From positions 12,212 through 76,211 of the IMG/VR virus record IMGVR_UViG_3300048930_000409: a stretch of DNA of 64,000 bases. One strand, 5' to 3'. The stretch comes from a virus. Positions 1 through 64,000 of this stretch are shown one piece after another. Position numbers and translations under genes: made by a program. The first letter of the stretch is position 1; every line of letters starts with the position of its first letter. A model generated the notes under the pieces. That model was not told where the DNA came from, did no database searches, and saw only the letters and a list, made by a program, of their open reading frames with translations.

Positions 1-252
1 TGGAAATACGAGCTCGACGTCACGGACATCCAAGCGGTGCCCATGCCCGAGGGCGCTGTCATCCGGCACGTCGGACAACAGAATGGCCAGCTGTGCGTGT
101 GGGCAGAAGTCAACGCGTCAGCCCCGTCCGTCGATCTCCTGTTCGAGATCATCGGCACGGGCAACCCGATGCCTGCGCGCAATCGCACCTACCGCGGAAG
201 CGTGCAGGTCGGCATCTTCGTGTGGCACGTCTACACGGTGGACGGCCGATGA
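1..252 (+). CDS. 5'-truncated small phage hypothetical protein
   Basis: Frame open from base 1 (WKYELDVTDIQAVPMPEG...FVWHVY); ATGA overlap with next gene. Confidence 0.7.
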   Translation, partial: WKYELDVTDIQAVPMPEGAVIRHVGQQNGQLCVWAEVNASAPSVDLLFEIIGTGNPMPARNRTYRGSVQVGIFVWHVYTVDGR

Positions 253-602
253 AGATCAGAATCAAGAAGCCCGCTGCCGCCCCGGCGCCTGCGCCACCGC
301 GAGGCATCAAGCACTTGCCGGCCAGGACGGACGCCGAAGGGCTGAAGAACTACCATCGGAAGCCCCCGGTCGACAAGCGCATTTTGCTGCCGTCAGCCGG
401 AGAAGTTCACGACATGTCGGCAGAACACCTGCTGCTCTGGAGCACGCTGACGTCGGAGTTCAACCGGGCGCTGCGCTTGGAGCGCGCTCGGCAACAGGCC
501 ATCAAGGAAGAAAAGCACGCATTGGCAAAGGTCGAGGCCGACACGCGGGACTCGGCCCTGGTCTACTGCTACGACAAGTACTCGGACTACATCCCGTTCT
601 AG
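249..602 (+). CDS. hypothetical protein with basic N-terminal tail (MKIRIKKPAAAPAP)
   Basis: ATG overlaps upstream stop; plausible codon usage. Confidence 0.65.
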   Translation: MKIRIKKPAAAPAPAPPRGIKHLPARTDAEGLKNYHRKPPVDKRILLPSAGEVHDMSAEHLLLWSTLTSEFNRALRLERARQQAIKEEKHALAKVEADTRDSALVYCYDKYSDYIPF

Positions 603-723
603 TCGCACGTTTGCAGTATACACCGAACCACTGGCGGTTTATCATTGGTTCATTGGATGCGGGCACGACGTCGGCATCTGACACGAACGGTTCGGTGAGA
701 ACCTGAACACCACGGAGGACATC

Positions 724-1293
724 ATGAAGCTCGGCATCGTGAAGAAGGCGGCGGTCAAGACCCCCGCACCGGCGAAGAAGAAAGTGGCCGCGAAGGCCAA
801 GACCACCGACATGGTGACGGCCTCACTCGAGAACGCCGCCCCGGCCCCGGACGAGGCGTCCGCCCCCGCCGCCAAGGCCGACAAGACGGCCAAGGCCGAG
901 AAGGCCCCCAAGGCGCCCAAGACCCCGAAGGAGAAGGCGCCGTCGAAGTTCGTCTCCCGCGACGCCCACGCGTTCACGCTGCCGAACGGCGACAAGTTCA
1001 ACGACCGCCTGCGCGTGTCCGAGTTCCAGGACCTGACGTTCTACCAGAACGGCACCAAGAAGCTCACGGACGCCCAGCTGGTCGAGCTCTGGCAGGAGCA
1101 GTTCCCGACCGCGTGCGGCGGGGCGTTCAACGTCTTCCACGTCAAGGGTGCCCGCCGCGACTACAACGCGGGCAAGCACTCCAAGATGTTCGACGGCGTC
1201 AAGACCGGCGACCGCGTCTCGGTCGAGTACGACGCCACCAAGGCCGTCGTGCCCGTCCGTGGCAAGGCCGCCCCCACGACCGCGACGGCGTAG
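724..1293 (+). CDS. putative DNA-binding protein: H1-like Ala/Lys/Pro tail plus conserved HTH-like domain (paralog 1)
   Basis: GGAGG RBS; core FQD...KLTDAQLVELWQEQFP...HV..AR.DYN.G shared with 7004-7537 and 61915-62592. Confidence 0.8.
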   Translation: MKLGIVKKAAVKTPAPAKKKVAAKAKTTDMVTASLENAAPAPDEASAPAAKADKTAKAEKAPKAPKTPKEKAPSKFVSRDAHAFTLPNGDKFNDRLRVSEFQDLTFYQNGTKKLTDAQLVELWQEQFPTACGGAFNVFHVKGARRDYNAGKHSKMFDGVKTGDRVSVEYDATKAVVPVRGKAAPTTATA

Positions 1294-1315
1294 GCCCTCC
1301 GACTCCGTCGTCGCG

Positions 1316-1359
1316 CCCGGTGTGCCTTCCCCTCCCAGTCGAAGGCACACCGGGTTTTT
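1316..1359 (+). terminator. intrinsic terminator
   Basis: 14-bp stem CCCGGTGTGCCTTC/GAAGGCACACCGGG followed by T5. Confidence 0.85.
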
Positions 1360-1373
1360 CTCTGGAGATATGC

Positions 1374-1604
1374 ATGGCCCTCAAGTGCTGCCCCGCGATG
1401 GTGGTCACGGTGCTACCTTCACACACGCCGCTGCGGTCGCGCACCATCGAACGCTTGTGCGGTGAGCCGCTCAATCCTGGGGAAGAGCTGTGCGAGCACC
1501 ACCGGGCCGAGCAGGCCGAACTGAGCCGAAGGATTGCTCGCCGTAACGCCCAGAAGTTGCAGGATTACATGAAAGGCAAAGCCCGTGCCAAGACGGACGT
1601 TTGA
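1374..1604 (+). CDS. small Cys/His-containing hypothetical protein
   Basis: GGAG RBS; MALKCCP...LCG...LCEHH. Confidence 0.55.
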   Translation: MALKCCPAMVVTVLPSHTPLRSRTIERLCGEPLNPGEELCEHHRAEQAELSRRIARRNAQKLQDYMKGKARAKTDV

Positions 1605-1869
1605 CATCCAGGGTCATACGACAGAAGTCGTGCGCCTGCCGTTCTTCGCGGGTCCGGATGGACACCTCGCGATCGAGGCGCACTTCATGAACAAGTGTCT
1701 GTCCGTGTTGAAGATGGTCTCGTCCAAGGCCGGTGATTCCGATACGGTCATTCACTTGACCGACACACGGCTCATCTACGGGATAGAGTGTCTGGATTCA
1801 CTCATTCTCGGGTTGACGGCGTTCCGAGAAGAACTGCAGAAGAGAGCCAACCGTGGCGACATCCGATAG
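1585..1869 (+). CDS. hypothetical protein
   Basis: ORF tiles within the early operon. Confidence 0.55.
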   Translation: MPRRTFDIQGHTTEVVRLPFFAGPDGHLAIEAHFMNKCLSVLKMVSSKAGDSDTVIHLTDTRLIYGIECLDSLILGLTAFREELQKRANRGDIR

Positions 1870-2059
1870 TGGCATTTGCCCGCGCTGCGGCGAACCGATG
1901 CCCCAGGGCGAAGCCGACCACGCCACGGCGTGCATCTACGAGCCGTGCAACGAAGTCTCGTGCAAGGCGTTGCGGAATCCGCTGACCTTCGATCAGATGA
2001 CCGACGCCCAGCTGCACTTCCGCTACCACAAGATCGTCATCCCCCGGAGGCGTCCATGA
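1853..2059 (+). CDS. small zinc-ribbon hypothetical protein
   Basis: CPRC...C...C...C; overlaps neighbours. Confidence 0.5.
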   Translation: MATSDSGICPRCGEPMPQGEADHATACIYEPCNEVSCKALRNPLTFDQMTDAQLHFRYHKIVIPRRRP

Positions 2060-2265
2060 CCGTGACTGAATTACATGAACACTTGGAGTCGATGATGGCT
2101 TGCAACCCGGCCATCGCCGAGCTCCCCGTCCGCGTGGTGCGCCCGAACGAAGCTACTCCCGCGACCCCGGTGGACGGGATTGCCTACCACGCGTTCCTCG
2201 GTGAAGTCGTACTCGTGGCCCAGGTCCCGTACACGGTCGTCGAGCGGGCGAAACCCGGCCTGTAA
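2056..2265 (+). CDS. hypothetical protein
   Basis: GGAGG RBS, ATGA overlap. Confidence 0.6.
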   Translation: MTVTELHEHLESMMACNPAIAELPVRVVRPNEATPATPVDGIAYHAFLGEVVLVAQVPYTVVERAKPGL

Positions 2266-2268
2266 CAT

Positions 2269-2345
2269 GTTCTGCAGGACACGCATGGCCCGGCCCGGCC
2301 CGTGGTATGGGCGGCGCCCCGTTCGTGTCCTGCAGGACCCCTAAG
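2269..2345 (+). promoter_or_regulatory. CTGCAG-box element E1 (putative promoter flanked by palindromes)
   Basis: GTTCTGCAGGAC 2269-2280 and GTCCTGCAGGAC 2327-2338 around CCCGTGGTATGG; related to 25657-25748 and 45626-45707. Confidence 0.65.
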
Positions 2346-2359
2346 CCACGGAGGTGGCC

Positions 2360-2611
2360 ATGTCCGACGCCCCCATTCGTACCGTCACGCGTCGTTTCGG
2401 CTTTGACCGCGACGACCTGCAAGCCATCGCCGCCTGGTGGGTCGAGTCCGGCCAGGAACGGTGGGACAAGTCCGCCGAGGCCACGACGCCGGCTTGCGAG
2501 ATGGAGATTCAAGACTTCCTGGATGCCTGTGTCCGAGGCAACCTCGCGGCCATCAAGGCAGAGCTCGCTGCCCGTGAGCCCCAGAAGATGAAGGTCCGCA
2601 TCAAGCGGTGA
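2360..2611 (+). CDS. hypothetical protein ending in KMKVRIKR
   Basis: GGAGG RBS directly after E1. Confidence 0.65.
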   Translation: MSDAPIRTVTRRFGFDRDDLQAIAAWWVESGQERWDKSAEATTPACEMEIQDFLDACVRGNLAAIKAELAAREPQKMKVRIKR

Positions 2612-2692
2612 TTTTGCAGGTGACACCCGCCCCGCCTTTCGACGACGATGGGTGTGGGCGGATGGACCGCCCGACCCACATCGGAGGATGTG

Positions 2693-2974
2693 ATGCGAGA
2701 CGGAATTACGGTACACCCTGGCGGTGGCATGACCATCGAGGGCCCCATCCACATCGAGCTGTACCGGTTGATGGCGACCCGGTCGGCGCTGAAGCTGGAA
2801 GTCCGAACGGGCATGCAGATGTCCCGTGGCCGGTCGGCGGCCTCGGTCGCCCGGACCATCGTCGCGCTGCCAAAGCGCAACAAGGCCGAGCTGCTCGCCC
2901 AGCTGGAGGCGTACATCGAGACGTTTTGCGCCAACAACGGTCTCTCGGCCCCGTCGTGGGTGGGTGAGCGATGA
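2693..2974 (+). CDS. hypothetical protein
   Basis: GGAGG RBS; ATGA overlap with next gene. Confidence 0.65.
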   Translation: MRDGITVHPGGGMTIEGPIHIELYRLMATRSALKLEVRTGMQMSRGRSAASVARTIVALPKRNKAELLAQLEAYIETFCANNGLSAPSWVGER

Positions 2975-3369
2975 GCAACATCGAAGTTTGCCCCAAGTGC
3001 TACGGGGCCAAGGAGATCACCATCTTCCGCCAGACGAAGACGTGCGGCATGTGCGGCGGGCGCGGCTTCGTCGTCTATGGCACACCGCCCCCGGACGGCG
3101 CTTACGTCCTGCGCGCGACACCGGCGCCCCCGGACAAGCAAGGCTACCCGCTGGCGGCCGGGGGGTTCGACTTCACCCTGACCATCGAGGAGTACGCGGA
3201 CGCGGACCTCGGCCCCGGTCTGCATGTGCGCGTCTGGATTCACCACCCGAACGAGGCCTTTGACTGGAACGGCACGCCCATCGGGACGTTCCAAGACCTC
3301 GAGCACGCGGCGCGGGCGTGCAATACGCTGTTCCCCGCGTATCCCCCTGCATTCGTCACCACGTCGTAA
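2971..3369 (+). CDS. hypothetical protein with DnaJ-like CxxCxG zinc motifs
   Basis: CPKCYG...CGMCGGRG. Confidence 0.65.
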   Translation: MSNIEVCPKCYGAKEITIFRQTKTCGMCGGRGFVVYGTPPPDGAYVLRATPAPPDKQGYPLAAGGFDFTLTIEEYADADLGPGLHVRVWIHHPNEAFDWNGTPIGTFQDLEHAARACNTLFPAYPPAFVTTS

Positions 3370-3376
3370 GGAGCGT

Positions 3377-3829
3377 ATGGACACCTCACACACCATGCCA
3401 CTGGCGGACGCCATCGAGTTGATGGGCCGCGATTGGAACGACTTCACTCCCTGGTACACGGCGCTGGCCGAGAGACATCCGGCCGCATTCCCGTTGGCGC
3501 AGGCACCTATCCGCTGGCTGATGGCCATGCGCGGGTGGAAGTACCTGCGCGACGTCCCTCCGGGCCTGCCGACCCAGACCGGCGTGCCCCAGGACGCGCA
3601 ATCCTGGTACGAGCTCAACATCACCGAGCGCCCGTTCCTGGTCATCGTCGGCGAGGTCGTGACGATCCTGTTCCTCGCCGAACTGCACTACGAAGCGTAC
3701 GAGTTCATCCGGCGCGTGCGCGACCTGATCGCGTGGCTCGGCGAGAACGACGACTACGACGAAGGCCAACTGTTCCACATCGTTCAGGAGTACGTGCGGC
3801 CGACAACGGCCATGCGCGAACTCTCGTAG
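3377..3829 (+). CDS. hypothetical protein
   Basis: AAGGAG RBS, operon tiling. Confidence 0.65.
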   Translation: MDTSHTMPLADAIELMGRDWNDFTPWYTALAERHPAAFPLAQAPIRWLMAMRGWKYLRDVPPGLPTQTGVPQDAQSWYELNITERPFLVIVGEVVTILFLAELHYEAYEFIRRVRDLIAWLGENDDYDEGQLFHIVQEYVRPTTAMRELS

Positions 3830-3836
3830 GAGACCC

Positions 3837-4082
3837 ATGCCGCCGAAAAAGCTCAACCCCCGCACCAACGTCGAAGCCGCCATGGATTCCTTGCTACTCG
3901 CCGGACAAGCACGGCTGTGCATCGTGGCCACGTTCGACGTTCGGAAGTTGAAGACGTCTGACGTGCTCCAGACCGTCACCGAAGCTCTCGACGCCCTTCG
4001 GAATCAGGGTAAAATCGAGGCCGCCACCATCGAGTGGCCCCCGACCGACCCCCACGTCGAGGACGTCACACACCTGAACTAG
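3837..4082 (+). CDS. hypothetical protein
   Basis: AGGAG RBS. Confidence 0.6.
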   Translation: MPPKKLNPRTNVEAAMDSLLLAGQARLCIVATFDVRKLKTSDVLQTVTEALDALRNQGKIEAATIEWPPTDPHVEDVTHLN

Positions 4083-4090
4083 AGGAGCCC

Positions 4091-4381
4091 ATGCCACACG
4101 ACATCGTCACAGCCCAGATGTCCCCCACCCAGCGGGACACCATGTACCGACTGGCGAACACCGTCGCAGAAAGCTTGATCGCGGCGGGCGGCAACGAAGA
4201 CGTTCGCATCTCGACGGTCGCGCTGCTGCGCGTCATCGCGGCCGTCATGGCGCGAAATCCCTGGGGCCGAGATCCGGTGACGCAGGCGCACATCAGTGAG
4301 CTGTTGCCGCTGTACGTCCGCGCCGCCATCGAGTCCAACGACGGGAGTCGCATCATCCGACCGTTTTCCAAGTTGGTGTAG
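4091..4381 (+). CDS. hypothetical protein
   Basis: GAGGAG RBS. Confidence 0.6.
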   Translation: MPHDIVTAQMSPTQRDTMYRLANTVAESLIAAGGNEDVRISTVALLRVIAAVMARNPWGRDPVTQAHISELLPLYVRAAIESNDGSRIIRPFSKLV

Positions 4382-4469
4382 CCCCGCAAGACAGGCACAC
4401 GCCCATCGCTTGACGGTATGATGGGTGTGTGCCGTGGACGGACCCCGGCCCGCATCGGAGGATGCGACG

Positions 4470-5195
4470 ATGAAGAACACGCCCGACCCGATTGCCGCCC
4501 GCATCATCAAGCTGTTCAACATGGCCACCCATGCCAACTCGAATCCCTTCGAGGCGGAGTTGGCCATGACCAAGATGCGCCAGATGATGGCGGAACACGA
4601 CCTGTCGCTGGCCGACGTCGAGGCCGCCGCTGGGCGCACCGCCGAAAAGCCCCGCATCGAGATCGTCAAAGTCACGTCCTACACCCGCAAGGGGTTGTTG
4701 GCCCGCTATGACCACGCCATCGCCAACGCGGTCGCCACGCTGACTTCGACGTCCGGGTGGCTTCAGACCCGGTACCAGGGACCGCACAAGTGGCAGTCCA
4801 TGCAGTTCATCGGCACCCCGGCCGATGCCGAGCTCGCCGCCCAGTTGTTCCACGTCTTCATCGGCGCCGCCCGCCACTACGCCCGGCTGGCCTACGGCGG
4901 CACGTGGAAGGTCAATCACTCATCCTTCGTGTACGGGTTCGGTAACCGCCTGAACGAGCGGGCCAAGGACTGGATGTCCGTGGTCGAACCCGCCAAGCGA
5001 GCCCAGTACGGCATGATCTTGGTCGGCAAGTCGGCGGCAATCGATCAGTACAAGAATGAGTTGCTCGCCCCGTTCAAGGATCAGAAGAAGAAAAAAGTCC
5101 GGGACGTCGCCATCAACACCGAGGCGTACTTCAAGGGCGTCGACCGGGCCAACAACACCGACCTACTGAAGTCGGCCAAGATCGGCGGCCGGTGA
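4470..5195 (+). CDS. DUF2786-like protein
   Basis: N-terminal RIIKLFNMA...NPFEAELAMTKMRQMMAEHDL pattern; SFVYGF and AYFKG motifs typical of the family. Confidence 0.75.
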   Translation: MKNTPDPIAARIIKLFNMATHANSNPFEAELAMTKMRQMMAEHDLSLADVEAAAGRTAEKPRIEIVKVTSYTRKGLLARYDHAIANAVATLTSTSGWLQTRYQGPHKWQSMQFIGTPADAELAAQLFHVFIGAARHYARLAYGGTWKVNHSSFVYGFGNRLNERAKDWMSVVEPAKRAQYGMILVGKSAAIDQYKNELLAPFKDQKKKKVRDVAINTEAYFKGVDRANNTDLLKSAKIGGR

Positions 5196-5464
5196 TGGGG
5201 TGGCTTCTCCTGGCGTTCGTCGCGGCCATCGTGGCGGCGTTCTTAGCGGGCTGTTTGGCCACGGCCGGGAACATGCCCGCGCCCCCGCCCCCGGACATCC
5301 TGCAGGAACCGCCAGCCCCCCGGAAGGGGTGGGTCATTGTGACCGGGCGGGGCAAATCGGCCAAGACGTGGAATTTCCCTGTGGACAACGAAGGCGTGGC
5401 CATTGGATTATTCACCCAGAAGGGCGGCAATCTGGCCGCCATCACGGATTCGAGGCCTGCATGA
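5195..5464 (+). CDS. small membrane-anchored protein
   Basis: Hydrophobic N-terminus; TGATG overlap. Confidence 0.55.
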   Translation: MGWLLLAFVAAIVAAFLAGCLATAGNMPAPPPPDILQEPPAPRKGWVIVTGRGKSAKTWNFPVDNEGVAIGLFTQKGGNLAAITDSRPA

Positions 5465-5559
5465 AAATCATCCGGTCGTACCGCGAACTCGCACTCTGGA
5501 CGGTGGTTCTGGCGCTGGTACTGACGTGGGTCGCTGCTGTGCTGACGGAGCACCTGTGA
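5461..5559 (+). CDS. very small membrane peptide
   Basis: Coupled overlaps on both sides; one hydrophobic helix. Confidence 0.4.
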   Translation: MKIIRSYRELALWTVVLALVLTWVAAVLTEHL

Positions 5560-5807
5560 TGCCGGGTGCTCCGCGCACGTACGAGCCAACGCAGTACCCC
5601 ATCCCCGGTCAGGATGGGCCGGGCGGCTTCAAGCACCGGTTGGCGCAGTACATCAAAGACCTGCCCGACCACCTCGAGATCGAATACGTACGTCAATGGT
5701 TACCAGGCGAGGAACGGTTCACCGTTGATTGGCGCGAACAGGCCCGCCGCATCCGGGAGGGTGCCCCCTATGAGCTCACGATTACCATCCGTGACCGTCG
5801 GCGCTGA
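5559..5807 (+). CDS. hypothetical protein
   Basis: TGATG overlap, GGAG RBS. Confidence 0.55.
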   Translation: MPGAPRTYEPTQYPIPGQDGPGGFKHRLAQYIKDLPDHLEIEYVRQWLPGEERFTVDWREQARRIREGAPYELTITIRDRRR

Positions 5808-6069
5808 CCGGCACCCCGGTCCGTACTACGTCCGCGTCGGTTCGCTTGGGTGGCTGGCCTGGGACAAAACGGTCACCGACAGCCCCTTGCGTTCCGAAGT
5901 CGCCGCGTTCGAAGACAAGACAGAGAGCTTGATCGCCGCGATTTCGGCAACCCTTCAGACACGGCAAACCGTGTCGGTGTGTGTGTGGGCACGTGGAACG
6001 CCCACTGCAGGGGACTTACAGGGCTTCATGACGGTGGCGTGGTACACTCCGGGTAAATCGGGGGCTTAG
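5791..6069 (+). CDS. hypothetical protein
   Basis: ORF tiling; start uncertain. Confidence 0.45.
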   Translation: MTVGADRHPGPYYVRVGSLGWLAWDKTVTDSPLRSEVAAFEDKTESLIAAISATLQTRQTVSVCVWARGTPTAGDLQGFMTVAWYTPGKSGA

Positions 6070-6313
6070 GGTAAATGGGGACGGAAACTCTGCATCGCAC
6101 CCCCCACACACCCCATGTCCCCACCCCGCCATCACCCCTTTCCCTTTCTTCCTTTTTCTAACTTGATGTAAATGTGTAATATATGGAAATAAAAAAGAAG
6201 AAAGAGATACGGCGTCCGGGCGTGGGGGGTGGGGGCACCGGGGGGGTGGACTCCAGAGATTCCGTCCCCATTTCCCCGAAACACCCGACAGACCCGAAGA
6301 CCCCGAATTCCCC
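6055..6313. other. origin-like quasi-palindrome A
   Basis: 14-bp inverted repeat 6073-6086/6260-6273 enclosing C-rich, AT-rich and G-rich blocks; related to 61434-61670. Confidence 0.55.
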
Positions 6314-6872
6314 GGACGCGCCACGGCCCTTCCTGGCCAACGTGGACAAGCACCGGCAACGGTTCCACGGGGGGAAGCTGTTCTTGCGGGAACTGACCTA
6401 CGCCATCCAGCTGGACCAAGCTGAAGACAAGCTGGTGCTGCCGAGGTTGCGCCTGGAAGTGCGCGACGACCTGCCCACGTGGGTACCCCCGCGTCGACGG
6501 CGCAGACCCCGGCGGTCGCCCATCCCGAACCTGTCGCGGAAGAAGTACTTGCATTCCGTGCAGCTGAAGCAGTGGATGAAACGCATCATCGAAATCCTGG
6601 CCGGCGAGCGCCAACACATGCGCGTGCTGCTGGTGCAAGATCCCGAGGCCGCCCCGTTGGAATGGGAGGGTCAGTGTGAGACGTGCGGGGCGACGTTCTC
6701 GGTCCGGGGCATCTGGTCCGACCGGGACCGCTTGCCGGACCTGGGAGGCACGGCGTTCCTGGACAACTGTGGCGCCCCGGACCGCGCCATCCTGGAGCGC
6801 GTGATCATCCCCAGGAAGTCGCCGCAACGGCGGAATTGGCTCCGCATCAAGCGCATTGCGCCCCGGCGGTAA
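6183..6872 (+). CDS. hypothetical protein (start uncertain; 5' part overlaps origin-like element)
   Basis: 229-aa ORF, CETC motif, basic C-terminus WLRIKRIAPRR. Confidence 0.55.
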   Translation: MEIKKKKEIRRPGVGGGGTGGVDSRDSVPISPKHPTDPKTPNSPDAPRPFLANVDKHRQRFHGGKLFLRELTYAIQLDQAEDKLVLPRLRLEVRDDLPTWVPPRRRRRPRRSPIPNLSRKKYLHSVQLKQWMKRIIEILAGERQHMRVLLVQDPEAAPLEWEGQCETCGATFSVRGIWSDRDRLPDLGGTAFLDNCGAPDRAILERVIIPRKSPQRRNWLRIKRIAPRR

Positions 6873-6901
6873 AAAAACAGGGGGCAGACGCCGAATTAGT
6901 G

Positions 6902-6930
6902 TTGCAATGCATTTGCTGAGTGTGGACAAT
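6902..6930 (+). promoter_or_regulatory. sigma70-like promoter
   Basis: TTGCAA-N17-GACAAT upstream of the 7004 gene. Confidence 0.6.
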
Positions 6931-7003
6931 GGATATCGGCGCGTGGGTCGCATGTAGCGACCACGTAAGGCATCCCCCCTAGGGATCAAGGAGCACGAAC
7001 ATC

Positions 7004-7537
7004 ATGGCAGTCGAGACCACCCCCACCCGAAAGCTCGGGTCCATCAAGACCGTCGCCAAGAAGGCGGCCCCGGCCCCCGCCCCGAAGACCAAGGCCAAGA
7101 AGGTCGCCCCGGCCGCCGCGCCCGCCGTCGAGGCCAAGGCCGCCAAGACGCCGGCCGCGCCTCGCGAGCGCAAGACCGAGGGTCCGCGCGGTGCTCGCGG
7201 CATGGTGGGCGTGACGTCCGGCCTGTCCATCGCGGCGTTTCAGAACGAGTTGATGCGGAAGAACTTCCGCGCCAAGCTCACCGACGCGCAGCTGGCCGAG
7301 GCCATGCGCGTGGAGTTCCCGAGCGCCATCGCCTACACCGAGAAGCACGTGGCGGGCATCCGCTCGGGCTACAACACCGGCGCCCGTGGCAACGAGAAGC
7401 CCGACACGCCGCTGCCGCGTTTCGGCGAGGACGGCAAGCCGGTCACGGCGCGTGGCAAGGCGCCCAAGGAGCCCAAGGCCGAGAAGGCCGAGAAGGCGCC
7501 GAAGGCGAAGGTCACGACCAAGACCAAGAAGGGCTAG
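7004..7537 (+). CDS. putative DNA-binding protein: H1-like tails plus HTH-like domain (paralog 2)
   Basis: AAGGAG RBS; FQNEL...KLTDAQLAEAMRVEFP...HVAGIRSGYNTG. Confidence 0.8.
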   Translation: MAVETTPTRKLGSIKTVAKKAAPAPAPKTKAKKVAPAAAPAVEAKAAKTPAAPRERKTEGPRGARGMVGVTSGLSIAAFQNELMRKNFRAKLTDAQLAEAMRVEFPSAIAYTEKHVAGIRSGYNTGARGNEKPDTPLPRFGEDGKPVTARGKAPKEPKAEKAEKAPKAKVTTKTKKG

Positions 7538-7571
7538 CGCGGCGGCGTCCTCCGTGACGCGTTGGCACTCG

Positions 7572-7608
7572 ACGGCCGGGATGGACGAAAGTCCCCCGGC
7601 CGTTTGTT
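7572..7608 (+). terminator. intrinsic terminator-like hairpin
   Basis: ACGGCCGGG..GGAC-GAAA-GTCC..CCCGGCCGT then TTGTT. Confidence 0.65.
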
Positions 7609-7622
7609 CAGGGAGATACTCC

Positions 7623-7802
7623 ATGACCCTCGATGAACTGATTACCCAGCTACAGGAACTCCGAGCCGACGCCCCGGAATACGGACCCCGCGACGTCAAA
7701 ATCGAGTGGACGTGGATGCAGGCATCCATCGAAGACGTCGATGCTGGAACAGGACGGTTCGGGGACCGTGTCATCGTCATCAAGGCAGACGTCGACGAAT
7801 GA
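7623..7802 (+). CDS. small hypothetical protein
   Basis: GGGAG RBS; ATGA overlap with helicase. Confidence 0.55.
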   Translation: MTLDELITQLQELRADAPEYGPRDVKIEWTWMQASIEDVDAGTGRFGDRVIVIKADVDE

Positions 7803-9235
7803 AAACCTTCTGGCCCCATCAAGAGAAGGCGATGGCCTACGCCGCGCCCCGCGACCGCATCGCGCTGTTCATGGAAATGCGCTGCGGCAAGACGCCTGTG
7901 GCCATCCGCTGGATGCGGAACAAGCTCCCCCAGGGCGGCACGATCCTGGTCCTCGGTCCGACCGAGGTCCTGGACGATTGGATCGACGAGCTCCGGGACG
8001 AGGGCGAGACACGCATCCTGATGGCGGCGGGGATGAAGCCCGCCGACCGCGAGTCCCTGGTCGAAGAGATACGCAGCTACACCGGGTCATCGCGTATCTG
8101 GGTGCTGTTCAACTACGAGGCCATCCGCGCATCGCAGGCCACGTTCCTCGAACGCGTGCCGACGTGGGACGGCATCATCGCAGACGAGTCGACCAAGCTC
8201 CGGAACCCGAAAGCCAAGACCACAAAGCTGGTCACGAAGCTTGGTGCCCGCGTCCGGTACCGGGCTATCCTGACGGGGTTACCCAATCCGGAAGGCCCCG
8301 AAGACTACTTCAGTCAGTTCGTGTTCCTCAACGGGCAGTTCATGGGGTCCGACAATTTCTGGCTGTGGAGAGAGCGCAAGTTCTTTCAGCCCGTCGGATT
8401 CCAAGCATGGAAGTGGGCCGCCCGTGCGACCACCGTCACCGAGATCAAGACCGAGGTCGCCCGCGAAGCGTTCCGCATGACGCGCAAGCGGGCCAAGATC
8501 GGCGGCGCCCTGCTCCAGAACCGATGGATGGTCGACCCCACCGAAGAGCAGGTCAAGGCGATGAAGTCAGTGATGAAACACTTCAGCGTCGGCGACCATC
8601 AAACGCAGTGGGCCACGGTACGCGACGTGTGGCTGGCCCGCATCGCTGGAGGCTACCTCCCAGAAGCGGGGCCGGTCGATGAGGAGACCGGTGAGCCGAC
8701 GACGACGTACCGGATGATCTCGGACCGGAAACATCAGGCATTGTTGAACCGCCTGCAGACGGACTTAAGGGGTGAACCGGTCGTGGTGTGGTTCCGGTTC
8801 AACCGGGAACTGTACGACGTCCAACGCGTCCTGCAGGATGCCGGGATTGATGCGCGGGCGATTACCGGCATGACACCCCGCGTCGACCGGGTGAAGATCC
8901 GCACGGCGTTCAAGGAGGGGAAGTTCAACGTCATTCTCATCCAGCTGGCCACGGGGCTGTATGGGTTGAACCTCTCGAGAGCGTCGACCGCGATCTACTT
9001 CTCCAACAAGTACGATTTGGAAGTGCGCGCGCAATCGCAGGACCGCATCATCCACGGCATGAAGACATCGGCCTCGCACGTCATCGATCTGGTGTGCCGG
9101 GGGTCCATTGACGAGGCCGTCTCCAAGGCGTTGCGGAAGAAGTGGAACAACCAACAGGCCTTCGACATGGCCCTTGCGTCCGAGTGGGGCGCCCAATTCC
9201 AGAGGATGTATGGCAACGCTAAATCGCGACAGTGA
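7799..9235 (+). CDS. SNF2-like superfamily 2 helicase
   Basis: WPHQ Q-motif, MEMRCGKT Walker A, IADES Walker B, LTGLP motif III, GLNL, QSQDRI motif VI. Confidence 0.9.
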   Translation: MKTFWPHQEKAMAYAAPRDRIALFMEMRCGKTPVAIRWMRNKLPQGGTILVLGPTEVLDDWIDELRDEGETRILMAAGMKPADRESLVEEIRSYTGSSRIWVLFNYEAIRASQATFLERVPTWDGIIADESTKLRNPKAKTTKLVTKLGARVRYRAILTGLPNPEGPEDYFSQFVFLNGQFMGSDNFWLWRERKFFQPVGFQAWKWAARATTVTEIKTEVAREAFRMTRKRAKIGGALLQNRWMVDPTEEQVKAMKSVMKHFSVGDHQTQWATVRDVWLARIAGGYLPEAGPVDEETGEPTTTYRMISDRKHQALLNRLQTDLRGEPVVVWFRFNRELYDVQRVLQDAGIDARAITGMTPRVDRVKIRTAFKEGKFNVILIQLATGLYGLNLSRASTAIYFSNKYDLEVRAQSQDRIIHGMKTSASHVIDLVCRGSIDEAVSKALRKKWNNQQAFDMALASEWGAQFQRMYGNAKSRQ

Positions 9236-9785
9236 GTATCACTGGAAGAACTGGCCGGAGCACGACGACGCCTACCCGTGGCTGCTGTCGGTTGACCCTG
9301 GCTTGAACTCGTGCGGGTGGGCGCTGTGGTTCGATGGCCAGCTCGTCAAGGTCGGCGTCGTCAAACCCCGAAGGTCTGGTACACTGGGGGACCGTATGTC
9401 CACCATCCTGAATGCCATTGGAGAGGGGACAGCCGGACATCACACACTCCCGGGAAACAGGTACAAGTTCATCACGTCCGAGCCGCGCATCCACTGCGTC
9501 ATCGAGATGCCGCACTACCAGGAAGGCTCGGCCAAAGGATCGTTTGGCTGGAAAACGGGTGACTTGCAAAAATTGACGTTGCTCGTAGGATTCCTGGCGG
9601 GGCATGATTGGGGGGCCGTGACATTGGCGACGCCGCGCGATTGGAAAGGCCAATTGCCCAAGGACGTTGTCATTCGTCGGGTGACCGCTCGACTGGGAAA
9701 ATCCCGGTGCGAGCAGCTGGACATCAAAGCTGACGCGTGGGATGCGGTCGGCATTGGACTGTGGGCGTTGACGGGAAAGGTGTGA
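9210..9785 (+). CDS. RuvC-like Holliday junction resolvase
   Basis: LSVDPGLNSCGWA, VIEMP, PRDWKG, DAWDAVGIG catalytic pattern. Confidence 0.8.
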   Translation: MATLNRDSEYHWKNWPEHDDAYPWLLSVDPGLNSCGWALWFDGQLVKVGVVKPRRSGTLGDRMSTILNAIGEGTAGHHTLPGNRYKFITSEPRIHCVIEMPHYQEGSAKGSFGWKTGDLQKLTLLVGFLAGHDWGAVTLATPRDWKGQLPKDVVIRRVTARLGKSRCEQLDIKADAWDAVGIGLWALTGKV

Positions 9786-9788
9786 TAC

Positions 9789-9968
9789 ATGCCTGAAGAA
9801 GAACGAATTCTGCATTTCTACTGGCTGCCTACGAATGCGGTGGCTTGCGGACGTCCGGGGCAGACGCCCATCGCATTCAGTTCGGCATTGGCCGAGCGCG
9901 TGACGTGCGAATCGTGCCGGATGACCGAGCTCTGGAAGTACGTCGCTCGGACGCGGGGTGTCCGGTGA
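9789..9968 (+). CDS. small zinc-binding hypothetical protein
   Basis: AAAGG RBS; H...ACG...VTCESC. Confidence 0.5.
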   Translation: MPEEERILHFYWLPTNAVACGRPGQTPIAFSSALAERVTCESCRMTELWKYVARTRGVR

Positions 9969-10363
9969 CATGGATCGCGCCGTGGTACCAGCGCCAGCGT
10001 GAGTACCATCGCTCGGCCGAGTGGGGGACCGCCGCCGTCGCACGGGTGAAGTTCGCAGCGGGGGAGGCGTGGTCCGCCGAGGATTACGCCGACCTGATGC
10101 CGCCGATGCCTGATCTGTCGACGCACGCCACGCGTCAGCGGTCCGTCGTTCACATCAGGGACTGGCGGACCGGAGACGTGACGTACATCTGTCTTGGCGA
10201 CATGACGGTGGACGCGATTCTGTTTCAGCAAGGAAAGCTGCGGCCCGACCGGACCGCGTTTGATGAAGCCTGGCATACCGCCTACGATCAGGAGCTCGAC
10301 TACCGTGCCCAAGTCAGTGCCTACGAAACGCAAACCCACGGCCGCTACGACGGCGCAGGTTGA
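9965..10363 (+). CDS. hypothetical protein
   Basis: GTGA overlap; about 100-nt overlap with next gene. Confidence 0.45.
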   Translation: MTWIAPWYQRQREYHRSAEWGTAAVARVKFAAGEAWSAEDYADLMPPMPDLSTHATRQRSVVHIRDWRTGDVTYICLGDMTVDAILFQQGKLRPDRTAFDEAWHTAYDQELDYRAQVSAYETQTHGRYDGAG

Positions 10364-11360
10364 GGAGGCGTTCTACATTCTGGAACGCGACGGCATCACG
10401 TTCTCGCTGCTGTCGACGTTCCGCGACTGCCGGTGGAAGGCCCGCAACTACATGAAGGGCATCACAAAGATGTCCATGGGCTTCCCCATCGTCTTCGGCA
10501 ACATCGTCCACGCCGCGCTGGAACACGCCTACCAGGGTGTCCGCGACGGCGAATGGGAGGGAGTCATTCCCCGGCCCGTGTTGGGTAATCTGCTTGACAC
10601 GTTGGAGGGAACGTTCAAGAAGGAAAACCCTCGGATGAATGCCGAGTTGACCCAGGACCTCGAGCTCACCATGCTGATGACACAGCAAGTGTTGCCCCGG
10701 TATTTTTCGTTCTGGTGGGAACGGGATAGCGAGCTCACGTGGCTCGAGACCGAGCAGGAGTTCAAGTTGCCGTGGGCGATCACCTTGCCTGCGGTGTCGG
10801 TGAACGGTATCTGGCAGCCCCGCGTGGTCAAGACGTACTTGCGCGGGAAGATCGACGGGTTGTTCGAGCGTGCGTCCGGGGTCGGGTCGTTCGAGACCAA
10901 GACCAAGGGCCGTGTCGAGCCGGGCAACCTGATGTCCATGTTGCCGTACAATCTGCAAGTCATGATCTACTTGCTGGCGGCCGAGATCCTGTACGGCAAA
11001 ACGCCGACGTCAGTGATCTACAACATCGTGCGACGCCCGCAACTGCGACAGAAGCAGTCCGAGAACCTGGCGCAGTTCGCGCAGCGCATCGGTGAAGACA
11101 TCGATGATCGGCCCGACTTCTATTTCATGCGGATCAACATGGACCTCGAGCCGAACGACCTGAAACGGGGTCGGGCGAACCTCGACGACTTGCTCCGTGA
11201 CTTCGTGCTGTGGTGGATCGGCGAGGGCGGGCACTACCCGAACGACAACCACTGCGAAAACAAGTACGGGACGTGCGAGTTTCTGAACTGGTGCGACGGG
11301 AGCATGCGGAACCAGTACTACATCCGGCCGAAAATGTTCAGCGAATTGGGGGACGTATGA
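10263..11360 (+). CDS. PD-(D/E)XK (RecB/Cas4-like) exonuclease
   Basis: FGNIVH, EQEF, GKIDG, ETKT, QVMIY; N-terminal Cys plus C-terminal C..C..C cluster. Confidence 0.85.
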   Translation: MKPGIPPTIRSSTTVPKSVPTKRKPTAATTAQVEEAFYILERDGITFSLLSTFRDCRWKARNYMKGITKMSMGFPIVFGNIVHAALEHAYQGVRDGEWEGVIPRPVLGNLLDTLEGTFKKENPRMNAELTQDLELTMLMTQQVLPRYFSFWWERDSELTWLETEQEFKLPWAITLPAVSVNGIWQPRVVKTYLRGKIDGLFERASGVGSFETKTKGRVEPGNLMSMLPYNLQVMIYLLAAEILYGKTPTSVIYNIVRRPQLRQKQSENLAQFAQRIGEDIDDRPDFYFMRINMDLEPNDLKRGRANLDDLLRDFVLWWIGEGGHYPNDNHCENKYGTCEFLNWCDGSMRNQYYIRPKMFSELGDV

Positions 11361-11854
11361 GCAATGAAACGCCCGTGTTGACGAAAGAACAGCGAGAGAG
11401 ATTGACGAGAATCGCTCGCAACTCCATGGTCGGAGGAGACCTCCAAGCGGTACTCGCTGCCCTCACCGCCGCCGAGCAGCAGGTGACGGAGCTGCGGCGG
11501 GAGCGGGCCGACCTTGGCGCTCAACTCTACGCGCAGACCGAGCGGGTCAAGCACCTGCTCGACACCATCGACGTGGAGCGCACTGGGCGCAAGGAAGCCG
11601 AAGCCGCCCGCGACGTCGCGCGGGAGGAGGCCGAAAAGTGGCGCACTGCCGCCCGCGTGCTCTGTGGTGCCCATGTTGGCGTTCCGCAGGCGACGTGCCC
11701 GGTGTGTGACCTCGCAGCCGCGCGGGAGGAGACGGCGAGGCTGAGAGGTGCGCTCGAGTTCTACGCTACTCACCACAGCGGCTACGGCGCAACGGCCAGA
11801 GCTGCCCTCACCCCCACCCCGCCCCAGCCCGCGGCGCGGACGGAGGAGGGGTAG
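11357..11854 (+). CDS. coiled-coil hypothetical protein (cassette gene)
   Basis: Ends in repeat-encoded QPAARTEEG. Confidence 0.65.
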   Translation: MSNETPVLTKEQRERLTRIARNSMVGGDLQAVLAALTAAEQQVTELRRERADLGAQLYAQTERVKHLLDTIDVERTGRKEAEAARDVAREEAEKWRTAARVLCGAHVGVPQATCPVCDLAAAREETARLRGALEFYATHHSGYGATARAALTPTPPQPAARTEEG

Positions 11855-11857
11855 ATG
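11825..11857 (+). repeat. cassette junction repeat copy 1
   Basis: CAGCCCGCGGCGCGGACGGAGGAGGGGTAGATG, containing RBS, stop and start. Confidence 0.9.
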
Positions 11858-12070
11858 ACAGTTGTAACGATTGATTGCGGCGGCGGTTGCCGCTACGAGG
11901 TGCCTGTGTATCTCATCGCTGAAGTGCATCACGGCTTTGGCGGATGGGGCTCCAGTGGCGTACGCCGCGTGACGCTCACGACCGGCAAGGTGTACACCGA
12001 AGTCGAGAACCTCGATGAGATTCGACGTGCCATCGCCGAAGCACCGGAGCCCCCGGCGGTGCCCCGATGA
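11855..12070 (+). CDS. hypothetical protein (cassette gene)
   Basis: Starts at the repeat ATG. Confidence 0.6.
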   Translation: MTVVTIDCGGGCRYEVPVYLIAEVHHGFGGWGSSGVRRVTLTTGKVYTEVENLDEIRRAIAEAPEPPAVPR

Positions 12071-12438
12071 CCCGCGAAGCCGCCCAGTCCGCGGCCCGCG
12101 CCCTGCTCGACGCGATGGCGGGGACGACGCCAAAGGGATGCTCTTACACAGCCCCGACATTCGGCGCGAATTACCCGGATGGCGTGTGTGTCGAGGGCTA
12201 CTTGTGGGATGCCGACTCCGGCGACTCAGACGGAGATGGATGGGTTTACACGAGCGGCGGAGAGATCCCGTGCCCGTTCTGTAACCGAGGCGCGGCCATC
12301 GAGGCGTGCGCGGAGGAGATGGCTTTCGACAGCCCGAACGAGCGCCACAGGTCGCACCACTTCAGGAAGCGGGCCGAGAAGCGCATCGACACGCACCTGC
12401 ACGACATGCAGCTTCGCTACGGACCGTTCAGGCGATGA
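12067..12438 (+). CDS. hypothetical protein with Cys motifs
   Basis: FGANYPDGVCVEGYLWDADS...PCPFCN; ATGA overlap. Confidence 0.65.
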   Translation: MTREAAQSAARALLDAMAGTTPKGCSYTAPTFGANYPDGVCVEGYLWDADSGDSDGDGWVYTSGGEIPCPFCNRGAAIEACAEEMAFDSPNERHRSHHFRKRAEKRIDTHLHDMQLRYGPFRR

Positions 12439-12511
12439 CAACCAAATACATCGCCCGCGCCTGCCCCGCCCGCCTCGGGCCGGTGCTGCGGGCGCTGATG
12501 GGGAGGACTAG

Positions 12512-12736
12512 ATGAGCACCGTTGTGATCAACCCGAACGACACCGCGGATGCCGTTAAGCGAAGGTATCAGGCAGTGTACGGCGAGGACGCCTACGACCG
12601 CCTTGGCGACGATGAAGACGCGTGCCAGGACGAACCATACGGGTATCGGGCGCGTCTGCTGGCGAAGGCGCACGCGTTGCTCCACCGCGAAGAAGGCCGA
12701 AGCATGTACGGAGAGCCGCCCGAGGCCCCTCGATGA
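12512..12736 (+). CDS. hypothetical protein (cassette gene)
   Basis: GGAGG RBS. Confidence 0.6.
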   Translation: MSTVVINPNDTADAVKRRYQAVYGEDAYDRLGDDEDACQDEPYGYRARLLAKAHALLHREEGRSMYGEPPEAPR

Positions 12737-12777
12737 CCCGCCCACCCGACTTCGACTTGGGGACGGCGGAGGGGATT

Positions 12778-12801
12778 GCGCGGACGGAGGAGGGGTAGAT
12801 G
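12778..12801 (+). repeat. cassette junction repeat copy 2 (24 nt)
   Basis: GCGCGGACGGAGGAGGGGTAGATG. Confidence 0.9.
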
Positions 12802-13029
12802 GCCTGCACAGGAATCTCCGCATCGTGGTGCCCTGAGTGTGGCAACTGCACCTGCCCATACGACGAGGCGGTCGGCTACATCGGCGACAGGGACACGCCA
12901 GGATGCCCGCTCCATGACCCGAACTCGCCGCACGCCGAGTGGAAGTTCTTCTGCGGTTTGGAGCAGGCCGAGTCAATGCCGCCACTGGTAATGCGAAACC
13001 AGCCCGCGGCGCGGACGGAGGAGGGGTAG
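12799..13029 (+). CDS. Cys-rich hypothetical protein (cassette gene)
   Basis: Bounded by repeat copies 2 and 3; WCPECGNCTC...CPLH. Confidence 0.65.
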   Translation: MACTGISASWCPECGNCTCPYDEAVGYIGDRDTPGCPLHDPNSPHAEWKFFCGLEQAESMPPLVMRNQPAARTEEG

Positions 13030-13032
13030 ATG
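13000..13032 (+). repeat. cassette junction repeat copy 3
   Basis: Identical to copy 1 over 33 nt. Confidence 0.9.
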
Positions 13033-13317
13033 AGTTCTTGGATACAGCATGTCTCGCGACCGGCGCCGCACGTCCCAGTGCCGTGCTCGTATTGCTCGAC
13101 GCCTGCGATGTCGCGCACATCGAACTGTGTCTCATGCGGCGGGCCCTTGGTGTGGCCCGACATCGTCGAGGAATACATCGAGCGCCGCATCGACATCAGC
13201 CGTGATATTCTCGACGTGACGAGCATGGGTGACACGTTTCAGACGTTTCAAGTAGGAAAAAAAACCGCCATTTTGTCAGAAACCATCGTGCGGTCGTCTG
13301 TGCAAAAAACCAGTTGA
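13030..13317 (+). CDS. zinc-ribbon hypothetical protein (cassette gene)
   Basis: CSYC...CVSCG; starts at the repeat ATG. Confidence 0.55.
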   Translation: MSSWIQHVSRPAPHVPVPCSYCSTPAMSRTSNCVSCGGPLVWPDIVEEYIERRIDISRDILDVTSMGDTFQTFQVGKKTAILSETIVRSSVQKTS

Positions 13318-13343
13318 CGCAGGGTGTGGCATGTTCCATGATG
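13314..13343 (+). promoter_or_regulatory. sigma70-like promoter for the modification/replication operon
   Basis: TTGACG followed at normal spacing by CATGAT-GG, preceded by an A-tract. Confidence 0.55.
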
Positions 13344-13462
13344 GTGTTCCACCGGGCGGGGAAACACGCAGTGGATGGGCACGCGGACGGTCCTCGAGGC
13401 ACTCCGATACCCACGACCTGATGATGCCCGCCCGGTGACTGTTCGAGATACTCGAGGACTTC

Positions 13463-14320
13463 GTGAACTATACTGAAGAGATCGTCATCATCGGCGGCGG
13501 CATGGTCGGGCGCGTAGCCCAGCGATACATGCCGGATGCCTTGATTCTGGATTGGGGGCCGCCCCCGGTCGCCACGCCCCGGCCACAGACGTACGGCGCT
13601 ATCTACTGGTGGGAGCCAGTTGCCGACCTGCCGTGTGTCCAGTTCCAGGTCCTGACCACCATCGACGGCGAGACGCCCACCCCCGAGGGCATTCGCGCGT
13701 ACAAGGAACGCGTGGGCAAGGGATTCGAGGTCCAGACCCGGCCCGATGCCGTCGCCCGGCAGTTCCAGCCGCTGTCGCACGGGTATGCGCCGACGTCGTT
13801 CCCAGCGCCGTCCCGCATCATGTACCGCGCCAGAGTCGAGCGTATCGACCCCGACGTCCGCATGCTGCACATGGTGAACGGGGACACGTACCTGTACACA
13901 CACCTGGTGTCGACTATCCCGCTGCCGGCGCTGCTGAAGATGCTGCCGTTCGACGCCGTCGATCAGTTCGAGCATATGGAGTTCCGGTCGCGCCCCATCT
14001 TTGTCACGGTTGCTCCTGACGACCATGAAGCCCGCACCGTGCTCCAGGTCAACTACTCGACGACGGGCAATGCTTACCGCGAGACGCGGCATCTGGACGG
14101 GTCCACCCATCGGGAGTATGCTTCGGCGCCGATGTACACCGAGTTGCCCGTGAAAAAGCTGGTGCCGGGGCGCATCTACGACGCTTTGCAATCCGCCGAA
14201 CTGTTGCTGCACCTGCGTGGGATGGCCATCCACAGCTTCGGCCGCTATGGTCGGTGGGACTCGGACGAGTTGCTGCACATGACCGACGCCCAGCTCCGGA
14301 CGTTCGCGTCACTTCTCTAG
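13463..14320 (+). CDS. FAD-dependent oxidoreductase-like protein (HemY/UDP-galactopyranose mutase-like fold)
   Basis: IVIIGGGMVG Rossmann motif, YTHLVSTIPL, C-terminal FGRYGRW. Confidence 0.7.
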   Translation: MNYTEEIVIIGGGMVGRVAQRYMPDALILDWGPPPVATPRPQTYGAIYWWEPVADLPCVQFQVLTTIDGETPTPEGIRAYKERVGKGFEVQTRPDAVARQFQPLSHGYAPTSFPAPSRIMYRARVERIDPDVRMLHMVNGDTYLYTHLVSTIPLPALLKMLPFDAVDQFEHMEFRSRPIFVTVAPDDHEARTVLQVNYSTTGNAYRETRHLDGSTHREYASAPMYTELPVKKLVPGRIYDALQSAELLLHLRGMAIHSFGRYGRWDSDELLHMTDAQLRTFASLL

Positions 14321-14328
14321 GAGACATC

Positions 14329-14463
14329 ATGAAGATACTTCGTGCCCTTTGGCGCCTGATCGTCAGCGACGACAAGCCATTCAGTCAGGAATGGATGGAT
14401 TCCCTCAAGTACGACCGCCAGGGATGGGCGGACGCCCCCTCATGGAAGAGGCTGGGACGATGA
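14329..14463 (+). CDS. small hypothetical protein
   Basis: AGGAG RBS; ATGA overlap. Confidence 0.5.
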   Translation: MKILRALWRLIVSDDKPFSQEWMDSLKYDRQGWADAPSWKRLGR

Positions 14464-15431
14464 GCGAGTGGGGAAAGATCTGGCACGACCAGTACGGGTT
14501 CAATCGGAAGTTTCGGCCCGACCCCGAGACGGACGCGGAACGAGCCGAGCAGGTCAAGGACATTGCCCTGTTGATGCAGTCTGAGATCCATGAGTTGCTC
14601 CAGACCGTGGCGTGGAAGAAGCATCGGAAGGACACCCGGCACCGCCCGAACATGGCGCATAGCCATGAAGAACTCACGGACATCTTCAAGTACTTCGTAA
14701 CGCTGTGCAACCTGTTTGATGTCACGCCAGAAGCGCTCCAGCGCTTGTACTGGGCTAAGTCGGCCGTGTGCGAGCAGCGATATGTCGAAGAGTGGGTGTC
14801 CGACTACGCGCGGGGCAACCTGCGGGCCAAGGTGGCCATCGTCGACCTGGACAACGTCATCTTTGACTACATCGATCACTTCGGCAACTTCCTGTACCTG
14901 CAGCCCCTGGGCGACGACGTACGGCTGACTCTGATTCGCCTGATCGGCGAACGCAAGTGGATCAGCGCCGAGTCGACAGGCATTCCGGTGTCGGTGTTCG
15001 AGGCGTACAAGCACATGTACCGGACCAGCGGCGCGAAGGCGCACCTGCCCTTGATGCCGTACGCCAAGGAATTTATGCAGGCGCTTCGCGGGTTGGGATA
15101 CGTCATCATCGTTGTCACGTCACGGCCGATTGACCGCTACCCGAACCTGATGATGGACACGATTGCCAGTCTGAACCGACACGGCCTGCCGTACGACCAC
15201 GTCTGGCACGGCCCGTCAAAGAAAACCGTCCTCGTCGAACGGCTGTCGCCGATGCCGTCGCAGATCTTCGCGATCGACGATGACCCGAAGTATGTCCAGG
15301 AATACGTCAGCCTGGGCATTCCTGTCTTCCATGTGTTGAACGGAGGGACGACCCCGCTGACACAGACGGTCGGGCGCGTACCCGTCGCCGACCTGGAAGA
15401 TGCGTTGAACTGCCTGCACCTGATCGGATAG
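14460..15431 (+). CDS. all-alpha dNTP pyrophosphohydrolase (dimeric dUTPase/MazG-like) fused to a HAD 5'-nucleotidase-like domain
   Basis: SEIHELL..VAWKKH...EELTD; then DLDNV, VTSR, IDDD HAD motifs. Confidence 0.85.
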   Translation: MSEWGKIWHDQYGFNRKFRPDPETDAERAEQVKDIALLMQSEIHELLQTVAWKKHRKDTRHRPNMAHSHEELTDIFKYFVTLCNLFDVTPEALQRLYWAKSAVCEQRYVEEWVSDYARGNLRAKVAIVDLDNVIFDYIDHFGNFLYLQPLGDDVRLTLIRLIGERKWISAESTGIPVSVFEAYKHMYRTSGAKAHLPLMPYAKEFMQALRGLGYVIIVVTSRPIDRYPNLMMDTIASLNRHGLPYDHVWHGPSKKTVLVERLSPMPSQIFAIDDDPKYVQEYVSLGIPVFHVLNGGTTPLTQTVGRVPVADLEDALNCLHLIG

Positions 15432-15436
15432 CACCC

Positions 15437-16591
15437 ATGCCTGACTACGCTGACGCGGGCCACCGCCCGCACGCCGACCACCGGGGGGAGACCCCTGACT
15501 TCAAGATCACGAATGGCCCCGAGTCCATTTCCGTGACGCTGGACACCTGGGGGCCTCGCGACTACTACTCCGCGATGTTCGACTACCTCCAGTCGAACTG
15601 GGGCGGGGCGCCGTCGCGGATTCAGGAGGCGTTGGACCACCCAGAAATTGACGTCGACCACGATGTCGAAGTGTACCTCGACGCGTGCTTCGGCGGGCGC
15701 ACACTCCAGCAAGTGTTGGAGGGCATCACGTTCTGGTTCACCATCGACGGCGTAACTCGCGCCATGACTCATGAGATGGTGCGTGCTCGGTTCGCCGCGT
15801 TCATGCAGCATGGCGGGCGCGACAACGACTGGCGCCATCGGGACTGGACCATGCCCGAGACGATCCGCCGGGCCTCAGGCGCTCGCATGCCGCCGCATCC
15901 CACAGCGCCCTGGGACGGCAAACGAGGAAAAGACCGAGTCGACGCCAAGAACCAGTGGCTGAGAGAACAGCTTGACGCCGACCCGACACTCCGGTGGACG
16001 TGTATCACCGACCACCAGCCTGTCGAAGCGCTGCTCGGCGCCTACGACGAAATCCTGCCCGATGACCGGTTCGGGTTGCAGGATGTCATCGAACACCACC
16101 TCCGTGAAGGCAAGCGCATCTACGCCGCGCTGGTCGACGCAGGCATACCGTGGCAGGACGCGCGGCGGCTGCTGCCCATCGGCACGCAGACGTACATCCA
16201 CGGGATTTACAACTTCATTTCGTTGCGCGACTTCCTGGCCAACCGGATGGAGTTCATCATGGACTGGGAAATCAACTGCGTCGCGCAGCTGATGTACCGC
16301 GAGATCCTGATGAAGTGCCCGCCTCTCATCGGCAAGTACCTGGGGTCGCACTCCGACCGCCAGGGCCGTGCCGCGTTCGCCGGACTGGACTCGTGGCCCC
16401 CGGACATGAAGTACCAGCCCACGTTCGAGCAGGAAGACCCCGTGCTGACGCCGCGCCAGCATCGCCGTGAGCAGATGCCGTTCTGGGTCCTGGCCCAGTC
16501 GTCGTTGGACGGCGGGCCGGTGAAGTGGATTCCCACGAACGGCACCTACCCCCACGACCATCCCGACGCCCCCAAGCCGAGGACTCGGTGA
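15437..16591 (+). CDS. divergent ThyX (flavin-dependent thymidylate synthase) family protein
   Basis: FTIDGVTRAMTHEMVRAR, GIPWQDARRLLP, FLANR..WEI match the ThyX fold; RHRx7S signature altered to RARx7G. Confidence 0.8.
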   Translation: MPDYADAGHRPHADHRGETPDFKITNGPESISVTLDTWGPRDYYSAMFDYLQSNWGGAPSRIQEALDHPEIDVDHDVEVYLDACFGGRTLQQVLEGITFWFTIDGVTRAMTHEMVRARFAAFMQHGGRDNDWRHRDWTMPETIRRASGARMPPHPTAPWDGKRGKDRVDAKNQWLREQLDADPTLRWTCITDHQPVEALLGAYDEILPDDRFGLQDVIEHHLREGKRIYAALVDAGIPWQDARRLLPIGTQTYIHGIYNFISLRDFLANRMEFIMDWEINCVAQLMYREILMKCPPLIGKYLGSHSDRQGRAAFAGLDSWPPDMKYQPTFEQEDPVLTPRQHRREQMPFWVLAQSSLDGGPVKWIPTNGTYPHDHPDAPKPRTR

Positions 16592-16714
16592 CCGTGCGGC
16601 GGGTCCACCCCCTGAACGCCTGGTTCCTGGGGGTGTTGGAGAAGCACCACGGGGCTGACCTGGACAGCCTCGCGGGATACGGTGACGACCATCAACGAAG
16701 TGACGAGGAGTACA

Positions 16715-17614
16715 ATGGCGAAAGTGAAGCGCATGCCCCCGAAGAAAGCCGGCGACGTGTTGGCCAAGGCCCCCAAGGCCAAAGCCGACGACGCCCCGGC
16801 GTTCGCCCTACCGACTGACCTGTCGGAGCCGTCCGATTCGTTGCAGGATTACAGCATCCTGCTGTACGGCGCGAAGAAGATCGGCAAGACCACCTTGGCG
16901 TCGATGTTCCCTGGCGCCTACTTCCTGATGACGGAGCCGGGCGGCCGGGCGCTCCGCATCTACCAGACGCCTGTCACCACGTGGAAGACGGCCAAGGACG
17001 CGTTGCGGGCGCTGGAGAAGAACCCCGGCAAGTTCCGCACCGTCGTCGTCGATACGGTCGACATGCTGTACCAGCTGTGCTTCGCGCACGTCGGCAAGAT
17101 CGAGGGGTGGGATCACCCGTCCGAGGAAGCGTGGGGCAAGGGATGGGCGGCGCTCCGCAAGGAGTTGTCCGACTACATCACGCGCCTGATGGCGTTGCCG
17201 ATGGGCGTCGTGCTGATCTCCCATGCCACGGAGAAGGAGGTCCAGAAGAGGGACGGCACGAAGTACGACCGCATCCAGCCGACCATGTCGGGCATGGCCC
17301 GCGACTTGGTCGAGGCCATGGTCGATATCTGGATGTACTACGACTACGACGGCGAGGAGCGCGTGTTGCTGCTCCAGGGAGACGACCACATCGCGGCGGG
17401 CCACCGCCTGCAGGAACACTTCAGGGCACCGGACGGCGTCCGGTATGTGCGGTCGGTCCCCATGGGGAACGCGCCTGAAGTGGGGTTCAAGAACCTGATG
17501 GCGGCCTTCGACAACACGTTGCCGGTCCCCGACGACGTCGACGAGCCGCCGCCCGCCGTCGCGGCCCCGAAGGCCGTGAAGAAGATGGGCGTCAAGAAGA
17601 AAGCGAAGGCGTGA
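16715..17614 (+). CDS. AAA_24/Sak4-like phage ATPase (recombinase)
   Basis: LLYGAKKIGKTT, VVVDT, WGKGW, LISH. Confidence 0.85.
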   Translation: MAKVKRMPPKKAGDVLAKAPKAKADDAPAFALPTDLSEPSDSLQDYSILLYGAKKIGKTTLASMFPGAYFLMTEPGGRALRIYQTPVTTWKTAKDALRALEKNPGKFRTVVVDTVDMLYQLCFAHVGKIEGWDHPSEEAWGKGWAALRKELSDYITRLMALPMGVVLISHATEKEVQKRDGTKYDRIQPTMSGMARDLVEAMVDIWMYYDYDGEERVLLLQGDDHIAAGHRLQEHFRAPDGVRYVRSVPMGNAPEVGFKNLMAAFDNTLPVPDDVDEPPPAVAAPKAVKKMGVKKKAKA

Positions 17615-17760
17615 TGGCGACATCGACCAATCCCCGTGACTGGAAAATCGAGTTGGCGTTGCTGCTCCGCGAGTTGACCGAGATCGCCAAGGTCGCGCGG
17701 GCCAGTTTGGAACAGGAAGCCGAGCACGCTCGGAAAATTCGGGAACGGTCCACGCGATGA
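17614..17760 (+). CDS. small coiled-coil protein
   Basis: Coupled overlaps on both sides. Confidence 0.5.
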   Translation: MATSTNPRDWKIELALLLRELTEIAKVARASLEQEAEHARKIRERSTR

Positions 17761-18671
17761 AGGTCAGCGTCAAGCGCGTCGGGTCGCGGCCGGTCGACCA
17801 TCCGTCCGAGGACCGCCCACAGCTGTGGCAAAAGTCCATGGCGGTGTGCATCCCGTCCTCGGGGCGGCCCGCGCTCTTGGCTAAGACGCTGCACACGCAA
17901 CCGTTCCTGAACGACCGGTCCACCTTCATCGGCGTGGCCACTCACGAAGCCGCCGAGTACCGGACGATGCTTCGCACGGTCGCGCCGTCAGTCCGACTGG
18001 TGACGTACGACAACCCCGAGGGGTCTATTGCGGTCTGCCGTGAGCACTTGCGACAGGCCGCGTTGGACGCCATTCCTGGCGGCCGGATGGACCGCTTCTG
18101 GGTCGTCGTCACGGACGATAACGCGTCGTACTCGTACACGGCGCTCCAGACCTTGGTCGGGGTCGCGTCGTCGTGGCGGGAGCAGCCCTGCATCGTCGCA
18201 GGGATGCACGGCACGGCGGCGCACTTCGACCGTCACCGCATCGGAGAAATGGAGGTGCATGCCGGGTATCGATCCTATCCGCAGGTCGCCATGATCTTCC
18301 AAGTCTACCCCGCGTCGATGTACGCGGACTACGCGTATCCCGCTGATGCGTATGGACTGGATGACCGGCACCTGGCGTTTTGGGCCATTGCGAAAAAAGG
18401 TTTGACCCGTAGTCAATTCCGCGTTGCAATGGACGCACCGTTTCGGAAGTCGCGGTACCAAGCTGGCGGGCAAGGCGACGCGAGGAAACGGGCACGAAAG
18501 ACGGGGCTGGCCATCGCACGGTTGGCCCTGGACTTCCCTGAATTGGTCGGGACACGCGGCACGTTCCCGACTCCATGGCAAATCATCTTTGCCCTTGCCG
18601 AGGGCAAGCAGGTTGACCGGTTGGCGGCCGGCAGCATGCGTAGTGAATCCGCCTTGATCCACCAGGAGTAG
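17757..18671 (+). CDS. GT-A fold glycosyltransferase, TET-associated (TAGT/GREB1)-like DNA base glycosyltransferase candidate
   Basis: VCIPSSGRP, R-helix, VVVTDDN, LDD, AGG motif order. Confidence 0.7.
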   Translation: MKVSVKRVGSRPVDHPSEDRPQLWQKSMAVCIPSSGRPALLAKTLHTQPFLNDRSTFIGVATHEAAEYRTMLRTVAPSVRLVTYDNPEGSIAVCREHLRQAALDAIPGGRMDRFWVVVTDDNASYSYTALQTLVGVASSWREQPCIVAGMHGTAAHFDRHRIGEMEVHAGYRSYPQVAMIFQVYPASMYADYAYPADAYGLDDRHLAFWAIAKKGLTRSQFRVAMDAPFRKSRYQAGGQGDARKRARKTGLAIARLALDFPELVGTRGTFPTPWQIIFALAEGKQVDRLAAGSMRSESALIHQE

Positions 18672-18673
18672 TC

Positions 18674-19573
18674 GTGGCCAAGAAGACCGCAGCACCCCAG
18701 ACCGATTTCCAGAAGGCTCTCAAGAAGTCCGGCGCCAACTGGGACTCCGCGCGTGAGAAGGCCGCCACCAGCAAGGGCGGCGCCTACCAGGAATTCGACG
18801 ACGGCAAGTACCTCGCTCGCGTCCAGAAGATGGAGCCCGGCGTCAACACCAAGGGCCCCTACATCATGGTGATGTTCAAGTTCGTGGACGGCGACTACGA
18901 GGGCCAGACCAAGCCGCTGTTCCAGAACCTCCAGACGGACGAGAACCTCTTCCACGCCGCCAAGCTGATCGGTTCCTTCGGGTACGAGATCCCCGAGAAC
19001 ATCGCCGACATCGAGAGCATCTGCGAAGCCATCACGGCCGAAAAGCCGCTCTGCAAGATCACCATCAAGACCAAGGGCGAGTACCAGAACGTCTTCCTCG
19101 ACAAGGTCATCTCCAGCGACGAGGGCGACGAGGACGCCGAGGAGGAGGACGGCGACGAGGACGCCGAGGAGGAATCCGCCGAGGCCGAGGCCGAGGACGA
19201 GGACGAGACCGAGGAGGCCGACGAGGAGTCCGAGGAAGAGGAATCCGAGGACGAGGACGAGGACGAGGAAGAAGAGGAAGACGAGGAGGAGGCCGACGAG
19301 GACGACACGGCCGAACTCGAGATCGGCATGCGAGTCGAGGCCGAGACGGCCAAGGGCACGCGCCAGGGCGTCGTCCACAAGATGGACCCCGCCGCCGAGA
19401 CCGTCAAGATCCGCGATGACGCGGGCAAGATCTTCACGGTGCCCGCCTCGGCCGTCTCGCTTCTGGCCGATGTCCCCGACGAGCCCGAACCGCCTCCGGC
19501 CAAGCCGAAGGGCGTGAAGAAGCCGGCCGCCCCGGTGACCCCGGCGCCGACGACCAAGAAGAAGACCAAGTAG
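18674..19573 (+). CDS. DUF669-like single-stranded DNA-binding protein with long acidic tract
   Basis: DDGKYLARV...FKFVDGDYEGQ...YQNV; about 65-aa D/E tract; near the Sak4-like gene. Confidence 0.75.
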   Translation: MAKKTAAPQTDFQKALKKSGANWDSAREKAATSKGGAYQEFDDGKYLARVQKMEPGVNTKGPYIMVMFKFVDGDYEGQTKPLFQNLQTDENLFHAAKLIGSFGYEIPENIADIESICEAITAEKPLCKITIKTKGEYQNVFLDKVISSDEGDEDAEEEDGDEDAEEESAEAEAEDEDETEEADEESEEEESEDEDEDEEEEEDEEEADEDDTAELEIGMRVEAETAKGTRQGVVHKMDPAAETVKIRDDAGKIFTVPASAVSLLADVPDEPEPPPAKPKGVKKPAAPVTPAPTTKKKTK

Positions 19574-19603
19574 CACTGCCCGGCCCCGACCGGGTGTAGG
19601 ACC

Positions 19604-19640
19604 ATGCGGGGGCGGGCGCGATGCCTTCCCCCGCATTTCC
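19604..19640 (+). terminator. possible terminator hairpin
   Basis: ATGCGGGG...CCCCGCAT followed by TT. Confidence 0.45.
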
Positions 19641-19657
19641 TGTCACGGAGGACACCT

Positions 19658-20038
19658 ATGTCAGACATGCCGTCATCGTTCGCCGAATTGTTGCGGGGCC
19701 TGCAGGACCCTCCAGCGGACCCGCCCGTGCCCCCGGACCCCGACACCATGGACGTCGGCGAGTCCCGCCCCGTGACCCTGCAGGAGGCGTTGTGGGTCGA
19801 AGAGATCCGGGCCATGGCCGAACCATCCGCCAAGATCCGGGCCATCACCGCGTTGCTGCATGTCCGGTCAGGCGAGACGGTCAAGCATGAGCAGTTGGCC
19901 ATCATGCCGCTGGAAGACTTTCACCGGGCCGTGTCTCGCATGATGGCGGACCTGATGCCCAAACTGGAGAAGGCTCAGCACCTCGCGTCGATGCTGAACT
20001 TGTTCCGTCAGACGCCGCCGAACGGGAGCGGACATTGA
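19658..20038 (+). CDS. hypothetical protein
   Basis: GGAGG RBS. Confidence 0.65.
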   Translation: MSDMPSSFAELLRGLQDPPADPPVPPDPDTMDVGESRPVTLQEALWVEEIRAMAEPSAKIRAITALLHVRSGETVKHEQLAIMPLEDFHRAVSRMMADLMPKLEKAQHLASMLNLFRQTPPNGSGH

Positions 20039-20307
20039 AGGCCCAGCTGAACGACGGCCCACAGGTGTGGTTCTGGTGCGCTGGGTGCGAGACGCATCAT
20101 GCAATCGACCCAACCAAGTGGACATGGAACGGCGACACTGAACGGCCAACGTTCCGGCCATCGGTACTCGTGACCTACACATTCGGGGTCGAGCGCACGC
20201 CCAAGCGTTGTCACTCGTTCGTAACCGACGGGCATATTCAGTACCTCGACGACTGCACACATGCGCTCGCCGGGCAGACCGTGCTGTTGGAGGATGTCGA
20301 GCTATGA
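20035..20307 (+). CDS. DUF6527-like Cys/His protein
   Basis: CAGC..HH..WTWNG..PTFRPS..CHSFVTDG.IQYL.DCTH.LAGQTV. Confidence 0.75.
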   Translation: MKAQLNDGPQVWFWCAGCETHHAIDPTKWTWNGDTERPTFRPSVLVTYTFGVERTPKRCHSFVTDGHIQYLDDCTHALAGQTVLLEDVEL

Positions 20308-20939
20308 ACCCCAGGAAGTTCACCGCGCTGGTCGGCCGGTTCTTCCAAGACTGCATGGGAGTCATGGCCCCGAAGAATTCAGACTACAATCCGGACGCCG
20401 CCGTTCTACTGGATGTGTTCCGGGCGGCCTGTGAAGAAGGGTATCCCCCGGAAACGGTGCTGCGCGTGTTTCTCCGCAAACACTGGACTGTCATCCGGGG
20501 ATGGACCCAGGGGCACGTGCATCTGTCCGAGGGACTGGACTCCCGAATGCATGATGCCGCGAACTACATCGGCATGCTGTACATACTGTCCGTCCCAGAA
20601 TATCGGGACGAAATCTTCGCAGGTATCTTGAAACTCGAGGGGCAAGCATGCGCGTGCGGGTGCGTCGGACAGCTGGCAGTCAGGGAGTCATACGACGGGA
20701 ATCGAGTCAGAGACGAGCTCCTGTTGCCCCCACGGTGCGAACACGGCGCGCTGTTCCTGTGGCTACTGAGATTGAAAAGTACTTTGGATTCGAGTCCCGC
20801 GTCGTGGCCCATGACACGGAAGGTACTGGACTCGTTCCGTACGGCCCAGTCAGCTATTGGGGCTACGCCCCCGCCCGACCGTTCGCCTTCGCGTACTGCG
20901 ACGCCACCGGCCGCACGGCCTACGTCCGATACACCGTAG
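20304..20939 (+). CDS. Nmad1/DUF1599-like nucleotide-modification-associated protein
   Basis: KNSDY...SEGLDSRMHDAANY; GGAGG RBS. Confidence 0.65.
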   Translation: MNPRKFTALVGRFFQDCMGVMAPKNSDYNPDAAVLLDVFRAACEEGYPPETVLRVFLRKHWTVIRGWTQGHVHLSEGLDSRMHDAANYIGMLYILSVPEYRDEIFAGILKLEGQACACGCVGQLAVRESYDGNRVRDELLLPPRCEHGALFLWLLRLKSTLDSSPASWPMTRKVLDSFRTAQSAIGATPPPDRSPSRTATPPAARPTSDTP

Positions 20940-23113
20940 ACCCGTATACGCGCAAGCCGCTGATCGAAAACGACGAAGACTGGGACCACATCGTCGCGCT
21001 GCACGCCAGCGAGGAGTTCATCAAGGTCGGCCACAACATCGGCTATGACATGCGGATGGATCGGATGGTCGGGGCGCCTATTCTGGGCGATATCCACGAC
21101 ACGATGATTCTGGCGCACGTCATCACGGGCGGCGACGAGCTGATGTACGGCTTGAAACCGTTGGCCAAGAAATACTTGGACTACCCGGATGACGACGAAA
21201 AGATCCTCGAGGCGGCCGTCAACATGGCCCGCCGTGCCGCCAAGGCACAAGGGTTTTTGATTGCCGGGGGCAAGAAAGAGGTCGAGCGCGGCGACCATGT
21301 CGTGTTCGCGGGCAGCAAACCGGCCAAGGCCGACTACTGGCTTGGTCCGGAAGAGATGTGCGAGGAGTACGCTGTCGGCGACGTCCGGCGCACCATGCTG
21401 ATGTTCCTGCTGTGGTTCGAGCGTCTGATGCGCGACCAGCGAGGGGCTGTCACGTACGCCCGAGAGATGCAGTTGTTCCGGGCTCTCCGTCGGATGGAAG
21501 ACCGGGGTACGCGGGTCGACCCCGTGCATGCGGCGAAGCTGGTGAAGTGGTACAACGCTTACGCCGCCCGCATGCGCCGATGGGCCGATGCCAACGGGGC
21601 CGAGGGCGTGAACTTCCGGTCGCCCAAGCAGCTGTGCCGCATCTTCTACGATGAACGTGGCCTGGAACCGGCGTACACTAAGAAAGGTCACGAGAAAATC
21701 GAGCTCGCCCGCGCCATGGGCGAGGAACCCGATTGGGAGGCGTTGAAGAAGCATAGGTCGTTGGGCAAGGACCAGTTGGCCGAATGGGGCGGCAAAGACG
21801 AACTGACCGACACGTACAAAGACGAGATGGCCAAGGCCATCTTGGAATGGCGGGCGGCCAAGCAGAGCATCAGTTCGTTCCTGAACATTTACGAGAAGTT
21901 CTGGTATCCCGAGGGGCCGGTGTACCAGACCGAAGAAAATCTCGCCGAGTACAACCGGCGCCTCACCCTGTCGCCCCAGGAGAAGGTCGAATGGGAAAAG
22001 GACGAGTGGGTGTTCGTCCTGCACCCGAACTACAACCAGACCGGGGCCGTGACTGGGCGTATGACGTGCTCCGACCCGAATCTGCAGCAGGTCGCCTCTG
22101 CGACTACTGGTTTGCGCAAGGCCGACATCCCGAGCCGACCGAGAGAATGCTTCGGCCCGCGACCCGGATGCATCTGGTATCTACCCGACTACTCGCAGGT
22201 GGAAGTGTGGCTCTTCGCGTTCCTCTCCGGGGAACCGAACATGAAGGGCCTGCTCTTGTCTGGACACGATTTCCACAGCGGAGTCGCGTCAAAAACGTTT
22301 ACCTCGCGACCGGACTACGAAGAGCGGAGCAAGTATTACCGGAAGCTGGCCAAGCTGATCATGTTCGGCAAGCTGTATGGTGGTGGTGTTGGTTCACGGG
22401 AGAAGCCGGGCCGCATGACCAAACTGCTCCAGATGCCGTTCGACGAAGCGAAGGAGTTCATCGAGTCGTTCGATGAGGAGTTCGCCCAGGCCACCGCGTT
22501 CATGAAGCGCATGGCCAAGGACGCCAAGCGTACCGGCGAGGCGTTCAACATCTTCGGCCGGCGCTACGTCCTGGGCCCGGACTGGGCCTACAAGGTCGTG
22601 AACTATCTGATCCAGGGTGCCGCGGCGGACATCCTGAAGAATGCCACCATCCGGCTGGACTGGATGTTGCAGACGCGCTGGGAGATCCTCGACCCCCGGT
22701 GCCGCATGATCAACTCCATCCACGACGAGTTCATGGTCGAGGTACCGTACACCGTCCATTCACGGCGCCTGATGTACGAGATTATCTACACGATGCAGAT
22801 GGATTCCGCCCTGGCCGGGTTGCCGGTGCCGCTGCCGATTGGCATCAAGACCGCCAAGAAGCGATGGTCCCACACCACGGACGTGGACATTCCCGACTGG
22901 GTGAAAGGTGGCGTGCCGCGTGGCCCGGAGGGCACTCGATACTTCCGTGATCTGGAACGACATATGCAGGATTGCCCGTATACGGAATCCTATGCCGGGG
23001 CGCAAGCCCAATTTGCCCGCACGCGAGCTGCTCTTGATTTACGCGACGCTGAGCGCGAGCCAGAGCCAGATCGGGCTGCTCCGCGACGAAATCGAAGAAG
23101 AACGGCGGCTTAG
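20759..23113 (+). CDS. family A DNA polymerase with 3'-5' exonuclease
   Basis: DTE, HNIGYD, YAVGD exonuclease motifs; TGRMTCSDPNLQ, DYSQVE, KLIMFGKLYG, IQGAAAD, IHDE; start uncertain. Confidence 0.95.
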   Translation: MATEIEKYFGFESRVVAHDTEGTGLVPYGPVSYWGYAPARPFAFAYCDATGRTAYVRYTVDPYTRKPLIENDEDWDHIVALHASEEFIKVGHNIGYDMRMDRMVGAPILGDIHDTMILAHVITGGDELMYGLKPLAKKYLDYPDDDEKILEAAVNMARRAAKAQGFLIAGGKKEVERGDHVVFAGSKPAKADYWLGPEEMCEEYAVGDVRRTMLMFLLWFERLMRDQRGAVTYAREMQLFRALRRMEDRGTRVDPVHAAKLVKWYNAYAARMRRWADANGAEGVNFRSPKQLCRIFYDERGLEPAYTKKGHEKIELARAMGEEPDWEALKKHRSLGKDQLAEWGGKDELTDTYKDEMAKAILEWRAAKQSISSFLNIYEKFWYPEGPVYQTEENLAEYNRRLTLSPQEKVEWEKDEWVFVLHPNYNQTGAVTGRMTCSDPNLQQVASATTGLRKADIPSRPRECFGPRPGCIWYLPDYSQVEVWLFAFLSGEPNMKGLLLSGHDFHSGVASKTFTSRPDYEERSKYYRKLAKLIMFGKLYGGGVGSREKPGRMTKLLQMPFDEAKEFIESFDEEFAQATAFMKRMAKDAKRTGEAFNIFGRRYVLGPDWAYKVVNYLIQGAAADILKNATIRLDWMLQTRWEILDPRCRMINSIHDEFMVEVPYTVHSRRLMYEIIYTMQMDSALAGLPVPLPIGIKTAKKRWSHTTDVDIPDWVKGGVPRGPEGTRYFRDLERHMQDCPYTESYAGAQAQFARTRAALDLRDAEREPEPDRAAPRRNRRRTAA

Positions 23114-23163
23114 GTTGGCGGCCGAAACAGAACTACGTCGCTTGACTGCTCAAGAGGACACAC

Positions 23164-25317
23164 ATGGCATCCGGTAATCCGCTTCCGCTGTTCGAGGCAC
23201 ACGGGGTCCAGTTCGAAGGGTTCACCGACGATCAGGCCTACGGGACGTGTCCGTTCACCGGCAAGAGCAAGAAGTTCTACGTCAACAAGACCACCGGCCT
23301 GTGGGACTCCAAGAACACGGGCAAGTCGGGGAACATCCCGCAATTCCTCTCAGAGATGGCCTTGCAGTACGCGGCGGCGATGACGCCCGTGCTGCTGAAG
23401 AAATTGGCCGCCGACCGGGGCGTCGACCCTATTGCGTTCGAGGGATGGAGCATCGGATGGAATGGGTCCGAGTACACGGTGCCTGCGTCGGGCCCTGATG
23501 GACTGGTGACCGATATCCGGTTCTACACCCCCGGTCGGAAGATGCGGTCGACTACGGGCGCCAAAACGAACCTGTTCGGCGCCCACCGGTTGAAGGAAGA
23601 CAACACGGGCATCGTCTTCGTGTGCGAAGGCGAATGGGATGCCGTGGCCTGGGCCTGGGTGCTGAAGACCGCCAACAAAGCCGGGGCGGTTGTCGGCGTG
23701 CCGGGTGCGGCCACGTTCAAGCCTGAGTGGGCAACGTACCTGCGGAACAAGCGGGTGTTCGCCATGTACGACCACGACAAGGCCGGGCGCGAGGGACTGC
23801 AGTTGTGCGCCGAACGGTGCGCCAACACGGCGACGAACGTCTCAGGGCTGACGTGGCCTGACGACACCCCAGACGGGTGGGACGTCCGCGACGAGGTCAA
23901 GGCCAACTCGTCGAACATCCTTCGCATCAATACACTGGTCCGCACCTTGATGGGGCGGTTCGAGCCGGTGACGGTGGCCAAGGGCATGAAGAATGCCAAG
24001 CCGCCCGTGGCCCCGCCGCCCGCCTCCCGCAAGGGTGAGGCAAACACGTTGCCGCCTCCCGGGGCCAGCCGCGTGTCCACGTTCAAGGCTCCGTCGCTGG
24101 AGAAGGTGGAGGAGACGTTCCGGAAGTGGTTGTTCCTGGACAACACAGACGCTCTGCGTATCATGCTGGCGTGTGTGGTATCCCAGCAAATCGACGGGTC
24201 GCCCATCTGGGTCTTTCTGGTGGCGCCGCCCGGCGGGTCCAAGACCGAACACCTGAATTCGCTGTCGACGGTGGCCCACGTCATGATGACGTCATCGCTG
24301 ACGCCGCACTCCCTGATTTCGGGGGCGAACTTCAAGAGCAACGAAGACCCGTCGTTGATTCCACAGCTGGACGGCAAGGTCCTGGTCATCAAAGACTTCA
24401 CCGCGATCATCGGCATGCGTGATGCCGACAAGGAAGAAATCTTTGCCATCCTGCGCGATGCGTACGATGGCCACTGTGGGAAGGTATTCGGCAATGGCAT
24501 TCAGCGCAAGTACGACTCGCGCTTTACGATTCTTGGAGCAGTTACACCACGCATTTATGACCTTGGCTCCAACCACGCTGCCTTGGGAGAACGGTTCCTC
24601 AAATTCACGCTCGGAGATAACCTCGACCACGTTGCCGAGGAAGACATCATCCGGCGAGCCATTACCAATATCAATCGCGAGACGTCCATGCGGGCCGAGC
24701 TCGCGGACGTCGTCAACGCGTTCCTGACCCAAACGGTCAAGACCGACGTGGTGCCCACCATCCCAGAAGAGATCATGAAGCTGATCATCAATCTGGCGCG
24801 GTTCGGTGCCCGCATGCGGGGGACGGTCTCCCGCGATCAGTTCCGCCACGACGTCATGACGTCGCGGCCCTCGGCCGAGGTCGGGTCACGTCTGGGCGTC
24901 CAGATGGCGAAGTTGGGGCAGTCGTTGGCTATGGTGGCCGGGCGCACCGAAGTCAACATGGACGACTACCGGCTGATGAAGAAGACGATGTTGGATACCA
25001 TCCCCCAGCGACTGGAGGACATGGTCCGACTGATGTACCGGGCGTGCCCAACCCGTAATCACTACATGTCGGCGCGGGAACTGGAGATGGTGACCCGGTA
25101 TCCCTCGGCGACGGTCATCCGGTTGTTGCAAGATTTGATCGTGCTGAACGTCGTGCGGCGGGAGGTCGGTGAGGGCGCCGTCGCGGCCAAGCCCCGGTAC
25201 ACGCTGTCGGATTACATCCGCCGCGCCTTGAACCAAGCGCACCTGTACATCACGGAAGAGGAATATGCCCGCAAGTCGGCTATCGCCATGCGGATCAAGC
25301 GAAAGAAGGTTTCGTGA
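23164..25317 (+). CDS. TOPRIM primase fused to AAA+/MCM-like helicase
   Basis: CEGEWDA and DHD TOPRIM motifs; APPGGSKT P-loop, LVIKD, LRDAYDG, GERF; C-terminal wHTH-like region. Confidence 0.85.
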   Translation: MASGNPLPLFEAHGVQFEGFTDDQAYGTCPFTGKSKKFYVNKTTGLWDSKNTGKSGNIPQFLSEMALQYAAAMTPVLLKKLAADRGVDPIAFEGWSIGWNGSEYTVPASGPDGLVTDIRFYTPGRKMRSTTGAKTNLFGAHRLKEDNTGIVFVCEGEWDAVAWAWVLKTANKAGAVVGVPGAATFKPEWATYLRNKRVFAMYDHDKAGREGLQLCAERCANTATNVSGLTWPDDTPDGWDVRDEVKANSSNILRINTLVRTLMGRFEPVTVAKGMKNAKPPVAPPPASRKGEANTLPPPGASRVSTFKAPSLEKVEETFRKWLFLDNTDALRIMLACVVSQQIDGSPIWVFLVAPPGGSKTEHLNSLSTVAHVMMTSSLTPHSLISGANFKSNEDPSLIPQLDGKVLVIKDFTAIIGMRDADKEEIFAILRDAYDGHCGKVFGNGIQRKYDSRFTILGAVTPRIYDLGSNHAALGERFLKFTLGDNLDHVAEEDIIRRAITNINRETSMRAELADVVNAFLTQTVKTDVVPTIPEEIMKLIINLARFGARMRGTVSRDQFRHDVMTSRPSAEVGSRLGVQMAKLGQSLAMVAGRTEVNMDDYRLMKKTMLDTIPQRLEDMVRLMYRACPTRNHYMSARELEMVTRYPSATVIRLLQDLIVLNVVRREVGEGAVAAKPRYTLSDYIRRALNQAHLYITEEEYARKSAIAMRIKRKKVS

Positions 25318-25673
25318 CGCCTCACAAACGAGCCGGGTTGGTTGGGCTGGTCGCGTTGTTCTTCATCGCGTCCGTCTACGATGCGCGACAGTACAAGTGG
25401 GAGCGGGATGAACTGCGCCGGATGCTGGACGAGTCGTATGACATGAACTGGCGACTGATGCAGGACTGCCCGTCGGTGGCACCGTCGGGATCGCTGGCCG
25501 GGGAGGGCGTGCGATTGGAAAAGCCGTCCTGCCCCGAGTCCGGATGGTTTCTGGTTGACGGCCGTCTGGAGGGACGTGACTGCGAGGGAAAGGTTACGGT
25601 TGTGTTCGGACCGGGGGATGTGGGCGTCGGACGTGTTCCCGCGATGCCGGTCTTACGTCCTGCAGAACCCTAA
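25314..25673 (+). CDS. membrane-anchored hypothetical protein
   Basis: GTGA overlap; N-terminal hydrophobic helix. Confidence 0.5.
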   Translation: MTPHKRAGLVGLVALFFIASVYDARQYKWERDELRRMLDESYDMNWRLMQDCPSVAPSGSLAGEGVRLEKPSCPESGWFLVDGRLEGRDCEGKVTVVFGPGDVGVGRVPAMPVLRPAEP

Positions 25674-25748
25674 GGGCGACGTTCGGGGGTCCGGACATAC
25701 CATGGGGGCGGCCCCCACCCCCGCGCCCCGCATATGCGTCTGCAGGAC
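25657..25748 (-). promoter_or_regulatory. CTGCAG-box element E2
   Basis: GTCCTGCAGAAC-CCTAAG...TCGGGGGTCCGGACATACCATGGG...CGTCTGCAGGAC. Confidence 0.65.
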
Positions 25749-25751
25749 GAA

Positions 25752-25858
25752 TGAACGTACGGGGGGACGGCGGGCACCCGGCCACGGGCAAGGAGCAACA
25801 GACGCGGCCGGGACAACGGTGGCGAAGCGCTGGTGCCCGCCGCCCCCTCGTACGTTCA
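25752..25858. terminator. long inverted repeat where the two gene arms converge
   Basis: 27-nt arms 25752-25778 and 25832-25858 with 2 mismatches. Confidence 0.6.
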
Positions 25859-26371
25859 CTTGGCAATGTCCGCGATGCGGTTCAGCCAGCCCTTCAAATT
25901 CGCCCGCTGCTTGGGCAACCGCCGCACCTCATCGTGACAGTGCCGCTCCCATTCGGCCCGGTACATCCGCCGCATGGCTACAGGGTCCGTAGCGCGATTG
26001 ACGGCGCCCGCCGTGACCGGACCCACGACCCCGTCGACCGCGACGCCCACGATTCGCTGCAGACCGCGTGCCGCATCGTCGGGGCCGGACATCACGCCCC
26101 AATGCACGGCCATCTCAGCCAGGGCGGCATCCTTCAACAACGAGAACCCCGGCCCCCGGATGTACCACGCCCGGTAGATCCGGATAGCCGTATCCCGTGT
26201 CAACGCCTGCATGTCGGCAAGGGTTGCGGTGCGCCTCAGCCACTTGGAGTAGGTGCGCCACGTGATGCCCCACTTGGTCAAGCCACCGAGATCCGTCGCG
26301 TGATTTGTCAGCTTCCCCGTCTCCCACCGGAGCACGGATTCCAGGATGGCGGATTCCTCGAGGTCGGTCAT
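25856..26371 (-). CDS. endolysin, glycoside hydrolase family 108
   Basis: E..L.NHATDLGGLTKWGIT, LQRIVGVAVDGVVGPVT, KGWLNR. Confidence 0.9.
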   Translation of the reverse strand: MTDLEESAILESVLRWETGKLTNHATDLGGLTKWGITWRTYSKWLRRTATLADMQALTRDTAIRIYRAWYIRGPGFSLLKDAALAEMAVHWGVMSGPDDAARGLQRIVGVAVDGVVGPVTAGAVNRATDPVAMRRMYRAEWERHCHDEVRRLPKQRANLKGWLNRIADIAK

Positions 26372-26736
26372 GGCGCCGCCACCTCCTCACGGGACTGATG
26401 CTGGGAGCGAAGTTCCGCGCGAACGTTGCGTGTGGTCTGCACAACGAGCAGGAAGGCAAACGCCGCCAGCACAGACTCCTTTACTAGAATCAAGTTGTTG
26501 GCAGGCATCGGGTATCGGAGCGCGATGGCGCTGAGCACGATGATGGCGCCGCCGAAGTACCGCACCATAACGTCGCCAGTCTTTGTCATTGCGAGCCACG
26601 CCCACGGGCGCGTCGCCGTATACCGCCGCGCCATCAAATAGCTACGGCGATACTGCAGCATCAACCATGTCTGCAGCGCAAACGATGTCGATACGCACAC
26701 CACGACACACACAAACAGCAAAGTTTCAATCGTCAC
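26368..26736 (-). CDS. three-TM membrane protein (holin-like candidate)
   Basis: Three hydrophobic segments; adjacent to the endolysin. Confidence 0.55.
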   Translation of the reverse strand: MTIETLLFVCVVVCVSTSFALQTWLMLQYRRSYLMARRYTATRPWAWLAMTKTGDVMVRYFGGAIIVLSAIALRYPMPANNLILVKESVLAAFAFLLVVQTTRNVRAELRSQHQSREEVAAP

Positions 26737-26917
26737 GGCTTGGATCCTTCACATAGATGCCGGAGACCACGCGTGCTTCCATGCACAGAGCATGGACACG
26801 GTGTTTCAGTTCGTCCAGTTCTCCGGCGTCACGCCGCTCGGGTACCGGGGGAAAGCGCACATCGTCGACAGGCTTGCTCGGTCGGAACGGGGCCGGGGTA
26901 CGATTCAGGCGGTCCAT
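26726..26917 (-). CDS. small hypothetical protein
   Basis: AGGAGG RBS. Confidence 0.5.
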   Translation of the reverse strand: MDRLNRTPAPFRPSKPVDDVRFPPVPERRDAGELDELKHRVHALCMEARVVSGIYVKDPSRDD

Positions 26918-26925
26918 GGAGCCTC

Positions 26926-27363
26926 CTACTCTGGGGAGATTTCTGGACGGCCAGCACGGTTCCATTCGGCGACGGCGCGGTGCCGGTCATACATCGCCCA
27001 GATGCCCTTGGTGATTGACGCGACAGCAATGATGATGACGCTGATCCGGTTCGAGTACACGGACGCCAAGATCATGTCGGCATGCTCGGTCGTGTGATTG
27101 GCGATCTGGATCAGGGGCGGCGGAGATGTCAACACGCCCCGCGTACCCTGCTGAAGAATGGCCAACGCCTGAATCAGCCGGAGGACGGCGGTCCGGTTGC
27201 CCGACATCGCCAGGATGTGGAGGAACCGGTACTTCCGCCAGTGCGACCGTCGAAATGCGGAGTAGCGCATCATGACGTCCCAGCACTCGACGGCATGCAC
27301 CACGACCATCAGGACGCCAAGGGCCAGGGCCCACCACTCGACCGGGTATGCGTAAAACGTCAT
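26926..27363 (-). CDS. membrane protein
   Basis: Two to three hydrophobic segments; lysis module. Confidence 0.55.
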   Translation of the reverse strand: MTFYAYPVEWWALALGVLMVVVHAVECWDVMMRYSAFRRSHWRKYRFLHILAMSGNRTAVLRLIQALAILQQGTRGVLTSPPPLIQIANHTTEHADMILASVYSNRISVIIIAVASITKGIWAMYDRHRAVAEWNRAGRPEISPE

Positions 27364-27587
27364 CGGGACTTTCCCTTCATCCGTTCGTGAATCAAGAAAT
27401 TGTGGGCATCCCACAAGATCGGCGCCAGCTGGTTGCGTAGCGCGTGCAATTCTTCACGGTGGTCGGGTTTCGGCGGTAGGGGTGCGACGTCCAACGGGGG
27501 CGGGGCCTCCACGCGTCCAAAGCGCCGAATGAACTGCACGACCCGGTCAATCACGGGGTGCTTCTTCCTTCTTGGCTTCAATGACAT
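27360..27587 (-). CDS. small basic hypothetical protein
   Basis: Tiles between membrane genes. Confidence 0.45.
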   Translation of the reverse strand: MSLKPRRKKHPVIDRVVQFIRRFGRVEAPPPLDVAPLPPKPDHREELHALRNQLAPILWDAHNFLIHERMKGKSR

Positions 27588-27849
27588 GCTTGGTGACCCC
27601 CATCAGCTGGTACACCAGTTTGCGCGTTTCCCGGAGTTCAACGTCTTGTTCGGCGATACGCTTGTCGCGGATGTCGATGGCCTCTTTGGCAGCCTTCTCG
27701 ATGACAGCGACGATACGCTCGTGCGACGTGGCAAACAGCCACCACGGCTTTGCTTTCCACCCGCCATACAGGATGGCGAGCAACAAGGCGCCGATTGACC
27801 CGCCGCCGATAGCTTTGAGAATCAGATCAAACGACGGGTCAGTCGGCAT
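27547..27849 (-). CDS. holin-like membrane protein (TM plus coiled coil)
   Basis: GGGSIGALLLAILYGG TM followed by a charged coil. Confidence 0.6.
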   Translation of the reverse strand: MPTDPSFDLILKAIGGGSIGALLLAILYGGWKAKPWWLFATSHERIVAVIEKAAKEAIDIRDKRIAEQDVELRETRKLVYQLMGVTKHVIEAKKEEAPRD

Positions 27850-27853
27850 GGCA

Positions 27854-28207
27854 TTACTTCTTTGGAGCGGGGGCCTTGACCAGCACCATCTTCTGGAAGT
27901 CCCACGAGTCAACGTCGGGGTCGCCCTTGGCTTCCGTGATCAGCCGACGCGTCAGCGCCTGGGTCTGCGTCTTGGAGGCCGCCTCGCGCATGGTGGCGTT
28001 CTCGGCCAGGAGTTGAGAGATGAGCGCATCTTTCTGGGCGAGCTGTTCCTGCATTCGCAACAGCGCTGCTTCGAACTGCCCAGCCTTCTGTTCTGCGGTC
28101 AAGGTCGCCCCGACGGTCAGGGCGTTCGGGGCGGTCGTCTGGCCGTAGGCCATCGTGCCGAGGATCAGCATCGTGGCCGTGAGTGTTCCGAAGATGAACC
28201 GAATCAT
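27854..28207 (-). CDS. exported coiled-coil protein
   Basis: AAGGAG RBS; signal peptide ending AYG|Q. Confidence 0.65.
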   Translation of the reverse strand: MIRFIFGTLTATMLILGTMAYGQTTAPNALTVGATLTAEQKAGQFEAALLRMQEQLAQKDALISQLLAENATMREAASKTQTQALTRRLITEAKGDPDVDSWDFQKMVLVKAPAPKK

Positions 28208-28285
28208 GTGTGCTCCTTGCACGTCACCGGTAGCGGTGACTCGTTAAAGGGGGAATCGGCGCGGAGCGACCGCGCCGATCCAGGG

Positions 28286-28747
28286 TTACCGGCGCACGGC
28301 CCGGACGAAGGCCCCGGTGCGCTGGTTGATGCCGGTCAGGTCCGTGCGGCCATCGCCGTCCAGATCTCCGGCCGTCCAGACCATGTTCGGGCTGAGGCGT
28401 ACCCACTCGAACTGCTCCCAGACACCCATGGCGGCGTAGGGCGACGTGTAGCCGAACGGCGTCGACTTCACGAGCAGGTGCCATTCCGAGTCGGCGTTGT
28501 AGATCAGGATGTCGGCCGTGGGCTTGACGCGCACGGGGACCGCCGGACCGTAGACGTTCAGGTGTGTCGGCGGCGCGTAGGCATCGTTCAGCACCAGAAC
28601 CTGGCATCGGCAGATGCCACCGGGGTCCGACTGCTCGACGAACGTGGACCCGTTCGCGGCAGGGAAGGTACGGTCCTGCGCTTCGGCGGGCGCCGCCAGC
28701 GTGGACATCAGGAACAGCATCATCAGGGACCACAGAAACTTCGTCAT
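28286..28747 (-). CDS. exported protein with FG-GAP-like Ca-binding loop
   Basis: Signal peptide AEA|Q; GDLDGDGRTDL. Confidence 0.7.
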   Translation of the reverse strand: MTKFLWSLMMLFLMSTLAAPAEAQDRTFPAANGSTFVEQSDPGGICRCQVLVLNDAYAPPTHLNVYGPAVPVRVKPTADILIYNADSEWHLLVKSTPFGYTSPYAAMGVWEQFEWVRLSPNMVWTAGDLDGDGRTDLTGINQRTGAFVRAVRR

Positions 28748-28842
28748 GTTCTCATCCTCAAGGGTGGGCGTCCGGATCGACGCGACCCCCGAATGGTACC
28801 GCGACACGGGGGCATATCCCCTGCAAAGTCGCGGTACTGGTA

Positions 28843-29097
28843 TTAGGTCAATGACTCGCGTACGTCGATCTCGTCCATCATGACTTGCGTGCTCGTCGGC
28901 GTACGCAGTCCGGCGAGCATGCCCCCGAACGACACAGGCACGGTCGCCGCGATGGGGAACCCCGGCTTGCCCGCCGCAATGTTCGCAGCGACGAGCGTGT
29001 TGATGGCGTTGACGTCGGTACCCAGCGCCTGCGCGGCAAGCGCCTTTGTCAGGTAGTAGTCGCGGAACTGCAAGGCGCGAATCTCGTAGACCTTCAT
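28843..29097 (-). CDS. hypothetical protein downstream of the tail fibre
   Basis: AAGGAG RBS. Confidence 0.6.
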   Translation of the reverse strand: MKVYEIRALQFRDYYLTKALAAQALGTDVNAINTLVAANIAAGKPGFPIAATVPVSFGGMLAGLRTPTSTQVMMDEIDVRESLT

Positions 29098-29109
29098 GTA
29101 GTCGTCTCC

Positions 29110-32100
29110 TTACGGGCAGAGCCCTGAGTAATTGACAATCAACCCACCAGACACAATCAAATTGCACGAAGCCGTAACAGCAAGCGTCCCGCTCCAGCCG
29201 GGGGTTGATCCTGCGTAGTATTGCGTCGCGTACATAGTGTCCCACGGGTTAGACGCTGAACCGATACGGGATGTGCTTGTCGCTTCCCCGGACTCGAAGG
29301 CGTACGATTGCCCAGACACCGCCGGCACACCGAGGTAGAGCGTCTGAACACCTGACACAACGCCTAGTTGAAGGTGCGCCGAACCGCCACGCATGTTCAG
29401 GTAGTCGCCAGTGGCGTTGCCCCAAATAGATGCGTCAGGAGATCCTGCTGTGCCCCACGAGATCGCCTTTGCTGCTGCGTAAGTTGACGTGCCTGCAACG
29501 AAGTTCAGGCCGTTGTTTTGCGTCAGCGCGAAGTTGCCCGTGCTCGTAACGTTGCCGCCCGTCGACAGTAGAATGCTGCCCGTGCTGGTGATATCGCCTG
29601 AATTGCCGTCGAACTCGAGCGTACAGCCAACTGCTGTCTTACACAGCCGGAAGTAGCGGTCAGTAATCTGCACGTACCCCTTGGCGCCGACGCCCGAATG
29701 CCAATCGCCGAGCAACCACCCGTTCGCCGCACTCAACGACGCATAGAGTGTGCCTGCAGAGTTGTATGCCTCGATAGCGCCGCCGTACGTGATCTGGAAT
29801 CGTTCATTGGACACCGACCCGAACTTCGCCATTGACGCATCGAGGATAGTTCGTGCCGTGCCGGCCGTGTCGTTGATCTGCACCTGCGTCGAGTTGACGA
29901 CCACGCGCTGCGTTGTGCCGACGCGGAACAACGCCTGCGTGCTATCGATGTACAAGTTCTCCTGTCCAGCACCATCCTGGCCAATGAGCACCGCGCCCGT
30001 CGAACGGTCCACATAGAACCTCCGTTCGGCCGCATCGTCGTACATCTGGATGCCCGGAGAAGACAACGTGATCAAGGGGTTGGTGCCCCATCGCAACGCG
30101 ACGACCCCAGGATCGATGTACGTGTTGGCCTGCCCCGCGCCTGACTGACCCAGCAGAATGCTCGCATCGGGTGCAAAGCGAGCGTTCTGCGTCGTGCCGC
30201 TAGTCATGAAGCGAATGCCGTTCGTCGTGTCGATACCGAGCCACCCACCTGAAGGGTTGCCGAACGCGGCGCCCCATACGGTGGAGGCGCCATAGTCGAA
30301 CAGCCCCTTCATGTTGCCGAGCGCCCATCGCGTCGACAGGGCGTTGTACGTCGTGCTGGTGCGCTCGTATCCCTGAATGGTCGGCCCCTGCTCGCCACTG
30401 CCCTTGATCGACTGGATAGCGTACATGTTGATGCCGCCATCCCCCGTCGTGCCAGTGTTCGCCAACGCGACGCCGCCTGCCCACGCGCGGGCCGGGAACA
30501 CGCCACCGTAGCCGCGCGTCACGTCGTAGGAATACGGCGTCAGACCGATGCCCACAATCTCGACGGTCACACTGCGCCAATTCGCCGATGAGATCGTCAG
30601 GGGCGAGGACGCGGCCACCGACGTGGCCAGGATCGGCCCATTGCTGTCGAAGCTGGCCGATTCCGGCACGGCGGTATTGTTCGAGCGCAGGGTGTACCCC
30701 GAAGGAGCGTTCTGGATGTTCGTACCTGCCGACGACATCGCCGCCCGCGCGACCCAGGAACTGTAGTCGGATTTGGACAGCGTCAGCGACGGGTACGACA
30801 GCGACGTACTGGCGGCGCCGTTGTCGTGGCTGCACGACACAGGAATCGGCATGGTGCCCGCACTGCTGCGATACACGGACGACATTACACTGGTTGCGTT
30901 CGTCCACGTGCCCGACGCGGTACCCGCGCCCGAAGCAATCAGGTATCCCACGCGTACACTGGTACTGCCCCCGCTCTGCGTACACAGCGTGGTCCACCCG
31001 CCGCCCGGCAGAGAAGGCGCCGTCGCAGCGTTCCGGAACGCGAACACCAGCAACAGGTCGCCCGCCTGATGCGTGGGCAGCGTGACGCTTGTGGCAACCG
31101 CTTCGGCTTCTCCCACGAACGAGATACTCGACGCCCCGGCGCGTGGCCCGCCCGTCACCTGCACGAACTCGGTCTGCAAGTTGTCATTAATGTAGGCGAT
31201 GTCATTGACCGCCATCTCGTTGTGCGTGGTCAGGAACGTGGTGGCTCCCGAGGAGACCGCCGCTTCCAGCTTAGTTGTCGGCGTGACCAGTACGGCACCG
31301 CCGACAGTCGAAATGGCATCCTGCGCGACCAGCGTCGTCGCGAACAGGCTCCGGACCCACAGGTTCGCGTACTGACTGGCGTAGACTCCCAGGTCCGTCG
31401 TGAAGTCCTGGTCCGGCCCGACCTGACGCACACCGGGGCCAAAGTACAGGCCATTGGCGATGCTGGCCGCTGCCGTCGACCGAAACAACGTCGACCACGA
31501 CGACCCGGCATCGTTCCCGGCCTCGAACCGGAAGTTGCCCCCGACGATGCCAGCACGCCAGTTGCGCGACCCCGAGGCATTACCCGTCGCGTTGTACTCC
31601 CAGTAGGCGTTCGTGCCCGTATTGCCGATCCAGGTGCGCCCGCTGTCATAGGCACGAAGCAATGCGGTCGCGCCTGTGGCTGAGTCATAGACCGTGAACG
31701 GATCGGCCGACCCGCGATAGCCAGTGGCCGTGACCAGGTCATTGACCGTCAAGGGCTCAACAAACGTGATAGCCGTATCCCCGAACTGCGCGACGTTGGC
31801 GCTGTCGGCGACGTTGCGGATGTCGACGGTCCCACTACTGGTGCGAATCCCTCCGGTGCCCGTGATCAGGTCGTTGGCCCCGGACAGAGACAGGTTGGCG
31901 TTGACCGTGGTCGCGCGGTTCAGGGCAATCGCCGAGTCGCCAATCGTCGCGGAGTCCGACGAATCGGCGACGTTCCGAATCACCACGCTGCCCGAGCCTG
32001 CGCGAATACCGCCCGTCCCGACGATGAGGTCGTTGGCGCCGCCAATTGTGAGCGCGCCATTGCTGGTCAACCCTCCGTTGAAGATCGCGGTCGCCGTGAA

Positions 32101-32391
32101 GGTCTGGGCCGGCACCCATGTCTGGGCAGTGTCGGTGAAGCCCGTCACGCCTGGCAGGTCCGTCTTGGCCAGAGCGCGGCGGACCACCTCGAAGTTCGAC
32201 GTCCCGATCAGGAGCACCTGCGTGCCGCCCGAAGTGCCTAGGCCCTCCAACCGCACGGTAGACCCTGCAGGCGGCGCGTACGTGCCGACCGACAAGGCAC
32301 CCGCGACCTGGTTCGGTTGTGCCTGTAGCGTCCCTGCAGACGCCCACAGGGCCATCCACACGACCATCATCACCATCCATCGGTGCATCAT
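29110..32391 (-). CDS. tail fibre/receptor-binding-like protein with N-terminal signal-peptide-like sequence
   Basis: About 1090 aa, G/S/T/A-rich, internal repeat GANDL.TGTGGIR...IRNVADS; located after the hub gene. Confidence 0.75.
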   Translation of the reverse strand: MMHRWMVMMVVWMALWASAGTLQAQPNQVAGALSVGTYAPPAGSTVRLEGLGTSGGTQVLLIGTSNFEVVRRALAKTDLPGVTGFTDTAQTWVPAQTFTATAIFNGGLTSNGALTIGGANDLIVGTGGIRAGSGSVVIRNVADSSDSATIGDSAIALNRATTVNANLSLSGANDLITGTGGIRTSSGTVDIRNVADSANVAQFGDTAITFVEPLTVNDLVTATGYRGSADPFTVYDSATGATALLRAYDSGRTWIGNTGTNAYWEYNATGNASGSRNWRAGIVGGNFRFEAGNDAGSSWSTLFRSTAAASIANGLYFGPGVRQVGPDQDFTTDLGVYASQYANLWVRSLFATTLVAQDAISTVGGAVLVTPTTKLEAAVSSGATTFLTTHNEMAVNDIAYINDNLQTEFVQVTGGPRAGASSISFVGEAEAVATSVTLPTHQAGDLLLVFAFRNAATAPSLPGGGWTTLCTQSGGSTSVRVGYLIASGAGTASGTWTNATSVMSSVYRSSAGTMPIPVSCSHDNGAASTSLSYPSLTLSKSDYSSWVARAAMSSAGTNIQNAPSGYTLRSNNTAVPESASFDSNGPILATSVAASSPLTISSANWRSVTVEIVGIGLTPYSYDVTRGYGGVFPARAWAGGVALANTGTTGDGGINMYAIQSIKGSGEQGPTIQGYERTSTTYNALSTRWALGNMKGLFDYGASTVWGAAFGNPSGGWLGIDTTNGIRFMTSGTTQNARFAPDASILLGQSGAGQANTYIDPGVVALRWGTNPLITLSSPGIQMYDDAAERRFYVDRSTGAVLIGQDGAGQENLYIDSTQALFRVGTTQRVVVNSTQVQINDTAGTARTILDASMAKFGSVSNERFQITYGGAIEAYNSAGTLYASLSAANGWLLGDWHSGVGAKGYVQITDRYFRLCKTAVGCTLEFDGNSGDITSTGSILLSTGGNVTSTGNFALTQNNGLNFVAGTSTYAAAKAISWGTAGSPDASIWGNATGDYLNMRGGSAHLQLGVVSGVQTLYLGVPAVSGQSYAFESGEATSTSRIGSASNPWDTMYATQYYAGSTPGWSGTLAVTASCNLIVSGGLIVNYSGLCP

Positions 32392-34382
32392 CACTGGTTC
32401 TCCAACGAAGACATGCCCACGAAGCCAGACGCCGTAGCGGCCGACATGTTCATTTCCAACTGGTAAACCCCGTCCACGGTCACCACCGGGAGATTGTGAA
32501 CAACCTCGGACACATTGGGTGCCGCGACAGCGCCGCTGCTCGCCGAGGCTGTGCCCAGAATGGTCGTGCCATCCGTGTAGTTCTTCATCCGGAACTGGCA
32601 CGTCAAGGCCCCGTTGCTGGATGAGAAGTAGGTGCGGAACCGCAACGCGTTCGGGAAGTCGGCTGCCTTGAGCAAGACCGGCACCGCATTCGGCACCGGG
32701 CGCCAGCCCGTCGTGTTGACCGGTTCGGAGTTGTTGCCGCCCAGCAGGATACGGACCGGGCCAGCCGTCGTGCCGCCCCCGCCTGTCGATCCACCCGTGC
32801 CCGGCGTCGCAGGAATCACGCCGCCCGGCGACGACGGCGCCGCCGCGCCCGACGACGACACGGCAGCGGCTTCGTTGTCGGGTGTCATCTCGCGCCAGAA
32901 GTCAATGAACCGCTCCCGGTACGAATTGCCGAGCGCCATTTCGATGACGTACTTCAGCGTGTAGGAATCGTCATCCACGCCCGACACGGACAGCACGACG
33001 AAGTTGACCGTCGACAAGCCTCGGTTCGGCAGGTTGACCGGCACACGGGCACCTACGACGGCGTACGTCTCGTCATAGGTTTCCATGGTCAACATGGTCT
33101 GTGGCGCTTGCCCGTACCGCGTGATCAGTTCGTCGGCATACGCCTGCGCGACTTCCTTGACCGAGGTCTGGGGGTAATCATCTGACCGGCTGAAGAACCC
33201 GTACGTCGAGACCCCTGTCGGATTGCCTGCGCCGACTACCAGCGGGAACTGTGTGACATACTCCACCAGAAGAAAATCGTTGCTGTCCAGCAGCGTTTCG
33301 GACACGTTCTGAACGATGCGGTTGTTCGCGGGGTCGTACTCGTACGGAGCGCCGGACCCCAACGCGCCCAAGACCTTGGTCGCATCCACGGCGCCAGGAT
33401 TCGTGGTCACGACAACTTGGCCGATGTCCTCGACTGGGTCGACCACGGGGAACGCGAACAGCGGGAAGTATCGCGTGACGCCGTCGCCGTAGATGTAGTC
33501 CGCGAAGTAGCCCTGGCCCGTGCCTCCGAAGAATACCCGCTGGTCGTTGCGGTAGTCGTCGAAGTTGCGTTCAATCTCGATGGTGCCTTCCAACGGCGTT
33601 GCGCTGGTCATGGTCGGCAACGTGACCGTCGAGGGCGGGTACGCGCGGAAGACATTGTCCGGCGTAATGGTCCAGATCCATTCCTCTTTCTGGACAAGGC
33701 GGTCCGTTGGCTCCATCCCTGGGCGCCATGAATAGCTGAGCAGCGATCCAATCGCGGACCCGGCCGGCATCGCGGGGTCCAAGCGCGTGCCGAACGCGAA
33801 GTTCAACGTCTGCTGAATGACCGTCAACGCGTCCTTGGTCGTCACGGACGGCAAGAAATACGTGTTGATCAGGATGCGGTTGATGTAGGAGTTGTAGTCC
33901 TGACACGTGACGGTGAACCGGTGGCCCGAGTCGGCCGAGAACGGTGACTCCCCCAGACGCGTGATGAACCCGCCCCACAGCCACTTGGCCAGAATGGACG
34001 ACGACGACACGGCGGCCCCGGCCGGGAACTCCAGCGTCCCCGCCGTGGATGAGCTCCTGGTCATGATTCGGGCGATCAGGGTAATGCCCGGCCCGCCGCC
34101 GTTCGGGATGGACAGGACGCGCCCGACGTCTGTCGTGTTCAAGGGCCCGCCCGCCGTCACGGTGAAGTTGACCGATCCGTTAACGGTCTGGATTGTCATG
34201 GTGCGACGGTCCTTGACCAGCTGCACCGTGTGGCCAATGACCGGCCGATACGACCCGTCCGTCGAGATCAGCGAGCACGTCAACGTGCCCTGCTCCTGGA
34301 CCGTGGACTCGTACTCCAACGTCCCCGGCACTAGGTGCAGGTTGCGGTCGGCGTTGTTGATGTACAGCGTCAGGACGTCCAT
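32391..34382 (-). CDS. minor tail (baseplate hub-like) protein
   Basis: 663 aa immediately after the tape measure gene. Confidence 0.75.
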   Translation of the reverse strand: MDVLTLYINNADRNLHLVPGTLEYESTVQEQGTLTCSLISTDGSYRPVIGHTVQLVKDRRTMTIQTVNGSVNFTVTAGGPLNTTDVGRVLSIPNGGGPGITLIARIMTRSSSTAGTLEFPAGAAVSSSSILAKWLWGGFITRLGESPFSADSGHRFTVTCQDYNSYINRILINTYFLPSVTTKDALTVIQQTLNFAFGTRLDPAMPAGSAIGSLLSYSWRPGMEPTDRLVQKEEWIWTITPDNVFRAYPPSTVTLPTMTSATPLEGTIEIERNFDDYRNDQRVFFGGTGQGYFADYIYGDGVTRYFPLFAFPVVDPVEDIGQVVVTTNPGAVDATKVLGALGSGAPYEYDPANNRIVQNVSETLLDSNDFLLVEYVTQFPLVVGAGNPTGVSTYGFFSRSDDYPQTSVKEVAQAYADELITRYGQAPQTMLTMETYDETYAVVGARVPVNLPNRGLSTVNFVVLSVSGVDDDSYTLKYVIEMALGNSYRERFIDFWREMTPDNEAAAVSSSGAAAPSSPGGVIPATPGTGGSTGGGGTTAGPVRILLGGNNSEPVNTTGWRPVPNAVPVLLKAADFPNALRFRTYFSSSNGALTCQFRMKNYTDGTTILGTASASSGAVAAPNVSEVVHNLPVVTVDGVYQLEMNMSAATASGFVGMSSLENQ

Positions 34383-34385
34383 GGA

Positions 34386-37300
34386 CTATCGCCTCACCAC
34401 GCCACGGTCGCGGAGGTACCGGGCACCGTGCCGCATGCTGGACCCGCCGATCTTCCGCCCGTCCAACCAGACATCGACGTTCGGCTGCGTGCTACCGGAC
34501 CGGTGCATATCGTCGCGCAACGGCCGCACGACCTCGGCCTCACGCTCGCCAATCATCGCCAACGTCGGCTTGTACACGATGCCGCCTGTTGCTAGATGCG
34601 GGACATTGAGCGTGGGGTCCGGGCGTTCCGACGCCGGCAGTTCCGGACCATCGCCTTGCTGCTCGAACTCGTACGGGATCTTGAGCGTCGGCATGTTGCG
34701 GAACTGGTTCGCAATAGTGTCGGGCAGCTCTCCGGTCTTGTTCGTGATCTCGTTGATACCACCCTTGGCTTTGTCGACAAACCCCTTCCACGCGGCAGGC
34801 ACTTCGCCCCCGAGGGCCGTGATCAGCGCGGCCAGTCCCGACATCAGAATGTTGTTCAACGACAGCTGCTCGTCCTTGATGACGCCCGTGGCAATCCCCT
34901 GCGCAATCAACTTGGCGGTCGCCTCGTCGATGGGGATGCCCATCTGATGGTGCGCCTCGTACACGTTCTGGAGATACCCCTGCATCAATCGGAGCGTCTC
35001 GTTCTCCGTGAATCCGGCGGCGATCAGGGAGTCGTACGTCTGCATCCCCTGGGTCTCCATATCGGCCAACGACTCGGCGTTCAAGGCTCCGGTGATCGAG
35101 GCCGCCATCATCATGGTGTTCAAGGCACTGGCCGAATCCACGAGCTCCCGGTTCTGATTAACCCGGTCACGGAACTCGGCCAACCCGGCGACGGCCGTCC
35201 CCTCCATCGACAGGCCCAGGCCCTGGTACATGCTGATCAGGGAATCGAGCGCTGGTCCCATAGCATCCAGTGCCGCAATCGTCCCCATGCCGCCCTGTTC
35301 GGCGGCGACGAACCCGGCCAGCGCAAGGCGCCCCATTCTGGCGAGTTCGTCTCCGGCGGTGGCGGCGCCCTGGGCCTGCTTGGCCATCAACTCGGCCAAT
35401 GCCTTGTTGGCTTCCTGTGCAGCCTTTCGGTTGGCGTCCGAGTCGTCGTCCTTCAACGCGGTCTGGGCATCCTCGACGGCTTTCCGCGCCGCCTCCATGT
35501 CCGTCTTCAACGTGCCGTACTGCTTGGACAGGCCGCCGAATACGCCGGTGAGGGCCGTGGAGTACTTCGTCGTCTGCTCGGCCAGTACCTTGTACACGTC
35601 AGCCGACCGCACGCCCATGGATTCGTTCAGGGCGATGATCTCGGCAATGACGGGCGGCGCGATGCGGCCAGTCGTCTCGACGGCCGTGACGATGTTAGCG
35701 AAGTTATCCTTGAGTACCTTGGCGGCATCAGCCGCGTCGAAGATGCCCCGCTCCAACATGACGAAGACATCGCGCAACTTGCCGATCTTGTCAAGGTTAG
35801 CATCCCACCCGCCAACCTCGCCGACGATGTCCGACATGTTGTACAGGCCAGCGGCCACCTGATCGCCGAACTGCTTCTTGCTCTTCTTGATTTTGTCGGC
35901 CAATCCCTTGCTGATGTCGCCGCCCCACTCCTGGCCGACATCTTCCATGATAGACCGCGTCTCGCGTCCACGCCAGTAGGCGACCATGATGCCGACGATA
36001 GCGCCCGCGACAGCGCCCCAGACACCGGCCACCATCATGCCCTTGCCCATGGAGGCTGCAATGCCCGCGCCGATGGCCCCGCCGTACATCGCCCCGGTCG
36101 AGGCACCGCCCAACATGTTCTTCATCAAAGAATCGCCCGACGTCGCCTGGGCCAGTGCCCCGACCCCGGCCAGCATCCCTGACGCCAGGCCCATCATCCC
36201 ATCCATCATCATCTGGCCGCCGCCAGCGACTTTTTTCTTCATCATGTCCCAGCCCTTGTCGAACTGGGCAAACCCTTCGGAGAACATGTCCCCGGCCGTC
36301 AAGGCGGCCTGTCCCGCGCCTGCGATGCCTGCGATGAACGACACCCAAGAATCCGCCCCGGCACCGACCGTCTGGGCAATCTGCTGGAACTGCTGGGTGA
36401 GGGTCGCCAACGGCGCCCGCCACGCGCCCAGGAACTTTCCGCTCATGGCAATTTGCGCGTCGTACATCTTCTTCCACGCTTTTCCGATGGACTCGGCGCT
36501 GAACTTGCCCGAATCCGCCATCTGCGTGAAGTCGGTCTCCGCCCCGTCGGCTGCTTCCTTCATGGCCTCGTTGGTCAGGATACCGGCTTCCCTCATGCGG
36601 AAGACGATGGTGTCTGCCGTGCGGTTGACGACGTCGATGCGGAACTGCGCCTCGGCATTGATGGCCGTGACCGCCTCGGCATACGCCCCGGCGTTTTCCG
36701 CCTTGGTCTGCTTCAGGCCTTCAATCTTGGCCTTGCGTTCGTTCTCGATTCCCTGAATCGTAGCAGCGACACGGGACGATTCGGAGTCCTGAATCGCCAG
36801 ATTCGACGCACGGGCCACCTGTGCGAGTGCTTCATACTCGTCGCGGGTATCCTGCTGGAGCTTGTTCATGTACGCGAGGTCCGACGTGTCCAACGTCATC
36901 TGTCCGCTGGCCGGGTCGAACATCGCAAACGCGTTCTTGTTGTTCAAGGCCTCCGACGCGTCGGCAACGCTCTTCAAGTTGCCGATCATCTCGATACCCC
37001 AGGCCCGGCCCGTGACGCGCAACTTGTCGATCTCGCTGCCCCACGCTTCGAGGACCAGCGGCATCGGCGTGTTCTGCGACACGGCCTCGTTAACGGCCTC
37101 GGACATGTCATACAGGTCCAGCAGGAACGCCGTCATCAGTGATTTGCGCGTCCGCTCGTACGGTTCCCGTGCGGCGCGGTCGTCGGCCTTGGGCGTCGTT
37201 GGCGGACCCGTCTCGGGCGGCTTGCCAGTCGGCTCGCCTGCAGGCGCCCCCGGTACCGGCGTCGACTTGCCCAACTGAATGTCCCGGTTCTTCACCCCCC

Positions 37301-39578
37301 AGCCGAGGTCTGCCATCGTCTGGTTGATTTGCTTGATACGCTCTTCGAGGGCGTTGGCCTTTTCGATTTCTCGGGCAATCGCTGACTCGCGATCCTCTTT
37401 CGTCGCACGGCGCCCACTTACGCCTGCAATGATTTCCGTGCCGTCCCCGATGGCCTTGGCACGGCGACGAAGAGTCTCGGCGGCGAGCGCGGCCTTCTCC
37501 TTCTCGATCCGCATGTCCTGCACGTTGAAGGCCAACTGCTCCTTCGCGGCCTGGATGTTGTTCCACCGCTGCGCCGCCTGCAGCTTCAACGAATCCAGGA
37601 GCTCGTTGGACCGAGCCGTCTCGTTCTGGAACCCCTCGGCGCTGTACCCCGTCCACTTAGCCAACTCTTCCGTGGCACGGCGCAAGTTGTTCTTTTCTTC
37701 CTTGGTCAAGTTGACCTTCTTGGAGAGGTCGTCGTATACCCGAATGACCTCGGCCAACTTGGTTTCCATCTTCTCCAAGGATGCGGAATTTTTCCCCATC
37801 TCGGCGACGGCCGCCGTGTTGTCTGTCTTCCACTTGTACAGCGCGATGCCTGTCGTCACGATGGCCGTTGCCAGCATGCCCCACGGCCCCGCCAGCCTAG
37901 GCAGGAAAGATGCCAACGTTCGGCCAACGTTCAGCATGCCAGTCCATGCGGCAGCCATCTTGCCGGTCCCCGTGACCATCACCGGCACCGTGTTCTGGGC
38001 AATCATCTTCCCGGTATCGGCGAACGAGTACATCGCGCCCCGGAGGCCCAGGATGGATGACGATGTCGTGGCCGATGCCACGGTGGTAGCCATCATCCCT
38101 GCAGACGCCGCCTTGGACCAATTGTTCCAGGCCGCGACCCCAGATGCCGCCGCCGATGCCGCGTTGACTACAGTGCCTGCCACGGTGCCCATGGCCCGTC
38201 CGTACACGACCGTAGCCGCGTGCCCGACCGTCAGGTAGTTCGTCGCCAGGTGGACCGCCGTCCCGAACGTCGAGATCGCCCGCAGCGGCACCGCGACCCC
38301 CGCCCCCAGGGCACTGAGTGCCGACAGCATACCGCCCATGACATAGACGGCCGGACCCAACACGGCCAAGAATGCCGCCATGCCGAGCGCGGTCGACTTG
38401 ACCGGACCAGGCAGCTGCGCGAACATCTTGAATACTTCACTCAGTACGCCGACACCAGTCTTCAGTGTCGGGAGCAAGTCATTCTTGAGAATAGGCAAGA
38501 AGTCCTGGAACAACTGAATACCAAGAATCTTTGCCGACTCCGTCACCTGCTTCAGCTGATTGGAGAACGCCTCCATCTGCTTCTTGGCGACCCGTTCGGC
38601 CGTTCCCGCCACATCGCCCAGGATGCCTTCGAACCGCTGCATCTCCGGTCCCATGCCCAACAGGGCCTGAATCGCGCCCCGGCTCTTGTCCTGGAATCCG
38701 AGCAACGAGATCGCGGCGAACTTTTGCTGGGCGCTCATGCCCTCCGTATAGCGAGCAATGTCGTTGATGACTTCGCCCATGGAGCGCAAGTTGCCTTCGA
38801 GGTTGTAGACCTCGATGCCTTCCTTCTTCCACGTCTCGGCGTTCTTTACGGACGCTTTCTGCATGTCGCGCAGGGCGATGTACATCTGCTCGCCGGCGCG
38901 CTGACCCTTGATGTTCTGCGATGCGAACGCCATCAGGGCACTGACGCCCTGTTCGATGCTCAGCCCGTACTGGTTGATGGCACCACCCGCACGGGTGGAG
39001 ATCGCCTTGGCGAAGTCTTCGACCGTGCCGAGCGCGGAGTTGTTGGCGGCGGTCAAGATGTCGGCCATCTTGGCCATACCCTCGACCTTGCCCGTCGTCC
39101 CGAGCGAGGCATCGCCGACCGCCGTCACCGCGCCGGCCAGGTAGTCGCCCGCGTCGGACAACTTCATGACACCGGCCTGTGCGAAGTTGGCAACGGTCTG
39201 CAACGACCCCATCGAGTCTTCAGCCGACAAGCCCGCCGATGCCAAGTCGTAGTACGCCTCGGCGGCCTCGGTCGCGCCGAACTTCGTGGACCGCGCGACC
39301 GTGAACGCCGTTTCCTCCATCTGCTTGCGGAGGGCGTCGTTCATGTTGCTCATGATCGAGGTGGACTCGGTCATGGCCTTGTCAAAGTCGGCGCCGAACT
39401 TCCCAATCGCCCCGAGGGCGCCGGCCAAGGGTGCGGACACCCCGAAGGTGATCCGCGACCCCAGGCTGGCCAGGCGATTGCCCATCGCGTCGAACGTCCG
39501 CTCGACGCGGCTAACGTCGCCGGCGAGTGACCCGCTCTGGATTCCGACTCGTACGAGGATCTCTCCAACGGTAGGCAT
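34386..39578 (-). CDS. tail tape measure protein (TP901-type core)
   Basis: 1730 aa, Ala-rich helical; TKFGATEAAEAYYDLASAG; C-terminal LATGGIV.KPTLAMIGE. Confidence 0.95.
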   Translation of the reverse strand: MPTVGEILVRVGIQSGSLAGDVSRVERTFDAMGNRLASLGSRITFGVSAPLAGALGAIGKFGADFDKAMTESTSIMSNMNDALRKQMEETAFTVARSTKFGATEAAEAYYDLASAGLSAEDSMGSLQTVANFAQAGVMKLSDAGDYLAGAVTAVGDASLGTTGKVEGMAKMADILTAANNSALGTVEDFAKAISTRAGGAINQYGLSIEQGVSALMAFASQNIKGQRAGEQMYIALRDMQKASVKNAETWKKEGIEVYNLEGNLRSMGEVINDIARYTEGMSAQQKFAAISLLGFQDKSRGAIQALLGMGPEMQRFEGILGDVAGTAERVAKKQMEAFSNQLKQVTESAKILGIQLFQDFLPILKNDLLPTLKTGVGVLSEVFKMFAQLPGPVKSTALGMAAFLAVLGPAVYVMGGMLSALSALGAGVAVPLRAISTFGTAVHLATNYLTVGHAATVVYGRAMGTVAGTVVNAASAAASGVAAWNNWSKAASAGMMATTVASATTSSSILGLRGAMYSFADTGKMIAQNTVPVMVTGTGKMAAAWTGMLNVGRTLASFLPRLAGPWGMLATAIVTTGIALYKWKTDNTAAVAEMGKNSASLEKMETKLAEVIRVYDDLSKKVNLTKEEKNNLRRATEELAKWTGYSAEGFQNETARSNELLDSLKLQAAQRWNNIQAAKEQLAFNVQDMRIEKEKAALAAETLRRRAKAIGDGTEIIAGVSGRRATKEDRESAIAREIEKANALEERIKQINQTMADLGWGVKNRDIQLGKSTPVPGAPAGEPTGKPPETGPPTTPKADDRAAREPYERTRKSLMTAFLLDLYDMSEAVNEAVSQNTPMPLVLEAWGSEIDKLRVTGRAWGIEMIGNLKSVADASEALNNKNAFAMFDPASGQMTLDTSDLAYMNKLQQDTRDEYEALAQVARASNLAIQDSESSRVAATIQGIENERKAKIEGLKQTKAENAGAYAEAVTAINAEAQFRIDVVNRTADTIVFRMREAGILTNEAMKEAADGAETDFTQMADSGKFSAESIGKAWKKMYDAQIAMSGKFLGAWRAPLATLTQQFQQIAQTVGAGADSWVSFIAGIAGAGQAALTAGDMFSEGFAQFDKGWDMMKKKVAGGGQMMMDGMMGLASGMLAGVGALAQATSGDSLMKNMLGGASTGAMYGGAIGAGIAASMGKGMMVAGVWGAVAGAIVGIMVAYWRGRETRSIMEDVGQEWGGDISKGLADKIKKSKKQFGDQVAAGLYNMSDIVGEVGGWDANLDKIGKLRDVFVMLERGIFDAADAAKVLKDNFANIVTAVETTGRIAPPVIAEIIALNESMGVRSADVYKVLAEQTTKYSTALTGVFGGLSKQYGTLKTDMEAARKAVEDAQTALKDDDSDANRKAAQEANKALAELMAKQAQGAATAGDELARMGRLALAGFVAAEQGGMGTIAALDAMGPALDSLISMYQGLGLSMEGTAVAGLAEFRDRVNQNRELVDSASALNTMMMAASITGALNAESLADMETQGMQTYDSLIAAGFTENETLRLMQGYLQNVYEAHHQMGIPIDEATAKLIAQGIATGVIKDEQLSLNNILMSGLAALITALGGEVPAAWKGFVDKAKGGINEITNKTGELPDTIANQFRNMPTLKIPYEFEQQGDGPELPASERPDPTLNVPHLATGGIVYKPTLAMIGEREAEVVRPLRDDMHRSGSTQPNVDVWLDGRKIGGSSMRHGARYLRDRGVVRR

Positions 39579-39789
39579 TCGTATCGACCTCGTCGAATTT
39601 CGGTCCCATCATGCGGCCCAAAATCTTTTCGGGCCGCATCGCGCCACTCTTCGGTCGCCCGTTGATCAGGTAGGAGACCGCAATTGCCCGAACTTCTTCT
39701 TCGCGCCGCTGCCGGTAGATATACCCCAACAGCAACCAGTTGAACTCCGTTGGCGTCAGCCGATAGAATTCATCGGGCTTCAACGCCAA
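39511..39789 (-). CDS. tail assembly chaperone, downstream (T-like) ORF
   Basis: LKPDEFYRLTPTEF motif; frame stays open upstream across the G stop. Confidence 0.65.
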   Translation of the reverse strand: MALKPDEFYRLTPTEFNWLLLGYIYRQRREEEVRAIAVSYLINGRPKSGAMRPEKILGRMMGPKFDEVDTNAYRWRDPRTSRNPERVTRRRR

Positions 39790-39869
39790 CGGGCCGAACG
39801 CGGTCGGTAGGGCGCGGACAATCCACTCGGTCCAAGAAAGGTTCTCTTCGGCCCGAGGTGTGAGCGCTT

Positions 39870-40325
39870 CTACTGACCCTGGGACGGGACGTCGGACGGG
39901 CTCAGGACGTGGCCCTCGATGTCGTCGTGGCTCACGGGCGCCGGACCGACCGCCTTCGGACCGGCTGCCGCCAGGGCCTTCTTCCTGAAATCCTCGGCAC
40001 GTCCGAACGCGCCGTGCTCCTGGGCCACCTCATACGCGAAGGCCAGCAGCTTCTCGATGCCGTTGTCGGGACGCGCCTCGTCGGAGACGTACTCCTGGAT
40101 CAGGTCACCGACCTGCCGCACGGTGATACGCCGGTCTTCGTGCTGAAACCCGGCCCACAGCAGCCCGCGCACCACGGCGAAGATCGCCTTCTGCTGCATC
40201 AGCTGGCCGAAGCCCATGCCGGTTTCCTGCTCGAAGTCGCTGAGTGCGTTCATGTCGAACTTCAGCGTACGGACGTGGCCCTCGTAGGGCTCGAAAAAAG
40301 TGAAATTCCTTGCCTGAATGGCCAT
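39870..40325 (-). CDS. tail assembly chaperone (G-like)
   Basis: LKFDMNALSDFEQETG..LLWAG; between the tail tube and tape measure genes. Confidence 0.75.
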   Translation of the reverse strand: MAIQARNFTFFEPYEGHVRTLKFDMNALSDFEQETGMGFGQLMQQKAIFAVVRGLLWAGFQHEDRRITVRQVGDLIQEYVSDEARPDNGIEKLLAFAYEVAQEHGAFGRAEDFRKKALAAAGPKAVGPAPVSHDDIEGHVLSPSDVPSQGQ

Positions 40326-40409
40326 GGTGAGCTCCTTGCTCTTCTGGGGGTGTTTCGGGACCGCCCCCGCCCGGAGACGGCCCCGCCCTGATTGCCCGAC
40401 GGCCGCTGG

Positions 40410-40838
40410 TTAGGCGACAGCCCGCGTCAGCACGTTCGAGGCGCCGCCGCCCGCACGGAACGTGCAGGACGTCATGCCCAGGGTGCCGACCTCGCCCGCG
40501 ATGGGCGAGTAGTTCTCCAGCACGGCGTTGCCCGAGTACATCGGGTTGGTCGCGCTGGTGGCCGAGCCCTTGACGGCCTTGGCCGTCACCGGGAACGACG
40601 CGGCGCCGATCAGCGGGAACAGCGTGGCGTCGACCGACCCCGCCGCGAAGTCCTGCGTGAACTCGACCTCGAGGCTCCAGTTCTTGAGCCCCGGCTTGGA
40701 CGACCGCGTCCCCGACGTGCCCATGACGGTGTCGTCGAGCATCTCGGCTTCGTAGTTGAGGGTGAGCGACTTGACGTGGTCGCTGAGGTCGATCGAGTTG
40801 ACCGTCAGCAATGCGTCGGTATAGACGAGTGTGGGCAT
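40410..40838 (-). CDS. tail tube protein
   Basis: 142 aa; D.T.MG....PGLKNWS motif; synteny. Confidence 0.8.
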   Translation of the reverse strand: MPTLVYTDALLTVNSIDLSDHVKSLTLNYEAEMLDDTVMGTSGTRSSKPGLKNWSLEVEFTQDFAAGSVDATLFPLIGAASFPVTAKAVKGSATSATNPMYSGNAVLENYSPIAGEVGTLGMTSCTFRAGGGASNVLTRAVA

Positions 40839-40850
40839 GATGATCTCCCG

Positions 40851-41576
40851 TTACTGGATCCCGAGGACCAGGAACGCATTGAAGACGGGCGAGGTACCGG
40901 AAATGGTCCAATCGACCCGCCAGTACTGGTCGGTCACCGGACCGGCCAATTCCAGCCACTGGGCGCCGATGGCGGTCGCCGGAGCGAACGTCAGGCGCGT
41001 CGTCGGCGACCCGAACCCGACGACGGTGGCACTCTTGACGGTCACGGTCATCGAGGGCGTCGTGCCCCCGGCTTGCGTGACATGCAGTGCTGCGTAGACC
41101 CGCTGCGTGGACAGCGCGGCGCCCAACTGCTGCACCGTGCCGGTCCCCGTGGCGGTCTTGGTCCCCGGTGCCAGCATGACAATCCCGCGCACCAGCGGCG
41201 TGTTGGAGCTCATGCCCGAGAACTCCGACGCCATCAGGGCGCCGACTTCACCGGAGAGCGGGTTGTACGTGCCGTTGACGGCTCGCACGGAGTAGCCTCG
41301 GTCGCCGATGATGTTCCCATCCGGTGAGAACGACATGACCTCACGCGCGGCGCCGATGCGGTTGTAGACGACGGCGTCCACGTCCGTGTCCCAGAAGATC
41401 GAGCCATTGAACTCGAACCCCTTGAGACCGGGCTTGGACGACCGGGTACCAGACGTTCCGAAGACCGTGTCATCCAGCATCTCGGCGCTGTACGACATGT
41501 CGATGGAGTTGTGGTACCCAGACAGGTTGTACCCGCCGAGGAACACCTTGCAGTCCAGGAGCGTCTGGGTCGCCAT
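40851..41576 (-). CDS. tail tube paralog with C-terminal extension
   Basis: Shares AEMLDDTV.GTSGTRSSKPGLK with 40410-40838. Confidence 0.7.
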   Translation of the reverse strand: MATQTLLDCKVFLGGYNLSGYHNSIDMSYSAEMLDDTVFGTSGTRSSKPGLKGFEFNGSIFWDTDVDAVVYNRIGAAREVMSFSPDGNIIGDRGYSVRAVNGTYNPLSGEVGALMASEFSGMSSNTPLVRGIVMLAPGTKTATGTGTVQQLGAALSTQRVYAALHVTQAGGTTPSMTVTVKSATVVGFGSPTTRLTFAPATAIGAQWLELAGPVTDQYWRVDWTISGTSPVFNAFLVLGIQ

Positions 41577-41579
41577 GGG

Positions 41580-41834
41580 TTACTTGCCCTTCTTGTCCGA
41601 GACCTCGGCGATGACGCCATCCACGGCGGCCGAGGCGGCCGGGCTGACTTCATCCTGCGGAGTCCGCGTGACCTTCAGGAACCCGTACTGGCGGACGAGC
41701 CAGTCCTCGCGCTCCGGGTCGAGGGCGAGAGGCACCGACACTTCGCCAGCGGCGATGATGTGGGCCTCGCCCGTGTCGACATCGCGGACATGGATGTCCT
41801 GCGTGCCGATGTTCTTGTAAACCTTCTTGCTCAT
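41580..41834 (-). CDS. hypothetical protein
   Basis: GGGGAG RBS; ATGA overlap. Confidence 0.55.
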   Translation of the reverse strand: MSKKVYKNIGTQDIHVRDVDTGEAHIIAAGEVSVPLALDPEREDWLVRQYGFLKVTRTPQDEVSPAASAAVDGVIAEVSDKKGK

Positions 41835-42097
41835 CCGATCGTCTCCCCGCATTTCTTGCAGTAGAACCGGTTCACGTGGCCCATGGACGGGCTGCTCACA
41901 CGGGCATCTTCCGGATGCGTACATCCCTGGACGCCCTCTTCGGACCCTTCCGGGTCCGCTTCTGGATCGGGTTCGAGTTCGACGTCCTCCTTGAGAAATT
42001 CGAGAAAGTGGCCAATCGCCAAATCGACGGCGGCACACTGCGCTCGAATGGCTTGGAGCAGCAGCACCAGCATGCGAAGACGGGCGTTGCCGTTCAT
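41831..42097 (-). CDS. small zinc-ribbon hypothetical protein
   Basis: CTH...YCKKCG. Confidence 0.55.
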   Translation of the reverse strand: MNGNARLRMLVLLLQAIRAQCAAVDLAIGHFLEFLKEDVELEPDPEADPEGSEEGVQGCTHPEDARVSSPSMGHVNRFYCKKCGETIG

Positions 42098-42504
42098 GGA
42101 TTCTTGCGCCTCACGTGGAGGTTGAATGCGTACTGCATGAGCCCGTCGTTCTCCGTGACCCCCATGGACCAGGGCGGCTGAATCGCCTCAATCAAGAAGT
42201 ACCGGGTGCCGAGCACTTCTCCCTGGAAACCGTCGAACCGATCGTGCAAGTCCAGGGCGACGGATTCGGCCACTTCAGGGTCCGTCCGCCGTACGTAGAC
42301 TTGTACGTGCGGTTGATGGTACACCGTCGCGGCCTTTCCGACACCCATAGTCTTCTCGGCGCGTCGGCCCATGGTCGGAATCAGGGCGACGATGTTCGCG
42401 GGCTTGCCCGTCCACCGGCCCAGCTGAATGGTGGCGATGGGGCCGGACATCGTCCCGTGGCCCCACAGCTGCACCAACGACCCGAGCTCTTGAAGCATTC
42501 CCAC
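42094..42504 (-). CDS. tail terminator/minor capsid-like protein
   Basis: QPHVQVYVR...IEAIQPP..G..EN....FN; synteny. Confidence 0.7.
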   Translation of the reverse strand: MGMLQELGSLVQLWGHGTMSGPIATIQLGRWTGKPANIVALIPTMGRRAEKTMGVGKAATVYHQPHVQVYVRRTDPEVAESVALDLHDRFDGFQGEVLGTRYFLIEAIQPPWSMGVTENDGLMQYAFNLHVRRKNP

Positions 42505-42505
42505 G

Positions 42506-43195
42506 TCAGCCCTCCGTCTCCGATTTGAAGATCTCGGCGATCTGTTCTGCCTTGCTGCCCGACGGCGGTTCCGGTTCGTGACGAATGGTTACCGCTCTGG
42601 TGGCACCGCCTGACGACGTGCCCTTCTTTACGAGCATGGGCGGGCGTCCTGACGGGCTCGAGGACACCGTCGGCTGGTTGGCCAGAAACTTTCGAATTTC
42701 GTCCCCCACGATGTCGACGTAATCGGCGCTGACTTCCGCGGCGGCTTTTTCCAGAAATTTTGCCTGCCTGCCTCGATCCGACGGGGGGATTTCCTTGAAC
42801 CCTGGAAGTGTCTCCCCTGGCTGGCGAAACTTGACCCATGTGGACTCGTGGATCTTCCAGGCATACTCCGTGTCGTAACTGATCGTGTACTCTCCGACGG
42901 ATGACGACCCGAAGTCTTGCGTGCCTTTGCTGACCTTTCCGGAGTCCCTCGTGTTCCCCGTCCGATGGGGGACCATGTCATTTGAAAACTTCAAGATTCG
43001 CGCCGCTGCGAAGTAGGCGCCGTGCCCCGCGCGACGGCGAAAGTTTCCCGTGAACGTGCCCCAGTACTTCTTCAGTTCAGGAAGACCCGCGATCTCAAAG
43101 TCGAACAGCATCGGGTAGGAGCCATTCCCACCCTTTGTCCATTCGTCATCCGGTTGAGGAAGTCGCCGGAATTTGGTCCCTGCGCTGAAGGCCAC
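42506..43195 (-). CDS. neck protein (HK97 gp10-like)
   Basis: VPHRTGNTRDS, YAWKIHE, QAKFLE. Confidence 0.7.
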   Translation of the reverse strand: MAFSAGTKFRRLPQPDDEWTKGGNGSYPMLFDFEIAGLPELKKYWGTFTGNFRRRAGHGAYFAAARILKFSNDMVPHRTGNTRDSGKVSKGTQDFGSSSVGEYTISYDTEYAWKIHESTWVKFRQPGETLPGFKEIPPSDRGRQAKFLEKAAAEVSADYVDIVGDEIRKFLANQPTVSSSPSGRPPMLVKKGTSSGGATRAVTIRHEPEPPSGSKAEQIAEIFKSETEG

Positions 43196-43235
43196 GTTAT
43201 GCGCTCTGACGGTGGTACGGTGGTACCATACCGGT

Positions 43236-43661
43236 ATGGACCCACACTGGTTTTACAACCGAACTACCCAAACCCCCACTTGCTGGGAGTGGAAAGGATG
43301 CCGAGCGAGAAACGGATACGGCAAATTGAAGTACAAAGGAGAGGTGCTGTACGCACATCGGAAATCCTTTGAACTCCATAACGGACCGGTCCCTCCGGGA
43401 AAATCGGTTCTTCACACTTGCGATAACCGAGCGTGCGTGCGCCCATCCCACTTGTACCTTGGCACTCAACAAGACAACATGACCGACCGAGTTGTAAGGG
43501 GACGGCACCCTAACACTCGTTTGACCCTCGATGAAGTTCTTGAAATTCGACGGCTGTACGGCACCATGAGTGTCTCCGCCATTGCTCGCAACTACCCTCA
43601 CATGACCAGGGCAGCTGTGTACGACGTTGCGGTACGACGCTCGTGGAGTCATGTTGCTTAG
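43236..43661 (+). CDS. HNH homing endonuclease, antisense insertion
   Basis: CWEWKG, GYG, AHR, VLHTCDNRACVRPSHLYLGTQQDN, C-terminal HTH. Confidence 0.9.
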   Translation: MDPHWFYNRTTQTPTCWEWKGCRARNGYGKLKYKGEVLYAHRKSFELHNGPVPPGKSVLHTCDNRACVRPSHLYLGTQQDNMTDRVVRGRHPNTRLTLDEVLEIRRLYGTMSVSAIARNYPHMTRAAVYDVAVRRSWSHVA

Positions 43662-44059
43662 GCAGACTGTCTATGGTACATGAAGCCGCACTGAATCAGG
43701 TAGTGGTGCAACCCCTGTTCATCGGGATAGCGCCCTACCGAGAAAATCTCTGGTTCCTGGTCTTCCCACCGGACGTCCGGGGGCAACACCAACTTGTCCT
43801 GGATCGTGAAGATGCCGATGGACCCGCCCTCTAGCGGGCGCCGATCCTCGTCCACGGGCACGCCATCCGTATAGACGTCGTAGATGACGGCACTGTCTTC
43901 GTTCAACGCCCGCCGCAACGCCACGCCCCGGCCGACAATCCGCGCCCGGTATCGCTGCACGGGGCCGAACGTCTTGCGCAAGAAGGCGTCCGTGCCCGTG
44001 TACGGCGCGACCGTGACCGTGTCGGTCATCATCGACAGGAATTCGTTGTCGAAGGCCAT
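43658..44059 (-). CDS. head closure-like protein
   Basis: Size and synteny. Confidence 0.6.
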   Translation of the reverse strand: MAFDNEFLSMMTDTVTVAPYTGTDAFLRKTFGPVQRYRARIVGRGVALRRALNEDSAVIYDVYTDGVPVDEDRRPLEGGSIGIFTIQDKLVLPPDVRWEDQEPEIFSVGRYPDEQGLHHYLIQCGFMYHRQSA

Positions 44060-44463
44060 TAGTGGTCGTGCATCCCTTTGCGGAATGCCCCCTGGATCAG
44101 ATCCGACCGGTTGCGGGCCGTCTGGTTCTGGATGACGTACACGCCGCCTGCCGTGGGGATACCGCTGATCGCGGGGTCACCGCCGCCCACCTGCAACGTG
44201 GTCTTCAACTTCACGAACTGTTCGTACCGCTGACTGGCGAGGATTTTGAGATCGCCGACCCACTTGTCGACCTGCCGGGCGTACCGCGCGATCAAGGCGT
44301 CCACGGCCAGGACCGACGCGGCACGCGGTGAGCCGCCCACCGACGCCAGCAGCGCCACGATCTCCTCGTCCTGCATTTGCGGATCTTCGGAGTAGATGTC
44401 TCCAATCATGAAGCGCACTTGGTCGAGGGCCGTTTGCTGCGAAGCGTCGTACGAGAAACTCAC
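44059..44463 (-). CDS. head-tail connector (adaptor)
   Basis: DQVRFMIGD...MQDEEI motif. Confidence 0.75.
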   Translation of the reverse strand: MSFSYDASQQTALDQVRFMIGDIYSEDPQMQDEEIVALLASVGGSPRAASVLAVDALIARYARQVDKWVGDLKILASQRYEQFVKLKTTLQVGGGDPAISGIPTAGGVYVIQNQTARNRSDLIQGAFRKGMHDH

Positions 44464-44472
44464 CGCGGCCTC

Positions 44473-44727
44473 CTACTGGTCGGGGTCGGAGTACAGCGCG
44501 TCCCGGTCGGCCTGTACGTCGGCCAGGAACTGGTTGGCGCGGGCCTTGAGCAGTTCCGCCAGCTGCAGCGTCGTCAGCTCGGGGTACGGCGTGGGGTCCG
44601 GAGCGTTGGCGCGGAACGTGTTGTACAGCGCCAGAATGCCCGCGATCCCCATGCCCACCTTCCCAGCCAGCGGGGAGATGAAGTCGAGGACCGAGTTGAC
44701 CTTGTCGAGGTTCTGCTGAAGGGACAT
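44473..44727 (-). CDS. hypothetical protein
   Basis: AGGAG RBS. Confidence 0.6.
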   Translation of the reverse strand: MSLQQNLDKVNSVLDFISPLAGKVGMGIAGILALYNTFRANAPDPTPYPELTTLQLAELLKARANQFLADVQADRDALYSDPDQ

Positions 44728-44734
44728 GATGCTC

Positions 44735-45544
44735 CTAGGCGACGGGCGCCGGAACCGGGGACCGGAACAGGTCACGAATGGCCTGCAGTTGCTTGATCAG
44801 ATCGTTGACCTTGACGGCTGTCTCCCCGATGCCGGGCGAGATGTTCGGCAACACGGATTCCAGCGACGTCAAGATCGCCTTGGCCTGCGTGGCCAGCGTC
44901 TGCTGCTCGGCGACGGTCGTGGCCACCTCGTACGCGATCAGGACGTCGGCCAGCTTGCCGATTTGCGTCCCGGCCGTCTCGAACACGTCGAGCAGGGTCT
45001 CGTACTGCTTCTGGTCGAGCGTCTTAACGGCGTACGCCTCCTTGGCGAACGACCGGGCTTCCTGGAGGATAGAGACCGCCCGGAGTCCCTCGGCCGAGAT
45101 ACGCCGCTGTGCCACGTCGGGCGACACGTCGACCGCCCGGCCCGCACACCCCGCCATCAGACCGAACGCCAGCAGCGCGGCCATCAGTTTCCGAACGGAG
45201 TTCGAGTTGGTCATCTCGACCGGACCGGGGTCCGCGACGTCGGGCGCCTTCATGTCGGCCGCCGCTCTCGTGAGGGCCATGGACGGCGTCACCACCATCG
45301 GGTTCGAGGCTTGGTTGGCCAGGTACCGCTGGAACAGTACCGTGCGGTTCTCCTTGACCCACGACGCGACCGCCGAGATGCCCAGGATGACGAGGCCCGT
45401 AGCGAACTCCGCGAAGTTCGACACGGCCGGCGTCCAGTCACCTTCGGTCACGATGCCCTTGGCGATCAGGAAGCCGCCCAGGATGGACAGCAGCTTGATG
45501 AATCCCGACTTGAACAACCGTTCGTACAGTACCCGTTCCAACAT
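44735..45544 (-). CDS. membrane protein: holin-like 2-TM N-terminus plus internal lipobox and helical domain
   Basis: AAGGAG RBS; RKLMAALLAFGLMAGC. Confidence 0.65.
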   Translation of the reverse strand: MLERVLYERLFKSGFIKLLSILGGFLIAKGIVTEGDWTPAVSNFAEFATGLVILGISAVASWVKENRTVLFQRYLANQASNPMVVTPSMALTRAAADMKAPDVADPGPVEMTNSNSVRKLMAALLAFGLMAGCAGRAVDVSPDVAQRRISAEGLRAVSILQEARSFAKEAYAVKTLDQKQYETLLDVFETAGTQIGKLADVLIAYEVATTVAEQQTLATQAKAILTSLESVLPNISPGIGETAVKVNDLIKQLQAIRDLFRSPVPAPVA

Positions 45545-45625
45545 GGTCTCTCCTTGGTTTTGGGGGGTCATACCGTCGCCGTGCCGTTTCGGGGCAACCC
45601 CACGCCCCCGGACGGCCCCTATTTC

Positions 45626-45707
45626 GTTCTGCAGGACGCTAAGACGGGCGATCGGGGGTCCGGCCATACCACGGGCCACCCCCGGCGTCGCAAACGTCCT
45701 GCAGGAC
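45626..45707 (-). promoter_or_regulatory. CTGCAG-box element E3
   Basis: GTTCTGCAGGAC-GCTAAG...TCGGGGGTCCGGCCATACCACGGGCC...GTCCTGCAGGAC, intergenic upstream of 45544. Confidence 0.7.
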
Positions 45708-45717
45708 CGGAAACCCA

Positions 45718-46095
45718 TCATGCGCCCACCCGCCGGAGTTCCTGGACATAGAACACGATCAGGCGGTGCAACATGCCGCCCCCGGTGTAGGCCACCTTCA
45801 ACGTCATCCACCGCTTCTGAATCCGGGCGGCCCCGACCGCGACCGTGTCCAACGGGCCGAGGCGCACTTCGAACCGGTCGGCATAGAACGCCCCGCCGTT
45901 CACGTTGAAGAAGCTCTGGTTGTCGCGGTCGTTGATGATGGCCTGCGTCGCGGCATCCTCGAGCGTGATGGAGGCCGAGACGACCTCCTCGGGCTGGAGG
46001 ACGTCGCCGTTCTCCTTGACGATGGCGGCCGTGTACAGGACGGACCCGCCCTCGGGCACGGGAACCGTGAATTCCTTGATCGCGTAGTCCGGCAT
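45718..46095 (-). CDS. putative virion protein (beta-sandwich-like)
   Basis: GAGG RBS; structural module. Confidence 0.6.
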   Translation of the reverse strand: MPDYAIKEFTVPVPEGGSVLYTAAIVKENGDVLQPEEVVSASITLEDAATQAIINDRDNQSFFNVNGGAFYADRFEVRLGPLDTVAVGAARIQKRWMTLKVAYTGGGMLHRLIVFYVQELRRVGA

Positions 46096-46103
46096 GGCCG
46101 CCT

Positions 46104-47804
46104 CTACAGACTGTCGAACAACTGTTCCTGCGTGACCGACGTCCGTCGCAACACTTCTTGAACCACTTCTGGGGTGAGGAACGATTCACCCCGGACGCCT
46201 GCGGTCCGCATGGCTTCGTTCAAGACCCAGACGATATAATACGTCACCGGGACATTGACGACGACCAAGTCTCCGTTGATGGCCCACACCATCGCCACGG
46301 TGCCCTGCGCGTGGATGGCGGTCGACAACGCCCCGGTCAGTCCCAAGGACATCGCGGCGGTGCCGACAAGGGCGGCGGATGGCTTGAACAGGTCGCCGGT
46401 CACGCCCACGCTCACGGGCAAGGTGCCCCCGAGGGCGATGGCCGTCGACAGGTCGCCGGTCACCCCCACCGTCAGCGGTGTCGCCCCGGCCAGCGCCAGC
46501 GCTGTAGCCAACGCCCCGGACACCTGCACCGACATCGGCGCGGCCCCGCCCAGCGCGATGGCCGTCGACAACGCTCCCGATAGGCCGAGGACCATGTCCG
46601 CTGCGCCGGCCAGCGTACTGTTCCCGAGCAGGGCGCCCGTCACGTCCCACGCCATCGGCAACGCGCCAGCGAAGGAGATGACGGTCAGCAACTGCCCGGT
46701 ATTACTCACCACGACAGGCAACGCGCCGGTCAGGGCAATCGCGGTCGACAGGTCACCGGTCAGGGCAAACGCCGCGCCCAGGTCACCCGACAGCCCGGAC
46801 CCGACGACCAGCCCGCCCGTCACGCCGAACACGGCCCCAACGGAGGCGGCCAGTTGAATCTGGGTCGTCAGGTTTGCTGACGCAGCTATCGCTATCGGAA
46901 CGGACCCGCCGAGTGCGATACTGGTCAGCAGATCGCCGGAGGCGGCCATCGCCATTGCGGCATTGCCATTCAAGGCAATCGCGGTCGACAGCGCTCCCGT
47001 CACGCCGAACGCGGACGCGGCCGACCCAGCCAGCGCGATCTGCGTCGACAAGGCGCCTGTCGCGGCCACCGATGCTGCCATCGCGCCCGCCATGGTGATC
47101 TGCGTCGACAGCGCGCCAGTCAACGAAGCCGTAACATTCAGGGCGCCGTCGAATGTCGCGGGACTGCCGCCTGACACGAGCGGAAACGCCACCATGCACG
47201 CGTAGGCGAACCGCGCCGTTCCGATGTTGGTGAAGTTGCCCCGCTGATCGGACTCTGCGGATATCGAATTCCGCCATCCAAAATACTGCTGGTTGCCTCC
47301 GACGGTGCCCTTTGTCCAACCGGCGCCTTCGACAGTGCCGCTGTTCGATCCGCTGATGCGGCCGATTACGAACATCAGTGTCGGACCGGTTGTGTCGACA
47401 TCCCCGACCGCGCCCGCGTAGTGATCGCCGTCGTTGATACCGTCGTAGAACGTTGACGCAATCGGCGTCGCCAACGGATCAAGTCCCGTACACTCGAACG
47501 CCGTGCAGAACATGTTCTGCGCCGTGCCTGTAACTTGCGCGATGCTGATGTCGTGATTGCCGGCGCTCACGCCGAACTTTACGAAGATGTATTGCGGGAA
47601 CGACCCGAGCGACGGACGACTGTCGCCCACCAACACAAAGTCTCCCGCGTCCAGGTTCGTCGTGATGATGTACTCACGCGACGCCGACGACTCGCGCCCG
47701 ATCAGCACTACAAGGTCGCTCCCGCCCGCCACCCCTAGAAGCTGCAGGAGTGACGGGCCGGGAGTGCCGCTGTAGACGTTGCTCTGCTGAATGGGCGCGG
47801 CCAT
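46104..47804 (-). CDS. repeat-rich fibre-like virion protein
   Basis: About 12 copies of a 21-aa repeat (TG[AD]LSTAIAL.G...). Confidence 0.7.
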   Translation of the reverse strand: MAAPIQQSNVYSGTPGPSLLQLLGVAGGSDLVVLIGRESSASREYIITTNLDAGDFVLVGDSRPSLGSFPQYIFVKFGVSAGNHDISIAQVTGTAQNMFCTAFECTGLDPLATPIASTFYDGINDGDHYAGAVGDVDTTGPTLMFVIGRISGSNSGTVEGAGWTKGTVGGNQQYFGWRNSISAESDQRGNFTNIGTARFAYACMVAFPLVSGGSPATFDGALNVTASLTGALSTQITMAGAMAASVAATGALSTQIALAGSAASAFGVTGALSTAIALNGNAAMAMAASGDLLTSIALGGSVPIAIAASANLTTQIQLAASVGAVFGVTGGLVVGSGLSGDLGAAFALTGDLSTAIALTGALPVVVSNTGQLLTVISFAGALPMAWDVTGALLGNSTLAGAADMVLGLSGALSTAIALGGAAPMSVQVSGALATALALAGATPLTVGVTGDLSTAIALGGTLPVSVGVTGDLFKPSAALVGTAAMSLGLTGALSTAIHAQGTVAMVWAINGDLVVVNVPVTYYIVWVLNEAMRTAGVRGESFLTPEVVQEVLRRTSVTQEQLFDSL

Positions 47805-47810
47805 GTCGAG

Positions 47811-48170
47811 TTACACGCCAGCCTTCTGCGTGCCAGACAGGGCGCCGAGATCGATCATGCCCTGCTCGAGAGCGCTCTGCGCGGCTGCAATCATCGCCGC
47901 AACGGCCGCCAACGCTCCGGCGTTCATCTTCACTCGAGCCAGGAAGTTGAGTCGTTCGACATCGATTTCGAGGATACCTCCACTGATGTGATACCGCGCG
48001 TCCAGTACCGGGGCATCGGGACTGGTCGTCGACGTCATCTTCCCCAGACCGTTGATCGTGCCGCGATCCGTGTCGTACACGATCTGGCTCAGGTAGAACT
48101 TGTCGTATGCTGTAGACCCAGCCCCGCCGAGGACGGTCTTCAGCTGCGGAGGAGTTGAAAGCGTGATCAT
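47811..48170 (-). CDS. hypothetical protein
   Basis: AAGGAG RBS. Confidence 0.6.
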   Translation of the reverse strand: MITLSTPPQLKTVLGGAGSTAYDKFYLSQIVYDTDRGTINGLGKMTSTTSPDAPVLDARYHISGGILEIDVERLNFLARVKMNAGALAAVAAMIAAAQSALEQGMIDLGALSGTQKAGV

Positions 48171-48179
48171 GACTGCTCC

Positions 48180-48614
48180 TTACGTCAGCGACGCGGTCAG
48201 CGTGCCAGCCGGGAACGACGGGGCCGGGTCGCTGTTGTTGATGGTCTTGGGCGCGTTCAGCGCCCCCTGCATCGCCACGCTACCGCCCGTGGGGGCCGTC
48301 ATCAGGGCGAAGTGCGTTGCGGTGCCCCAGTTCGCCGACGGCACCGGGAACGTCACCGTCAGCAGGTTCGAGGTCGTGCCGGTCGTCCCGCTGCTGGCGC
48401 CGGTACCCGAGTTCTGGGTGTTGCGCCAGTTCGTGGAATTGCATGGCACCTGCACGCGGGCGTAGCTACCGCCAGTGATCTCGGTGCCGCCGCCCGCATC
48501 CGACGGAGCGCCCGTGAACAGCGCGACGTACCAGTCGGTCGGGGCCGTGTGCTGGATACCCCGGAACAGGTGATCGATGAGAAGATTCTCGAGATAGTCG
48601 GTAGCTGCAGACAT
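48180..48614 (-). CDS. conserved phage structural (head/tail fibre base-like) protein
   Basis: DYLEN.LID...YVALFT.APSDAGGGTE..GGSYARV...WGT.THF. Confidence 0.75.
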   Translation of the reverse strand: MSAATDYLENLLIDHLFRGIQHTAPTDWYVALFTGAPSDAGGGTEITGGSYARVQVPCNSTNWRNTQNSGTGASSGTTGTTSNLLTVTFPVPSANWGTATHFALMTAPTGGSVAMQGALNAPKTINNSDPAPSFPAGTLTASLT

Positions 48615-48623
48615 TGGGTCTCC

Positions 48624-50180
48624 TTACCGTACGCGGAACGCGACGGCCTTCATGTTGTTGCTGTCACGCCGCTCGTCGAGGACTTCGACGCCCGGTCCCT
48701 TCACGAAACTGCTGATATCCTTGTCGGCGCGGATCGGAAACATCACGCCCCGATTGCCGACACCCACGGCACGGAAGGCCCCTCGGCCATCCTGGATGAA
48801 CTTCTCCACAGCACGGACGTCGTCCGTCGTCGGGAAGGCATCGGCACGGAAGGGCGCCTCGGCCCAGTGCCCGCGCCACACGCGGTCGTCACTCATCGGA
48901 ATGGCGTCCAGGCCTGCGTTGAACGCATCCAGGCAGCGGTCCGTGTCCGGCCCCCACCCCATGCACCACAGCCCATCGTCGTGGTGGAAGCACATGACAT
49001 GCTTGCGGGCGCGGCTGTGCGCGGCAGCGGCAAACGCCGCCATCTCGCTCTGGCAGACATCCCCGTTTCGGCCGTCGCGGCGGAGGTCGCCGAAGTTGCA
49101 CGGCTCGCCGGAATCGAACGGCATGTCTTCCAGCTGGTGATGGTCGCGGTTCATCTCCTTGCTGTCGATGACGGCGGCCTCGCCCGAGCGCTTGATCCAC
49201 TCGGTCCAGAACACTCCCGTGTCGCGGGAGATGTGGGCCGAGACGTACGTCGCCGGACGGCGCGAGAACTTCGGGTCGTGCCAGTCGGCGCCGTCGATGC
49301 CCGACAGGTTGACCATGGCATCAGGGTCTTCACGGCGGATCATGTCCACCACACGCCACAGGAACGCTTCACTGCGGGAGAAGCCGATGTTCTTGAACTC
49401 GTTCGCCACTTCCCAAATGACGTTGTTCTCGAACGTCAGGGCACGCACAAACGTCTCGGCGTACCGCATCAGCGCCGTCTGCCGGTGCGGATGGCCATCG
49501 ACCACGTCGCGGCGGTCGCGCCAGTCCTCGAACGAGACGGCGTCCGCATCGGGCAGCAGTTCGTGCAGGTCGCCGAAGATGAACCAGCGCACCTTGAGCC
49601 CGTGGCGTGCCGCCTCCTGGGTGAGTTCACGCGCGGCCGTGAACGTCTCGGGCGTGTTCGGAATGGTCAGGTCCAGGCCCGTCAGGGCGCGGGCCGTGTC
49701 GGACCAGTATGGACCGCCCAGACTGCCGGCGCACCGAAGAATCGTCACTCGCTTGGACGCCGCCCGCGCCATCCACGCGGAGACATGAGACTTGCGCCCC
49801 TGCATCCAGTGGGACAGCAGGCTCATGGCGGTGAACTCGCGCCAATCGAACAGGCCCAGGTCTGTCATGAACCAGCGCTTGCTGGGCGATACGCGGAGCG
49901 GAAGCGTCGTGTCCGGACGCGCGGCCGGGGGCGGCGTCTCCGGCTCATCCGGCACGGGCACCGGCTTCGCGTGCATGTCCTTGTATTCCTGGGTGGAGTG
50001 CCACCAGGCGACCAAGGCTTCCTTGGAGAGCGTGCGGTTGGCTTCGAGCGACGCGAACGCCGTCAGCCAGGCCGCCATGAAGTCCGCGTCCGCCAGCACT
50101 TGCGGAAACGGACGCCATGGCGCCTCGGTTCGGATGATGTCGACGATGGTGGCCCACTCGTGGGACTGGTAGGGTCGCAT
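48624..50180 (-). CDS. glycoside hydrolase clan A (GH5-like) TIM-barrel protein
   Basis: EAARHGLKV, NVIWEVANE acid/base motif, DSGEP, FHH. Confidence 0.6.
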   Translation of the reverse strand: MRPYQSHEWATIVDIIRTEAPWRPFPQVLADADFMAAWLTAFASLEANRTLSKEALVAWWHSTQEYKDMHAKPVPVPDEPETPPPAARPDTTLPLRVSPSKRWFMTDLGLFDWREFTAMSLLSHWMQGRKSHVSAWMARAASKRVTILRCAGSLGGPYWSDTARALTGLDLTIPNTPETFTAARELTQEAARHGLKVRWFIFGDLHELLPDADAVSFEDWRDRRDVVDGHPHRQTALMRYAETFVRALTFENNVIWEVANEFKNIGFSRSEAFLWRVVDMIRREDPDAMVNLSGIDGADWHDPKFSRRPATYVSAHISRDTGVFWTEWIKRSGEAAVIDSKEMNRDHHQLEDMPFDSGEPCNFGDLRRDGRNGDVCQSEMAAFAAAAHSRARKHVMCFHHDDGLWCMGWGPDTDRCLDAFNAGLDAIPMSDDRVWRGHWAEAPFRADAFPTTDDVRAVEKFIQDGRGAFRAVGVGNRGVMFPIRADKDISSFVKGPGVEVLDERRDSNNMKAVAFRVR

Positions 50181-50333
50181 GGTCAGGTTACCTGCACTGG
50201 AATTCGATGGGAACGACGACCGGGGCCACGCCCGGCGGAATGTTCGGCTGATACCAATTTGTGACGGTGGCCCCGCACTTCACGAGGCCGCCATCACACA
50301 CCAACTCGCCGAACGCCATGACCTGCATGCCCG

Positions 50334-50954
50334 CTACTTCGGACTCGGGGAAGAGGTCAGCGATGCGGATTTCCCAGGCAGCGCCTGGTTCGACAAGCTG
50401 AGCCCATGTTCGGCGCCGACCGTCAGTGAAGACGAACGCAAGCTCGACGCGAGTGGCTCGATCACGTGAGTTGAACCCTCCCACATACGAATCAAGGAAT
50501 CGTCCGTCACGTCGCCAGATCCCGGCTTGCCCGATGACGCCTGCGCCTCCGCGACGACACCCCGGAAATTCCCCGGTGCTCCCGGTGGCGTCGCTCTCCT
50601 GAAAAGCAGGGAGTTCGAGTGGACCGACTTCAGCGTCCCGGAGATGGCACGGAGCGAGGCGTAGAAGTTCTTGACCGATGGCATCTCCGACACGGTCACT
50701 TCCAGGCTCACGGCATTCGGGTCGTTGATCGCGATGGTCTTCAGCACTTGGCCGGACACCCCCTCGCCGGTCTGGGCCGTGTTGGCGAAGACCACTTCGT
50801 ACCCCGTCACGGGGTCGCCGGTCGTGGGCTTGTCCCACCCCAGCTGCACGGACGTCGCCGACGGGAGCAGCACGATCTCGGGCGGGGCCTGCGCCAGTGC
50901 GACCGTCGAGGTCAAGCACAGCATCAGGAACATCATCAAGACTCTCATGGACAT
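50334..50954 (-). CDS. exported fibronectin type III-like protein (possibly extended by frameshift to 50188)
   Basis: Signal peptide ALA|Q; LGWDKP..VTGYEV...SN..PGAPGNF. Confidence 0.65.
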   Translation of the reverse strand: MSMRVLMMFLMLCLTSTVALAQAPPEIVLLPSATSVQLGWDKPTTGDPVTGYEVVFANTAQTGEGVSGQVLKTIAINDPNAVSLEVTVSEMPSVKNFYASLRAISGTLKSVHSNSLLFRRATPPGAPGNFRGVVAEAQASSGKPGSGDVTDDSLIRMWEGSTHVIEPLASSLRSSSLTVGAEHGLSLSNQALPGKSASLTSSPSPK

Positions 50955-51038
50955 CTCCTTGCACGTAGAAGAAACGGCCCGCACATGCAACACGTGCGGG
51001 CCGAGTGACCTCGATCGTTGGTGTCGAGGGCGAACCGC

Positions 51039-51455
51039 CTACTTCTTCGCCGTCTTCTTGGCCTTGGCCGGGGCCTTCGTCTTCTTGGCCTTGGCCGGCT
51101 TCACCGGGGGCGGGGGAGGCGCGTCATCTTCTTCCTCCTCGTCATCCTCGGTCTCGGTCTCGTCGACGTCGGCATCGTCGTCTTCGGTCACATCGACCGC
51201 GTCGGATTCCTCCTCGTCCTCGACGGACTCCTGCGCGGCAGCGGCCTTGCGACCACGTGCCAGCGGGGCGGCCTCGGCGTCGAAGGAAGACGTCAGGCCC
51301 ATGGCCTCGGCGTACTCCTCCGGCGTCGCAGGCCGAATCATGCGCGTAGACGTCATCGCGGCTTCGTTGCGGAAGCTGCCCGTGTCCACGAGGTCTCCCC
51401 GTTCATACGCCTCGCCAAAGGCGGTGAAGGGCTTGACCACTACAGAAATCGCCAT
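51039..51455 (-). CDS. hypothetical protein with acidic tract and Lys-rich tail
   Basis: AAGGAGG RBS; follows the capsid gene. Confidence 0.65.
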   Translation of the reverse strand: MAISVVVKPFTAFGEAYERGDLVDTGSFRNEAAMTSTRMIRPATPEEYAEAMGLTSSFDAEAAPLARGRKAAAAQESVEDEEESDAVDVTEDDDADVDETETEDDEEEEDDAPPPPPVKPAKAKKTKAPAKAKKTAKK

Positions 51456-51482
51456 GTCCGTTCCTCCTTGCTGGTGGACGGG

Positions 51483-52481
51483 TTATCCGACGATGTTCTC
51501 GATGAACACGCCGAGGTCGGGCGCCACGGCCTTGTTGTCGAACGCGACCTCCATCTCGTACCGCGTCGACTTGGTCAGCGGCACCGGGATGGTCGCCACG
51601 CCCGCGCCGAGGCCGAGGCCACCGGACACGCCGGTCCAGCGGAACGTGTAGCCCGCCGACGGAGTCAGTCGACCGGGGTTCGCAGCCACGTGCCCGAACC
51701 AGGCCGACTTGCCGAAGATGAACGACACGGCCTTGGTCGCGCGCTCGGGCGCCGTGTTGACGACGGCCTTGGCGATCAGGATGCGGTCGATCTCGAGGAA
51801 CTCCTCGAGCATCCGCAGCGTGACCGACTCGGTCGACGTGTACTTCAGGCGCTCCTTGAAGTCCGGGTGACGGCGGAGCTTCCGGTAGGCCTGGTAGCCG
51901 ATGACGAGCGTGTTGTTCTCGAGACCCGTGCTCGTGAGCGACCGCTCGCGGATCAGGTCGAGGTCGGCTTCCGGGTCCGACGCCACGTCGTCCCAGCGGA
52001 GGAACTGGTTGCCGGTCGGACCCGACGCGACGCCCGCGTAGTCCGTGCCCCAGACACCGGTCTTGAAGAAGTCCGCCGCCCACTGCCGCTCCTGGCGCAG
52101 CGCGAGGCGGGACGACACGAAGTTGACCGTCGCTTCCTCGAGGTTCAGGCCGTCGTCCGCGTTGGCCAGCGTCTGGTTGTCCAGATCCTTGTGGAACGCC
52201 CAAACGTCGGCGTTGTAGCTGTCGGTCGACAGCTCGAACCCGCTGCCCGCCGACTCGGTGTGCGGCGCACGCTTCCGCGCTTCGTCGCGGAGCCATGCGT
52301 CGGACGGCCACGTCCAGTAGTTGTCCTTCTTGTGTTCCACATCCAGGATGGGGAACACGTTGGGGTAGATGAAGTCCTGCGTCGTCTGGAAGTACGCGAC
52401 GCCGATGTTCGACAGCGTACCCGAGATGTGGACGTCTTCGAGACTCGGCTGACCACGCCGAACCGGAACCAATGCGCTCAT
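51483..52481 (-). CDS. major capsid protein
   Basis: 332 aa; LSNIGVAY...FIYPNVFP, C-terminal VAPDLGVFIEN; synteny. Confidence 0.85.
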   Translation of the reverse strand: MSALVPVRRGQPSLEDVHISGTLSNIGVAYFQTTQDFIYPNVFPILDVEHKKDNYWTWPSDAWLRDEARKRAPHTESAGSGFELSTDSYNADVWAFHKDLDNQTLANADDGLNLEEATVNFVSSRLALRQERQWAADFFKTGVWGTDYAGVASGPTGNQFLRWDDVASDPEADLDLIRERSLTSTGLENNTLVIGYQAYRKLRRHPDFKERLKYTSTESVTLRMLEEFLEIDRILIAKAVVNTAPERATKAVSFIFGKSAWFGHVAANPGRLTPSAGYTFRWTGVSGGLGLGAGVATIPVPLTKSTRYEMEVAFDNKAVAPDLGVFIENIVG

Positions 52482-52517
52482 GTGCTGCTCTCCCTTGTTT
52501 CTGGGTTCGGGTGGACG

Positions 52518-52898
52518 TTACGAGATGGCCGTGGCGTACGGGCGACGGCAGTCGAAGGCGATGGACCCCAGCTGGTCCGCGCCCGTGGTCGTGTCCAGGG
52601 CCTGGCCCACGGACTTGGTGGCCGCACCGACGCCGCGACCGTTGGCACTGACACCGACGACGGCGCCCGCCGCGATGGCCGCGCTGGTCTTGTACTTGCT
52701 GATGCCGGCCATCCAGACCGTCGCGGATTCCCCGGCGCCGGGCTTGTTCTGGAGAATGCCGATCGCCTGGTCGGTCGTGGCCGCGATAGCGACGACCTGA
52801 CCGCTGGAGTTCAGCTTGACGAAGTGGTACTGCAGTGCCGAGAGGTCAGCGCCCGCATCGAACGAGAACTCCGAGGCGCCTGGGGCTTCGAAAGCCAT
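52518..52898 (-). CDS. capsid decoration/cement protein (DUF2190-like)
   Basis: AGADL...FVKL..IGILQNKP..G; synteny. Confidence 0.75.
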   Translation of the reverse strand: MAFEAPGASEFSFDAGADLSALQYHFVKLNSSGQVVAIAATTDQAIGILQNKPGAGESATVWMAGISKYKTSAAIAAGAVVGVSANGRGVGAATKSVGQALDTTTGADQLGSIAFDCRRPYATAIS

Positions 52899-52939
52899 GT
52901 GATTTGCTCCTTCTGACAGGTGTCAGGGGTCTGTTGATG

Positions 52940-53956
52940 TTAGGCCTGGCGACGGCCAGTCCGCTTCTCTTCCTCGACGAGCTCCCGGTACTTCTTCGGG
53001 TGCATCTTGTAGACCTTCGACAGCGCGACGGCCTTGACGGTCACCTTCGGGTCGGCCGCCATCAGGTCGGTCGCGGCCTTGTCGAAGAACTGCACGAGCT
53101 CCGACCCCTCGACCGTGGCGGTGGCGGTGTTCTCGCTGACGCCCTTCTCGATGGTCTGCGACGTCATCGCGGCGCCACCGGCCTTGATGAGGTTGAACGC
53201 CGCCGTGTACTGCTCCGGCGTCAGCGACTTCGCCATCGCGAGCAGGATGGCGCCCTTCTCCTCGGCCGTACCGGGGAGGTGTGGGATCTCGGCCTTGGCG
53301 ATGGCCGTGTATTCGAGCGTCTCACGCTTCTCGGTCTCGACCAGGCCCGCCGCGATGGCGCGGTCGGCGGCATCCTGGGCGGCCTTGGCCGTGGCCATCG
53401 CGGCCTCGGTCTGCGCCTGCTGCGCCTTCAGGAACGCCTGCACGTTGGCGGGCAGTTCGGCGAGGTTGATCTCGACGGCGGGCGGAGTCTGTTCGGCCGC
53501 TGCCGGGGGCGTGGCAATCGTCTTGCTCATCGTCTGGGGCTCCTGGTTGAAGAACCGGGCAAACACGCCCTCGGCCTTCTTCAGTACCAGCTGCTTGGCG
53601 ACATCGGCGTCGCCGTCGAGCGTGTTGCTGTCCATCGCGTCAAGCAGCTGATTGACGTACGCGCTGAACTCTTTGACCGACTTGCGAATGTCGGCAGAGG
53701 GGTTGTCGGCGTGGATAGCCGAGTACATGGCGTCCTGCATCGTGTAGATGGAGTCCGCCAACTTGTACAGGGCCTTGCGCCGCTGTTCGGCCAGCAGGAT
53801 GTCGTTGAACGTGGCCTTCTCGACGGTGTCCACGGCGACCGGCACCGGGGCGTGGGTGGCGTCGGACTTGTAGAACGCGATGTGCGCGTCGGGGTTGGAC
53901 CCACGCGGGACGAGCGCCACAGCGGTCACCGACAACTGCTTGAGTTTCTTGGCCAT
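52940..53956 (-). CDS. head scaffolding/maturation-associated protein
   Basis: VALVPRGSNPDA N-terminus, helical body, HPKKY C-terminus. Confidence 0.65.
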   Translation of the reverse strand: MAKKLKQLSVTAVALVPRGSNPDAHIAFYKSDATHAPVPVAVDTVEKATFNDILLAEQRRKALYKLADSIYTMQDAMYSAIHADNPSADIRKSVKEFSAYVNQLLDAMDSNTLDGDADVAKQLVLKKAEGVFARFFNQEPQTMSKTIATPPAAAEQTPPAVEINLAELPANVQAFLKAQQAQTEAAMATAKAAQDAADRAIAAGLVETEKRETLEYTAIAKAEIPHLPGTAEEKGAILLAMAKSLTPEQYTAAFNLIKAGGAAMTSQTIEKGVSENTATATVEGSELVQFFDKAATDLMAADPKVTVKAVALSKVYKMHPKKYRELVEEEKRTGRRQA

Positions 53957-54349
53957 TTACTCCTCGACCGGGATGGCCGTGCCCTCGATCGAGAACATGG
54001 CGTATTCGTTCTTCTTGATCTTGGACCACGCGGTATCGTCCTCGACGTAGAAGCCCACCCACCACCCCTGGTCCACGGCGTTCTTGGCCAGGCCCAGGGC
54101 CAGGCACTTCTCGGGGGTGAACATCATAGACTCGACCAGTTGACCGAGGACCGGTTCCGTGTGGTCGGCGTTCATGTCGCGGAACGACAGGACGAAGTTG
54201 TAGGCGGCGTTCTCCAGATCGTCGGGGTCGATCTGCTCTTGGTGGGAATCGGTGACCTGCTCGCCGGTCTTGCGGATGGCGACGTTCGCCCATCCGAACA
54301 CCAAGCGACGGTCGTCATCGACTTTCACCACGCTTGCTTGAGTTGCCAT
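53957..54349 (-). CDS. XkdF-like prohead serine protease domain protein
   Basis: RLVFGWA, DSHQE, H, VES, WWVGF, FSIEG. Confidence 0.8.
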   Translation of the reverse strand: MATQASVVKVDDDRRLVFGWANVAIRKTGEQVTDSHQEQIDPDDLENAAYNFVLSFRDMNADHTEPVLGQLVESMMFTPEKCLALGLAKNAVDQGWWVGFYVEDDTAWSKIKKNEYAMFSIEGTAIPVEE

Positions 54350-54699
54350 GCAGATTCCTAGTAGAAGAGGCGGCATTCCAGGGACATCGGTCCGAGGATT
54401 GCCGCCTCCACGCCTCTGACGGTCGAGCGTTTAGTTGAGAGTGCCCCCAGCGGGTGCCGAGTCCGCCGGGGGCCCTGCCTGCGCACCCCTACGCATGTCC
54501 TACCACCGAGGGGGATTATGCGGGCTCGCGGGGAAGGTGTCAACCCCCCAGGTCGGATTCGGTCTGAACCGAGACCAAGACCGCCCGAATGCGATTCCCC
54601 GCCCCGAACTTCACGACGACGTTGACCTCGCGCAACGTCTGGCGGTCCAGCACGGCGCCCCATTTCTGGAGCTCGATGCCCACGACGTCCGTGATGGCT

Positions 54700-56127
54700 C
54701 TACTCCTGGTCCTCGGTGTCGGGATCGGCGGGGTCGGCGGCGGGGTCGTCATCTTCACTCTCCTGGGCCTCGCGGGCCGCATCCACAGTCAACTGCGTAT
54801 TCGGGTCGACGTTGTCCCGGCCCAACTGAACGCCTTCGGTCGGCAGGTCGGCCAGCGCCAGAATCGCCTTCTCGATCTCGATGTTCGGGAAGATCTTGAA
54901 CCCGGCCTGGCTCAAGTTCTTCATGAAGATCGACATAGCCTCGAGGTCGGGCAGCATCAACCCCTTGGGGCGGAAGGTCGCCATCTCGTCCATCGGCCAT
55001 GCGTTGTACGCATACAGCTTCGTCAACGCGATACGGTTGATGACGTCGGCGATGCTCTTGGCCCACCCGGTGATGGAGTGCTGGAACATAGCGGTCTTGT
55101 TGCCGGCCAGCGCCTTCGACCCGTAGCGGTTGTTGTGGCCCAGGATGATGAAGTCGGCCAGACACGTCATGGCGATGGCGTTCGCATACCGCCCGATGAC
55201 CTGCGTCGTGTCGACGGACCGCGACCCCTTGGCCGACAGGAGTTCGAGTTCCCACCCGTACGGCTTGACGATACCCTCCTGCTCGTCGCGGCGGAGGTTG
55301 CGGACGACCGTCTCGGCCATGCGGAGGTACTCGGCGGCCTCCCCGTCCGACGCGTCCCAGATGTTGACGCCCTCGGGCGTGGTCATGACGGGCACGCCGT
55401 TCATGTCTCGCTCGATGCCGATGGCCTCGATCTCTTCCAACCGCTTCTTGAAGTACCACGGCCGGAACGAATTGCGGAGGATGGACCGCCCCTCGGGGTT
55501 GTCCTTGTGCGTGGACGTCCGGAACAACAGCCCTTTGTTCAGGGGCATGATGGCCTTGCGCCCCTCGCCATCGGCCTGTTCAAACCCGGTCACGCGGAAC
55601 TGGGGGTCACGAATCCACTTGACCAGGGTGTCCTGCCCACGGATGGCCATGTTCTGCCAGCCGATGACGCCGTCCTTGTACCGAGACGTCAGCGGATCAT
55701 CGGCGTGGGTGTACCCGGCGCGATTCTTGTACGTGACCTCCAGGAACGACCACCCGTAGGGCAACATGGACAGGATCTCGGACAACACGTCTGACCATGT
55801 CGTCGTCATGTCGTCCAGCATGGTCCGAATCGCTTCGGCCTGCTTCATGTGGACGTTCTGATCGCTGAACGGCTTGACTTCCCATTCGCACTGGCGAATG
55901 AGCATCGAGATAGCGAACATCACGGCGCCGACGATGGGGTCGTTGGACTCCATCTCGCGAATGACCTTCATGCCCTTGGCACCGCGCAACTCGGGCAAGA
56001 ACTCTTCGTCGACGCGTCCACCCCGGATCTTGATCCCGGTGAAGCCGACGTTCGACGTCCGCATCTTCTGTTCCTGCGAGGTCCGGTACTTCCGAACCGA
56101 CTGACGTGCTGGCTGACGACGCGCCAT
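54700..56127 (-). CDS. portal protein (DUF935-like)
   Basis: DNPEGRSILRN..PWYFKK..EIEAIGIERD; follows terminase. Confidence 0.9.
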   Translation of the reverse strand: MARRQPARQSVRKYRTSQEQKMRTSNVGFTGIKIRGGRVDEEFLPELRGAKGMKVIREMESNDPIVGAVMFAISMLIRQCEWEVKPFSDQNVHMKQAEAIRTMLDDMTTTWSDVLSEILSMLPYGWSFLEVTYKNRAGYTHADDPLTSRYKDGVIGWQNMAIRGQDTLVKWIRDPQFRVTGFEQADGEGRKAIMPLNKGLLFRTSTHKDNPEGRSILRNSFRPWYFKKRLEEIEAIGIERDMNGVPVMTTPEGVNIWDASDGEAAEYLRMAETVVRNLRRDEQEGIVKPYGWELELLSAKGSRSVDTTQVIGRYANAIAMTCLADFIILGHNNRYGSKALAGNKTAMFQHSITGWAKSIADVINRIALTKLYAYNAWPMDEMATFRPKGLMLPDLEAMSIFMKNLSQAGFKIFPNIEIEKAILALADLPTEGVQLGRDNVDPNTQLTVDAAREAQESEDDDPAADPADPDTEDQE

Positions 56128-57773
56128 TAGGCCGCCCCTTTCCAATAGGACTTCTTGGTGAGTGTGCCGAGGGTCTTCGGCCGAACTGGCGGTCGGTACA
56201 GTCTGGGAGCCAGCCCGCTGACCGCGTCAGGCCCGTCGTCATGGTCGGACGGGAACTGGTCATACTGCGCGAAAAACTCTGGATGGGTCTTCCGAAGGTG
56301 CCGCGCAAAGCGGATATGCCGGACCACGGGGTCCATCAGAGCCGGCTGCGAGTTCAGGATGCGCGTCATCTTCGAGACGGTATTGTCCACCGTATCGACC
56401 CGCACGGCAACTTTCTGGTTGAGCGCCTTCTTCCGCAACGCGTCGCCGTACAAGTTCTTGTACATGTTCTCTTCGACGGTCACCCGCGCCATCGTCCACT
56501 TGACGACCTCGATGATAGTGTCCATCTGCCGGTCGGGGGCGAGCTTGTGCATCTGGATGTCAAAGATCTCCACCCAGTTGTCTTTGGTCAAGCCGCCCGT
56601 CACCATGCAGAAGTAGTCCCGGTTGCCGCGCCGCATCTCACCGGGACGCTCGCCCCCGGCCGGGTCGACGTACGCCTTGACGAACCGGTACTCCTTCATC
56701 CGCGAGGCGTCCCAATCGATGTACTGGAACTCGTCGGTGCGGAACTCGATGTCCTCGGCGTTGCGGGCGAAGTTCAACATTTCTCGCGCAAAGGACAGGT
56801 CGCCCACCGTGGGGTCGGCTCGCAACTTGGCCAACTTGTCCAACGGCCAGACATCCGGCCACAACGCGGAGCCGTCATCCGTCCGGTTGCCCAACGGGAA
56901 CCGTTCTTCCTTCAACCGCATGTTGATGGCCCGCCACAGCAAGCCATCCCATTCCTCGGACGAGACCAGCGTGGCGATCAGACAGTCTTCGTGTGGAAGA
57001 TTCCCGATGACGAAGATGTCCCAATTGTCAGCGCCAAGGCCGATGAACGTGCCGCCGAACCACCGCTTGTGCTTCTGGCGCTTGTGGAACGTGTCGGCGG
57101 TTTCGGGGGACTCGGGGTCATCCAGAATCGCGAGATCAGGGCGGTGATTCTTAAACTTGACCCCGCGCATCTTGGACCCCATGCCCTTGGCCAAGATGGT
57201 GGCACCGGACTTGAAGACCAGCTGGTGGTCGGTCCATTTTGTGAACTGACCCTTGCGGTCGATAGCGGGAGCCAGATGAGGAAAATCATGTCGCAACTTC
57301 TCATTCTGCTCCAACTCCTCGATGATAGACTGCAGGTTGGCTTGGGCCGACGGCAACGACTCGCCGACCATCAACACAAACCATTTCTTCTTGTACGCCA
57401 GCTTCCACAGCGGCAGCGCCAGTCCGTACAACGTGGTCTTGCCGAACTTGCGGGGCGCGATGCGGGCCACCCGCTTGGCGACGCCAGGGTCTTCGGCGCG
57501 GTCCAGCAGGTCATCGTGCATCTCACAGAAGCCTTTGTCGAAGTGATGCGACAAATACTGTGCAATGAACGCCCTGAACGAATGTTCGGCGGCGGCGGCA
57601 TGCGCGGGGGGCGCCCATCGTTTGACACGGACGCGCAACGTCCTGATGGCGCCCTCCAGGAACTCCGCGCCCGTCGGCGGGTCCGGGGTCGGGGTCGCCG
57701 ACGGTCGGGGCACCACGCGCACTGCAGGACGTCCCATCAACGCCCCGCCCATCATGTCCTTAAGAAGCATCAT
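56127..57773 (-). CDS. terL: terminase large subunit
   Basis: APRKFGKTT, LAILDDPE, YVDPA, HDDGPDA; start uncertain. Confidence 0.92.
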   Translation of the reverse strand: MMLLKDMMGGALMGRPAVRVVPRPSATPTPDPPTGAEFLEGAIRTLRVRVKRWAPPAHAAAAEHSFRAFIAQYLSHHFDKGFCEMHDDLLDRAEDPGVAKRVARIAPRKFGKTTLYGLALPLWKLAYKKKWFVLMVGESLPSAQANLQSIIEELEQNEKLRHDFPHLAPAIDRKGQFTKWTDHQLVFKSGATILAKGMGSKMRGVKFKNHRPDLAILDDPESPETADTFHKRQKHKRWFGGTFIGLGADNWDIFVIGNLPHEDCLIATLVSSEEWDGLLWRAINMRLKEERFPLGNRTDDGSALWPDVWPLDKLAKLRADPTVGDLSFAREMLNFARNAEDIEFRTDEFQYIDWDASRMKEYRFVKAYVDPAGGERPGEMRRGNRDYFCMVTGGLTKDNWVEIFDIQMHKLAPDRQMDTIIEVVKWTMARVTVEENMYKNLYGDALRKKALNQKVAVRVDTVDNTVSKMTRILNSQPALMDPVVRHIRFARHLRKTHPEFFAQYDQFPSDHDDGPDAVSGLAPRLYRPPVRPKTLGTLTKKSYWKGAA

Positions 57774-58473
57774 CCGTCAGCACCTCGGCATCGATGGCGT
57801 CATCGTCGCGCCCCTTGCGTGCGGCCTGCTTCGGGTCCAGGGCGATGTGGCCCCAGGCGGTCTCGATCTTCTTGATGACCTCGGGGTCCTCGACATAGGT
57901 GGCCACGGCCAGGCCCATCAACTCCACCGCACGGCGGAACACGGCCAGCGACACGGTCCCGGTCTGGTTGATAGCATGCGCCCGCGAGATGAGCTTGCCG
58001 ACGCCGTCAATCAACTTCTGGACGTCGAACAAATCCGGCAACCGGGCAGGCATCGGGGCCTTCTGCCCCTGCTGCATGCGGGCGTGCCATTCCAGCAACG
58101 CCTCCTTGACGGCGTCGTAGTTGTCGACGTAGTCCAAAATCAACGCCCGCATCAACTGCGCCTCGGGCATCAGGTCCATCACGTCGGTGTCGGACGCGGA
58201 TACCTGATTGAGCCGCTCCCGGAGCGAGTGCCGCTTGATGGCGCTGTACCGGTTGGTGGTGACGCGGAGGTCGATTTCTGGAGGCTGTCGGACGAGCGCT
58301 GTGCTGCGAGCCGGGCTTCTTTCTTCTTTCGGAAGAACGCGGGGCTTCGCAGGCGCCACGGGACGCGCGTCCCGCGCAACGACGGCGGGGGCCACGCGCT
58401 TCCCAGGCTTGGGTGCCACCGGTGTTTTGCGGCGTTTGACTGGTCGATAGCCGTCGCGTCCGTCCACTGCCAT
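57760..58473 (-). CDS. probable terminase small subunit
   Basis: Directly upstream of terL; basic N-terminus, helical core; start uncertain. Confidence 0.6.
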   Translation of the reverse strand: MAVDGRDGYRPVKRRKTPVAPKPGKRVAPAVVARDARPVAPAKPRVLPKEERSPARSTALVRQPPEIDLRVTTNRYSAIKRHSLRERLNQVSASDTDVMDLMPEAQLMRALILDYVDNYDAVKEALLEWHARMQQGQKAPMPARLPDLFDVQKLIDGVGKLISRAHAINQTGTVSLAVFRRAVELMGLAVATYVEDPEVIKKIETAWGHIALDPKQAARKGRDDDAIDAEVLTDDAS

Positions 58474-59441
58474 GAGTTCGGGTCCAGGGTATAGAGAATC
58501 GTTGACGTGTAGGGTACACCATCGGCCCCGACACAGGGATACCGTTCCACCGGGTAACCGCGCACCATGATACGCCCGACGCGGAGCTCCCAGACAATCC
58601 ACGCAATCATCGCCGACGAGACGCCCAACGACGTCGCCAACGAGCCGTAAGTCGGCCACCGGTCGCGCGTCTCGGCATCCATCTCGACTTTCTGGATGGG
58701 TTGGCGCATGGTCCACCACGCCACGAGCGCGACCGTGTCGGGCCAGGCCCGGACCTGCACGCCCATGCCCTTGGTCGAGACCAGGATGACGCGCTGACCC
58801 TCCTCGGTGTAGACCCACGTCACCGCGCCGTACTCGGGCAGGCCCAGCCCTTTCCGGAACCGCGACCGCCACGCGGACCACTGCGCCCGCCCCGTCGCAA
58901 ACTGCGCCGAGCGGTCCGTCCGGGGGTACGCGGGCGGCGGCGTCAGGACACCGACCGGCCGGTCATTCAACAGCTTATGCTTGACACACCACGGCGAGGC
59001 CATGAACACCCCGACGGCATCCGGGGGGACCCAGGACGGGGTATGGGTGCCTTGCGGGGCGTCCTTCTTCTTCACCACGCGCACGGCGTTGGGGCACCCC
59101 GGCACCGTGCATCGAGGCCGCACGCTGTGGGGCAGGGCAATCGGCTTCTGCGACGTGGGGGAATGGTACCGGCGCAGGTCGCGGCACCGCCCGCACTCGG
59201 TGCGGTACCGGGCGACGCCGTTTCGGATTTCCTTGAACTGGGCGGGGCGGCCGCACTTGCACGCGGGCCGGGCCTTGCCTCCGCGGACCGTCGGCGTCAG
59301 GACAGTCGCGCGGGGCTGGTTCGGGCGAATGGGGGGCGGCGGCTCCCGCAACGGCGTCAGCACGTTGGGGAGCACGCCATCCAGCAACGCTTTCAACGGC
59401 GACGGGTACGCGGCCCGTGACGCCGGAGTCCGGCGCTTCAC
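58179..59441 (-). CDS. hypothetical protein with tandem zinc-finger-like motifs and possible HTH
   Basis: CKC..CGRC; CTVPGC..WCVKH; 3' end overlaps the TerS candidate. Confidence 0.5.
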   Translation of the reverse strand: MKRRTPASRAAYPSPLKALLDGVLPNVLTPLREPPPPIRPNQPRATVLTPTVRGGKARPACKCGRPAQFKEIRNGVARYRTECGRCRDLRRYHSPTSQKPIALPHSVRPRCTVPGCPNAVRVVKKKDAPQGTHTPSWVPPDAVGVFMASPWCVKHKLLNDRPVGVLTPPPAYPRTDRSAQFATGRAQWSAWRSRFRKGLGLPEYGAVTWVYTEEGQRVILVSTKGMGVQVRAWPDTVALVAWWTMRQPIQKVEMDAETRDRWPTYGSLATSLGVSSAMIAWIVWELRVGRIMVRGYPVERYPCVGADGVPYTSTILYTLDPNSWQWTDATAIDQSNAAKHRWHPSLGSAWPPPSLRGTRVPWRLRSPAFFRKKKEARLAAQRSSDSLQKSTSASPPTGTAPSSGTRSGSGSIRYPRPTPT

Positions 59442-59662
59442 GCGGTCCGCTCCGGGGGCGGGACGATTTCATCAATCTGACGCGCCAGCGAGGCCGACGC
59501 AACGCGAGGCCACTGTACGATGGTCGGGCCGGTCAGCACCTCGTGAACGCCGCGCAAGAACTTCTCCAACTCCTGGACGCGGGTTTCGAGATCGCGGATC
59601 TTTTTCTCCGCGGAACGGTGCTGTTGCTCGGCGGCGCGGTACATAGCGGATTCACTGTCCAT
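59438..59662 (-). CDS. small coiled-coil protein
   Basis: AAGG RBS; overlap coupling. Confidence 0.55.
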   Translation of the reverse strand: MDSESAMYRAAEQQHRSAEKKIRDLETRVQELEKFLRGVHEVLTGPTIVQWPRVASASLARQIDEIVPPPERTA

Positions 59663-60152
59663 CGGGCACCTTCACTTTGTGTCCCGTCATCGGGAAGATA
59701 TGCTGACAGTTGGGGCACTGCACGCGCCGATGCCGGTTCGTCGTGCCTCCGGTGCGGTCCTTGTTCTTGCCATACGTCGATGGCGGCGGATGTTGCGCGA
59801 AGTAGCGCTCCAGTTCGCCGGACGTCCATCGCTCGGCGATGGCCCGTTCCAGGACGCGGTCCCGCAGGTCGAGGTCCTTGATCCGCAACAGCATCTTGTG
59901 CGTGATCCAGGCCAGATGCGGCGCGGCTGGGCCCTCGGGGAAGGCTACGGCTACATCGTACAACGCGTGCAGGTGACTGCGACTCCGGCCCGTGATGCGG
60001 CTGGACGCCTTGAATCCGGGGTCCAAGGACCACCCCTGACCCCGGACCAGCCAGAAGCCTAGGTCCCAGGACGAGACGTCGTTGCGCCGCGCGTACATGC
60101 GGCCTTCTTCTTCCCACGCCGCGAACGACGGGCCAGGGTCCGGGCGCATCAT
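59652..60152 (-). CDS. LmbU-like DNA-binding regulator with C-terminal zinc ribbon
   Basis: SSWDLGFWL, VAVAFP, WITH, LERAIAERWTSGEL; CPNCQH. Confidence 0.6.
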   Translation of the reverse strand: MMRPDPGPSFAAWEEEGRMYARRNDVSSWDLGFWLVRGQGWSLDPGFKASSRITGRSRSHLHALYDVAVAFPEGPAAPHLAWITHKMLLRIKDLDLRDRVLERAIAERWTSGELERYFAQHPPPSTYGKNKDRTGGTTNRHRRVQCPNCQHIFPMTGHKVKVPDGQ

Positions 60153-60460
60153 CCTGGCAGAACTGAGCCCGGCAACGTCGGACCCGGATGCCGGGGCCAC
60201 TCCGGCGGCAGCGGCATCCACTCCACGATCCGGGCCGTCAGCGGCGCGTACTGCACGCCGTTGAACGTCAGGAATTGGCCGTGGAGGTCGCTCCACACGG
60301 CGACCGCGACGAACAGCTGGTTGGTCCGGCGCGACCAGGCCTTGACCAGCACCGGGTCGGCTGGGCTCGGGCCGTGGGGAATCGAGTGGGCGTCGTGCCA
60401 GACCAGGATCGGTGATTGGAGCCAGTCGGCGTGTCGAATCGGCAAGGGTTCGGTAGGCAC
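60149..60460 (-). CDS. DUF551-like hypothetical protein
   Basis: W...P...PVLV...EWMPLP. Confidence 0.55.
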   Translation of the reverse strand: MPTEPLPIRHADWLQSPILVWHDAHSIPHGPSPADPVLVKAWSRRTNQLFVAVAVWSDLHGQFLTFNGVQYAPLTARIVEWMPLPPEWPRHPGPTLPGSVLPG

Positions 60461-60715
60461 TCACTTATCCTCCGTGGGGTCATGCTTGGCCACCTGTGCG
60501 GCCCGTTGAATCAGGGCGCATGCGGTGCCAATCAACCGGCGGTACAAGGCCTCTTCGCTGAAATTCTGTTTTTTCGGAGGGGCGCCCCCGGATGTAAAGA
60601 TGATTTCCTTGTCCGTCACCGCATCGAGAAGCAGGCGCACTTCGTTGTCGGTGTACGGCCCGTTGGCCTCCATCTCGGTCAGGACGTCCATCCAGACACG
60701 CGTTGGGATATCCAT
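60461..60715 (-). CDS. hypothetical protein
   Basis: TGATG coupling. Confidence 0.55.
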   Translation of the reverse strand: MDIPTRVWMDVLTEMEANGPYTDNEVRLLLDAVTDKEIIFTSGGAPPKKQNFSEEALYRRLIGTACALIQRAAQVAKHDPTEDK

Positions 60716-61386
60716 CAGTACTCAACCCATCCCTGCGGCGTTTTCTTGACGCCTTGGGCTTTCAGTTGCCTGGGCGTCATCGCCTCGTACTTGGCGATCA
60801 TGTGCTCATTCGTACACAGGTAGACTGGCGCGGACGCGGCTTTCGCGGCGGGCTTCTGCGGAACGGCTTTCAAACGGCGCCTCGGTGCCGGGGTGGGGGC
60901 GGGTTTCTTGACCTTGCGGGGTGGGCGGGGCAGCACGGGGCGCGGCGGGCGTTCGGCGGCCAGCGCGGCAACGTGCGGGTTCGTCAGGGAGGGGATGTCC
61001 GACTTCGCGTGGCGGTGGCACGTCAGGGCGTAGCCGGGGGTGGCGGGGTCGGGCGGGCCGTAGATGTCGTAGGCATCGGCCTGCTCGGGGGTCATGTCCT
61101 CGATGTCCATCGAGGCGGGCATCCGGAGGGGATAGCGCCGGGCCACGCGACGGCAGCCGGGGACAGCACAGGTCGGCTCCTCCGTGGAGCGCGGCGGGGC
61201 TGTCATCGGATGCGGGGACTGCAAGGGATGGTTGCAGTGCCACGAGCACCACTTGCGGTACGAGGACACCACGGTGCCATCGGCGCGGGTGTAGCGCGAG
61301 CCAAGGGAGCGCGGGGCCGTACAGTTGGGGGCCTGGCACGGGGGGCGGTCATCGAGCGTCAGGGGGCGTCCATGCATATGCGGCAT
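60715..61386 (-). CDS. hypothetical protein with two Cx4C...Cx2H motifs
   Basis: CQAPNC..WCSWH; CAVPGC..TCHRH. Confidence 0.6.
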   Translation of the reverse strand: MPHMHGRPLTLDDRPPCQAPNCTAPRSLGSRYTRADGTVVSSYRKWCSWHCNHPLQSPHPMTAPPRSTEEPTCAVPGCRRVARRYPLRMPASMDIEDMTPEQADAYDIYGPPDPATPGYALTCHRHAKSDIPSLTNPHVAALAAERPPRPVLPRPPRKVKKPAPTPAPRRRLKAVPQKPAAKAASAPVYLCTNEHMIAKYEAMTPRQLKAQGVKKTPQGWVEY

Positions 61387-61433
61387 TATGCACCGTAGTG
61401 GTGGACGTGTCAACCGGGGAATATGTGGAATAA

Positions 61434-61670
61434 GGGGGGCGTTTCCGATTCGGTCTTCGCCCCCTACCCCCCCCCGCCACCCCCGGACCGCCCCGTTCCT
61501 TTTCTCTTTCTTATTCTATATATACCATTTTTACATTAAGTCTTTAAAAAGAAGAAGAAGGGAGGGGAAAAAAGAAGGAATGTGGGGGGGTCCGGACGGG
61601 GGGAGGGGGGTGTAAGGTTTGTGGGAAACGCCCCCCATTTACCGAAGGCACCCGAAGACCCCCGATTTTG
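61434..61670. other. origin-like quasi-palindrome B
   Basis: 13-bp inverted repeat 61434-61446/61624-61636 around C-rich, AT-rich and G-rich blocks. Confidence 0.55.
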
Positions 61671-61914
61671 CCGTAAAACTCAGGGTTTCGTGAAACTGCC
61701 TTAGGAAAATCGCGAATTGTGGGGGTAAAAATCCAGGCGTTTCAGGCCTGTCCGGGAGTGATATACCCCAGAACGGGCTGGTCATCGACCAGTGACCAGT
61801 GCCGGATTTTTGCTTAAGGTCCGAGGCAGGTGCTAATGGTGTACCGGGCGCCGCGACGGCCCCGGACGCAAAAACGGTCACCGGTGGGTGACCCCAACGA
61901 ACGGACACCGCATC

Positions 61915-62592
61915 ATGGCACGCGCCACCACCCGCACCCGCACCACGACCACGACCCCGGCCATCATCGACACCACGCCCGACGTGTCGGTCGACGTCGC
62001 CACCCCGACCGCCGTCGTCATCGCCGACCCCGTCGACGTCGTCGCGACCACGGCCGACGTGGTCCCGTTCGCCGACGGGTACCGGTTGGCGGTCGTCACC
62101 GCGACCCGCACGGTCGGGGACGCCGTGGAACCCCGGTTCACCCCGGACATCGTCGCGGCGTTGACGACCGCGCCGATGATCGCCATCGCCGCCGGCATGG
62201 ACGCCGTCCGCGACGTCGTCCGGACCCCGGCCGACATCGACGCCGCCGTGACCCGGTTCGACGCGGCGGCCGCCGCGTACCACGTGCCGACGTCCGCGAC
62301 CACGGTCAACGTCGGGCGGTACACCGGCCGGAAAATCATGGACGGCCAAAACGTGATGTACGCCATCGCCGCCATCGTCGGCGCACCCGACGCGGCCATC
62401 GCCGTGGCGTGGCGGGCGGAATGGCCGGGCGCCCGGTGCAATTTCGCGGTCCGCAACGACCACGTGACCACGACGCGCCCCGTCGTCAACCGTGGCGCCC
62501 ATGGGTGGACCAACGGACACGGCGGCACGGCCGACGTGGTTCGCGCGTGGGGTGGCCCGTTCCGGTGCCACGACGTGAAACCGAACGCGTAA
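61915..62592 (+). CDS. HTH-like paralog 3, encoded without any AG/CT
   Basis: VGRYTGRKIMDGQN...PDAAIAVAWRAEWP.A...HV..TR..VNRGAHG aligns to paralogs 1 and 2; followed by a hairpin. Confidence 0.75.
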   Translation: MARATTRTRTTTTTPAIIDTTPDVSVDVATPTAVVIADPVDVVATTADVVPFADGYRLAVVTATRTVGDAVEPRFTPDIVAALTTAPMIAIAAGMDAVRDVVRTPADIDAAVTRFDAAAAAYHVPTSATTVNVGRYTGRKIMDGQNVMYAIAAIVGAPDAAIAVAWRAEWPGARCNFAVRNDHVTTTRPVVNRGAHGWTNGHGGTADVVRAWGGPFRCHDVKPNA

Positions 62593-62604
62593 CCGTTCGG
62601 TGAC

Positions 62605-62636
62605 GGGTGGGGGCCGCGCGGCCCCCGCCCATGTTC
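62605..62636 (+). terminator. GC hairpin after paralog 3
   Basis: GGGTGGGGGCCG-CG-CGGCCCCCGCCC; similar hairpin at 62887-62910. Confidence 0.55.
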
Positions 62637-62659
62637 AACACGTAACCATCCGGTGATCC

Positions 62660-62879
62660 ATGCCCACCCCCGTTCCCGACCACGCACGTCGTGTTTACCG
62701 TCATCGATGCCGATGGCACCACCACCAAATCGTTCCCGACCACCGATGGCACGTTCGCCGCATATGGCGCCATGGCCGAATGGGCATCCGAACACGCCGC
62801 AGCCCGTGACACGTTTGTCACCGTGGTGTCTCCCATCGGGATCACGTTTACCGTGCCCAATCCGTACAATTACCGATGA
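62660..62879 (+). CDS. small hypothetical protein, apparent +1 indel near the start
   Basis: ATG 62660 joins ORF 62691-62879 if one C is removed from the C5 run. Confidence 0.4.
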
Positions 62880-62936
62880 CCCATTCGGGCGGGGGCCGCC
62901 CCCCCCGCCCATTCCGCAGTCCACGGAGCGCCCATC

Positions 62937-63044
62937 ATGAAGATTCAGTCCCCCGCAGTCCCCGGTCGCGCAGGCGACGGATGTCTCTCGGTCCTCTTCC
63001 TTGCTGGCTTTCTGGTCGCCCTCGGCCTCGGGATACTCGCATGA
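62937..63044 (+). CDS. small membrane peptide
   Basis: GGAG RBS; hydrophobic C-terminal half. Confidence 0.45.
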   Translation: MKIQSPAVPGRAGDGCLSVLFLAGFLVALGLGILA

Positions 63045-63202
63045 GCGACCAGTACTATCAGCACCTTGCCGAGGGCATGCAGGCCGCCGTCGAAGCTGCT
63101 CAGCGCAGACACGCGCAGATGAGAAAGGAGATGGCCGAGGAAGCCGCAGAAGACGAGGACCTTGGCGAGGACGACCCCGCCTGCCGAGATCCCCGAGCGT
63201 AG
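63041..63202 (+). CDS. small acidic hypothetical protein
   Basis: ATGA overlap; terminator follows. Confidence 0.5.
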   Translation: MSDQYYQHLAEGMQAAVEAAQRRHAQMRKEMAEEAAEDEDLGEDDPACRDPRA

Positions 63203-63207
63203 GACAG

Positions 63208-63234
63208 GAGCGAGCCCGCAGGGGCTCGTTCTTT
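63208..63234 (+). terminator. intrinsic terminator-like hairpin
   Basis: GAGCGAGCCC-GCAG-GGGCTCGTTC-TTT. Confidence 0.6.
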
Positions 63235-63246
63235 CGCGCTCACAGC

Positions 63247-63751
63247 CAGGGAAAGCTCTTCCTGGGTGCAGGCACCGCCTGGATTAGCGCAGCGACAAGG
63301 CCCAGCGCAGCCACAGTCAGCCGCAGCGCTTGCCCAGCCACAGCCAGGGAAAGCTTCCCCTATCGCCAGCGCCGTTCAGCCCCTCCAGGACGCGCGATGC
63401 GCCGCCCGTACGCCGGTATGCGCCCCGTGCCGTTCGTCGCTCCAGGACGCCCGCAGATGCCCGCAGGCCACGCCTTCCCGGCCGTCGGCCGACACCCCGA
63501 CACCCCGCCCCGCGCAGGGAAAGCTCTCCCTCCCGACCAGGGAAAGCTCTCCCTCGGCGCCGCCGCAGCGCGTGGAGCGACGCCTCCGCAGTCCACCTGA
63601 GGAACAGCTCTGCCTCGGCCGCAGTCGGAGGGCAGGAGCGAGGCCTCGGCGACGAAAGAAGCGAAGCCTCGCGGGAAAAGTCTTGGGTCCGCCGCTGCCG
63701 CCGCGTCGGAAACTTTCTATCTAAGCTAAGTCTAGATTCAGGGAAAGCTCT
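63247..63751 (+). repeat. CAGGGAAAGCT(CT) direct repeats
   Basis: Copies at 63247, 63345, 63515, 63538, 63739; degenerate copies near 63599 and 63671. Confidence 0.85.
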
Positions 63752-63889
63752 ATCTTAGTTAGGTAACCAGCGCTACCAATGCGTAATCGAGCGTTAACGT
63801 ATAGAATATTGTTCAAAGTGGTGAGTTAACGGTGTTAACCGAGATTATGCAGCCATCTGTTTTAGGAATGGCGGTTAAATAGGTTACTA

Positions 63890-63905
63890 CGTTCCACGTG
63901 GAACA
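63890..63905. promoter_or_regulatory. parS: parS site (15/16 match)
   Basis: CGTTCCACGTGGAACA. Confidence 0.8.
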
Positions 63906-63930
63906 ATCGGTGTGGTACGGATGAGGTGGA

Positions 63931-63946
63931 TGTTCCACGTGGAACA
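63931..63946. promoter_or_regulatory. parS: parS site (perfect palindrome)
   Basis: TGTTCCACGTGGAACA fits the bacterial chromosomal parS consensus. Confidence 0.85.
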
Positions 63947-64000
63947 ATGATGGGTAGGGCTTGTTCTGCAGAAGCTGCCTGACCATCCGTGTTGGCGGGG

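Follow-up and report, generated by a model that had tools for sequence, protein, structure and literature searches.

The stretch analysed here (the window, 64,000 nt) belongs to the 76-kb genome of an uncultured phage. Exactly three copies of one small protein, referred to as paralogs A, B and C, are present in this genome, and all three ORFs were confirmed. The genes and the elements flanking A and B are, in window coordinates:

617..645, + strand: sigma-70-like promoter match upstream of A (TATACA, 17-nt spacer, TATCAT), a consensus match only
724..1293, + strand: paralog A, 189 aa
1315..1355, + strand: terminator hairpin behind A, with a U run after its 15-bp stem (-34.2 kcal/mol, z -5.45)
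6902..6932, + strand: promoter-like element preceding B (TTGCAA ... CAATGG); the element of C is of this type too
7004..7537, + strand: paralog B, 177 aa
7571..7604, + strand: hairpin behind B, then GUUUGUU (-38.1 kcal/mol, z -2.65)
61915..62592, + strand: paralog C, 225 aa

Along one strand, C is followed by A about 15 kb on and by B about 21 kb on. This gene order is the sole basis for the suggestion that the three may form a temporal series. RNA folding placed a strong hairpin 3' of every paralog (A -34, B -38, C -30 kcal/mol), as had been noted from the letters of the sequence. The promoter match before A agrees with 9/12 consensus positions (shuffles, mean 0.1), and the Shine-Dalgarno sequence of A is GGAGGA. 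The element before B follows a pattern (TTGC, 19-22 nt, hAATGG) that occurs on the + strand of the genome only twice, before B and before C, with a shuffle expectation of 0.85 for both strands together. Among candidate genes of at least 100 aa, the three paralogs have the highest GC3 (A 0.97, B 0.94, C 0.93).

Paralogs A, B and C and their protein family

BLASTP connected A with B at E=5e-11 (42% identity over 55 aa) and C with either of them at E=5e-4. A and C also match family profiles built without their own subfamily: A scored 98 bits with the A-type rows removed, and C scored 49 bits (E=4e-11 at Z=1e6) against a profile of 57 members from which every C-type row had been left out. By these comparisons, A, B and C are true paralogs, and the family of small phage proteins to which they belong is uncatalogued. 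The sequence-only reading had already proposed the paralogy, which stood, but its estimate of about 65 shared residues was too short, as the core spans about 80 aa (residues 93-181 of A, DNA 1000-1266; residues 69-148 of B, DNA 7208-7459; residues 134-216 of C, DNA 62314-62562). The motif columns it had picked out (Q, D, P.A, V, R and N.G) are invariant in a 13-sequence alignment, with H nearly so, and the family core consensus reads FQN ... KLTD.QLA ... EFP.A ... HV.G.R ... N.G.HG. The family comprises 699 clusters at 50% identity (E<=1e-3). Its core gave no match in Pfam among 60 family members, nor any in NCBIfam, PHROG or PDB, and A, B and C gave no Pfam or NCBIfam match to the HU/IHF, Lsr2 or H-NS profiles.

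In most family members the core is flanked by basic disordered tails, with an N-tail net charge of at least +4 in 99/116. Judged by sequence, A and B are classic members, with disordered tails that resemble histone H1. Residues 1-92 of A are 57% Lys/Ala/Pro (net +11), and B has two such tails, both predicted to be disordered (residues 1-68, 56%, net +12; residues 149-177, 66%, net +8). The tails had been described as Lys-rich, H1-like and mostly AAG-encoded, and the codon counts bear this out (26 AAG and 1 AAA in A; 26 AAG and 0 AAA in B). C carries no tail of this kind (Lys+Ala+Pro 14-28%, with an acidic linker).

A and B probably act as abundant coating or architectural proteins. Comparators are SPO1 TF1 and phi29 p6, together with the Lys/Ala/Pro tails of actinobacterial HupB/HupS and histone H1; of these, SPO1 TF1 shows that a phage protein can prefer modified phage DNA. 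The likeness lies in small, probably abundant proteins of the early and replication arm with basic low-complexity tails, an own promoter and terminator and extreme codon bias. In contrast to all of these, the core of the present family does not have the HU/IHF fold and matches no catalogued family, and the family is present as three diverged paralogs in one genome, with putative DNA binding.

The AG/CT-free unit of paralog C

Paralog C opens the rightward arm as its first gene and is a putative immediate-early factor. Besides the gene itself, the following features make up its surroundings:

61810..61839, + strand: promoter-like element of the C unit (TTGCTTAAGG ... GCTAATGG), AG and CT still present
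61833..62801, unstranded: AG/CT-free run of 968 bp, neither step on either strand
61845..61914, + strand: 5' leader of C, with two hairpins and no Shine-Dalgarno sequence (RNA fold)
62605..62630, + strand: GC-rich hairpin behind C, no U tract (-29.8 kcal/mol)
62691..62879, + strand: second small ORF, 62 aa, mostly within the AG/CT-free run
62887..62910, + strand: second hairpin; normal AG/CT density resumes 8 nt beyond it
63248..63756, unstranded: five clustered CAGGGAAAGCTCTCCCT-type palindromes, downstream of the C unit, a cluster conserved in all relatives

The promoter-like element is conserved in four lineages (window, L003, L004 and L010) and falls below the 9/12 threshold of the sigma-70 scan. 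Both leader stems are kept by compensatory changes in L004 and recur in L008 and L010. The second small ORF is absent from L008 and L010; its version in L003 (86 aa) is much changed and also nearly AG/CT-free.

The AG/CT-free run extends from the -10-like element into the next ORF. At the density of the window about 88 AG/CT steps would be expected in 968 bp, and the observed count of 0 has P ~4e-39; the second-longest AG/CT-free run in the 76-kb genome measures 88 bp, and outside the run AG/CT is near-ordinary (rho 0.80). From 62801 to 62918 only two more steps occur. In the window, L010 and L008 the 5' edge of the purge falls within the -10-like hexamer or at its 3' end, the -35 and spacer of the promoter keep 5-6 AG/CT, and the roughly 350 bp upstream are AG/CT-rich. 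The 3' edge in L010 and L008 lies 20 nt past the hairpin, a few nt into the next gene, and directly past the purge the AG/CT density roughly doubles in L008-L010. As the codon junctions and the non-coding leader and hairpins show it as well, the avoidance is not a codon or tRNA effect.

The same gap was found in the orthologous units of four other contigs (58-95% identity), and it is kept in L003 (979 bp), L008, L009 and L010, plus a wastewater relative. Between the window and L003, gene C has accumulated 52 substitutions and 0 new AG/CT (P ~3e-11 to 7e-10), and the wastewater relative shows 32 substitutions, again with 0 new AG/CT. Purifying selection thus keeps the C unit, comprising the -10-like element, leader, ORF and hairpin, AG/CT-free, and does so in at least five lineages. 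The gap is absent from one ortholog with 62% identity, in which L, S, E and K occupy the positions of I/V/M, T/A, D and R in C. Where codons of this ortholog contain AG/CT, 36/62 residues differ, compared with 52/162 elsewhere (Fisher p=7e-4). The purge costs the C protein almost all of its Leu, Ser, Glu, Lys and Gln: these make up 4% of C, 16% of the unpurged ortholog and 29% of A and B, and C contains 0 AAG, GAG, CAG or CTN codons. The gap is therefore long-standing in the C subfamily and maintained by selection, given that C orthologs share it and that amino acids were replaced relative to the unpurged ortholog. The view of C as one copy recoded to be AG/CT-free therefore holds for the run itself, but not as a recent event, the trait being common to most C-subfamily members.

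C is a member of a distinct subfamily, with a basic N-peptide (residues 1-14), an acidic linker (15-50) and an extra folded domain (about 51-133) ahead of the family core. A basic N-peptide of 10-15 aa and, after it, an acidic linker are present in every C-type ortholog, whether its unit is purged or not. A long Lys tail was never part of C, which speaks against the idea that an Arg/Thr tail in C is a recoded Lys tail.

What might read AG/CT

That a whole transcribed unit is AG/CT-free at a cost to its protein suggests that some agent in the infected cell reads AG/CT. This agent most likely acts on the transcribed unit, considering that the purge has its 5' edge in the transcription start region, leaving the promoter out, and reaches to the hairpin or to the start codon that follows. 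It cannot simply destroy all DNA bearing AG/CT, since the genome elsewhere is near-ordinary. In the proposed explanation, the agent would target the RNA of the C unit, or its DNA during transcription, and would read the two-base step, so that the C unit would remain whole and keep being expressed when ordinary messages or genes come under attack. For the whole of this explanation, with A and B as coating proteins, C as an immediate-early factor and an agent reading AG/CT on the transcribed unit, we estimate a probability of roughly 0.4. No nuclease emerged as a candidate. A symmetric AG/CT ban would be expected of an agent reading double-stranded DNA, and a ban on AG plus CU in one message is unexplained by RNA reading alone. 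One lineage (L004, P0069 and P0172) manages without the purge.

An unlikely alternative is site avoidance on the first-entering DNA, in which an early protective protein would be made before the remaining DNA is exposed, and the words avoided would be those of host restriction or CRISPR (for example, NAG-type PAMs). The strand symmetry of the ban is in line with this, as is the position of C, first on the rightward arm and about 4 kb from the large terminase gene; leftward ORFs lie between the two and the structural genes run the opposite way, so that a cos or pac site may lie close by. T5-like phages are documented to enter in two steps and to evade restriction (PMC10644984), and PAM and motif depletion in phages is likewise on record (PMC4246573). 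Like a T5-type early segment, the run is word-free (0 AG/CT in 968 bp), but the promoter and the 350 bp upstream carry AG/CT, and the stretch beside any nearby end would thus not be site-free. The record ends in a 126-nt direct repeat, which is typical of a circular assembly. Moreover, ATG-type PAMs and many 4-6-bp palindromes (GGCC, CCGG, GATC) persist in the run, and purging every AG far exceeds the need of any single known recognition site. The likeness to T5 first-step-transfer DNA, the T7 leading end and PAM depletion, as described in PMC10644984 and PMC4246573, consists of an early-acting gene depleted of a short word, presumably for survival against a sequence-reading agent of host or phage. 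The C unit differs in that it lacks a whole dinucleotide rather than a 4-8-bp site, in that the absence is total over about 1 kb, in that its borders are the transcription start region and a hairpin and not a genome end, and in that amino-acid replacements were forced and the promoter stayed unpurged.

Predicted fold of the core and its possible binding partners

The AlphaFold check that had been suggested predicted the core to be a three-helix, HTH-like unit plus a small hairpin. In the AF2 model of B (H-H-H plus small hairpin), core pLDDT is about 80-86 and that of the tails is below 55; the model of C has the same helix pattern (pLDDT 81, exceeding 90 across residues 50-170). The top structural neighbours of the core are nearly all DNA-binding (winged) HTH domains, such as the N-domains of NiaR, DeoR/SorC and FapR and the small terminase of phage G20C (VIA Z 5.0-5.8, rmsd 2.5-3.6 A, 51-56 residues). 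These share with the predicted core three helices of similar length and order and the small hairpin, but no sequence similarity, and no single match stands out; a best Z of at most 5.8 is generic, as unrelated helical models often reach Z 7-8. The invariant Arg and Asn lie in the third helix (alignment and AF2 model), the usual recognition helix of HTH domains. From a weak, generic fold match together with tail composition, the family probably binds DNA.

The proposed kinship with the C-terminal HTH of sigma-54 was not borne out: A, B and C have no Pfam Sigma54_DBD match (hmmscan, E<=1), Sigma54 families do not appear among the Pfam results for 60 family members, and the family has neither the RpoN-box motif of the sigma-54 DNA-binding domain nor any other sigma-54 region. 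The sigma-54 structure 5ui5_V ranked 22nd (VIA Z 4.5), below many unrelated HTH domains, and the top Foldseek row was the sigma-54 structure 8red_M (E=1.1, probability 0.28), a weak resemblance.

It is distinctly unlikely that the core instead binds protein or RNA (docking, for example, on host RNA polymerase or the ribosome), with the basic tails alone touching nucleic acid and doing so without sequence specificity. The generic fold matches would fit, and so would the acidic tails of some members (C-tail net charge of -4 or lower in 17/108; poly-Glu ends in P0010 and P0012) and C itself, with a net charge of -1 and an acidic N-half. Against it stand the HTH domains among the neighbours, the Arg and Asn of the third helix and the basic core of all three paralogs (+2 to +4).

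The proposed explanation could be carried further, as a long shot, by taking the HTH-like family to consist of proteins that read either the AG/CT step itself or a base modification in AG/CT context. The phage would then boot from a unit invisible to such readers: C would be made from clean DNA and RNA and would enable or protect the remaining genome, and A and B would take over as the bulk coating proteins. If this were true, and if other phages purge other dinucleotides from the units of their early DNA-binding proteins, it would amount to a general and undescribed layer of phage-host conflict at two-base resolution.

Very unlikely, too, is a virion base modification in AG/CT context that would leave only the C unit readable by unadapted host RNA polymerase, with C, and later A and B, handling the modified DNA. 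Context-specific modification of phage DNA is established, for example with 7-deazaguanines in short motifs, a ThyX-like protein (PF02511, E=3e-18) is encoded in the replication arm alongside several unannotated genes, and the purge starts where DNA melts for transcription. However, scanning turned up neither a methyltransferase nor a transglycosylase among the proteins covered, the promoter would itself carry the modification, and the other early genes all have normal AG/CT content.

The least probable reading is that the family, or C, binds short AG/CT words, with the CAGGGAAAGCTCTCCCT palindromes as putative high-affinity sites, and that the unit is word-free to keep the protein from blocking or silencing the gene that encodes it; the purged unit does encode a putative DNA-binding protein and the density of AG/CT rises right past the purge, but avoiding a 16-bp operator needs no removal of every AG, and A and B, the clearer DNA-coating paralogs, are unpurged and very AAG-rich. 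The AG/CT-dense palindrome cluster on which this reading draws gave 8 strand-wise matches against 0.06 expected, and it recurs 0.2-1 kb downstream of C in every lineage (also in L003, L004, L008, L009 and L010).

Three paralogs and an AG/CT-free unit

Three genes on the + strand had been proposed, from the sequence alone, to share a common domain, and this was borne out.

The three paralogs (window coordinates)
724-1293, + strand: gene A, 189 aa
7004-7537, + strand: gene B, 177 aa
61915-62592, + strand: gene C, 225 aa

All three are real ORFs, and their GC3 values (0.97 for A, 0.94 for B and 0.93 for C) are the top values among candidate genes of at least 100 aa. By BLASTP, A and B are 42% identical over 55 aa (E = 5e-11), and the A-C and B-C comparisons each gave E = 5e-4. 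When homologs of B were added to the alignment, the motif columns Q, D, P.A, V, R and N.G were invariant and H was nearly so. The profile alignment was likewise significant: a leave-out profile of 57 family members, from which all C-type sequences had been removed, scored C at 49 bits (E = 4e-11 for a database size of one million), and A scored 98 bits against a profile without A-type rows. The genome holds exactly three copies, with the same three in a sister contig (L003; proteins 95–99% identical).

The observation that one copy is free of AG and CT is correct and statistically overwhelming. No AG or CT occurs from 61833, the CT inside a -10-like GCTAAT, to 62801, a distance of 968 bp in which about 88 would be expected; no other such gap in the genome exceeds 88 bp. 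Two further AG/CT steps lie between 62801 and 62918, the latter being 8 nt past a second hairpin. The stretch takes in the leader, gene C with its hairpin, and another small ORF that has a hairpin too. Chance or base composition was ruled out as an explanation (P ~4e-39). Because codon junctions, leader and hairpins are equally free of both steps, the ban belongs to the nucleic acid rather than to codon choice, and a codon or tRNA-level effect was ruled out on the same grounds. The few Lys, Glu, Gln and Leu residues of C use the otherwise shunned AAA, GAA, CAA and TTG, and the gene has no Shine-Dalgarno sequence because GGAG contains AG. A footprint of context-specific deamination was rejected, since the purged stretch shows no enrichment of AA/TT and the replacements differ from what simple AG>AA/GG conversion would give. 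The C unit is an extreme form of motif avoidance that is undescribed as far as our literature search shows, which found no account of a unit lacking an entire dinucleotide.

We then considered the age of the purge. Sister contig L003 has an AG/CT gap of 979 bp, and its gene C differs from that of the window at 52 positions, none of which creates AG or CT, where random substitution is expected to do so one time in three (P ~3e-11 to 7e-10). Its second ORF is heavily rearranged and still almost AG/CT-free. A 96% relative of 61804-62611 (promoter plus gene C) is present in contigs from three wastewater metagenome runs, all of one study; it has 32 substitutions, and none makes AG or CT. Sequence on either side of this stretch is unlike the window; the find gives a hint of the habitat and of a modular exchange of sequence around the C unit. 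A search with the C protein yielded eleven orthologs; 8/11 have the unusual composition of C (L+S+E+K+Q at 5–8%), and in the other 3/11 these residues make up 12–16%. The DNA of three distant low-composition lineages, from JGI metagenomes, was purged in 3/3 cases, with AG/CT density roughly doubling right after the purge in each.

AG/CT-free runs in distant C-type contigs (contig coordinates or length)
L010, 750 to 1517: begins at the last base of a -10-like TTAAAA and reaches 20 nt beyond the hairpin, a few nt inside the next gene
L008, 774 bp: run cut by the contig end
L009, 400 bp: run cut by the contig end

In an ortholog on another contig (L004; protein 62% identical), which shares the promoter and leader, AG/CT density is ordinary throughout the gene. 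A maximum-likelihood tree separates the three orthologs of normal composition from the others by a single branch (support 79/93), which lies within one of two C-type subclades, with the caveat that this support is moderate and that composition could bias the tree. The simplest reading of these sequences would be that the purge dates back to the ancestor of the C subfamily, with a single later relaxation. A recent recoding private to the window lineage is overturned by the three more distant purged orthologs and the tree, so the earlier picture of a recoded single copy does not hold: the purge is old and found in most of the C subfamily. Together, the comparisons indicate that the ban is old and still under selection.

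Boundaries of the purge, its cost and what may read AG and CT

From sequence patterns, it is reasonable that A, B and C each head their own unit with a hairpin behind, as had been proposed. Gene A is preceded by a sigma-70-like consensus match and a strong Shine-Dalgarno sequence and followed by a textbook terminator (-34 kcal/mol, then a U run). Genes B and C have in common a promoter-like pattern (TTGC, 19–22 nt, hAATGG), which occurs on the + strand before those two genes only, and GC-rich hairpins behind them. The element before C is kept in L003, L004 and L010 (proteins 58–95% identical). The C-type leaders contain two hairpins each, whose stems differ between lineages yet stay paired through compensatory changes.

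C-type 5' leaders
Window, 61845-61914
L004, ~4860-4937
L010, 757-815
L008, 8-68

Even the unpurged L004 has a leader without AG or CT, and this gap of 91 nt is the longest at that locus.

The same gene with and without a total dinucleotide ban makes a clean natural experiment, in which the ban visibly reshapes the protein. Relative to the unpurged ortholog, C shows Leu replaced by Ile/Val/Met, Ser by Thr/Ala, Glu by Asp and Lys by Arg. Residues differ at 36/62 positions where the ortholog codon or junction holds AG/CT vs 52/162 elsewhere, an excess at the AG/CT sites with an odds ratio of 2.9 (Fisher p = 7e-4), and the family profile gives the unpurged ortholog 57 bits vs 49 for C. A short basic N-peptide is present throughout the C subfamily, purged or not (MAARKGSRK in L004, MSRRK in L010). 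What had been taken for an Arg/Thr tail replacing an H1-like Lys tail in C is thus a subfamily trait, not a recoded tail.

In every lineage, the promoter -35 and spacer retain 5–6 AG/CT; the purged stretch opens at the 3' end of the -10-like element and closes at a hairpin or the next start codon. Edges at these places point to the transcribed unit as the target of selection, which would act on the unit's RNA, or on its DNA while melted or transcribed. Besides being purged, the C message looks armoured by its 5' hairpins and a 3' hairpin. Considering the purge edges and this armoured-looking message, we favour an agent whose target would be the transcript or DNA under transcription. A ban on both AG and CU does not follow naturally from a reader of RNA, whereas a reader of double-stranded DNA would account for it. 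The rest of the genome is not depleted (AG/CT rho 0.80 vs 0.82 in an unpurged relative), so the agent matters for the C unit only, which fits a gene working before or independently of all else. Possible alternatives are restriction-site or PAM avoidance on first-entering DNA, as in T5; an exemption of the C unit from a context-specific DNA modification; and a self-exemption, whereby the C unit avoids binding by the family's own proteins. To our knowledge, no restriction, CRISPR, modification or RNase system has been described as reading two bases only. A total, old and selected ban with the transcription start region at one edge and a hairpin at the other implies an agent that does so, and identifying it would reveal a new principle of defence or counter-defence and explain the purpose of these early proteins.

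An uncatalogued protein family with a predicted HTH-like core

An exhaustive HMMER search over 1.84 billion cluster representatives placed 699 clusters (defined at 50% identity) in the family at E<=1e-3 and 215 at E<=1e-10. Members are mostly proteins of 100–290 aa, so far almost all from metagenomes, with a core consensus of approximately G.T.G..V..FQN......N.K.KLTD.QLA..WR.EFP.A..YT..HV.G.R...N.G.H followed by a P..P...YD..G tail. Pfam left the core uncovered in all 60 members scanned, a few of which have an extra N-terminal zinc ribbon or RHH-like piece. The family had no match in NCBIfam or PHROGs, a PDB sequence-profile search gave 0 matches at E<=10, and members carry either no source name or 'hypothetical protein'; the family is new to the catalogues. 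N-tails of 20 aa or longer occur in 116/124 members with a clear core and have a net charge of at least +4 in 99/116. Basic disordered tails are a hallmark of the family; C-tails are acidic in a minority of members. The Lys-rich, H1-like tails noticed in two copies are seen in A and B, at 56–66% Lys/Ala/Pro and with nearly all Lys codons AAG.

The AlphaFold2 model of B (13 sequences) has a core pLDDT of ~80–86, with helices at 76-90, 94-104 and 113-125, a short hairpin and disordered tails. That of C (69 sequences) has a mean pLDDT of 81, exceeding 90 over residues 50-170; its helices at 141-155, 159-169 and 182-192 repeat the three-helix pattern of B, and an extra alpha/beta domain (residues 51-133) precedes and packs on this core. 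A shared fold of the two cores is suggested by the matching helix patterns and the profile match. Structure prediction thus yielded an HTH-like three-helix core in both proteins, and Foldseek searches with both models against pdb and BFVD returned nothing at E<1. The top Foldseek row for B was a sigma-54 chain (E = 1.1). With VIA, the B core reached Z 5.0–5.8 against the N-terminal HTH domains of NiaR, FapR, DeoR, SorC and LsrR and the G20C small terminase, a range that, by the tool's calibration, unrelated helical models also attain. The best score in a wide VIA search with the whole C model was Z 3.6, and ESM Atlas gave no informative neighbour. A fair statement is that the predicted core is HTH-like and its neighbours are DNA binders, with no specific kinship claimable.

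The suggested link to the sigma54 C-terminal HTH was not sustained: kinship fails at the sequence level (no Pfam match) and does not stand out among HTH domains at the fold level (VIA Z 4.5 against sigma-N; Foldseek E = 1.1). The outline of the sequence-only reading stands, namely an HTH-like family with H1-like tails (A and B), separate units and C first in gene order. Its specifics (the sigma54 link, the recoded tail and the reading of modified DNA) are either mistaken or unproven. The family probably acts on DNA early in infection.

The phage genome and the surroundings of the C unit

CheckV rates the 76,211-bp IMG/VR virus record as complete. Its first 126 nt are repeated at the record end (genome 1-126 = 76082-76207), making the assembly effectively circular; it is probably circular or circularly permuted, though IMG/VR labels it linear. 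Genome GC is ~63%. The early and replication arm consists of the + strand genes that run from ~61.9 kb, over the record junction, to ~28.8 kb of the window; it includes a SNF2-type helicase, a PD-(D/E)XK nuclease, a ThyX-like protein, an AAA_24 protein, a family A DNA polymerase and a Toprim primase. The - strand from ~60.5 kb down to 29.1 kb encodes the large terminase, the portal and a 1730-aa ORF of tape-measure size. Searches of the GenBank phage collection (megablast, blastn, tblastn) returned nothing resembling this phage, genome contigs searched with the family pattern gave no relative, and IMG/VR searched with the A1 pattern, P0019, P0014 and a degenerate DNA pattern returned the sister contig alone.

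Features around the C unit and in the replication arm
Cys/His-rich protein gene, divergent from C: window 60715-61413 (- strand); L003 3670-4437; L004 3918-4394; L010 1-393
Intergenic element: window 61455-61615 and 6095-6250; L004 4395-4560; L010 395-560
CAGGGAAAGCTCTCCCT-type palindromes, 16–17 bp: window 63248-63756; L003 6416-6902; L004 6816-6845; L008 977-1677; L009 600-1342; L010 1653-2446
Perfect GTTCCACGTGGAACAAT sites, parS-like: window 63891-63905 and 63932-63948 (repeated at the record start), 41 nt apart, adjoining the AT-rich stretch
ThyX-like protein gene, replication arm: window 15437-16591 (PF02511, E = 3e-18; 384 aa, longer than usual; neighbours unannotated)

The Cys/His-rich gene lies upstream of every C unit and forms a conserved divergent pair with C. 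Its product has CQ.P.C and WCSWH motifs and a Lys/Pro-rich C-terminal part, and matched nothing in Pfam, NCBIfam or PHROGs. The intergenic element is conserved and is ordered as C tract, pyrimidine tract, AT core (TTTTACATTAAGT), purine tract and G tract, with 100–140 nt lacking GC and CG; one copy lies in the divergent region before C and a diverged one 0.8 kb upstream of B. Downstream of every C unit is a small membrane-protein gene, then the palindrome cluster, which lies 0.2–1 kb beyond each C-type gene (8 strand-wise matches in the window vs 0.06 expected). The palindromes resemble iterons or operators, and an origin or control region may lie here. Beyond them come, in this genome, an AT-rich stretch and two GTTCCACGTGGAAC sites resembling parS; the scanned proteins included no parA/parB or integrase. 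Judged by these sequence features, the surroundings of C look like an origin or control region, of which C may be a putative DNA-binding factor.

The ThyX-like gene is relevant to the question of phage DNA modification. CTGCAG occurs in 40 copies in the genome, often paired 58–80 bp apart in the context gtcCTGCAGga.

CTGCAG pairs (window coordinates)
2272/2330
25660/25740
45629/45699
8753/8831
19700/19778
32265/32334

The pairs at 25660 and 45629 border similar sequence (ctaag...cgggggtccgg.catacca), and the paired element could represent a regulatory repeat or a small RNA.

What the first reader, a model, noticed from the sequence alone, without database searches (positions are those of the whole stretch)
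13463..20939. Candidate new DNA hypermodification pathway
Seen: a flavin oxidoreductase/mutase-like gene, a dUTPase/MazG-HAD fusion and an altered ThyX are clustered, with a TAGT-like glycosyltransferase and an Nmad1-like gene among the replication genes. Established: phage base-modification loci typically pair a nucleotide-level synthase, a dNTPase that removes the canonical nucleotide, and a post-replicative transferase that is often sequence-context specific. I see no ThyA-type hydroxymethylase, TET/JBP, PurZ or queuosine genes. Inference: a ThyX-fold enzyme makes a modified pyrimidine that is glycosylated in a CT/AG context, possibly with a sugar made by the UGM-like enzyme. This would explain the AG/CT patterning.
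Basis: partly seen in the sequence, partly recalled or inferred. Interest (0 to 1): 0.88.

Follow-up and report, generated by a model that had tools for sequence, protein, structure and literature searches.

The report
Phage flavoprotein–ThyX-like nucleotide-tailoring gene module
An uncultured wastewater phage carries, inside its DNA-replication genes, a phage-only enzyme set (sugar-mutase-fold flavoprotein, pyrophosphatase-nucleotidase fusion, rewired ThyX, optional glycosyltransferase) that probably makes a thymidine substitute, but no chemistry is shown and plain thymidylate synthesis is not excluded.

Summary
They are a 285-aa flavoprotein closest to UDP-galactopyranose mutase, a dUTPase_2/NT5C fusion, and a ThyX-fold protein without the ThyX signature. 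There is also a GT-A glycosyltransferase with weak TAGT similarity. The Nmad1-like call is only a lead. No ThyA, TET/JBP or TGT gene is present.

The flavoprotein, fusion and ThyX-like genes keep the same order in every related locus with enough flank. They lie in the only module shared by phages that otherwise differ. The ThyX-like family was not found in 185,579 cellular species genomes.

Distant versions of the trio sit beside the polymerase in cultured Pbunavirus, Wifcevirus and Mycobacterium phage Aikoy. Pbunavirus DNA is reported to carry a sugar-derived thymidine of unknown genetic origin. This scan has flagged the cassette before on other DNA.

Two inferences failed:
- The flavoprotein is kept in relatives that lack the glycosyltransferase, so it is unlikely to exist to feed it.
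- The AG/CT-free stretch occurs in only 2 of 11 genomes carrying the trio.

Best reading (about 0.4): pre-replicative synthesis of a 5-substituted dUMP, decorated by the glycosyltransferase in this branch. Main rival (about 0.35): ordinary dTMP supply.

The parts
7706..9235 (+). SNF2-family helicase, the upstream end of the shared replication module
   Evidence: Pfam SNF2-rel_dom and Helicase_C. Conserved in all 10 related whole contigs.
10260..11360 (+). PD-(D/E)XK nuclease, which always precedes the trio
   Evidence: Pfam PDDEXK_1 6.9e-13. Synteny.
13463..14320 (+). 285-aa FAD-Rossmann protein of UGM/PPOX/amine-oxidase fold, lacking the UGM helical domain
   Evidence: The family has 314 representatives at E<=1e-10; those listed are mostly 270-300 aa.
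14349..15431 (+). Fusion of an all-alpha dUTPase_2/MazG-type NTP pyrophosphatase with an NT5C-type HAD deoxypyrimidine 5'-nucleotidase (likely start 14442)
   Evidence: The same fusion scores above both Pfam cut-offs in the distant contig L080.
15437..16591 (+). ThyX-fold protein with a rewritten signature (R-A/T-R ... MQHGGRDNDWRHR) and conserved N- and C-terminal extensions
16682..17614 (+). Sak4-like AAA_24 recombination ATPase (context)
   Evidence: Pfam 7.5e-40 and phrog_124.
17757..18671 (+). GT-A fold glycosyltransferase, weakly TAGT-like. An accessory gene present in about half of relatives
18674..19573 (+). SSB-like protein with an acidic tail (context)
   Evidence: phrog_7778.
20035..20307 (+). 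DUF6527 protein (context)
   Evidence: Pfam 1.3e-12.
20304..20939 (+). Candidate Nmad1/DUF1599-like small protein. It tends to accompany the GT and overlaps the polymerase start
   Evidence: KNSDY motif, no Pfam hit, ESM-Atlas lead, frame analysis, distribution.
20804..23113 (+). Family A DNA polymerase, only 22-27% identical to any GenBank phage polymerase. The ORF opens at 20648, but the coding signal begins near 20804
23164..25317 (+). Primase (Toprim), the downstream end of the shared module

Best explanation
The stretch holds a phage-only pyrimidine-nucleotide tailoring module that is inherited together with the phage's own replicase.

Core, present in all relatives:
- a UGM-fold flavoprotein;
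- a fused dUTPase_2-type pyrophosphatase and NT5C-type deoxypyrimidine nucleotidase;
- a ThyX-fold enzyme that keeps the dUMP-phosphate arginines but has lost the residues canonical ThyX uses for its signature, for folate/NADPH handling and for part of its flavin binding.

Proposed mechanism (inferred): the fusion enzyme supplies dUMP from dUTP and/or drains dTTP through dTMP to thymidine. The ThyX-like enzyme, working with the flavoprotein, puts a group other than a plain methyl on C5 of dUMP. The co-inherited polymerase incorporates the product in place of some or all thymidine. In this phage's branch, the TAGT-like GT-A, with the Nmad1-like protein, decorates the base on DNA. In a sister branch, an SDR plus a 183-aa protein replace them.

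Shown here: folds, homologies, motif losses, synteny and distribution.
Inferred: every chemical step, the substrate, and the existence of the modified base.
For: - The trio order is conserved in all related loci with enough flank.
- The replication module is the only part shared by 10 otherwise unrelated whole contigs.
- The ThyX-like protein is under the TIGR02170 cut-off. None of 121 relatives has the signature, the His79 position is T/A/S/N, and the His53 position is never His. Arg116, 118, 128, 243 and 270 align with the Arg78, 80, 90, 147 and 174 positions of T. maritima ThyX.
- The family's invariant motifs are absent from 185,579 cellular species genomes.
- dUTPase_2 plus NT5C fusion. 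It recalls the dTTPase of phiW-14, whose infected-cell pools lack dTTP and hold hmdUTP (PMC5977210). The dTMP nucleotidases of PBS2 and SP5C are from my own knowledge.
- The flavoprotein and fusion pair recurs, at 22% and 30% identity, in a 36% GC marine contig.
- A TAGT-like GT is present without any TET/JBP or ThyA.
- GT with Nmad-like and SDR with the 183-aa protein are mutually exclusive accessory sets on one core.
- Distant homologues of the trio flank the polymerase in Wifcevirus, Pbunavirus and Mycobacterium phage Aikoy.
- Pbunavirus F8 and 14-1 DNA has sugar-derived thymidine derivatives at TG, and no biosynthetic genes are assigned in the parts read (PMC12191111).
- SP-15 carries a second, divergent Thy1 protein that has been hypothesised to be the hmU synthase (PMC5977210).
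- Strong avoidance of C/G-only palindromes (CCCGGG 3 observed against 47.6 expected, CCGCGG 13 against 66) argues against global cytosine replacement, so a T-type change is the better fit.
Against: - No chemistry exists for any member of the cassette.
- The retained arginines and the Pfam Thy1 match are equally what a divergent but ordinary FDTS would show.
- No dNMP kinase, 5-hmdU DNA kinase or amino-acid:DNA transferase was recognised among the ORFs scanned.
- T-containing palindromes are avoided (GTGCAC 0 observed against 11 expected, GATC 271 against 431, TGCGCA 6 against 21). Thymidines in many contexts therefore still seem exposed to restriction.
- The GT's link to TAGT is weak, and the GT is missing from about half of the relatives.
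- Synteny may reflect common descent with the replicase rather than joint function.
- A later check within this scan priced the same bold reading for the Pbunavirus cassette at about one in three.
Confidence: 0.42

Rival explanations
1. Ordinary thymidylate supply. The ThyX-like protein is a very divergent but working flavin-dependent thymidylate synthase. The dUTPase_2 domain makes its dUMP substrate and removes dUTP. The NT5C domain and the flavoprotein balance pools or reduce flavin. The GT acts on something other than DNA.
For: - Pfam Thy1 at 66.5 bits.
- The arginines aligned with the dUMP-binding arginines of T. maritima ThyX are kept.
- No other thymidylate synthase is in the genome.
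- Many phages pair ThyX with a dUTPase (own knowledge).
- T-containing restriction sites are avoided as in unmodified genomes.
- A later check in this scan found that the plain reading fits the Pbunavirus cassette.
Against: - The protein scores below the thyX equivalog cut-off.
- All 121 relatives lack the universal RHRx7-8S signature and the His53 equivalent.
- A deoxypyrimidine nucleotidase fused to the dUTPase would destroy either the substrate or the product of a thymidylate synthase.
- A conserved UGM-fold flavoprotein has no role in known dTMP synthesis.
- The family is absent from cellular genomes, whereas ordinary thyX moves freely between phages and hosts (the comparison is from my own knowledge).
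Confidence: 0.35
2. The UGM-like flavoprotein makes an unusual nucleotide sugar, for example a furanose. The TAGT-like GT then transfers it to a hydroxymethyl pyrimidine made by the ThyX-like enzyme, specifically at CT/AG steps.
For: - Real homology to UGM, including the arginine aligned with A. fumigatus Arg327.
- GT-A fold with TAGT hits in homologues.
- Precedent: Rhizobium phage RL38J1 encodes a genuine UGM within a DNA-glycosylation pathway (PMC13326640).
- The genome holds a 968-nt AG/CT-free early unit.
Against: - The flavoprotein is kept in every GT-less relative, including a 98%-complete contig. It pairs with the pyrophosphatase-nucleotidase in a distant contig that shows no GT within its 10.7 kb.
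- It is about 190 residues shorter than the UGM it matches best and has no Pfam hit beyond a weak Amino_oxidase match.
- The AG/CT-free stretch is in 2 of 11 genomes with the trio and in 2 of 6 with the GT.
- There is no TG/CA-free stretch in Pbunavirus KTN6.
- The palindrome test was inconclusive.
Confidence: 0.1
3. Pool sabotage or counter-defence. The fusion enzyme and flavoprotein destroy host deoxypyrimidine nucleotides or a nucleotide-derived defence signal. The ThyX-like protein binds dUMP or poisons host thymidylate synthesis without making a new base.
For: - A pyrophosphatase-nucleotidase fusion takes a dNTP all the way to the nucleoside.
- The flavoprotein and fusion pair can occur with no ThyX-like gene in the 10.7 kb held of contig L080.
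- The cassette is phage-only.
Against: - The ThyX-like protein is conserved to near-invariance in catalytic-looking motifs.
- It is embedded in the replication module, not among early host-takeover genes.
- L080 ends 216 nt after the SDR gene, so a ThyX-like gene may simply lie off the contig.
Confidence: 0.08

Closest known systems
Uncharacterised flavoprotein, ThyX-like and HAD cassette beside the DNA polymerase of Pbunavirus (phiKTN6 gp65/gp59/gp57), Wifcevirus (WFH gp067/gp065/gp064, plus SDR gp063 and gp062) and Mycobacterium phage Aikoy (genes 78/80/87). Pbunavirus F8 and 14-1 carry hypermodified thymidine at TG (Yee et al. 2025, PMC12191111)
   Same: - The same three protein families lie next to the replicase. 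Family profiles built here match them: flavoprotein 1.4e-9, 3.2e-7 and 7.4e-9; ThyX-like about 1e-12 to 2e-17 (E-values scaled to 1e6 sequences).
- The Aikoy phosphatase matches the HAD half of the fusion at 1.5e-20.
- All lack RHR (RTR or RSR instead).
- The SDR and the 183-aa protein of the window's sister branch match WFH gp063 and gp062.
   Different: - Only remote homology: tblastn finds nothing at 1e-5.
- The window's ThyX-like protein has also lost the signature Ser/Thr and has long extensions.
- Its phosphatase is an NT5C type fused to dUTPase_2. The profile of this fusion did not match the 'polynucleotide kinase' type HAD proteins of Pbunavirus and Wifcevirus.
- This branch carries a TAGT-like GT instead of an SDR.
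- The polymerase is family A, not DnaE-type.
- No gene of any of these cassettes has been tied to the Pbunavirus modification.
Flavin-dependent thymidylate synthase ThyX (T. maritima TM0449, M. tuberculosis ThyX)
   Same: Thy1 fold. Arginines align with Arg78, 80, 90, 147 and 174 of T. maritima ThyX, and the TH(E/Q)xxRxR and WEI motifs are kept.
   Different: - His53, His79, Ser83, Ser88 and Tyr91 equivalents are replaced.
- The positions aligned with Arg165, Asn169 and His178 are not kept.
- There is an insertion of about 58 aa, and extensions of about 40 aa at the N-terminus and 85 aa at the C-terminus.
- The protein is below the TIGR02170 cut-off and the family is phage-only.
UDP-galactopyranose mutase, eukaryotic type (T. 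cruzi 4dsg, A. fumigatus 3uka), and the phage RL38J1 UGM used for DNA glycosylation (PMC13326640)
Pre-replicative thymidine replacement in phiW-14, SPO1/SP8 and PBS2 (dTTPase and/or dTMP nucleotidase plus hmdUMP synthase), and T4 gp56/gp42 for cytosine
   Same: The logic: a pyrophosphatase, and here a nucleotidase too, that removes the canonical nucleotide sits next to a thymidylate-synthase-like enzyme, and both travel with the phage's own polymerase (for phiW-14; the rest is my own knowledge).
   Different: The synthase there is of ThyA fold and folate-only. Here it is ThyX-fold with a partner flavoprotein, and the two hydrolases are fused.
TAGT (TET/JBP-associated glycosyltransferase, Pfam PF20691). 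That it includes the base-J glucosyltransferase is my own knowledge
   Same: GT-A fold with a DxD-like motif. Six of 16 homologues hit the TAGT model. The gene lies among DNA-replication genes.
   Different: The window protein itself gives no Pfam hit at E<=1. No TET/JBP partner is in the genome. No homologue is found in 50,697 GenBank phage records.
Bacillus phage SP-15 gp130, a second and divergent Thy1-family protein next to an SDR-like gene 129, in a phage with 5-(4',5'-dihydroxypentyl)uracil DNA (Kropinski et al. 2018, PMC5977210)
   Same: A divergent Thy1-fold protein in a phage with a hypermodified thymidine analogue, and an adjacent SDR-type reductase, as in the window's sister branch.
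   Different: That assignment was a hypothesis of the authors and was not tested. Homology of gp130 to the window protein was not tested here.

Membership tests
ThyX / FDTS | Thy1 fold (Pfam PF02511 above the gathering score) | tested here: met
   66.5 bits against a cut-off of 24.8.
ThyX / FDTS | NCBIfam equivalog TIGR02170 above its cut-off | tested here: not met
   56.8 bits against a cut-off of 87.9. Only residues 211-297 match.
ThyX / FDTS | ThyX signature RHRx7-8S(xR), plus the upstream His (T. maritima His53) | tested here: not met
   The window reads RARFAAFMQHGGRD and LEG. None of 121 relatives has the signature, and the His53 position is G, R, L, M, A, S or P.
ThyX / FDTS | dUMP-phosphate arginines (T. 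maritima Arg78, 80, 90, 147, 174) | tested here: met
   Arg116, 118, 128, 243 and 270 are invariant and aligned.
ThyX / FDTS | Makes dTMP from dUMP, CH2-THF and NADPH with bound FAD | not testable with these tools
   Needs enzymology or complementation.
UDP-galactopyranose mutase | FAD-binding plus beta-sheet domains of the UGM fold | tested here: met
UDP-galactopyranose mutase | Helical domain that binds the uridine, and the mobile-flap arginine | tested here: not met
   The protein is 285 aa against 473-519. The aligned range skips about 190 residues of the target.
UDP-galactopyranose mutase | Diphosphate-binding arginine (A. fumigatus Arg327) | tested here: met
   The invariant Tyr205-Arg206 aligns with FYRAT. 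The R327A and R327K entries score lower.
Dimeric dUTPase / all-alpha NTP pyrophosphatase (PF08761) | Pfam model above the gathering score | tested here: inconclusive
   The window's N-terminal half scores 21.2 bits against 22.9. Sixteen of 25 homologues match (best 1.2e-7), and the L080 homologue scores 27.7.
Dimeric dUTPase / all-alpha NTP pyrophosphatase (PF08761) | ExxE ... ExxD metal-binding motif | tested here: met
   E49, E52 and D81 are invariant and E78 is nearly so in alignment A4.
NT5C deoxypyrimidine 5'-nucleotidase (HAD) | HAD motifs I-IV and the NT5C model | tested here: inconclusive
   The motifs DxDxV, T-S-R-P, K and DD are invariant or nearly so. The NT5C model matches 6 of 25 homologues (best 1e-8) and the L080 homologue (28.5 against 24.8), but not the window protein.
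TAGT (PF20691) | Match to the family model | tested here: inconclusive
   The window protein gives no hit at E<=1. Six of 16 homologues match, best 7.5e-5.
TAGT (PF20691) | Association with a TET/JBP dioxygenase | tested here: not met
   No PF12851 match in the 76-kb genome at E<=0.1.
Nmad1 / DUF1599 (PF07659) | Match to the family model | tested here: inconclusive
   No Pfam hit at E<=1 for the window protein or six homologues. The nearest ESM-Atlas clusters (0.88) have DUF1599 on 18-22% of members.
5-hmdU-based thymidine hypermodification (Lee et al. 2018, 2021) | ThyA-type dUMP hydroxymethylase | tested here: not met
   No PF00303 match in the genome.
5-hmdU-based thymidine hypermodification (Lee et al. 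2018, 2021) | 5-hmdU DNA kinase and aGPT-Pplase transferase | not tested
   No dedicated model was run. Pfam scans of 32 of the window's and the upstream region's ORFs showed neither.

The most novel reading that the evidence does not exclude
The UGM-fold flavoprotein and the ThyX-like enzyme form a two-part flavin-iminium alkyl-transfer system.

In UGM, reduced flavin N5 captures C1 of a sugar. In ThyX, C5 of dUMP attacks a flavin-N5 iminium and flavin hydride then reduces the adduct. Combining the two would join a sugar-derived carbon chain, rather than a folate methylene, to C5 of dUMP. The product would be a polyhydroxyalkyl-uracil nucleotide.

This would account for:
- the loss of the folate/NADPH histidine in the ThyX-like protein;
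- the loss of the uridine-binding domain in the flavoprotein;
- the sugar-alcohol-like thymidines of Pbunavirus and the dihydroxypentyl-uracil of SP-15.

In this phage the hydroxyls would then be glycosylated by the TAGT-like GT. The mark may be confined to CT steps, which the AG/CT-free first early unit avoids so as to escape modification-dependent nucleases.
Probability: 0.15. Interest if true: 0.9.

Novelty: new variant of a known kind. Interest (0 to 1): 0.62.

Why it matters
Every phage pathway with a known synthase that replaces or hypermodifies a pyrimidine before replication starts from a ThyA-fold enzyme. A ThyX-fold route with a partner flavoprotein would be a second, independent origin and probably new flavin chemistry.

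The cassette is widespread. The flavoprotein family alone has 314 sequence clusters, and a related flavoprotein from a cultured carrier matches 362 GenBank phage records, 292 of them Pseudomonas phages. The carriers include therapeutic Pseudomonas phages whose DNA is known to be modified by unknown genes, so assigning it would matter for phage therapy, restriction evasion and sequencing of phage DNA.

This window adds three things:
- a far-diverged branch that has lost even the residual signature serine;
- a dUTPase_2/NT5C fusion that points to removal of a canonical deoxypyrimidine;
- a glycosyltransferase alternative to the SDR set.

It also removes two attractive but unsupported links: the flavoprotein as sugar donor for the GT, and the cluster as the cause of the AG/CT-free stretch.

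Tried and rejected
- Near and protein searches of GenBank phages with the region, the ThyX-like protein at 1e-5, the GT and a distant flavoprotein (P0240) found nothing.
Four IMG/VR scans with single distant members found nothing, as did P0240. An alignment of distant members was too divergent to scan with. One metagenome scan gave contig L080.
- Cellular genomes: pattern scans for the flavoprotein and the ThyX-like family found no relative. These are motif-based scans, so distant cellular relatives are not excluded.
No statement on binding can be made.
- Sequencing runs: the stretch is held by wastewater metagenome runs in two studies, kept only as contigs. No RNA holder is on record and no raw or long reads are available, so no modification signal could be sought and read laying was not used.
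- A palindrome test for protection of AG/CT-containing sites was not significant in this genome (p 0.20) and weak in G006 (p 0.02).
- A search for TG/CA-free stretches in Pbunavirus KTN6 found none.
- ESM Atlas on the ThyX-like protein returned only 'ThyX-like, viral' clusters.
- Considered and rejected: global cytosine replacement (C/G-only palindromes are strongly avoided), and relatedness to N4-like or M6-like phages (the polymerase is 22-27% identical to anything cultured).
- The Iyer et al. 2013 paper that defines TAGT and Nmad could not be fetched. Statements about those families beyond the Pfam names rest on my own knowledge.

Full report
**Setting.** The window is bases 12212-76211 of a 76,211-bp IMG/VR virus record with 63% G+C. 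It is held by wastewater metagenome runs from two studies. Early and replication genes run on the + strand up to about 32 kb, and structural genes run on the - strand. Nothing in GenBank phages is close. There is no nucleotide match, and the family A polymerase is only 22-27% identical to any cultured phage polymerase.

**The observation.** The finding's limits, 13463 and 20939, are the start of the first ORF and the stop of the last ORF of the set.

*Gene 1 (13463-14320, 285 aa).*
- It opens with GGGMVG and has no Pfam hit at the default threshold.
- An alignment of 25 homologues gave an AF2 model with pLDDT 92.5.
- Foldseek places UDP-galactopyranose mutases first, followed by protoporphyrinogen oxidase, polyamine oxidase and renalase.
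- The family profile finds only UGMs significantly in the PDB (4.3e-9). It aligns the invariant YDxLISTiP, YR(206)xT and GRFxxW motifs with UGM. Arg206 falls on the arginine that is mutated in the R327A and R327K entries.
- The protein is about 190 residues shorter than that UGM.

*Gene 2 (14349-15431, probable start 14442).*
- It is a fusion. The N-terminal half has the ExxE...ExxD motif of all-alpha NTP pyrophosphatases. It scores 21.2 bits against dUTPase_2, just under the cut-off of 22.9.
- The C-terminal half has HAD motifs I-IV.
- Across 25 homologues, 16 match dUTPase_2 (best 1.2e-7) and 6 match NT5C, the deoxypyrimidine 5'-nucleotidase family (best 1e-8).

*Gene 3 (15437-16591).*
- It matches Pfam Thy1 (3.4e-18).
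- Aligned to M. tuberculosis and T. maritima ThyX, it reads LEG for LEH and RARFAAFMQHGGRD for RHRxxSxxxxSxRY. The arginines aligned with Arg78, 80, 90, 147 and 174 are kept.
- The family has its own near-invariant motif, MQHGGRDNDWRHRxWTMPE, and conserved N- and C-terminal extensions.
- None of 121 relatives has the canonical signature.
- It scores 56.8 bits against NCBI's thyX equivalog model, whose cut-off is 87.9.

*Gene at 17757-18671.*
- It folds as a GT-A glycosyltransferase (pLDDT 86; TarP, TarS and a mannosyltransferase are the top hits) with an invariant DDN motif.
- Six of 16 homologues hit Pfam TAGT (best 7.5e-5). The window protein itself does not.

*ORF at 20304-20939.*
- It has a KNSDY motif but no Pfam match at E<=1.
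- Its nearest ESM-Atlas clusters (0.88) carry DUF1599 on only 18-22% of members. 'Nmad1-like' therefore remains a lead.
- Third-position G+C shows that this frame is coding up to about 20830, and that the polymerase frame takes over from about 20804.

*Absence claims.* Six-frame HMM searches find no ThyA, TET/JBP or TGT gene in the genome.

**Conservation.**
- The ThyX-like protein has more than 300 metagenomic relatives at E <= 0.001, and many of the 120 listed lie on contigs of roughly 50-78 kb.
- In 43 IMG/VR loci, the order PD-(D/E)XK nuclease, flavoprotein, fusion, ThyX-like, Sak4 is kept wherever the contig reaches far enough.
- Ten related whole contigs were compared. The only genes shared with the window by all or most of them lie in one block: SNF2 helicase, nuclease, the trio, Sak4, polymerase and primase, with SSB in about half. 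Structural genes are shared only with the closest contig, G006. The trio is therefore a fixed part of a replication module that moves between phage backbones.
- Motif scans of 185,579 cellular species genomes found neither the flavoprotein nor the ThyX-like family.
- The flavoprotein family has 314 representatives at E<=1e-10. The 150 listed are mostly 270-300 aa, apart from shorter fragments and a few longer proteins.
- One distant member lies on a 36% G+C marine contig, directly followed by a dUTPase_2/NT5C fusion that scores above both Pfam cut-offs, and then by an SDR. Identities to the window are 22% and 30%. The flavoprotein and the fusion are thus the tightest pair.

**Accessory genes.**
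- The GT is found in about half of the relatives and is absent from five whole contigs, one of them 98% complete.
- Relatives without it carry an SDR and a 183-aa protein just upstream of the polymerase. No locus has both sets. The Nmad1-like ORF mostly goes with the GT.
- The split follows polymerase similarity, so it may be a matter of descent.

**Link to cultured phages.** Notes from earlier in this scan pointed to Pbunavirus and Wifcevirus, and I tested this.
- A relaxed tblastn with the ThyX-like protein finds Wifcevirus and mycobacteriophage genes annotated as thymidylate synthase, ThyX-like or FAD-dependent.
- In Wifcevirus WFH, a terminator-bracketed operon next to the polymerase encodes gp067, gp066, gp065 (ThyX-like), gp064 (a HAD protein annotated as polynucleotide kinase), gp063 (SDR) and gp062.
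- Profiles built here match gp067 (1.4e-9) and gp065 (1.6e-12), with E-values scaled to 1e6 sequences. The SDR and 183-aa protein of the window's sister branch match gp063 and gp062.
- gp067 has homologues in 362 GenBank phage records, 292 of them Pseudomonas phages.
- In Pbunavirus phiKTN6, gp65, gp59 and gp57 lie next to the polymerase and match likewise.
- In Mycobacterium phage Aikoy, gene 78 ('oxidoreductase', 279 aa), gene 80 ('phosphatase') and gene 87 ('ThyX-like') flank the DnaE-type polymerase. They match the three profiles at 7.4e-9, 1.5e-20 and 2.2e-17.
- All these ThyX-like proteins read RTR or RSR instead of RHR.

**What the literature says.**
- Yee et al. report that Pbunavirus F8 and 14-1 DNA contains thymidine derivatives of 362 and 390 mass units. 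The authors describe these as consistent with a sugar-alcohol derivative and an aldopentose derivative. They replace about a quarter of thymidines, in a TG motif. The passages read assign no biosynthetic genes.
- Kropinski et al. noted a second, divergent Thy1 protein in SP-15 and guessed that it is the hydroxymethyluridylate synthase. They also recall the dTTPase of phiW-14.
- Lee et al. 2026 show a genuine phage UGM in a DNA-glycosylation pathway, together with a flavin-using ThyA homologue.
- No paper found describes a ThyX-fold enzyme with altered chemistry in phage DNA modification.

**Tests of the two specific inferences.**
1. *Sugar donor.* The flavoprotein is universal while the GT is optional, and the flavoprotein's constant partner is the pyrophosphatase-nucleotidase. 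It is therefore unlikely to exist in order to feed the GT.
2. *AG/CT patterning.*
 - The genome does contain a 968-nt run with no AG or CT at window 61834-62801 (about 1e-36 such runs expected by chance). It covers the first genes after an intergenic region that separates the two divergent gene blocks.
 - G006 has a 1132-nt run. The other nine trio-bearing genomes have none, and no comparable run for any other dinucleotide. These nine include three 100%-complete and one 93%-complete GT-bearing contigs.
 - Pbunavirus KTN6, whose family is modified at TG, has no TG/CA-free stretch.
 - Palindromes containing AG or CT are not significantly less avoided than the others.
A lineage-specific context enzyme is not excluded.

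**Weighing the readings.** Every domain of the core belongs to a family that handles uracil nucleotides: UGM (UDP-sugars), dUTPase_2, NT5C and ThyX.

*For a tailoring role:*
- A nucleotidase fused to a dUTPase next to a thymidylate-synthase-like gene fits ordinary dTMP supply poorly. It resembles the removal of the canonical nucleotide in phages that replace thymidine.
- The signature losses, the phage-only range, the constant flavoprotein partner, a TAGT-like GT with no known source of a hydroxylated base, and the modified DNA of Pbunavirus all point the same way.

*Against it:*
- No chemistry has been shown.
- The arginines that bind the substrate in ThyX are kept.
- No nucleotide kinase or known hypermodification enzyme was recognised.
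- T-containing palindromes are avoided.
- Synteny may simply follow the replicase.

Avoidance of C/G-only palindromes argues against global cytosine replacement.

**Status.** This scan has flagged the cassette repeatedly on other DNA. For the Pbunavirus case, a later check within the scan priced the bold reading at about one in three. This window contributes a very diverged branch with a different phosphatase architecture and a glycosyltransferase accessory.

Noticed in passing
window 61834-62801 (genome 74045-75012); G006 (contig of L003) 43526-44657: A 968-nt run with no AG or CT on either strand covers two small + strand ORFs (61915-62592 and 62661-62879). They lie just after an AT-rich, purine/pyrimidine-symmetric intergenic region (61460-61640). 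The closest relative, G006, has a 1132-nt run holding a 257-aa ORF that BLAST does not match to the window's ORFs. Nine other related genomes have none. The scan already holds this as a separate finding.
   Followed up: partly
related loci L007, L024, L039, L009/L010, L027, L031, L037, L040-L042 against L003, L005, L008, L014-L016, L019-L021, L038, L043: Two mutually exclusive accessory sets sit on the same core trio. One is the GT-A, often with the Nmad1-like ORF. The other is an SDR plus a 183-aa protein homologous to Wifcevirus WFH gp062. The split follows polymerase similarity.
   Followed up: partly
L038:10001-11533 and alignment A2, columns about 380-450: One ThyX-like relative carries a C-terminal acyl-carrier-protein-like (PP-binding) domain in which Glu takes the place of the usual Ser. 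Many relatives carry a four-cysteine insertion in the C-terminal extension that the window protein lacks.
   Followed up: no
window 20648-20939: The polymerase ORF opens at 20648, but third-position G+C indicates that it is coding only from about 20804 (GTG). The Nmad1-like frame is the coding one up to about 20830, so the two genes overlap by roughly 100-130 nt.
   Followed up: partly
whole genome G000 and G006: Several six-base palindromes are strongly avoided: CCCGGG 3 observed against 47.6 expected, CCGCGG 13 against 66, GCGCGC 12 against 54, GTGCAC 0 against 11. GATC is also low (271 against 431). The phage therefore still relies on losing restriction sites.
   Followed up: partly
Pseudomonas phage phiKTN6 NC_041865.1, about 49943-50580 (gp66, next to the flavoprotein gene): The gene just upstream of the cassette has a 573-nt run without AT, a 310-nt run without AC/GT and a 535-nt run without TA. 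This is probably a low-complexity protein.
   Followed up: no
window 724-1293 and 7004-7537: Outside the replication and structural modules, these two early genes, plus 4425-5195, are the only ones shared with G006 alone (50%, 47% and 32% identity).
   Followed up: no

What the first reader, a model, noticed from the sequence alone, without database searches (positions are those of the whole stretch)
15437..16591. ThyX homolog with a rewritten active-site signature
Canonical ThyX has RHRxxSxxExSxRY. Here it reads RARFAAFMQHGGRD: His to Ala, first Ser to Ala, signature Ser to Gly, Tyr to Asp. The preceding Gln is Glu, and the NxRS motif is NFIS. The substrate-binding arginines (GGR, DARR, ANR) and WEI are kept, with a large insertion and a C-terminal extension. 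Inference: it binds a pyrimidine monophosphate but performs different chemistry from reductive methylation.
Basis: partly seen in the sequence, partly recalled or inferred. Interest (0 to 1): 0.75.

Follow-up and report, generated by a model that had tools for sequence, protein, structure and literature searches.

The report
Remodelled phage ThyX in three-gene module
A gene in an uncultivated wastewater phage encodes a well-folded relative of the flavin-dependent thymidylate synthase ThyX that keeps the nucleotide-binding residues, has lost several cofactor-contacting ones, and always follows two nucleotide- or sugar-handling genes, so it may make a modified DNA base rather than thymidylate, though this is unproven.

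Summary

All nucleotide-binding arginines are kept. Residues that contact FAD or folate, or that lid the reaction centre, are replaced: H53L, T55Q, H79A, R165I, S88G, Y91D.

This is not a one-off. It is a well-supported clade of more than 300 metagenomic phage proteins with an invariant MQHGGRDNDWRH loop and conserved N- and C-terminal extensions.

In 30 of 30 related loci with enough flank, the gene directly follows two others:
- a small homolog of UDP-galactopyranose mutase (UGM);
- a fusion of a dUTPase/DCTPP1-like pyrophosphatase with an NT5C nucleotidase, the family of the PBS1 dTMP phosphatase.

Variable tailoring genes lie nearby: a GT-A glycosyltransferase in this window, and an SDR or a radical-SAM enzyme elsewhere. 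No ThyA and no second ThyX is present.

Best reading (about 0.45): it is the entry enzyme of a thymine-replacing DNA modification, turning dUMP into 5-hydroxymethyl- or 5-hydroxy-dUMP.

Main rival (about 0.33): it is still a thymidylate synthase with altered cofactor handling.

The scan's other first-reader notes flagged the same cluster in this genome. No experiment exists.

The parts
15437..16591 (+). ThyX-like gene (g43), 384 aa: Thy1 fold with a remodelled active-site loop
15437..15526 (+). N-terminal arm (residues 1-30), absent from canonical ThyX; invariant D6, H9, R10, H12
   Evidence: Alignment A1 and alignment A5 against canonical forms. pLDDT 88-98, with no regular secondary structure before residue 24.
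15704..15724 (+). L90-Q-Q92-V-L-E95-G96, replacing the canonical G-H53-x-S/T55-x-x-E58-H59 motif
   Evidence: L90 and Q92 are invariant in the close family.
15758..15838 (+). Rewritten ThyX signature, residues 108-134 (R108 ... R116-A-R118 ... M-Q-H-G-G-R128-D-N-D-W-R-H134)
15878..16072 (+). Family-variable helical insertion (about residues 148-212) relative to canonical ThyX
   Evidence: Alignments. Helices 164-181, 183-186 and 194-202 at pLDDT 89-95.
16154..16273 (+). C-terminal half of the active site: Q240-D-A-R243-R, N259-F-I261-S, N-R270, M-D276-W-E-I
   Evidence: HMMER alignments to T. maritima ThyX; alignment.
16334..16591 (+). Conserved C-terminal extension (residues 300-384). Invariant S304, S306, D307, W320, K325, R340, H342, Q346, W364. 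Ser residues stand where shorter relatives have a Cys cluster.
   Evidence: Modelled at pLDDT 97-98 except the last few residues.
13463..14320 (+). g41: 285-aa minimal UDP-galactopyranose-mutase-like flavoprotein, always two genes upstream
14349..15431 (+). g42: fusion of an all-alpha dNTP pyrophosphatase (dUTPase_2 / DCTPP1-like) with an NT5C-type HAD 5'-deoxynucleotidase. The likely true start is near 14460.
   Evidence: Pfam and PHROG hits. Family-wide hits: dUTPase_2 in 14 of 25 members, NT5C PF06941 in 9 of 25 (best E 9.5e-8). PDB profile hits to dimeric dUTPases, DCTPP1 and 5'(3')-deoxyribonucleotidases. Conserved ExxE...ExxD, DxDxV, TSR, K and DD motifs.
17757..18671 (+). g46: GT-A-fold (GT2-like) glycosyltransferase candidate, an accessory part of the module
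   Evidence: No Pfam or PHROG hit. ESM Atlas structure matches to GT2 clusters at TM 0.60-0.66. Invariant T-D-D-N motif. Present in 14 of 27 loci with at least 4.5 kb downstream and in 8 of 20 records.

Best explanation
The gene encodes a functional, strongly remodelled ThyX-fold enzyme. It still binds a pyrimidine deoxynucleoside 5'-monophosphate, most likely dUMP, in the canonical pocket. It probably still stacks a flavin on the base, but it no longer completes ordinary folate-dependent reductive methylation.

I propose it is the nucleotide-level entry enzyme of a phage DNA-base replacement pathway, converting dUMP to a C5-oxygenated product. That product would be 5-hydroxymethyl-dUMP if the methylene intermediate is hydrated instead of reduced, or 5-hydroxy-dUMP if reduced flavin plus O2 is used without folate.

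Proposed roles of the other genes:
- The upstream fusion protein g42 first hydrolyses a dNTP to a dNMP with its pyrophosphatase domain. Its NT5C domain, of the same Pfam family as the PBS1 dTMP phosphatase, then dephosphorylates dTMP. Together these would deplete thymidine nucleotides, supply dUMP, or both.
- Host kinases and the phage PolA would put the new base into DNA.
- In this phage the UGM-like g41 would make a UDP-furanose donor, and the GT-A enzyme g46 would glycosylate the new hydroxyl in DNA.
- Related phages replace g46 with other tailoring enzymes.

Shown here: fold, residue pattern, family size, conservation, gene linkage, and absence of another thymidylate synthase.

Inferred: substrate, product, cofactor use, and every step of the pathway.
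For: 1. All dUMP-contacting arginines and Q124 are invariant. Of the side chains that contact FAD, three of five are changed: H79 to A/T/S, T55 (M. tuberculosis S71) to Q, and R165 to a variable residue. The Tyr 'lid' that shields dUMP C5 and flavin N5 from solvent is replaced by Asp (roles from PMC6514825; mapping). Opening the lid and adding D129, N130 and D131 is the kind of change that would admit or activate water or O2.
2. H53, which in my own recollection of the T. maritima folate complexes stacks on the pterin (those complexes and H53 mutants are listed), is Leu here.
3. The new loop MQHGGRDNDWRH, the N-terminal arm and the C-terminal extension are invariant across sequences only 53-60% identical overall. 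That indicates selection on a new active-site architecture rather than decay.
4. The order g41, g42, g43 holds, tightly adjacent, in 30 of 30 loci with enough flank. The triad persists in relatives of 43% and 29% identity (L069 and L080).
5. The HAD domain of g42 belongs to PF06941. The experimentally characterised PBS1 dTMP phosphatase, which removes thymidine from the pool, is in that family (PMC12697855).
6. g41 is a UGM homolog by both sequence and fold. A phage-encoded UGM is proposed to supply UDP-galactofuranose for glycosylated 5-hydroxycytosine DNA in Rhizobium phage RL38JI, where the entry enzyme is a thymidylate synthase (ThyA) homolog that binds flavin (PMC13326640).
7. Variable tailoring genes sit in the same replication module: GT-A g46 here; a FabG-like SDR plus two unknown genes, or a radical-SAM/SPASM enzyme, in relatives.
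8. No ThyA-family gene, the usual entry enzyme, occurs in this genome or in 20 related records.
9. GC-only 6-mer palindromes are avoided much more strongly (sum observed/expected 0.60) than A/T-containing ones (0.88). That is the direction expected if T, not C, is protected.
Against: - There are no biochemical data for any member.
- Each replaced residue is individually non-essential in studied ThyX. S88A, S88C, H53A, H53D and Y91F variants have all been crystallised (entry titles). From my own recollection rather than from a tool result, S88A keeps activity.
- The essential arginines remain, so dTMP synthesis is still chemically possible.
- The enzyme is the only thymidylate-synthase-like gene in these phages. 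That is what one expects of an ordinary auxiliary thymidylate synthase.
- A complete 44-kb relative (L107 record, direct terminal repeats, GGRDND loop, 45% identity) has neither g41, g42 nor g46.
- The triad also accompanies a ThyX-like protein that keeps Ser and Tyr (L080...QQSSRY). The partners therefore predate the loop change.
- g41 is present in records that lack g46, so the link between mutase and glycosyltransferase is not obligatory.
- Several T-containing palindromes are clearly avoided: GATC 271 observed against 431 expected, GTGCAC 0 against 11, TGCGCA 6 against 21.5. This argues against blanket protection of T.
- No dNMP kinase was recognised in the genome.
- Cultured actinophages with related non-RHR ThyX-like genes and the same phosphatase family are not reported to have modified DNA.
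Confidence: 0.45

Rival explanations
1. It is still a flavin-dependent thymidylate synthase (dUMP to dTMP). FAD, folate and reductant contacts have been re-engineered through the new N-terminal arm, the loop and the C-terminal extension. The dUTPase-like domain of g42 simply feeds it dUMP.
For: It scores above the Pfam Thy1 cut-off and has an intact ThyX fold. R116, R118, R128, R243, R270 and Q124 are kept. It is the only thymidylate-synthase-like gene in this genome and in 20 related records. It stands alone in a complete relative (L107). The N-terminal domain of g42 is most similar to dimeric dUTPases. Palindrome avoidance at T-containing sites suggests ordinary, restrictable DNA. Related non-RHR forms in cultured actinophages are routinely annotated 'ThyX-like thymidylate synthase'.
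Against: H53, T55, H79, S88, Y91 and R165 are all lost together, and a six-residue invariant acidic/aromatic loop appears directly after R128. An obligatory neighbour carries an NT5C-type nucleotidase, whose family includes a dTMP phosphatase; that would be futile next to a dTMP synthase. The UGM-like gene is obligatory and tailoring enzymes recur in the module. One phage record carries a non-RHR type and a His-containing Thy1 gene side by side.
Confidence: 0.33
2. It acts on dCMP rather than dUMP, producing 5-methyl-, 5-hydroxymethyl- or 5-hydroxy-dCMP. The DCTPP1-like domain of g42 would act as a dCTPase, as gp56 does in T4.
For: New invariant acidic residues lie near the base pocket: D129, D131, and the clade-specific Q-to-D276 change one helix turn after R270. 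This resembles the Asn-to-Asp switch that confers dCMP preference in ThyA homologs (PMC13326640). The g42 profile also hits dCTP pyrophosphatase 1. Known glycosylated phage bases with a UGM in the pathway are cytosine derivatives.
Against: R270 (T. maritima R174), the donor that pairs with uracil O4, is invariant. GC-only palindromes are the most strongly avoided: CCCGGG 3 observed against 47.6 expected, CCGCGG 13 against 66. That is unexpected if every C were modified. The NT5C family is pyrimidine dUMP/dTMP-oriented, and its characterised phage member is a dTMPase.
Confidence: 0.1
3. It is a catalytically inactive nucleotide-binding protein, for example a dUMP/dTMP sensor, sequestering protein or scaffold for the neighbouring enzymes.
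For: Several cofactor-contacting residues are lost.
Against: The whole active-site loop and all substrate-binding arginines are extremely conserved. Invariant new polar residues are typical of catalysis or cofactor binding. The family is large and old.
Confidence: 0.05

Closest known systems
Canonical flavin-dependent thymidylate synthase ThyX (T. maritima TM0449, M. tuberculosis ThyX; Pfam Thy1 PF02511)
   Different: The RHRxxSxxxxSxRY signature is not met (R-A-R...G-G-R-D). H53, T55, H59, H79, S88, Y91 and R165 are replaced. There is an extra 30-residue N-terminal arm, a roughly 50-residue helical insertion and an 85-residue C-terminal extension. It has obligatory partner genes. Sequence identity is only 15-20%.
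'ThyX-like thymidylate synthase' of cultured actinophages (Mycobacterium phage Onyinye gp86, Streptomyces phage Gibson gp46) and other non-RHR phage forms
   Same: They lack H53 (GGLQxxLE) and H79 (R-S/T-R) in the same way. The same phages carry a homolog of the g42 HAD phosphatase. They belong to the same broad non-canonical part of the tree.
   Different: They keep Ser88 and often an aromatic residue after R90 (QQSMRA / QQSSRY). They lack the GGRDNDWRH loop, the N-terminal arm and the long C-terminal extension. No UGM-like gene occurs in any cultured phage record. They are only about 30% identical. None has been characterised biochemically as far as the searched literature shows.
PolB, the ThyX-fold UMP/dUMP methylase of polyoxin biosynthesis (PDB 4P5A/4P5B)
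   Different: PolB is no closer to this protein than ordinary ThyX is. To my knowledge it keeps the canonical signature and still performs methylation, and it is not a phage enzyme.
ThyA-family entry enzymes of phage pyrimidine hypermodification (T4 dCMP hydroxymethylase, SPO1-type dUMP hydroxymethylase, RB69 gp48 / RL38JI 5-hydroxy-dCMP synthase)
   Same: The proposed role is the same: a thymidylate-synthase relative makes a C5-oxygenated dNMP that later receives sugars. It is accompanied by dNTP/dNMP hydrolases, glycosyltransferases and, in RL38JI, a UDP-galactopyranose mutase. The 5-hydroxy-dCMP synthases bind flavin (PMC13326640).
   Different: The fold is entirely different (ThyA versus Thy1). 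Here the role is only inferred. No phage dNMP kinase was found.

Membership tests
Thy1/ThyX structural family (Pfam PF02511) | Significant match to the family HMM above the gathering score | tested here: met
   66.5 bits against a cut-off of 24.8, covering residues 75-295. The genome search gave the same result.
Thy1/ThyX structural family (Pfam PF02511) | ThyX fold | tested here: met
Flavin-dependent thymidylate synthase (functional ThyX, EC 2.1.1.148) | ThyX signature RHRxxSxxxxSxR(Y) | tested here: not met
   It reads R116-A-R118-F-A-A-F-M-Q-H-G126-G-R128-D129. His, both Ser and Tyr are replaced.
Flavin-dependent thymidylate synthase (functional ThyX, EC 2.1.1.148) | dUMP-binding arginines (T. 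maritima R74, R78, R90, R147, R174) | tested here: met
   R108, R116, R128, R243 and R270 are invariant or nearly so in 135 sequences. Roles are taken from PMC6514825.
Flavin-dependent thymidylate synthase (functional ThyX, EC 2.1.1.148) | FAD-contacting side chains (RHR plus M. tuberculosis S71 / T. maritima T55 plus M. tuberculosis R190 / T. maritima R165) | tested here: not met
   Only the two Arg residues remain. H79 becomes A, T55 becomes Q92 and R165 becomes I261. Whether flavin still binds is not testable here.
Flavin-dependent thymidylate synthase (functional ThyX, EC 2.1.1.148) | His53 next to the folate/flavin site | tested here: not met
   L90 is invariant in the close family. All non-RHR relatives read GG(x)LQxxLE.
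Flavin-dependent thymidylate synthase (functional ThyX, EC 2.1.1.148) | Makes dTMP and complements thyA | not testable with these tools
   This needs expression and assay.
UDP-galactopyranose mutase family (for neighbour g41) | FAD Rossmann motif, UGM-type fold and the diphosphate-binding Arg | tested here: met
UDP-galactopyranose mutase family (for neighbour g41) | Full three-domain architecture with a mobile substrate flap (367-510 aa) | tested here: inconclusive
   g41 is only 285 aa, although 279 of its residues align across the UGM chain. Which UGM elements are missing was not resolved.
NT5C 5'(3')-deoxyribonucleotidase (PF06941; for the C-terminal domain of g42) | HMM match and HAD motifs DxDxV, T/S, K, DD | tested here: met
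   9 of 25 family members match, best E 9.5e-8. The window's own copy matches only the generic HAD model at E 0.0016. The motifs are conserved. Substrate specificity was not tested.
Phage pyrimidine hypermodification clusters (ThyA-type entry enzyme + hydrolase + kinase + transferases) | ThyA-fold synthase and a dNMP kinase | tested here: not met
   There is no PF00303 match in this genome or in 20 relatives. No kinase was recognised. The resemblance is functional logic only.

The most novel reading that the evidence does not exclude
A ThyX-fold protein has become a folate-independent flavin monooxygenase. Reduced flavin plus O2 would hydroxylate C5 of the stacked pyrimidine, giving 5-hydroxy-dUMP (or 5-hydroxy-dCMP). 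That base would replace T (or C) in virion DNA and be galactofuranosylated using the co-encoded mini-UGM. This would be a second, independent route from the thymidylate-synthase world into glycosylated-pyrimidine DNA, mirroring the recently described flavin-binding ThyA homologs. It would also be the first Thy1-fold enzyme with non-methylating chemistry.
Probability: 0.15. Interest if true: 0.9.

Novelty: new variant of a known kind. Interest (0 to 1): 0.65.

Why it matters
- Every known Thy1-fold enzyme methylates uracil, so a clade with different chemistry would extend flavin enzymology. It would also give a second evolutionary entry into phage DNA hypermodification, which so far always starts from ThyA-fold enzymes.
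- The clade is large (hundreds of clusters, in wastewater and other metagenomes) and is uniformly annotated 'thymidylate synthase ThyX'. If that is wrong, the misannotation is systematic.
- The three-gene module gives a compact set of clonable genes, so the question can be tested directly.
- If the enzyme proves to be an ordinary thymidylate synthase, it would show that H53, H79, S88, Y91 and R165 are all dispensable together. That is relevant to ThyX mechanism and to inhibitor design.

Tried and rejected
- Complex prediction on g43 with g41 gave no verdict (score 0.01). It is neither evidence for nor against binding.
Context for distant relatives came from IMG/VR scans instead.
- tblastn of g43 against 50,697 cultured phage records found nothing at E 1e-5. 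Megablast of 20 kb also found nothing. At E <= 1 only distant ThyX genes appear.
- g41 has no tblastn match in cultured phages.
- Pfam and PHROG scans of about 45 other ORFs of the genome found no dNMP kinase, dCMP deaminase, RNR or DHFR.
- The 'Nmad1-like' gene mentioned in another first-reader note could not be confirmed. The only trace was a 0.84 Atlas lead to a cluster in which 10% of members carry DUF1599, for a relative's gene. Pfam gave no hit even at E <= 10.
- Literature searches found no paper on non-RHR ThyX chemistry.
- The look-up of sequencing runs returned only assembled contigs from wastewater metagenomes; one run holds 63% of the words and is possibly the source sample. No read-level test for base modification was possible, and read laying was not used.
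- I considered PolB-like ribonucleotide use. There is no specific similarity beyond the shared fold.
Full report
**What the window is.** The window is bases 12212-76211 of a 76,211-bp IMG/VR virus record that CheckV rates 100% complete. G+C is about 63%. The genome has a plus-strand replication module and a minus-strand structural and lysis module:
- SNF2 helicase, PD-(D/E)XK nuclease, Sak4-type AAA_24 ATPase, SSB-like protein, family A DNA polymerase and Toprim primase-helicase;
- an endolysin and large tail-like ORFs.

The only sequencing run that clearly holds this stretch is a wastewater metagenome, which may be the source sample.

**The observation.** ORF 15437-16591 (+) is real and encodes 384 aa.
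- It passes the Pfam Thy1 gathering score (66.5 bits against 24.8).
- With a 135-sequence alignment, AlphaFold2 gives a very confident model (pLDDT 95.3, pTM 0.93).
- Every significant PDB match is a ThyX or the ThyX-fold methylase PolB.

The quoted motif is correct. I anchored T. maritima numbering through HMMER alignments to PDB chains (chain index minus 12). I then carried it over by MAFFT alignments that include canonical relatives.

Kept residues:
- R74 / M. tuberculosis R87 = R108
- R78 = R116
- R80 = R118
- Q/E86 = Q124
- R90 = R128
- R147 = R243
- N163 = N259
- R174 = R270
- WEI

Changed residues:
- H53 to L90
- T55 to Q92
- H59 to G96
- H79 to A117
- S83 to A121
- S88 to G126
- Y91 to D129
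- R165 to I261
- AQWEI to M-D276-WEI

A review of ThyX structures gives the roles (PMC6514825):
- The RHR triplet, M. tuberculosis S71 and M. tuberculosis R190 hydrogen-bond FAD.
- M. tuberculosis R87, R95, S105, R107 and R199 hold dUMP.
- The Tyr after the last Arg is a lid that shields dUMP C5 and flavin N5 from solvent.

The nucleotide site is therefore conserved. Three of five FAD side-chain contacts, the lid, and the His next to the folate site are gone.

Glu for the 'preceding Gln' is normal variation, since M. tuberculosis ThyX has HELIRHR. 'RAR' is peculiar to this sub-branch; most of the family has R-T/S-R and one extra residue.

**It is a family, not an accident.**
- The word-indexed search found 304 cluster representatives. 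The best 120 score E <= 1e-108, are 330-510 aa long, and nearly all come from metagenomic contigs of up to 78 kb.
- The exhaustive HMMER search found 29 representatives (50% clusters) at E <= 1e-30, then a continuum of shorter non-RHR forms, then canonical ThyX at about 1e-8.
- In 26 members of 53-92% identity to the query, invariant residues include M123-Q-H-G-G-R-D-N-D-W-R133, D6, H9, R10, H12, L90, Q92, E95, D241-A-R-R244, R270, D276-W-E, R340, H342 and Q346.
- A FastTree of 161 Thy1 proteins places the query in a starred clade of 41 rows (support 98) that carries D276 and mostly the GGRD loop. That clade is nested among other His-less 'RxR' forms and is separate from a starred canonical RHR clade of 43 rows. 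Supports elsewhere in the tree are modest.
- Cultured phages hold only distant relatives (about 30% identity), such as Mycobacterium phage Onyinye gp86 and Streptomyces phage Gibson gp46. These are annotated 'ThyX-like thymidylate synthase'. They share the loss of H53 and H79 but keep Ser88.

**Context.** I fetched 50 IMG/VR loci for the close family and 59 more for shorter relatives.
- In all 30 loci with at least 2.3 kb upstream, the order g41, g42, ThyX-like holds, with the genes tightly adjacent or overlapping.
- The block lies between a PD-(D/E)XK nuclease and the Sak4 ATPase.

*g41 (window 13463-14320)* is a 285-aa flavoprotein.
- It has the GGG Rossmann motif, an acidic residue at the end of beta-2, and a GRFxxW C-terminal motif.
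- The family profile finds the same UGMs by sequence (E 4.3e-9). The invariant Y205-R206 aligns to the Y-R327 of A. fumigatus UGM.

*g42 (14349-15431; probable start near 14460)* is a two-domain fusion.
- The N-terminal domain is an all-alpha NTP pyrophosphatase related to dimeric dUTPases and to dCTP pyrophosphatase 1.
- The C-terminal domain is a HAD domain of the NT5C deoxyribonucleotidase family.
- The PBS1 dTMP phosphatase, which removes thymidine nucleotides in a dU-DNA phage, belongs to that same Pfam family (PMC12697855).

*Downstream genes vary.*
- About half of the loci, including the window, carry g46 (17757-18671). This gene has no Pfam hit but a GT-A/GT2-like predicted structure and an invariant TDDN motif.
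- Loci without g46 carry a FabG-like SDR plus two unknown genes.
- Some loci carry a radical-SAM/SPASM enzyme.

*Across 20 related records* (9 of them at least 90% complete):
- none has a ThyA-family gene;
- 19 have exactly one Thy1 gene;
- 17 have g41, 16 have g42 and 8 have g46.

The triad persists in relatives of 43% identity (L069) and 29% identity (L080). L080 keeps ...QQSSRY, so the partnership is older than the GGRD loop. One complete 44-kb relative with the GGRDND loop (L107) has none of the partners.

**How it most likely works.**

Shown:
- a conserved pyrimidine-dNMP pocket in an intact ThyX fold;
- coordinated replacement of the cofactor and lid residues by a new, invariant, polar loop plus two conserved extensions;
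- obligatory linkage to a UGM-like flavoprotein and to a fusion of a dNTP pyrophosphatase with a deoxynucleotidase;
- recurrent tailoring enzymes in the same module;
- no alternative thymidylate synthase or ThyA-type hydroxymethylase.

Inferred: the enzyme still positions C5 of dUMP against a flavin, but the shielded, folate-dependent reductive methylation has been altered. There are two possible routes:
- The exocyclic methylene intermediate is captured by water, giving 5-hydroxymethyl-dUMP.
- With H53 gone, folate is not used at all, and reduced flavin plus O2 hydroxylates C5, giving 5-hydroxy-dUMP.

The product would replace T while g42 hydrolyses thymidine nucleotides. It would then serve as the acceptor for sugars supplied through g41 and transferred by g46 or other enzymes.

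The closest precedent is recent. ThyA homologs of RB69, DLP3 and Rhizobium phage RL38JI make 5-hydroxy-dCMP and bind flavin. RL38JI also encodes a UGM that is proposed to provide UDP-galactofuranose for its glycosylated base (PMC13326640). Here the same logic would be built on the unrelated Thy1 fold.

I put this reading at about 0.45.

**Why I do not go higher.**
- Each replaced residue is dispensable in studied ThyX variants, and the essential arginines remain.
- The enzyme is the only thymidylate-synthase-like gene in these phages.
- It can stand alone (L107).
- The partners also accompany a more canonical loop (L080).
- g41 does not co-vary with g46.
- No kinase was found.
- The genome shows classic restriction-site avoidance. 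It is strongest at GC-only palindromes: CCCGGG 3 observed against 47.6 expected, CCGCGG 13 against 66, and a summed observed/expected of 0.60. It is also present at GATC (271 against 431), GTGCAC (0 against 11) and TGCGCA (6 against 21.5). Non-palindromic 6-mers show no such tail.

The GC-only bias fits a modification of T rather than C, but avoidance at T-containing sites argues against blanket protection.

A still-active thymidylate synthase with re-engineered cofactor contacts is therefore the main rival (about 0.33). A dCMP-specific enzyme follows (about 0.10). It is suggested by D129, D131 and D276 and by the DCTPP1-like domain, and opposed by the invariant R270 and the palindrome pattern. 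An inactive binding protein comes last (about 0.05).

**Novelty and verdict.** The protein is a member of the Thy1 structural family, but it fails the defining sequence signature of functional ThyX. It is best filed as a new variant of a known kind. I found no paper describing this clade or any non-methylating Thy1 enzyme. Other first-reader notes of this scan flagged the same cluster in this same genome. I confirmed their gene identifications except for the 'Nmad1-like' gene. The finding is a good, directly testable lead rather than a demonstrated new chemistry.

Noticed in passing
L044:7001-8533 (same protein as P0101): One family member carries a C-terminal acyl-carrier-protein-like PP-binding domain (PF00550, E 2.5e-10). 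The usual phosphopantetheine Ser reads Glu (DLGFDELD), so it probably cannot be modified. Relatives lacking the glycosyltransferase carry a FabG-like SDR nearby.
   Followed up: partly
L026:9599-10888 and L049 (cluster c25); L029:11596-12330 and L032:5710-6627 (cluster c12): Related phages carry alternative enzymes in the same replication module. One is a radical-SAM/SPASM protein next to the GT-A gene. The other is a FabG-like short-chain dehydrogenase with two unknown genes (c14, c11) in loci that lack the GT-A gene. The pattern looks like interchangeable tailoring sets.
   Followed up: partly
G020 record: L067:5983-6798 and L114:578-1525: One 55.6-kb phage record encodes two Thy1-family genes about 8 kb apart. 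One is a His-less RTR type (..QESQRLND). The other is a 315-aa form that keeps GHHSCFEH and reads LRTHR...ESQRR, with a large insertion. This suggests the two types are not redundant.
   Followed up: partly
P0169, P0184, P0188, P0218, P0260, P0200 and others: Another metagenomic ThyX-like clade reads R-x-R...Q-C-G-D-x-D. It has Cys at the Ser88 position and Gly where the dUMP-binding Arg90 should be. This is a different and possibly more radical remodelling.
   Followed up: no
window 16334-16591, and alignment A1 columns about 395-465: In shorter relatives the C-terminal extension holds a Cys cluster (CxC...C...C). In this family the first two positions are Ser (GSHSD). Many members insert a four-Cys zinc-ribbon-like segment (CxxC...CxxC) between K325 and R340; the window's copy lacks it.
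   Followed up: no
whole genome (G000), e.g. CCCGGG, CCGCGG, GCGCGC, GATC: There is strong avoidance of palindromic restriction-type sites: CCCGGG 3 observed against 47.6 expected, CCGCGG 13 against 66.4, GCGCGC 12 against 54, GATC 271 against 431, GTGCAC 0 against 11. Non-palindromic 6-mers show no outliers.
   Followed up: yes
window 20035-20307 (+): A small ORF between the SSB-like gene and the DNA polymerase matches DUF6527 (E 1.3e-12). Its function is unknown.
   Followed up: no
window 14349-14460: The longest ORF of g42 starts at a TTG about 37 codons upstream of where all homologs begin to align. An ATG near 14460 (MSEWGK...) is the more likely start.
   Followed up: partly
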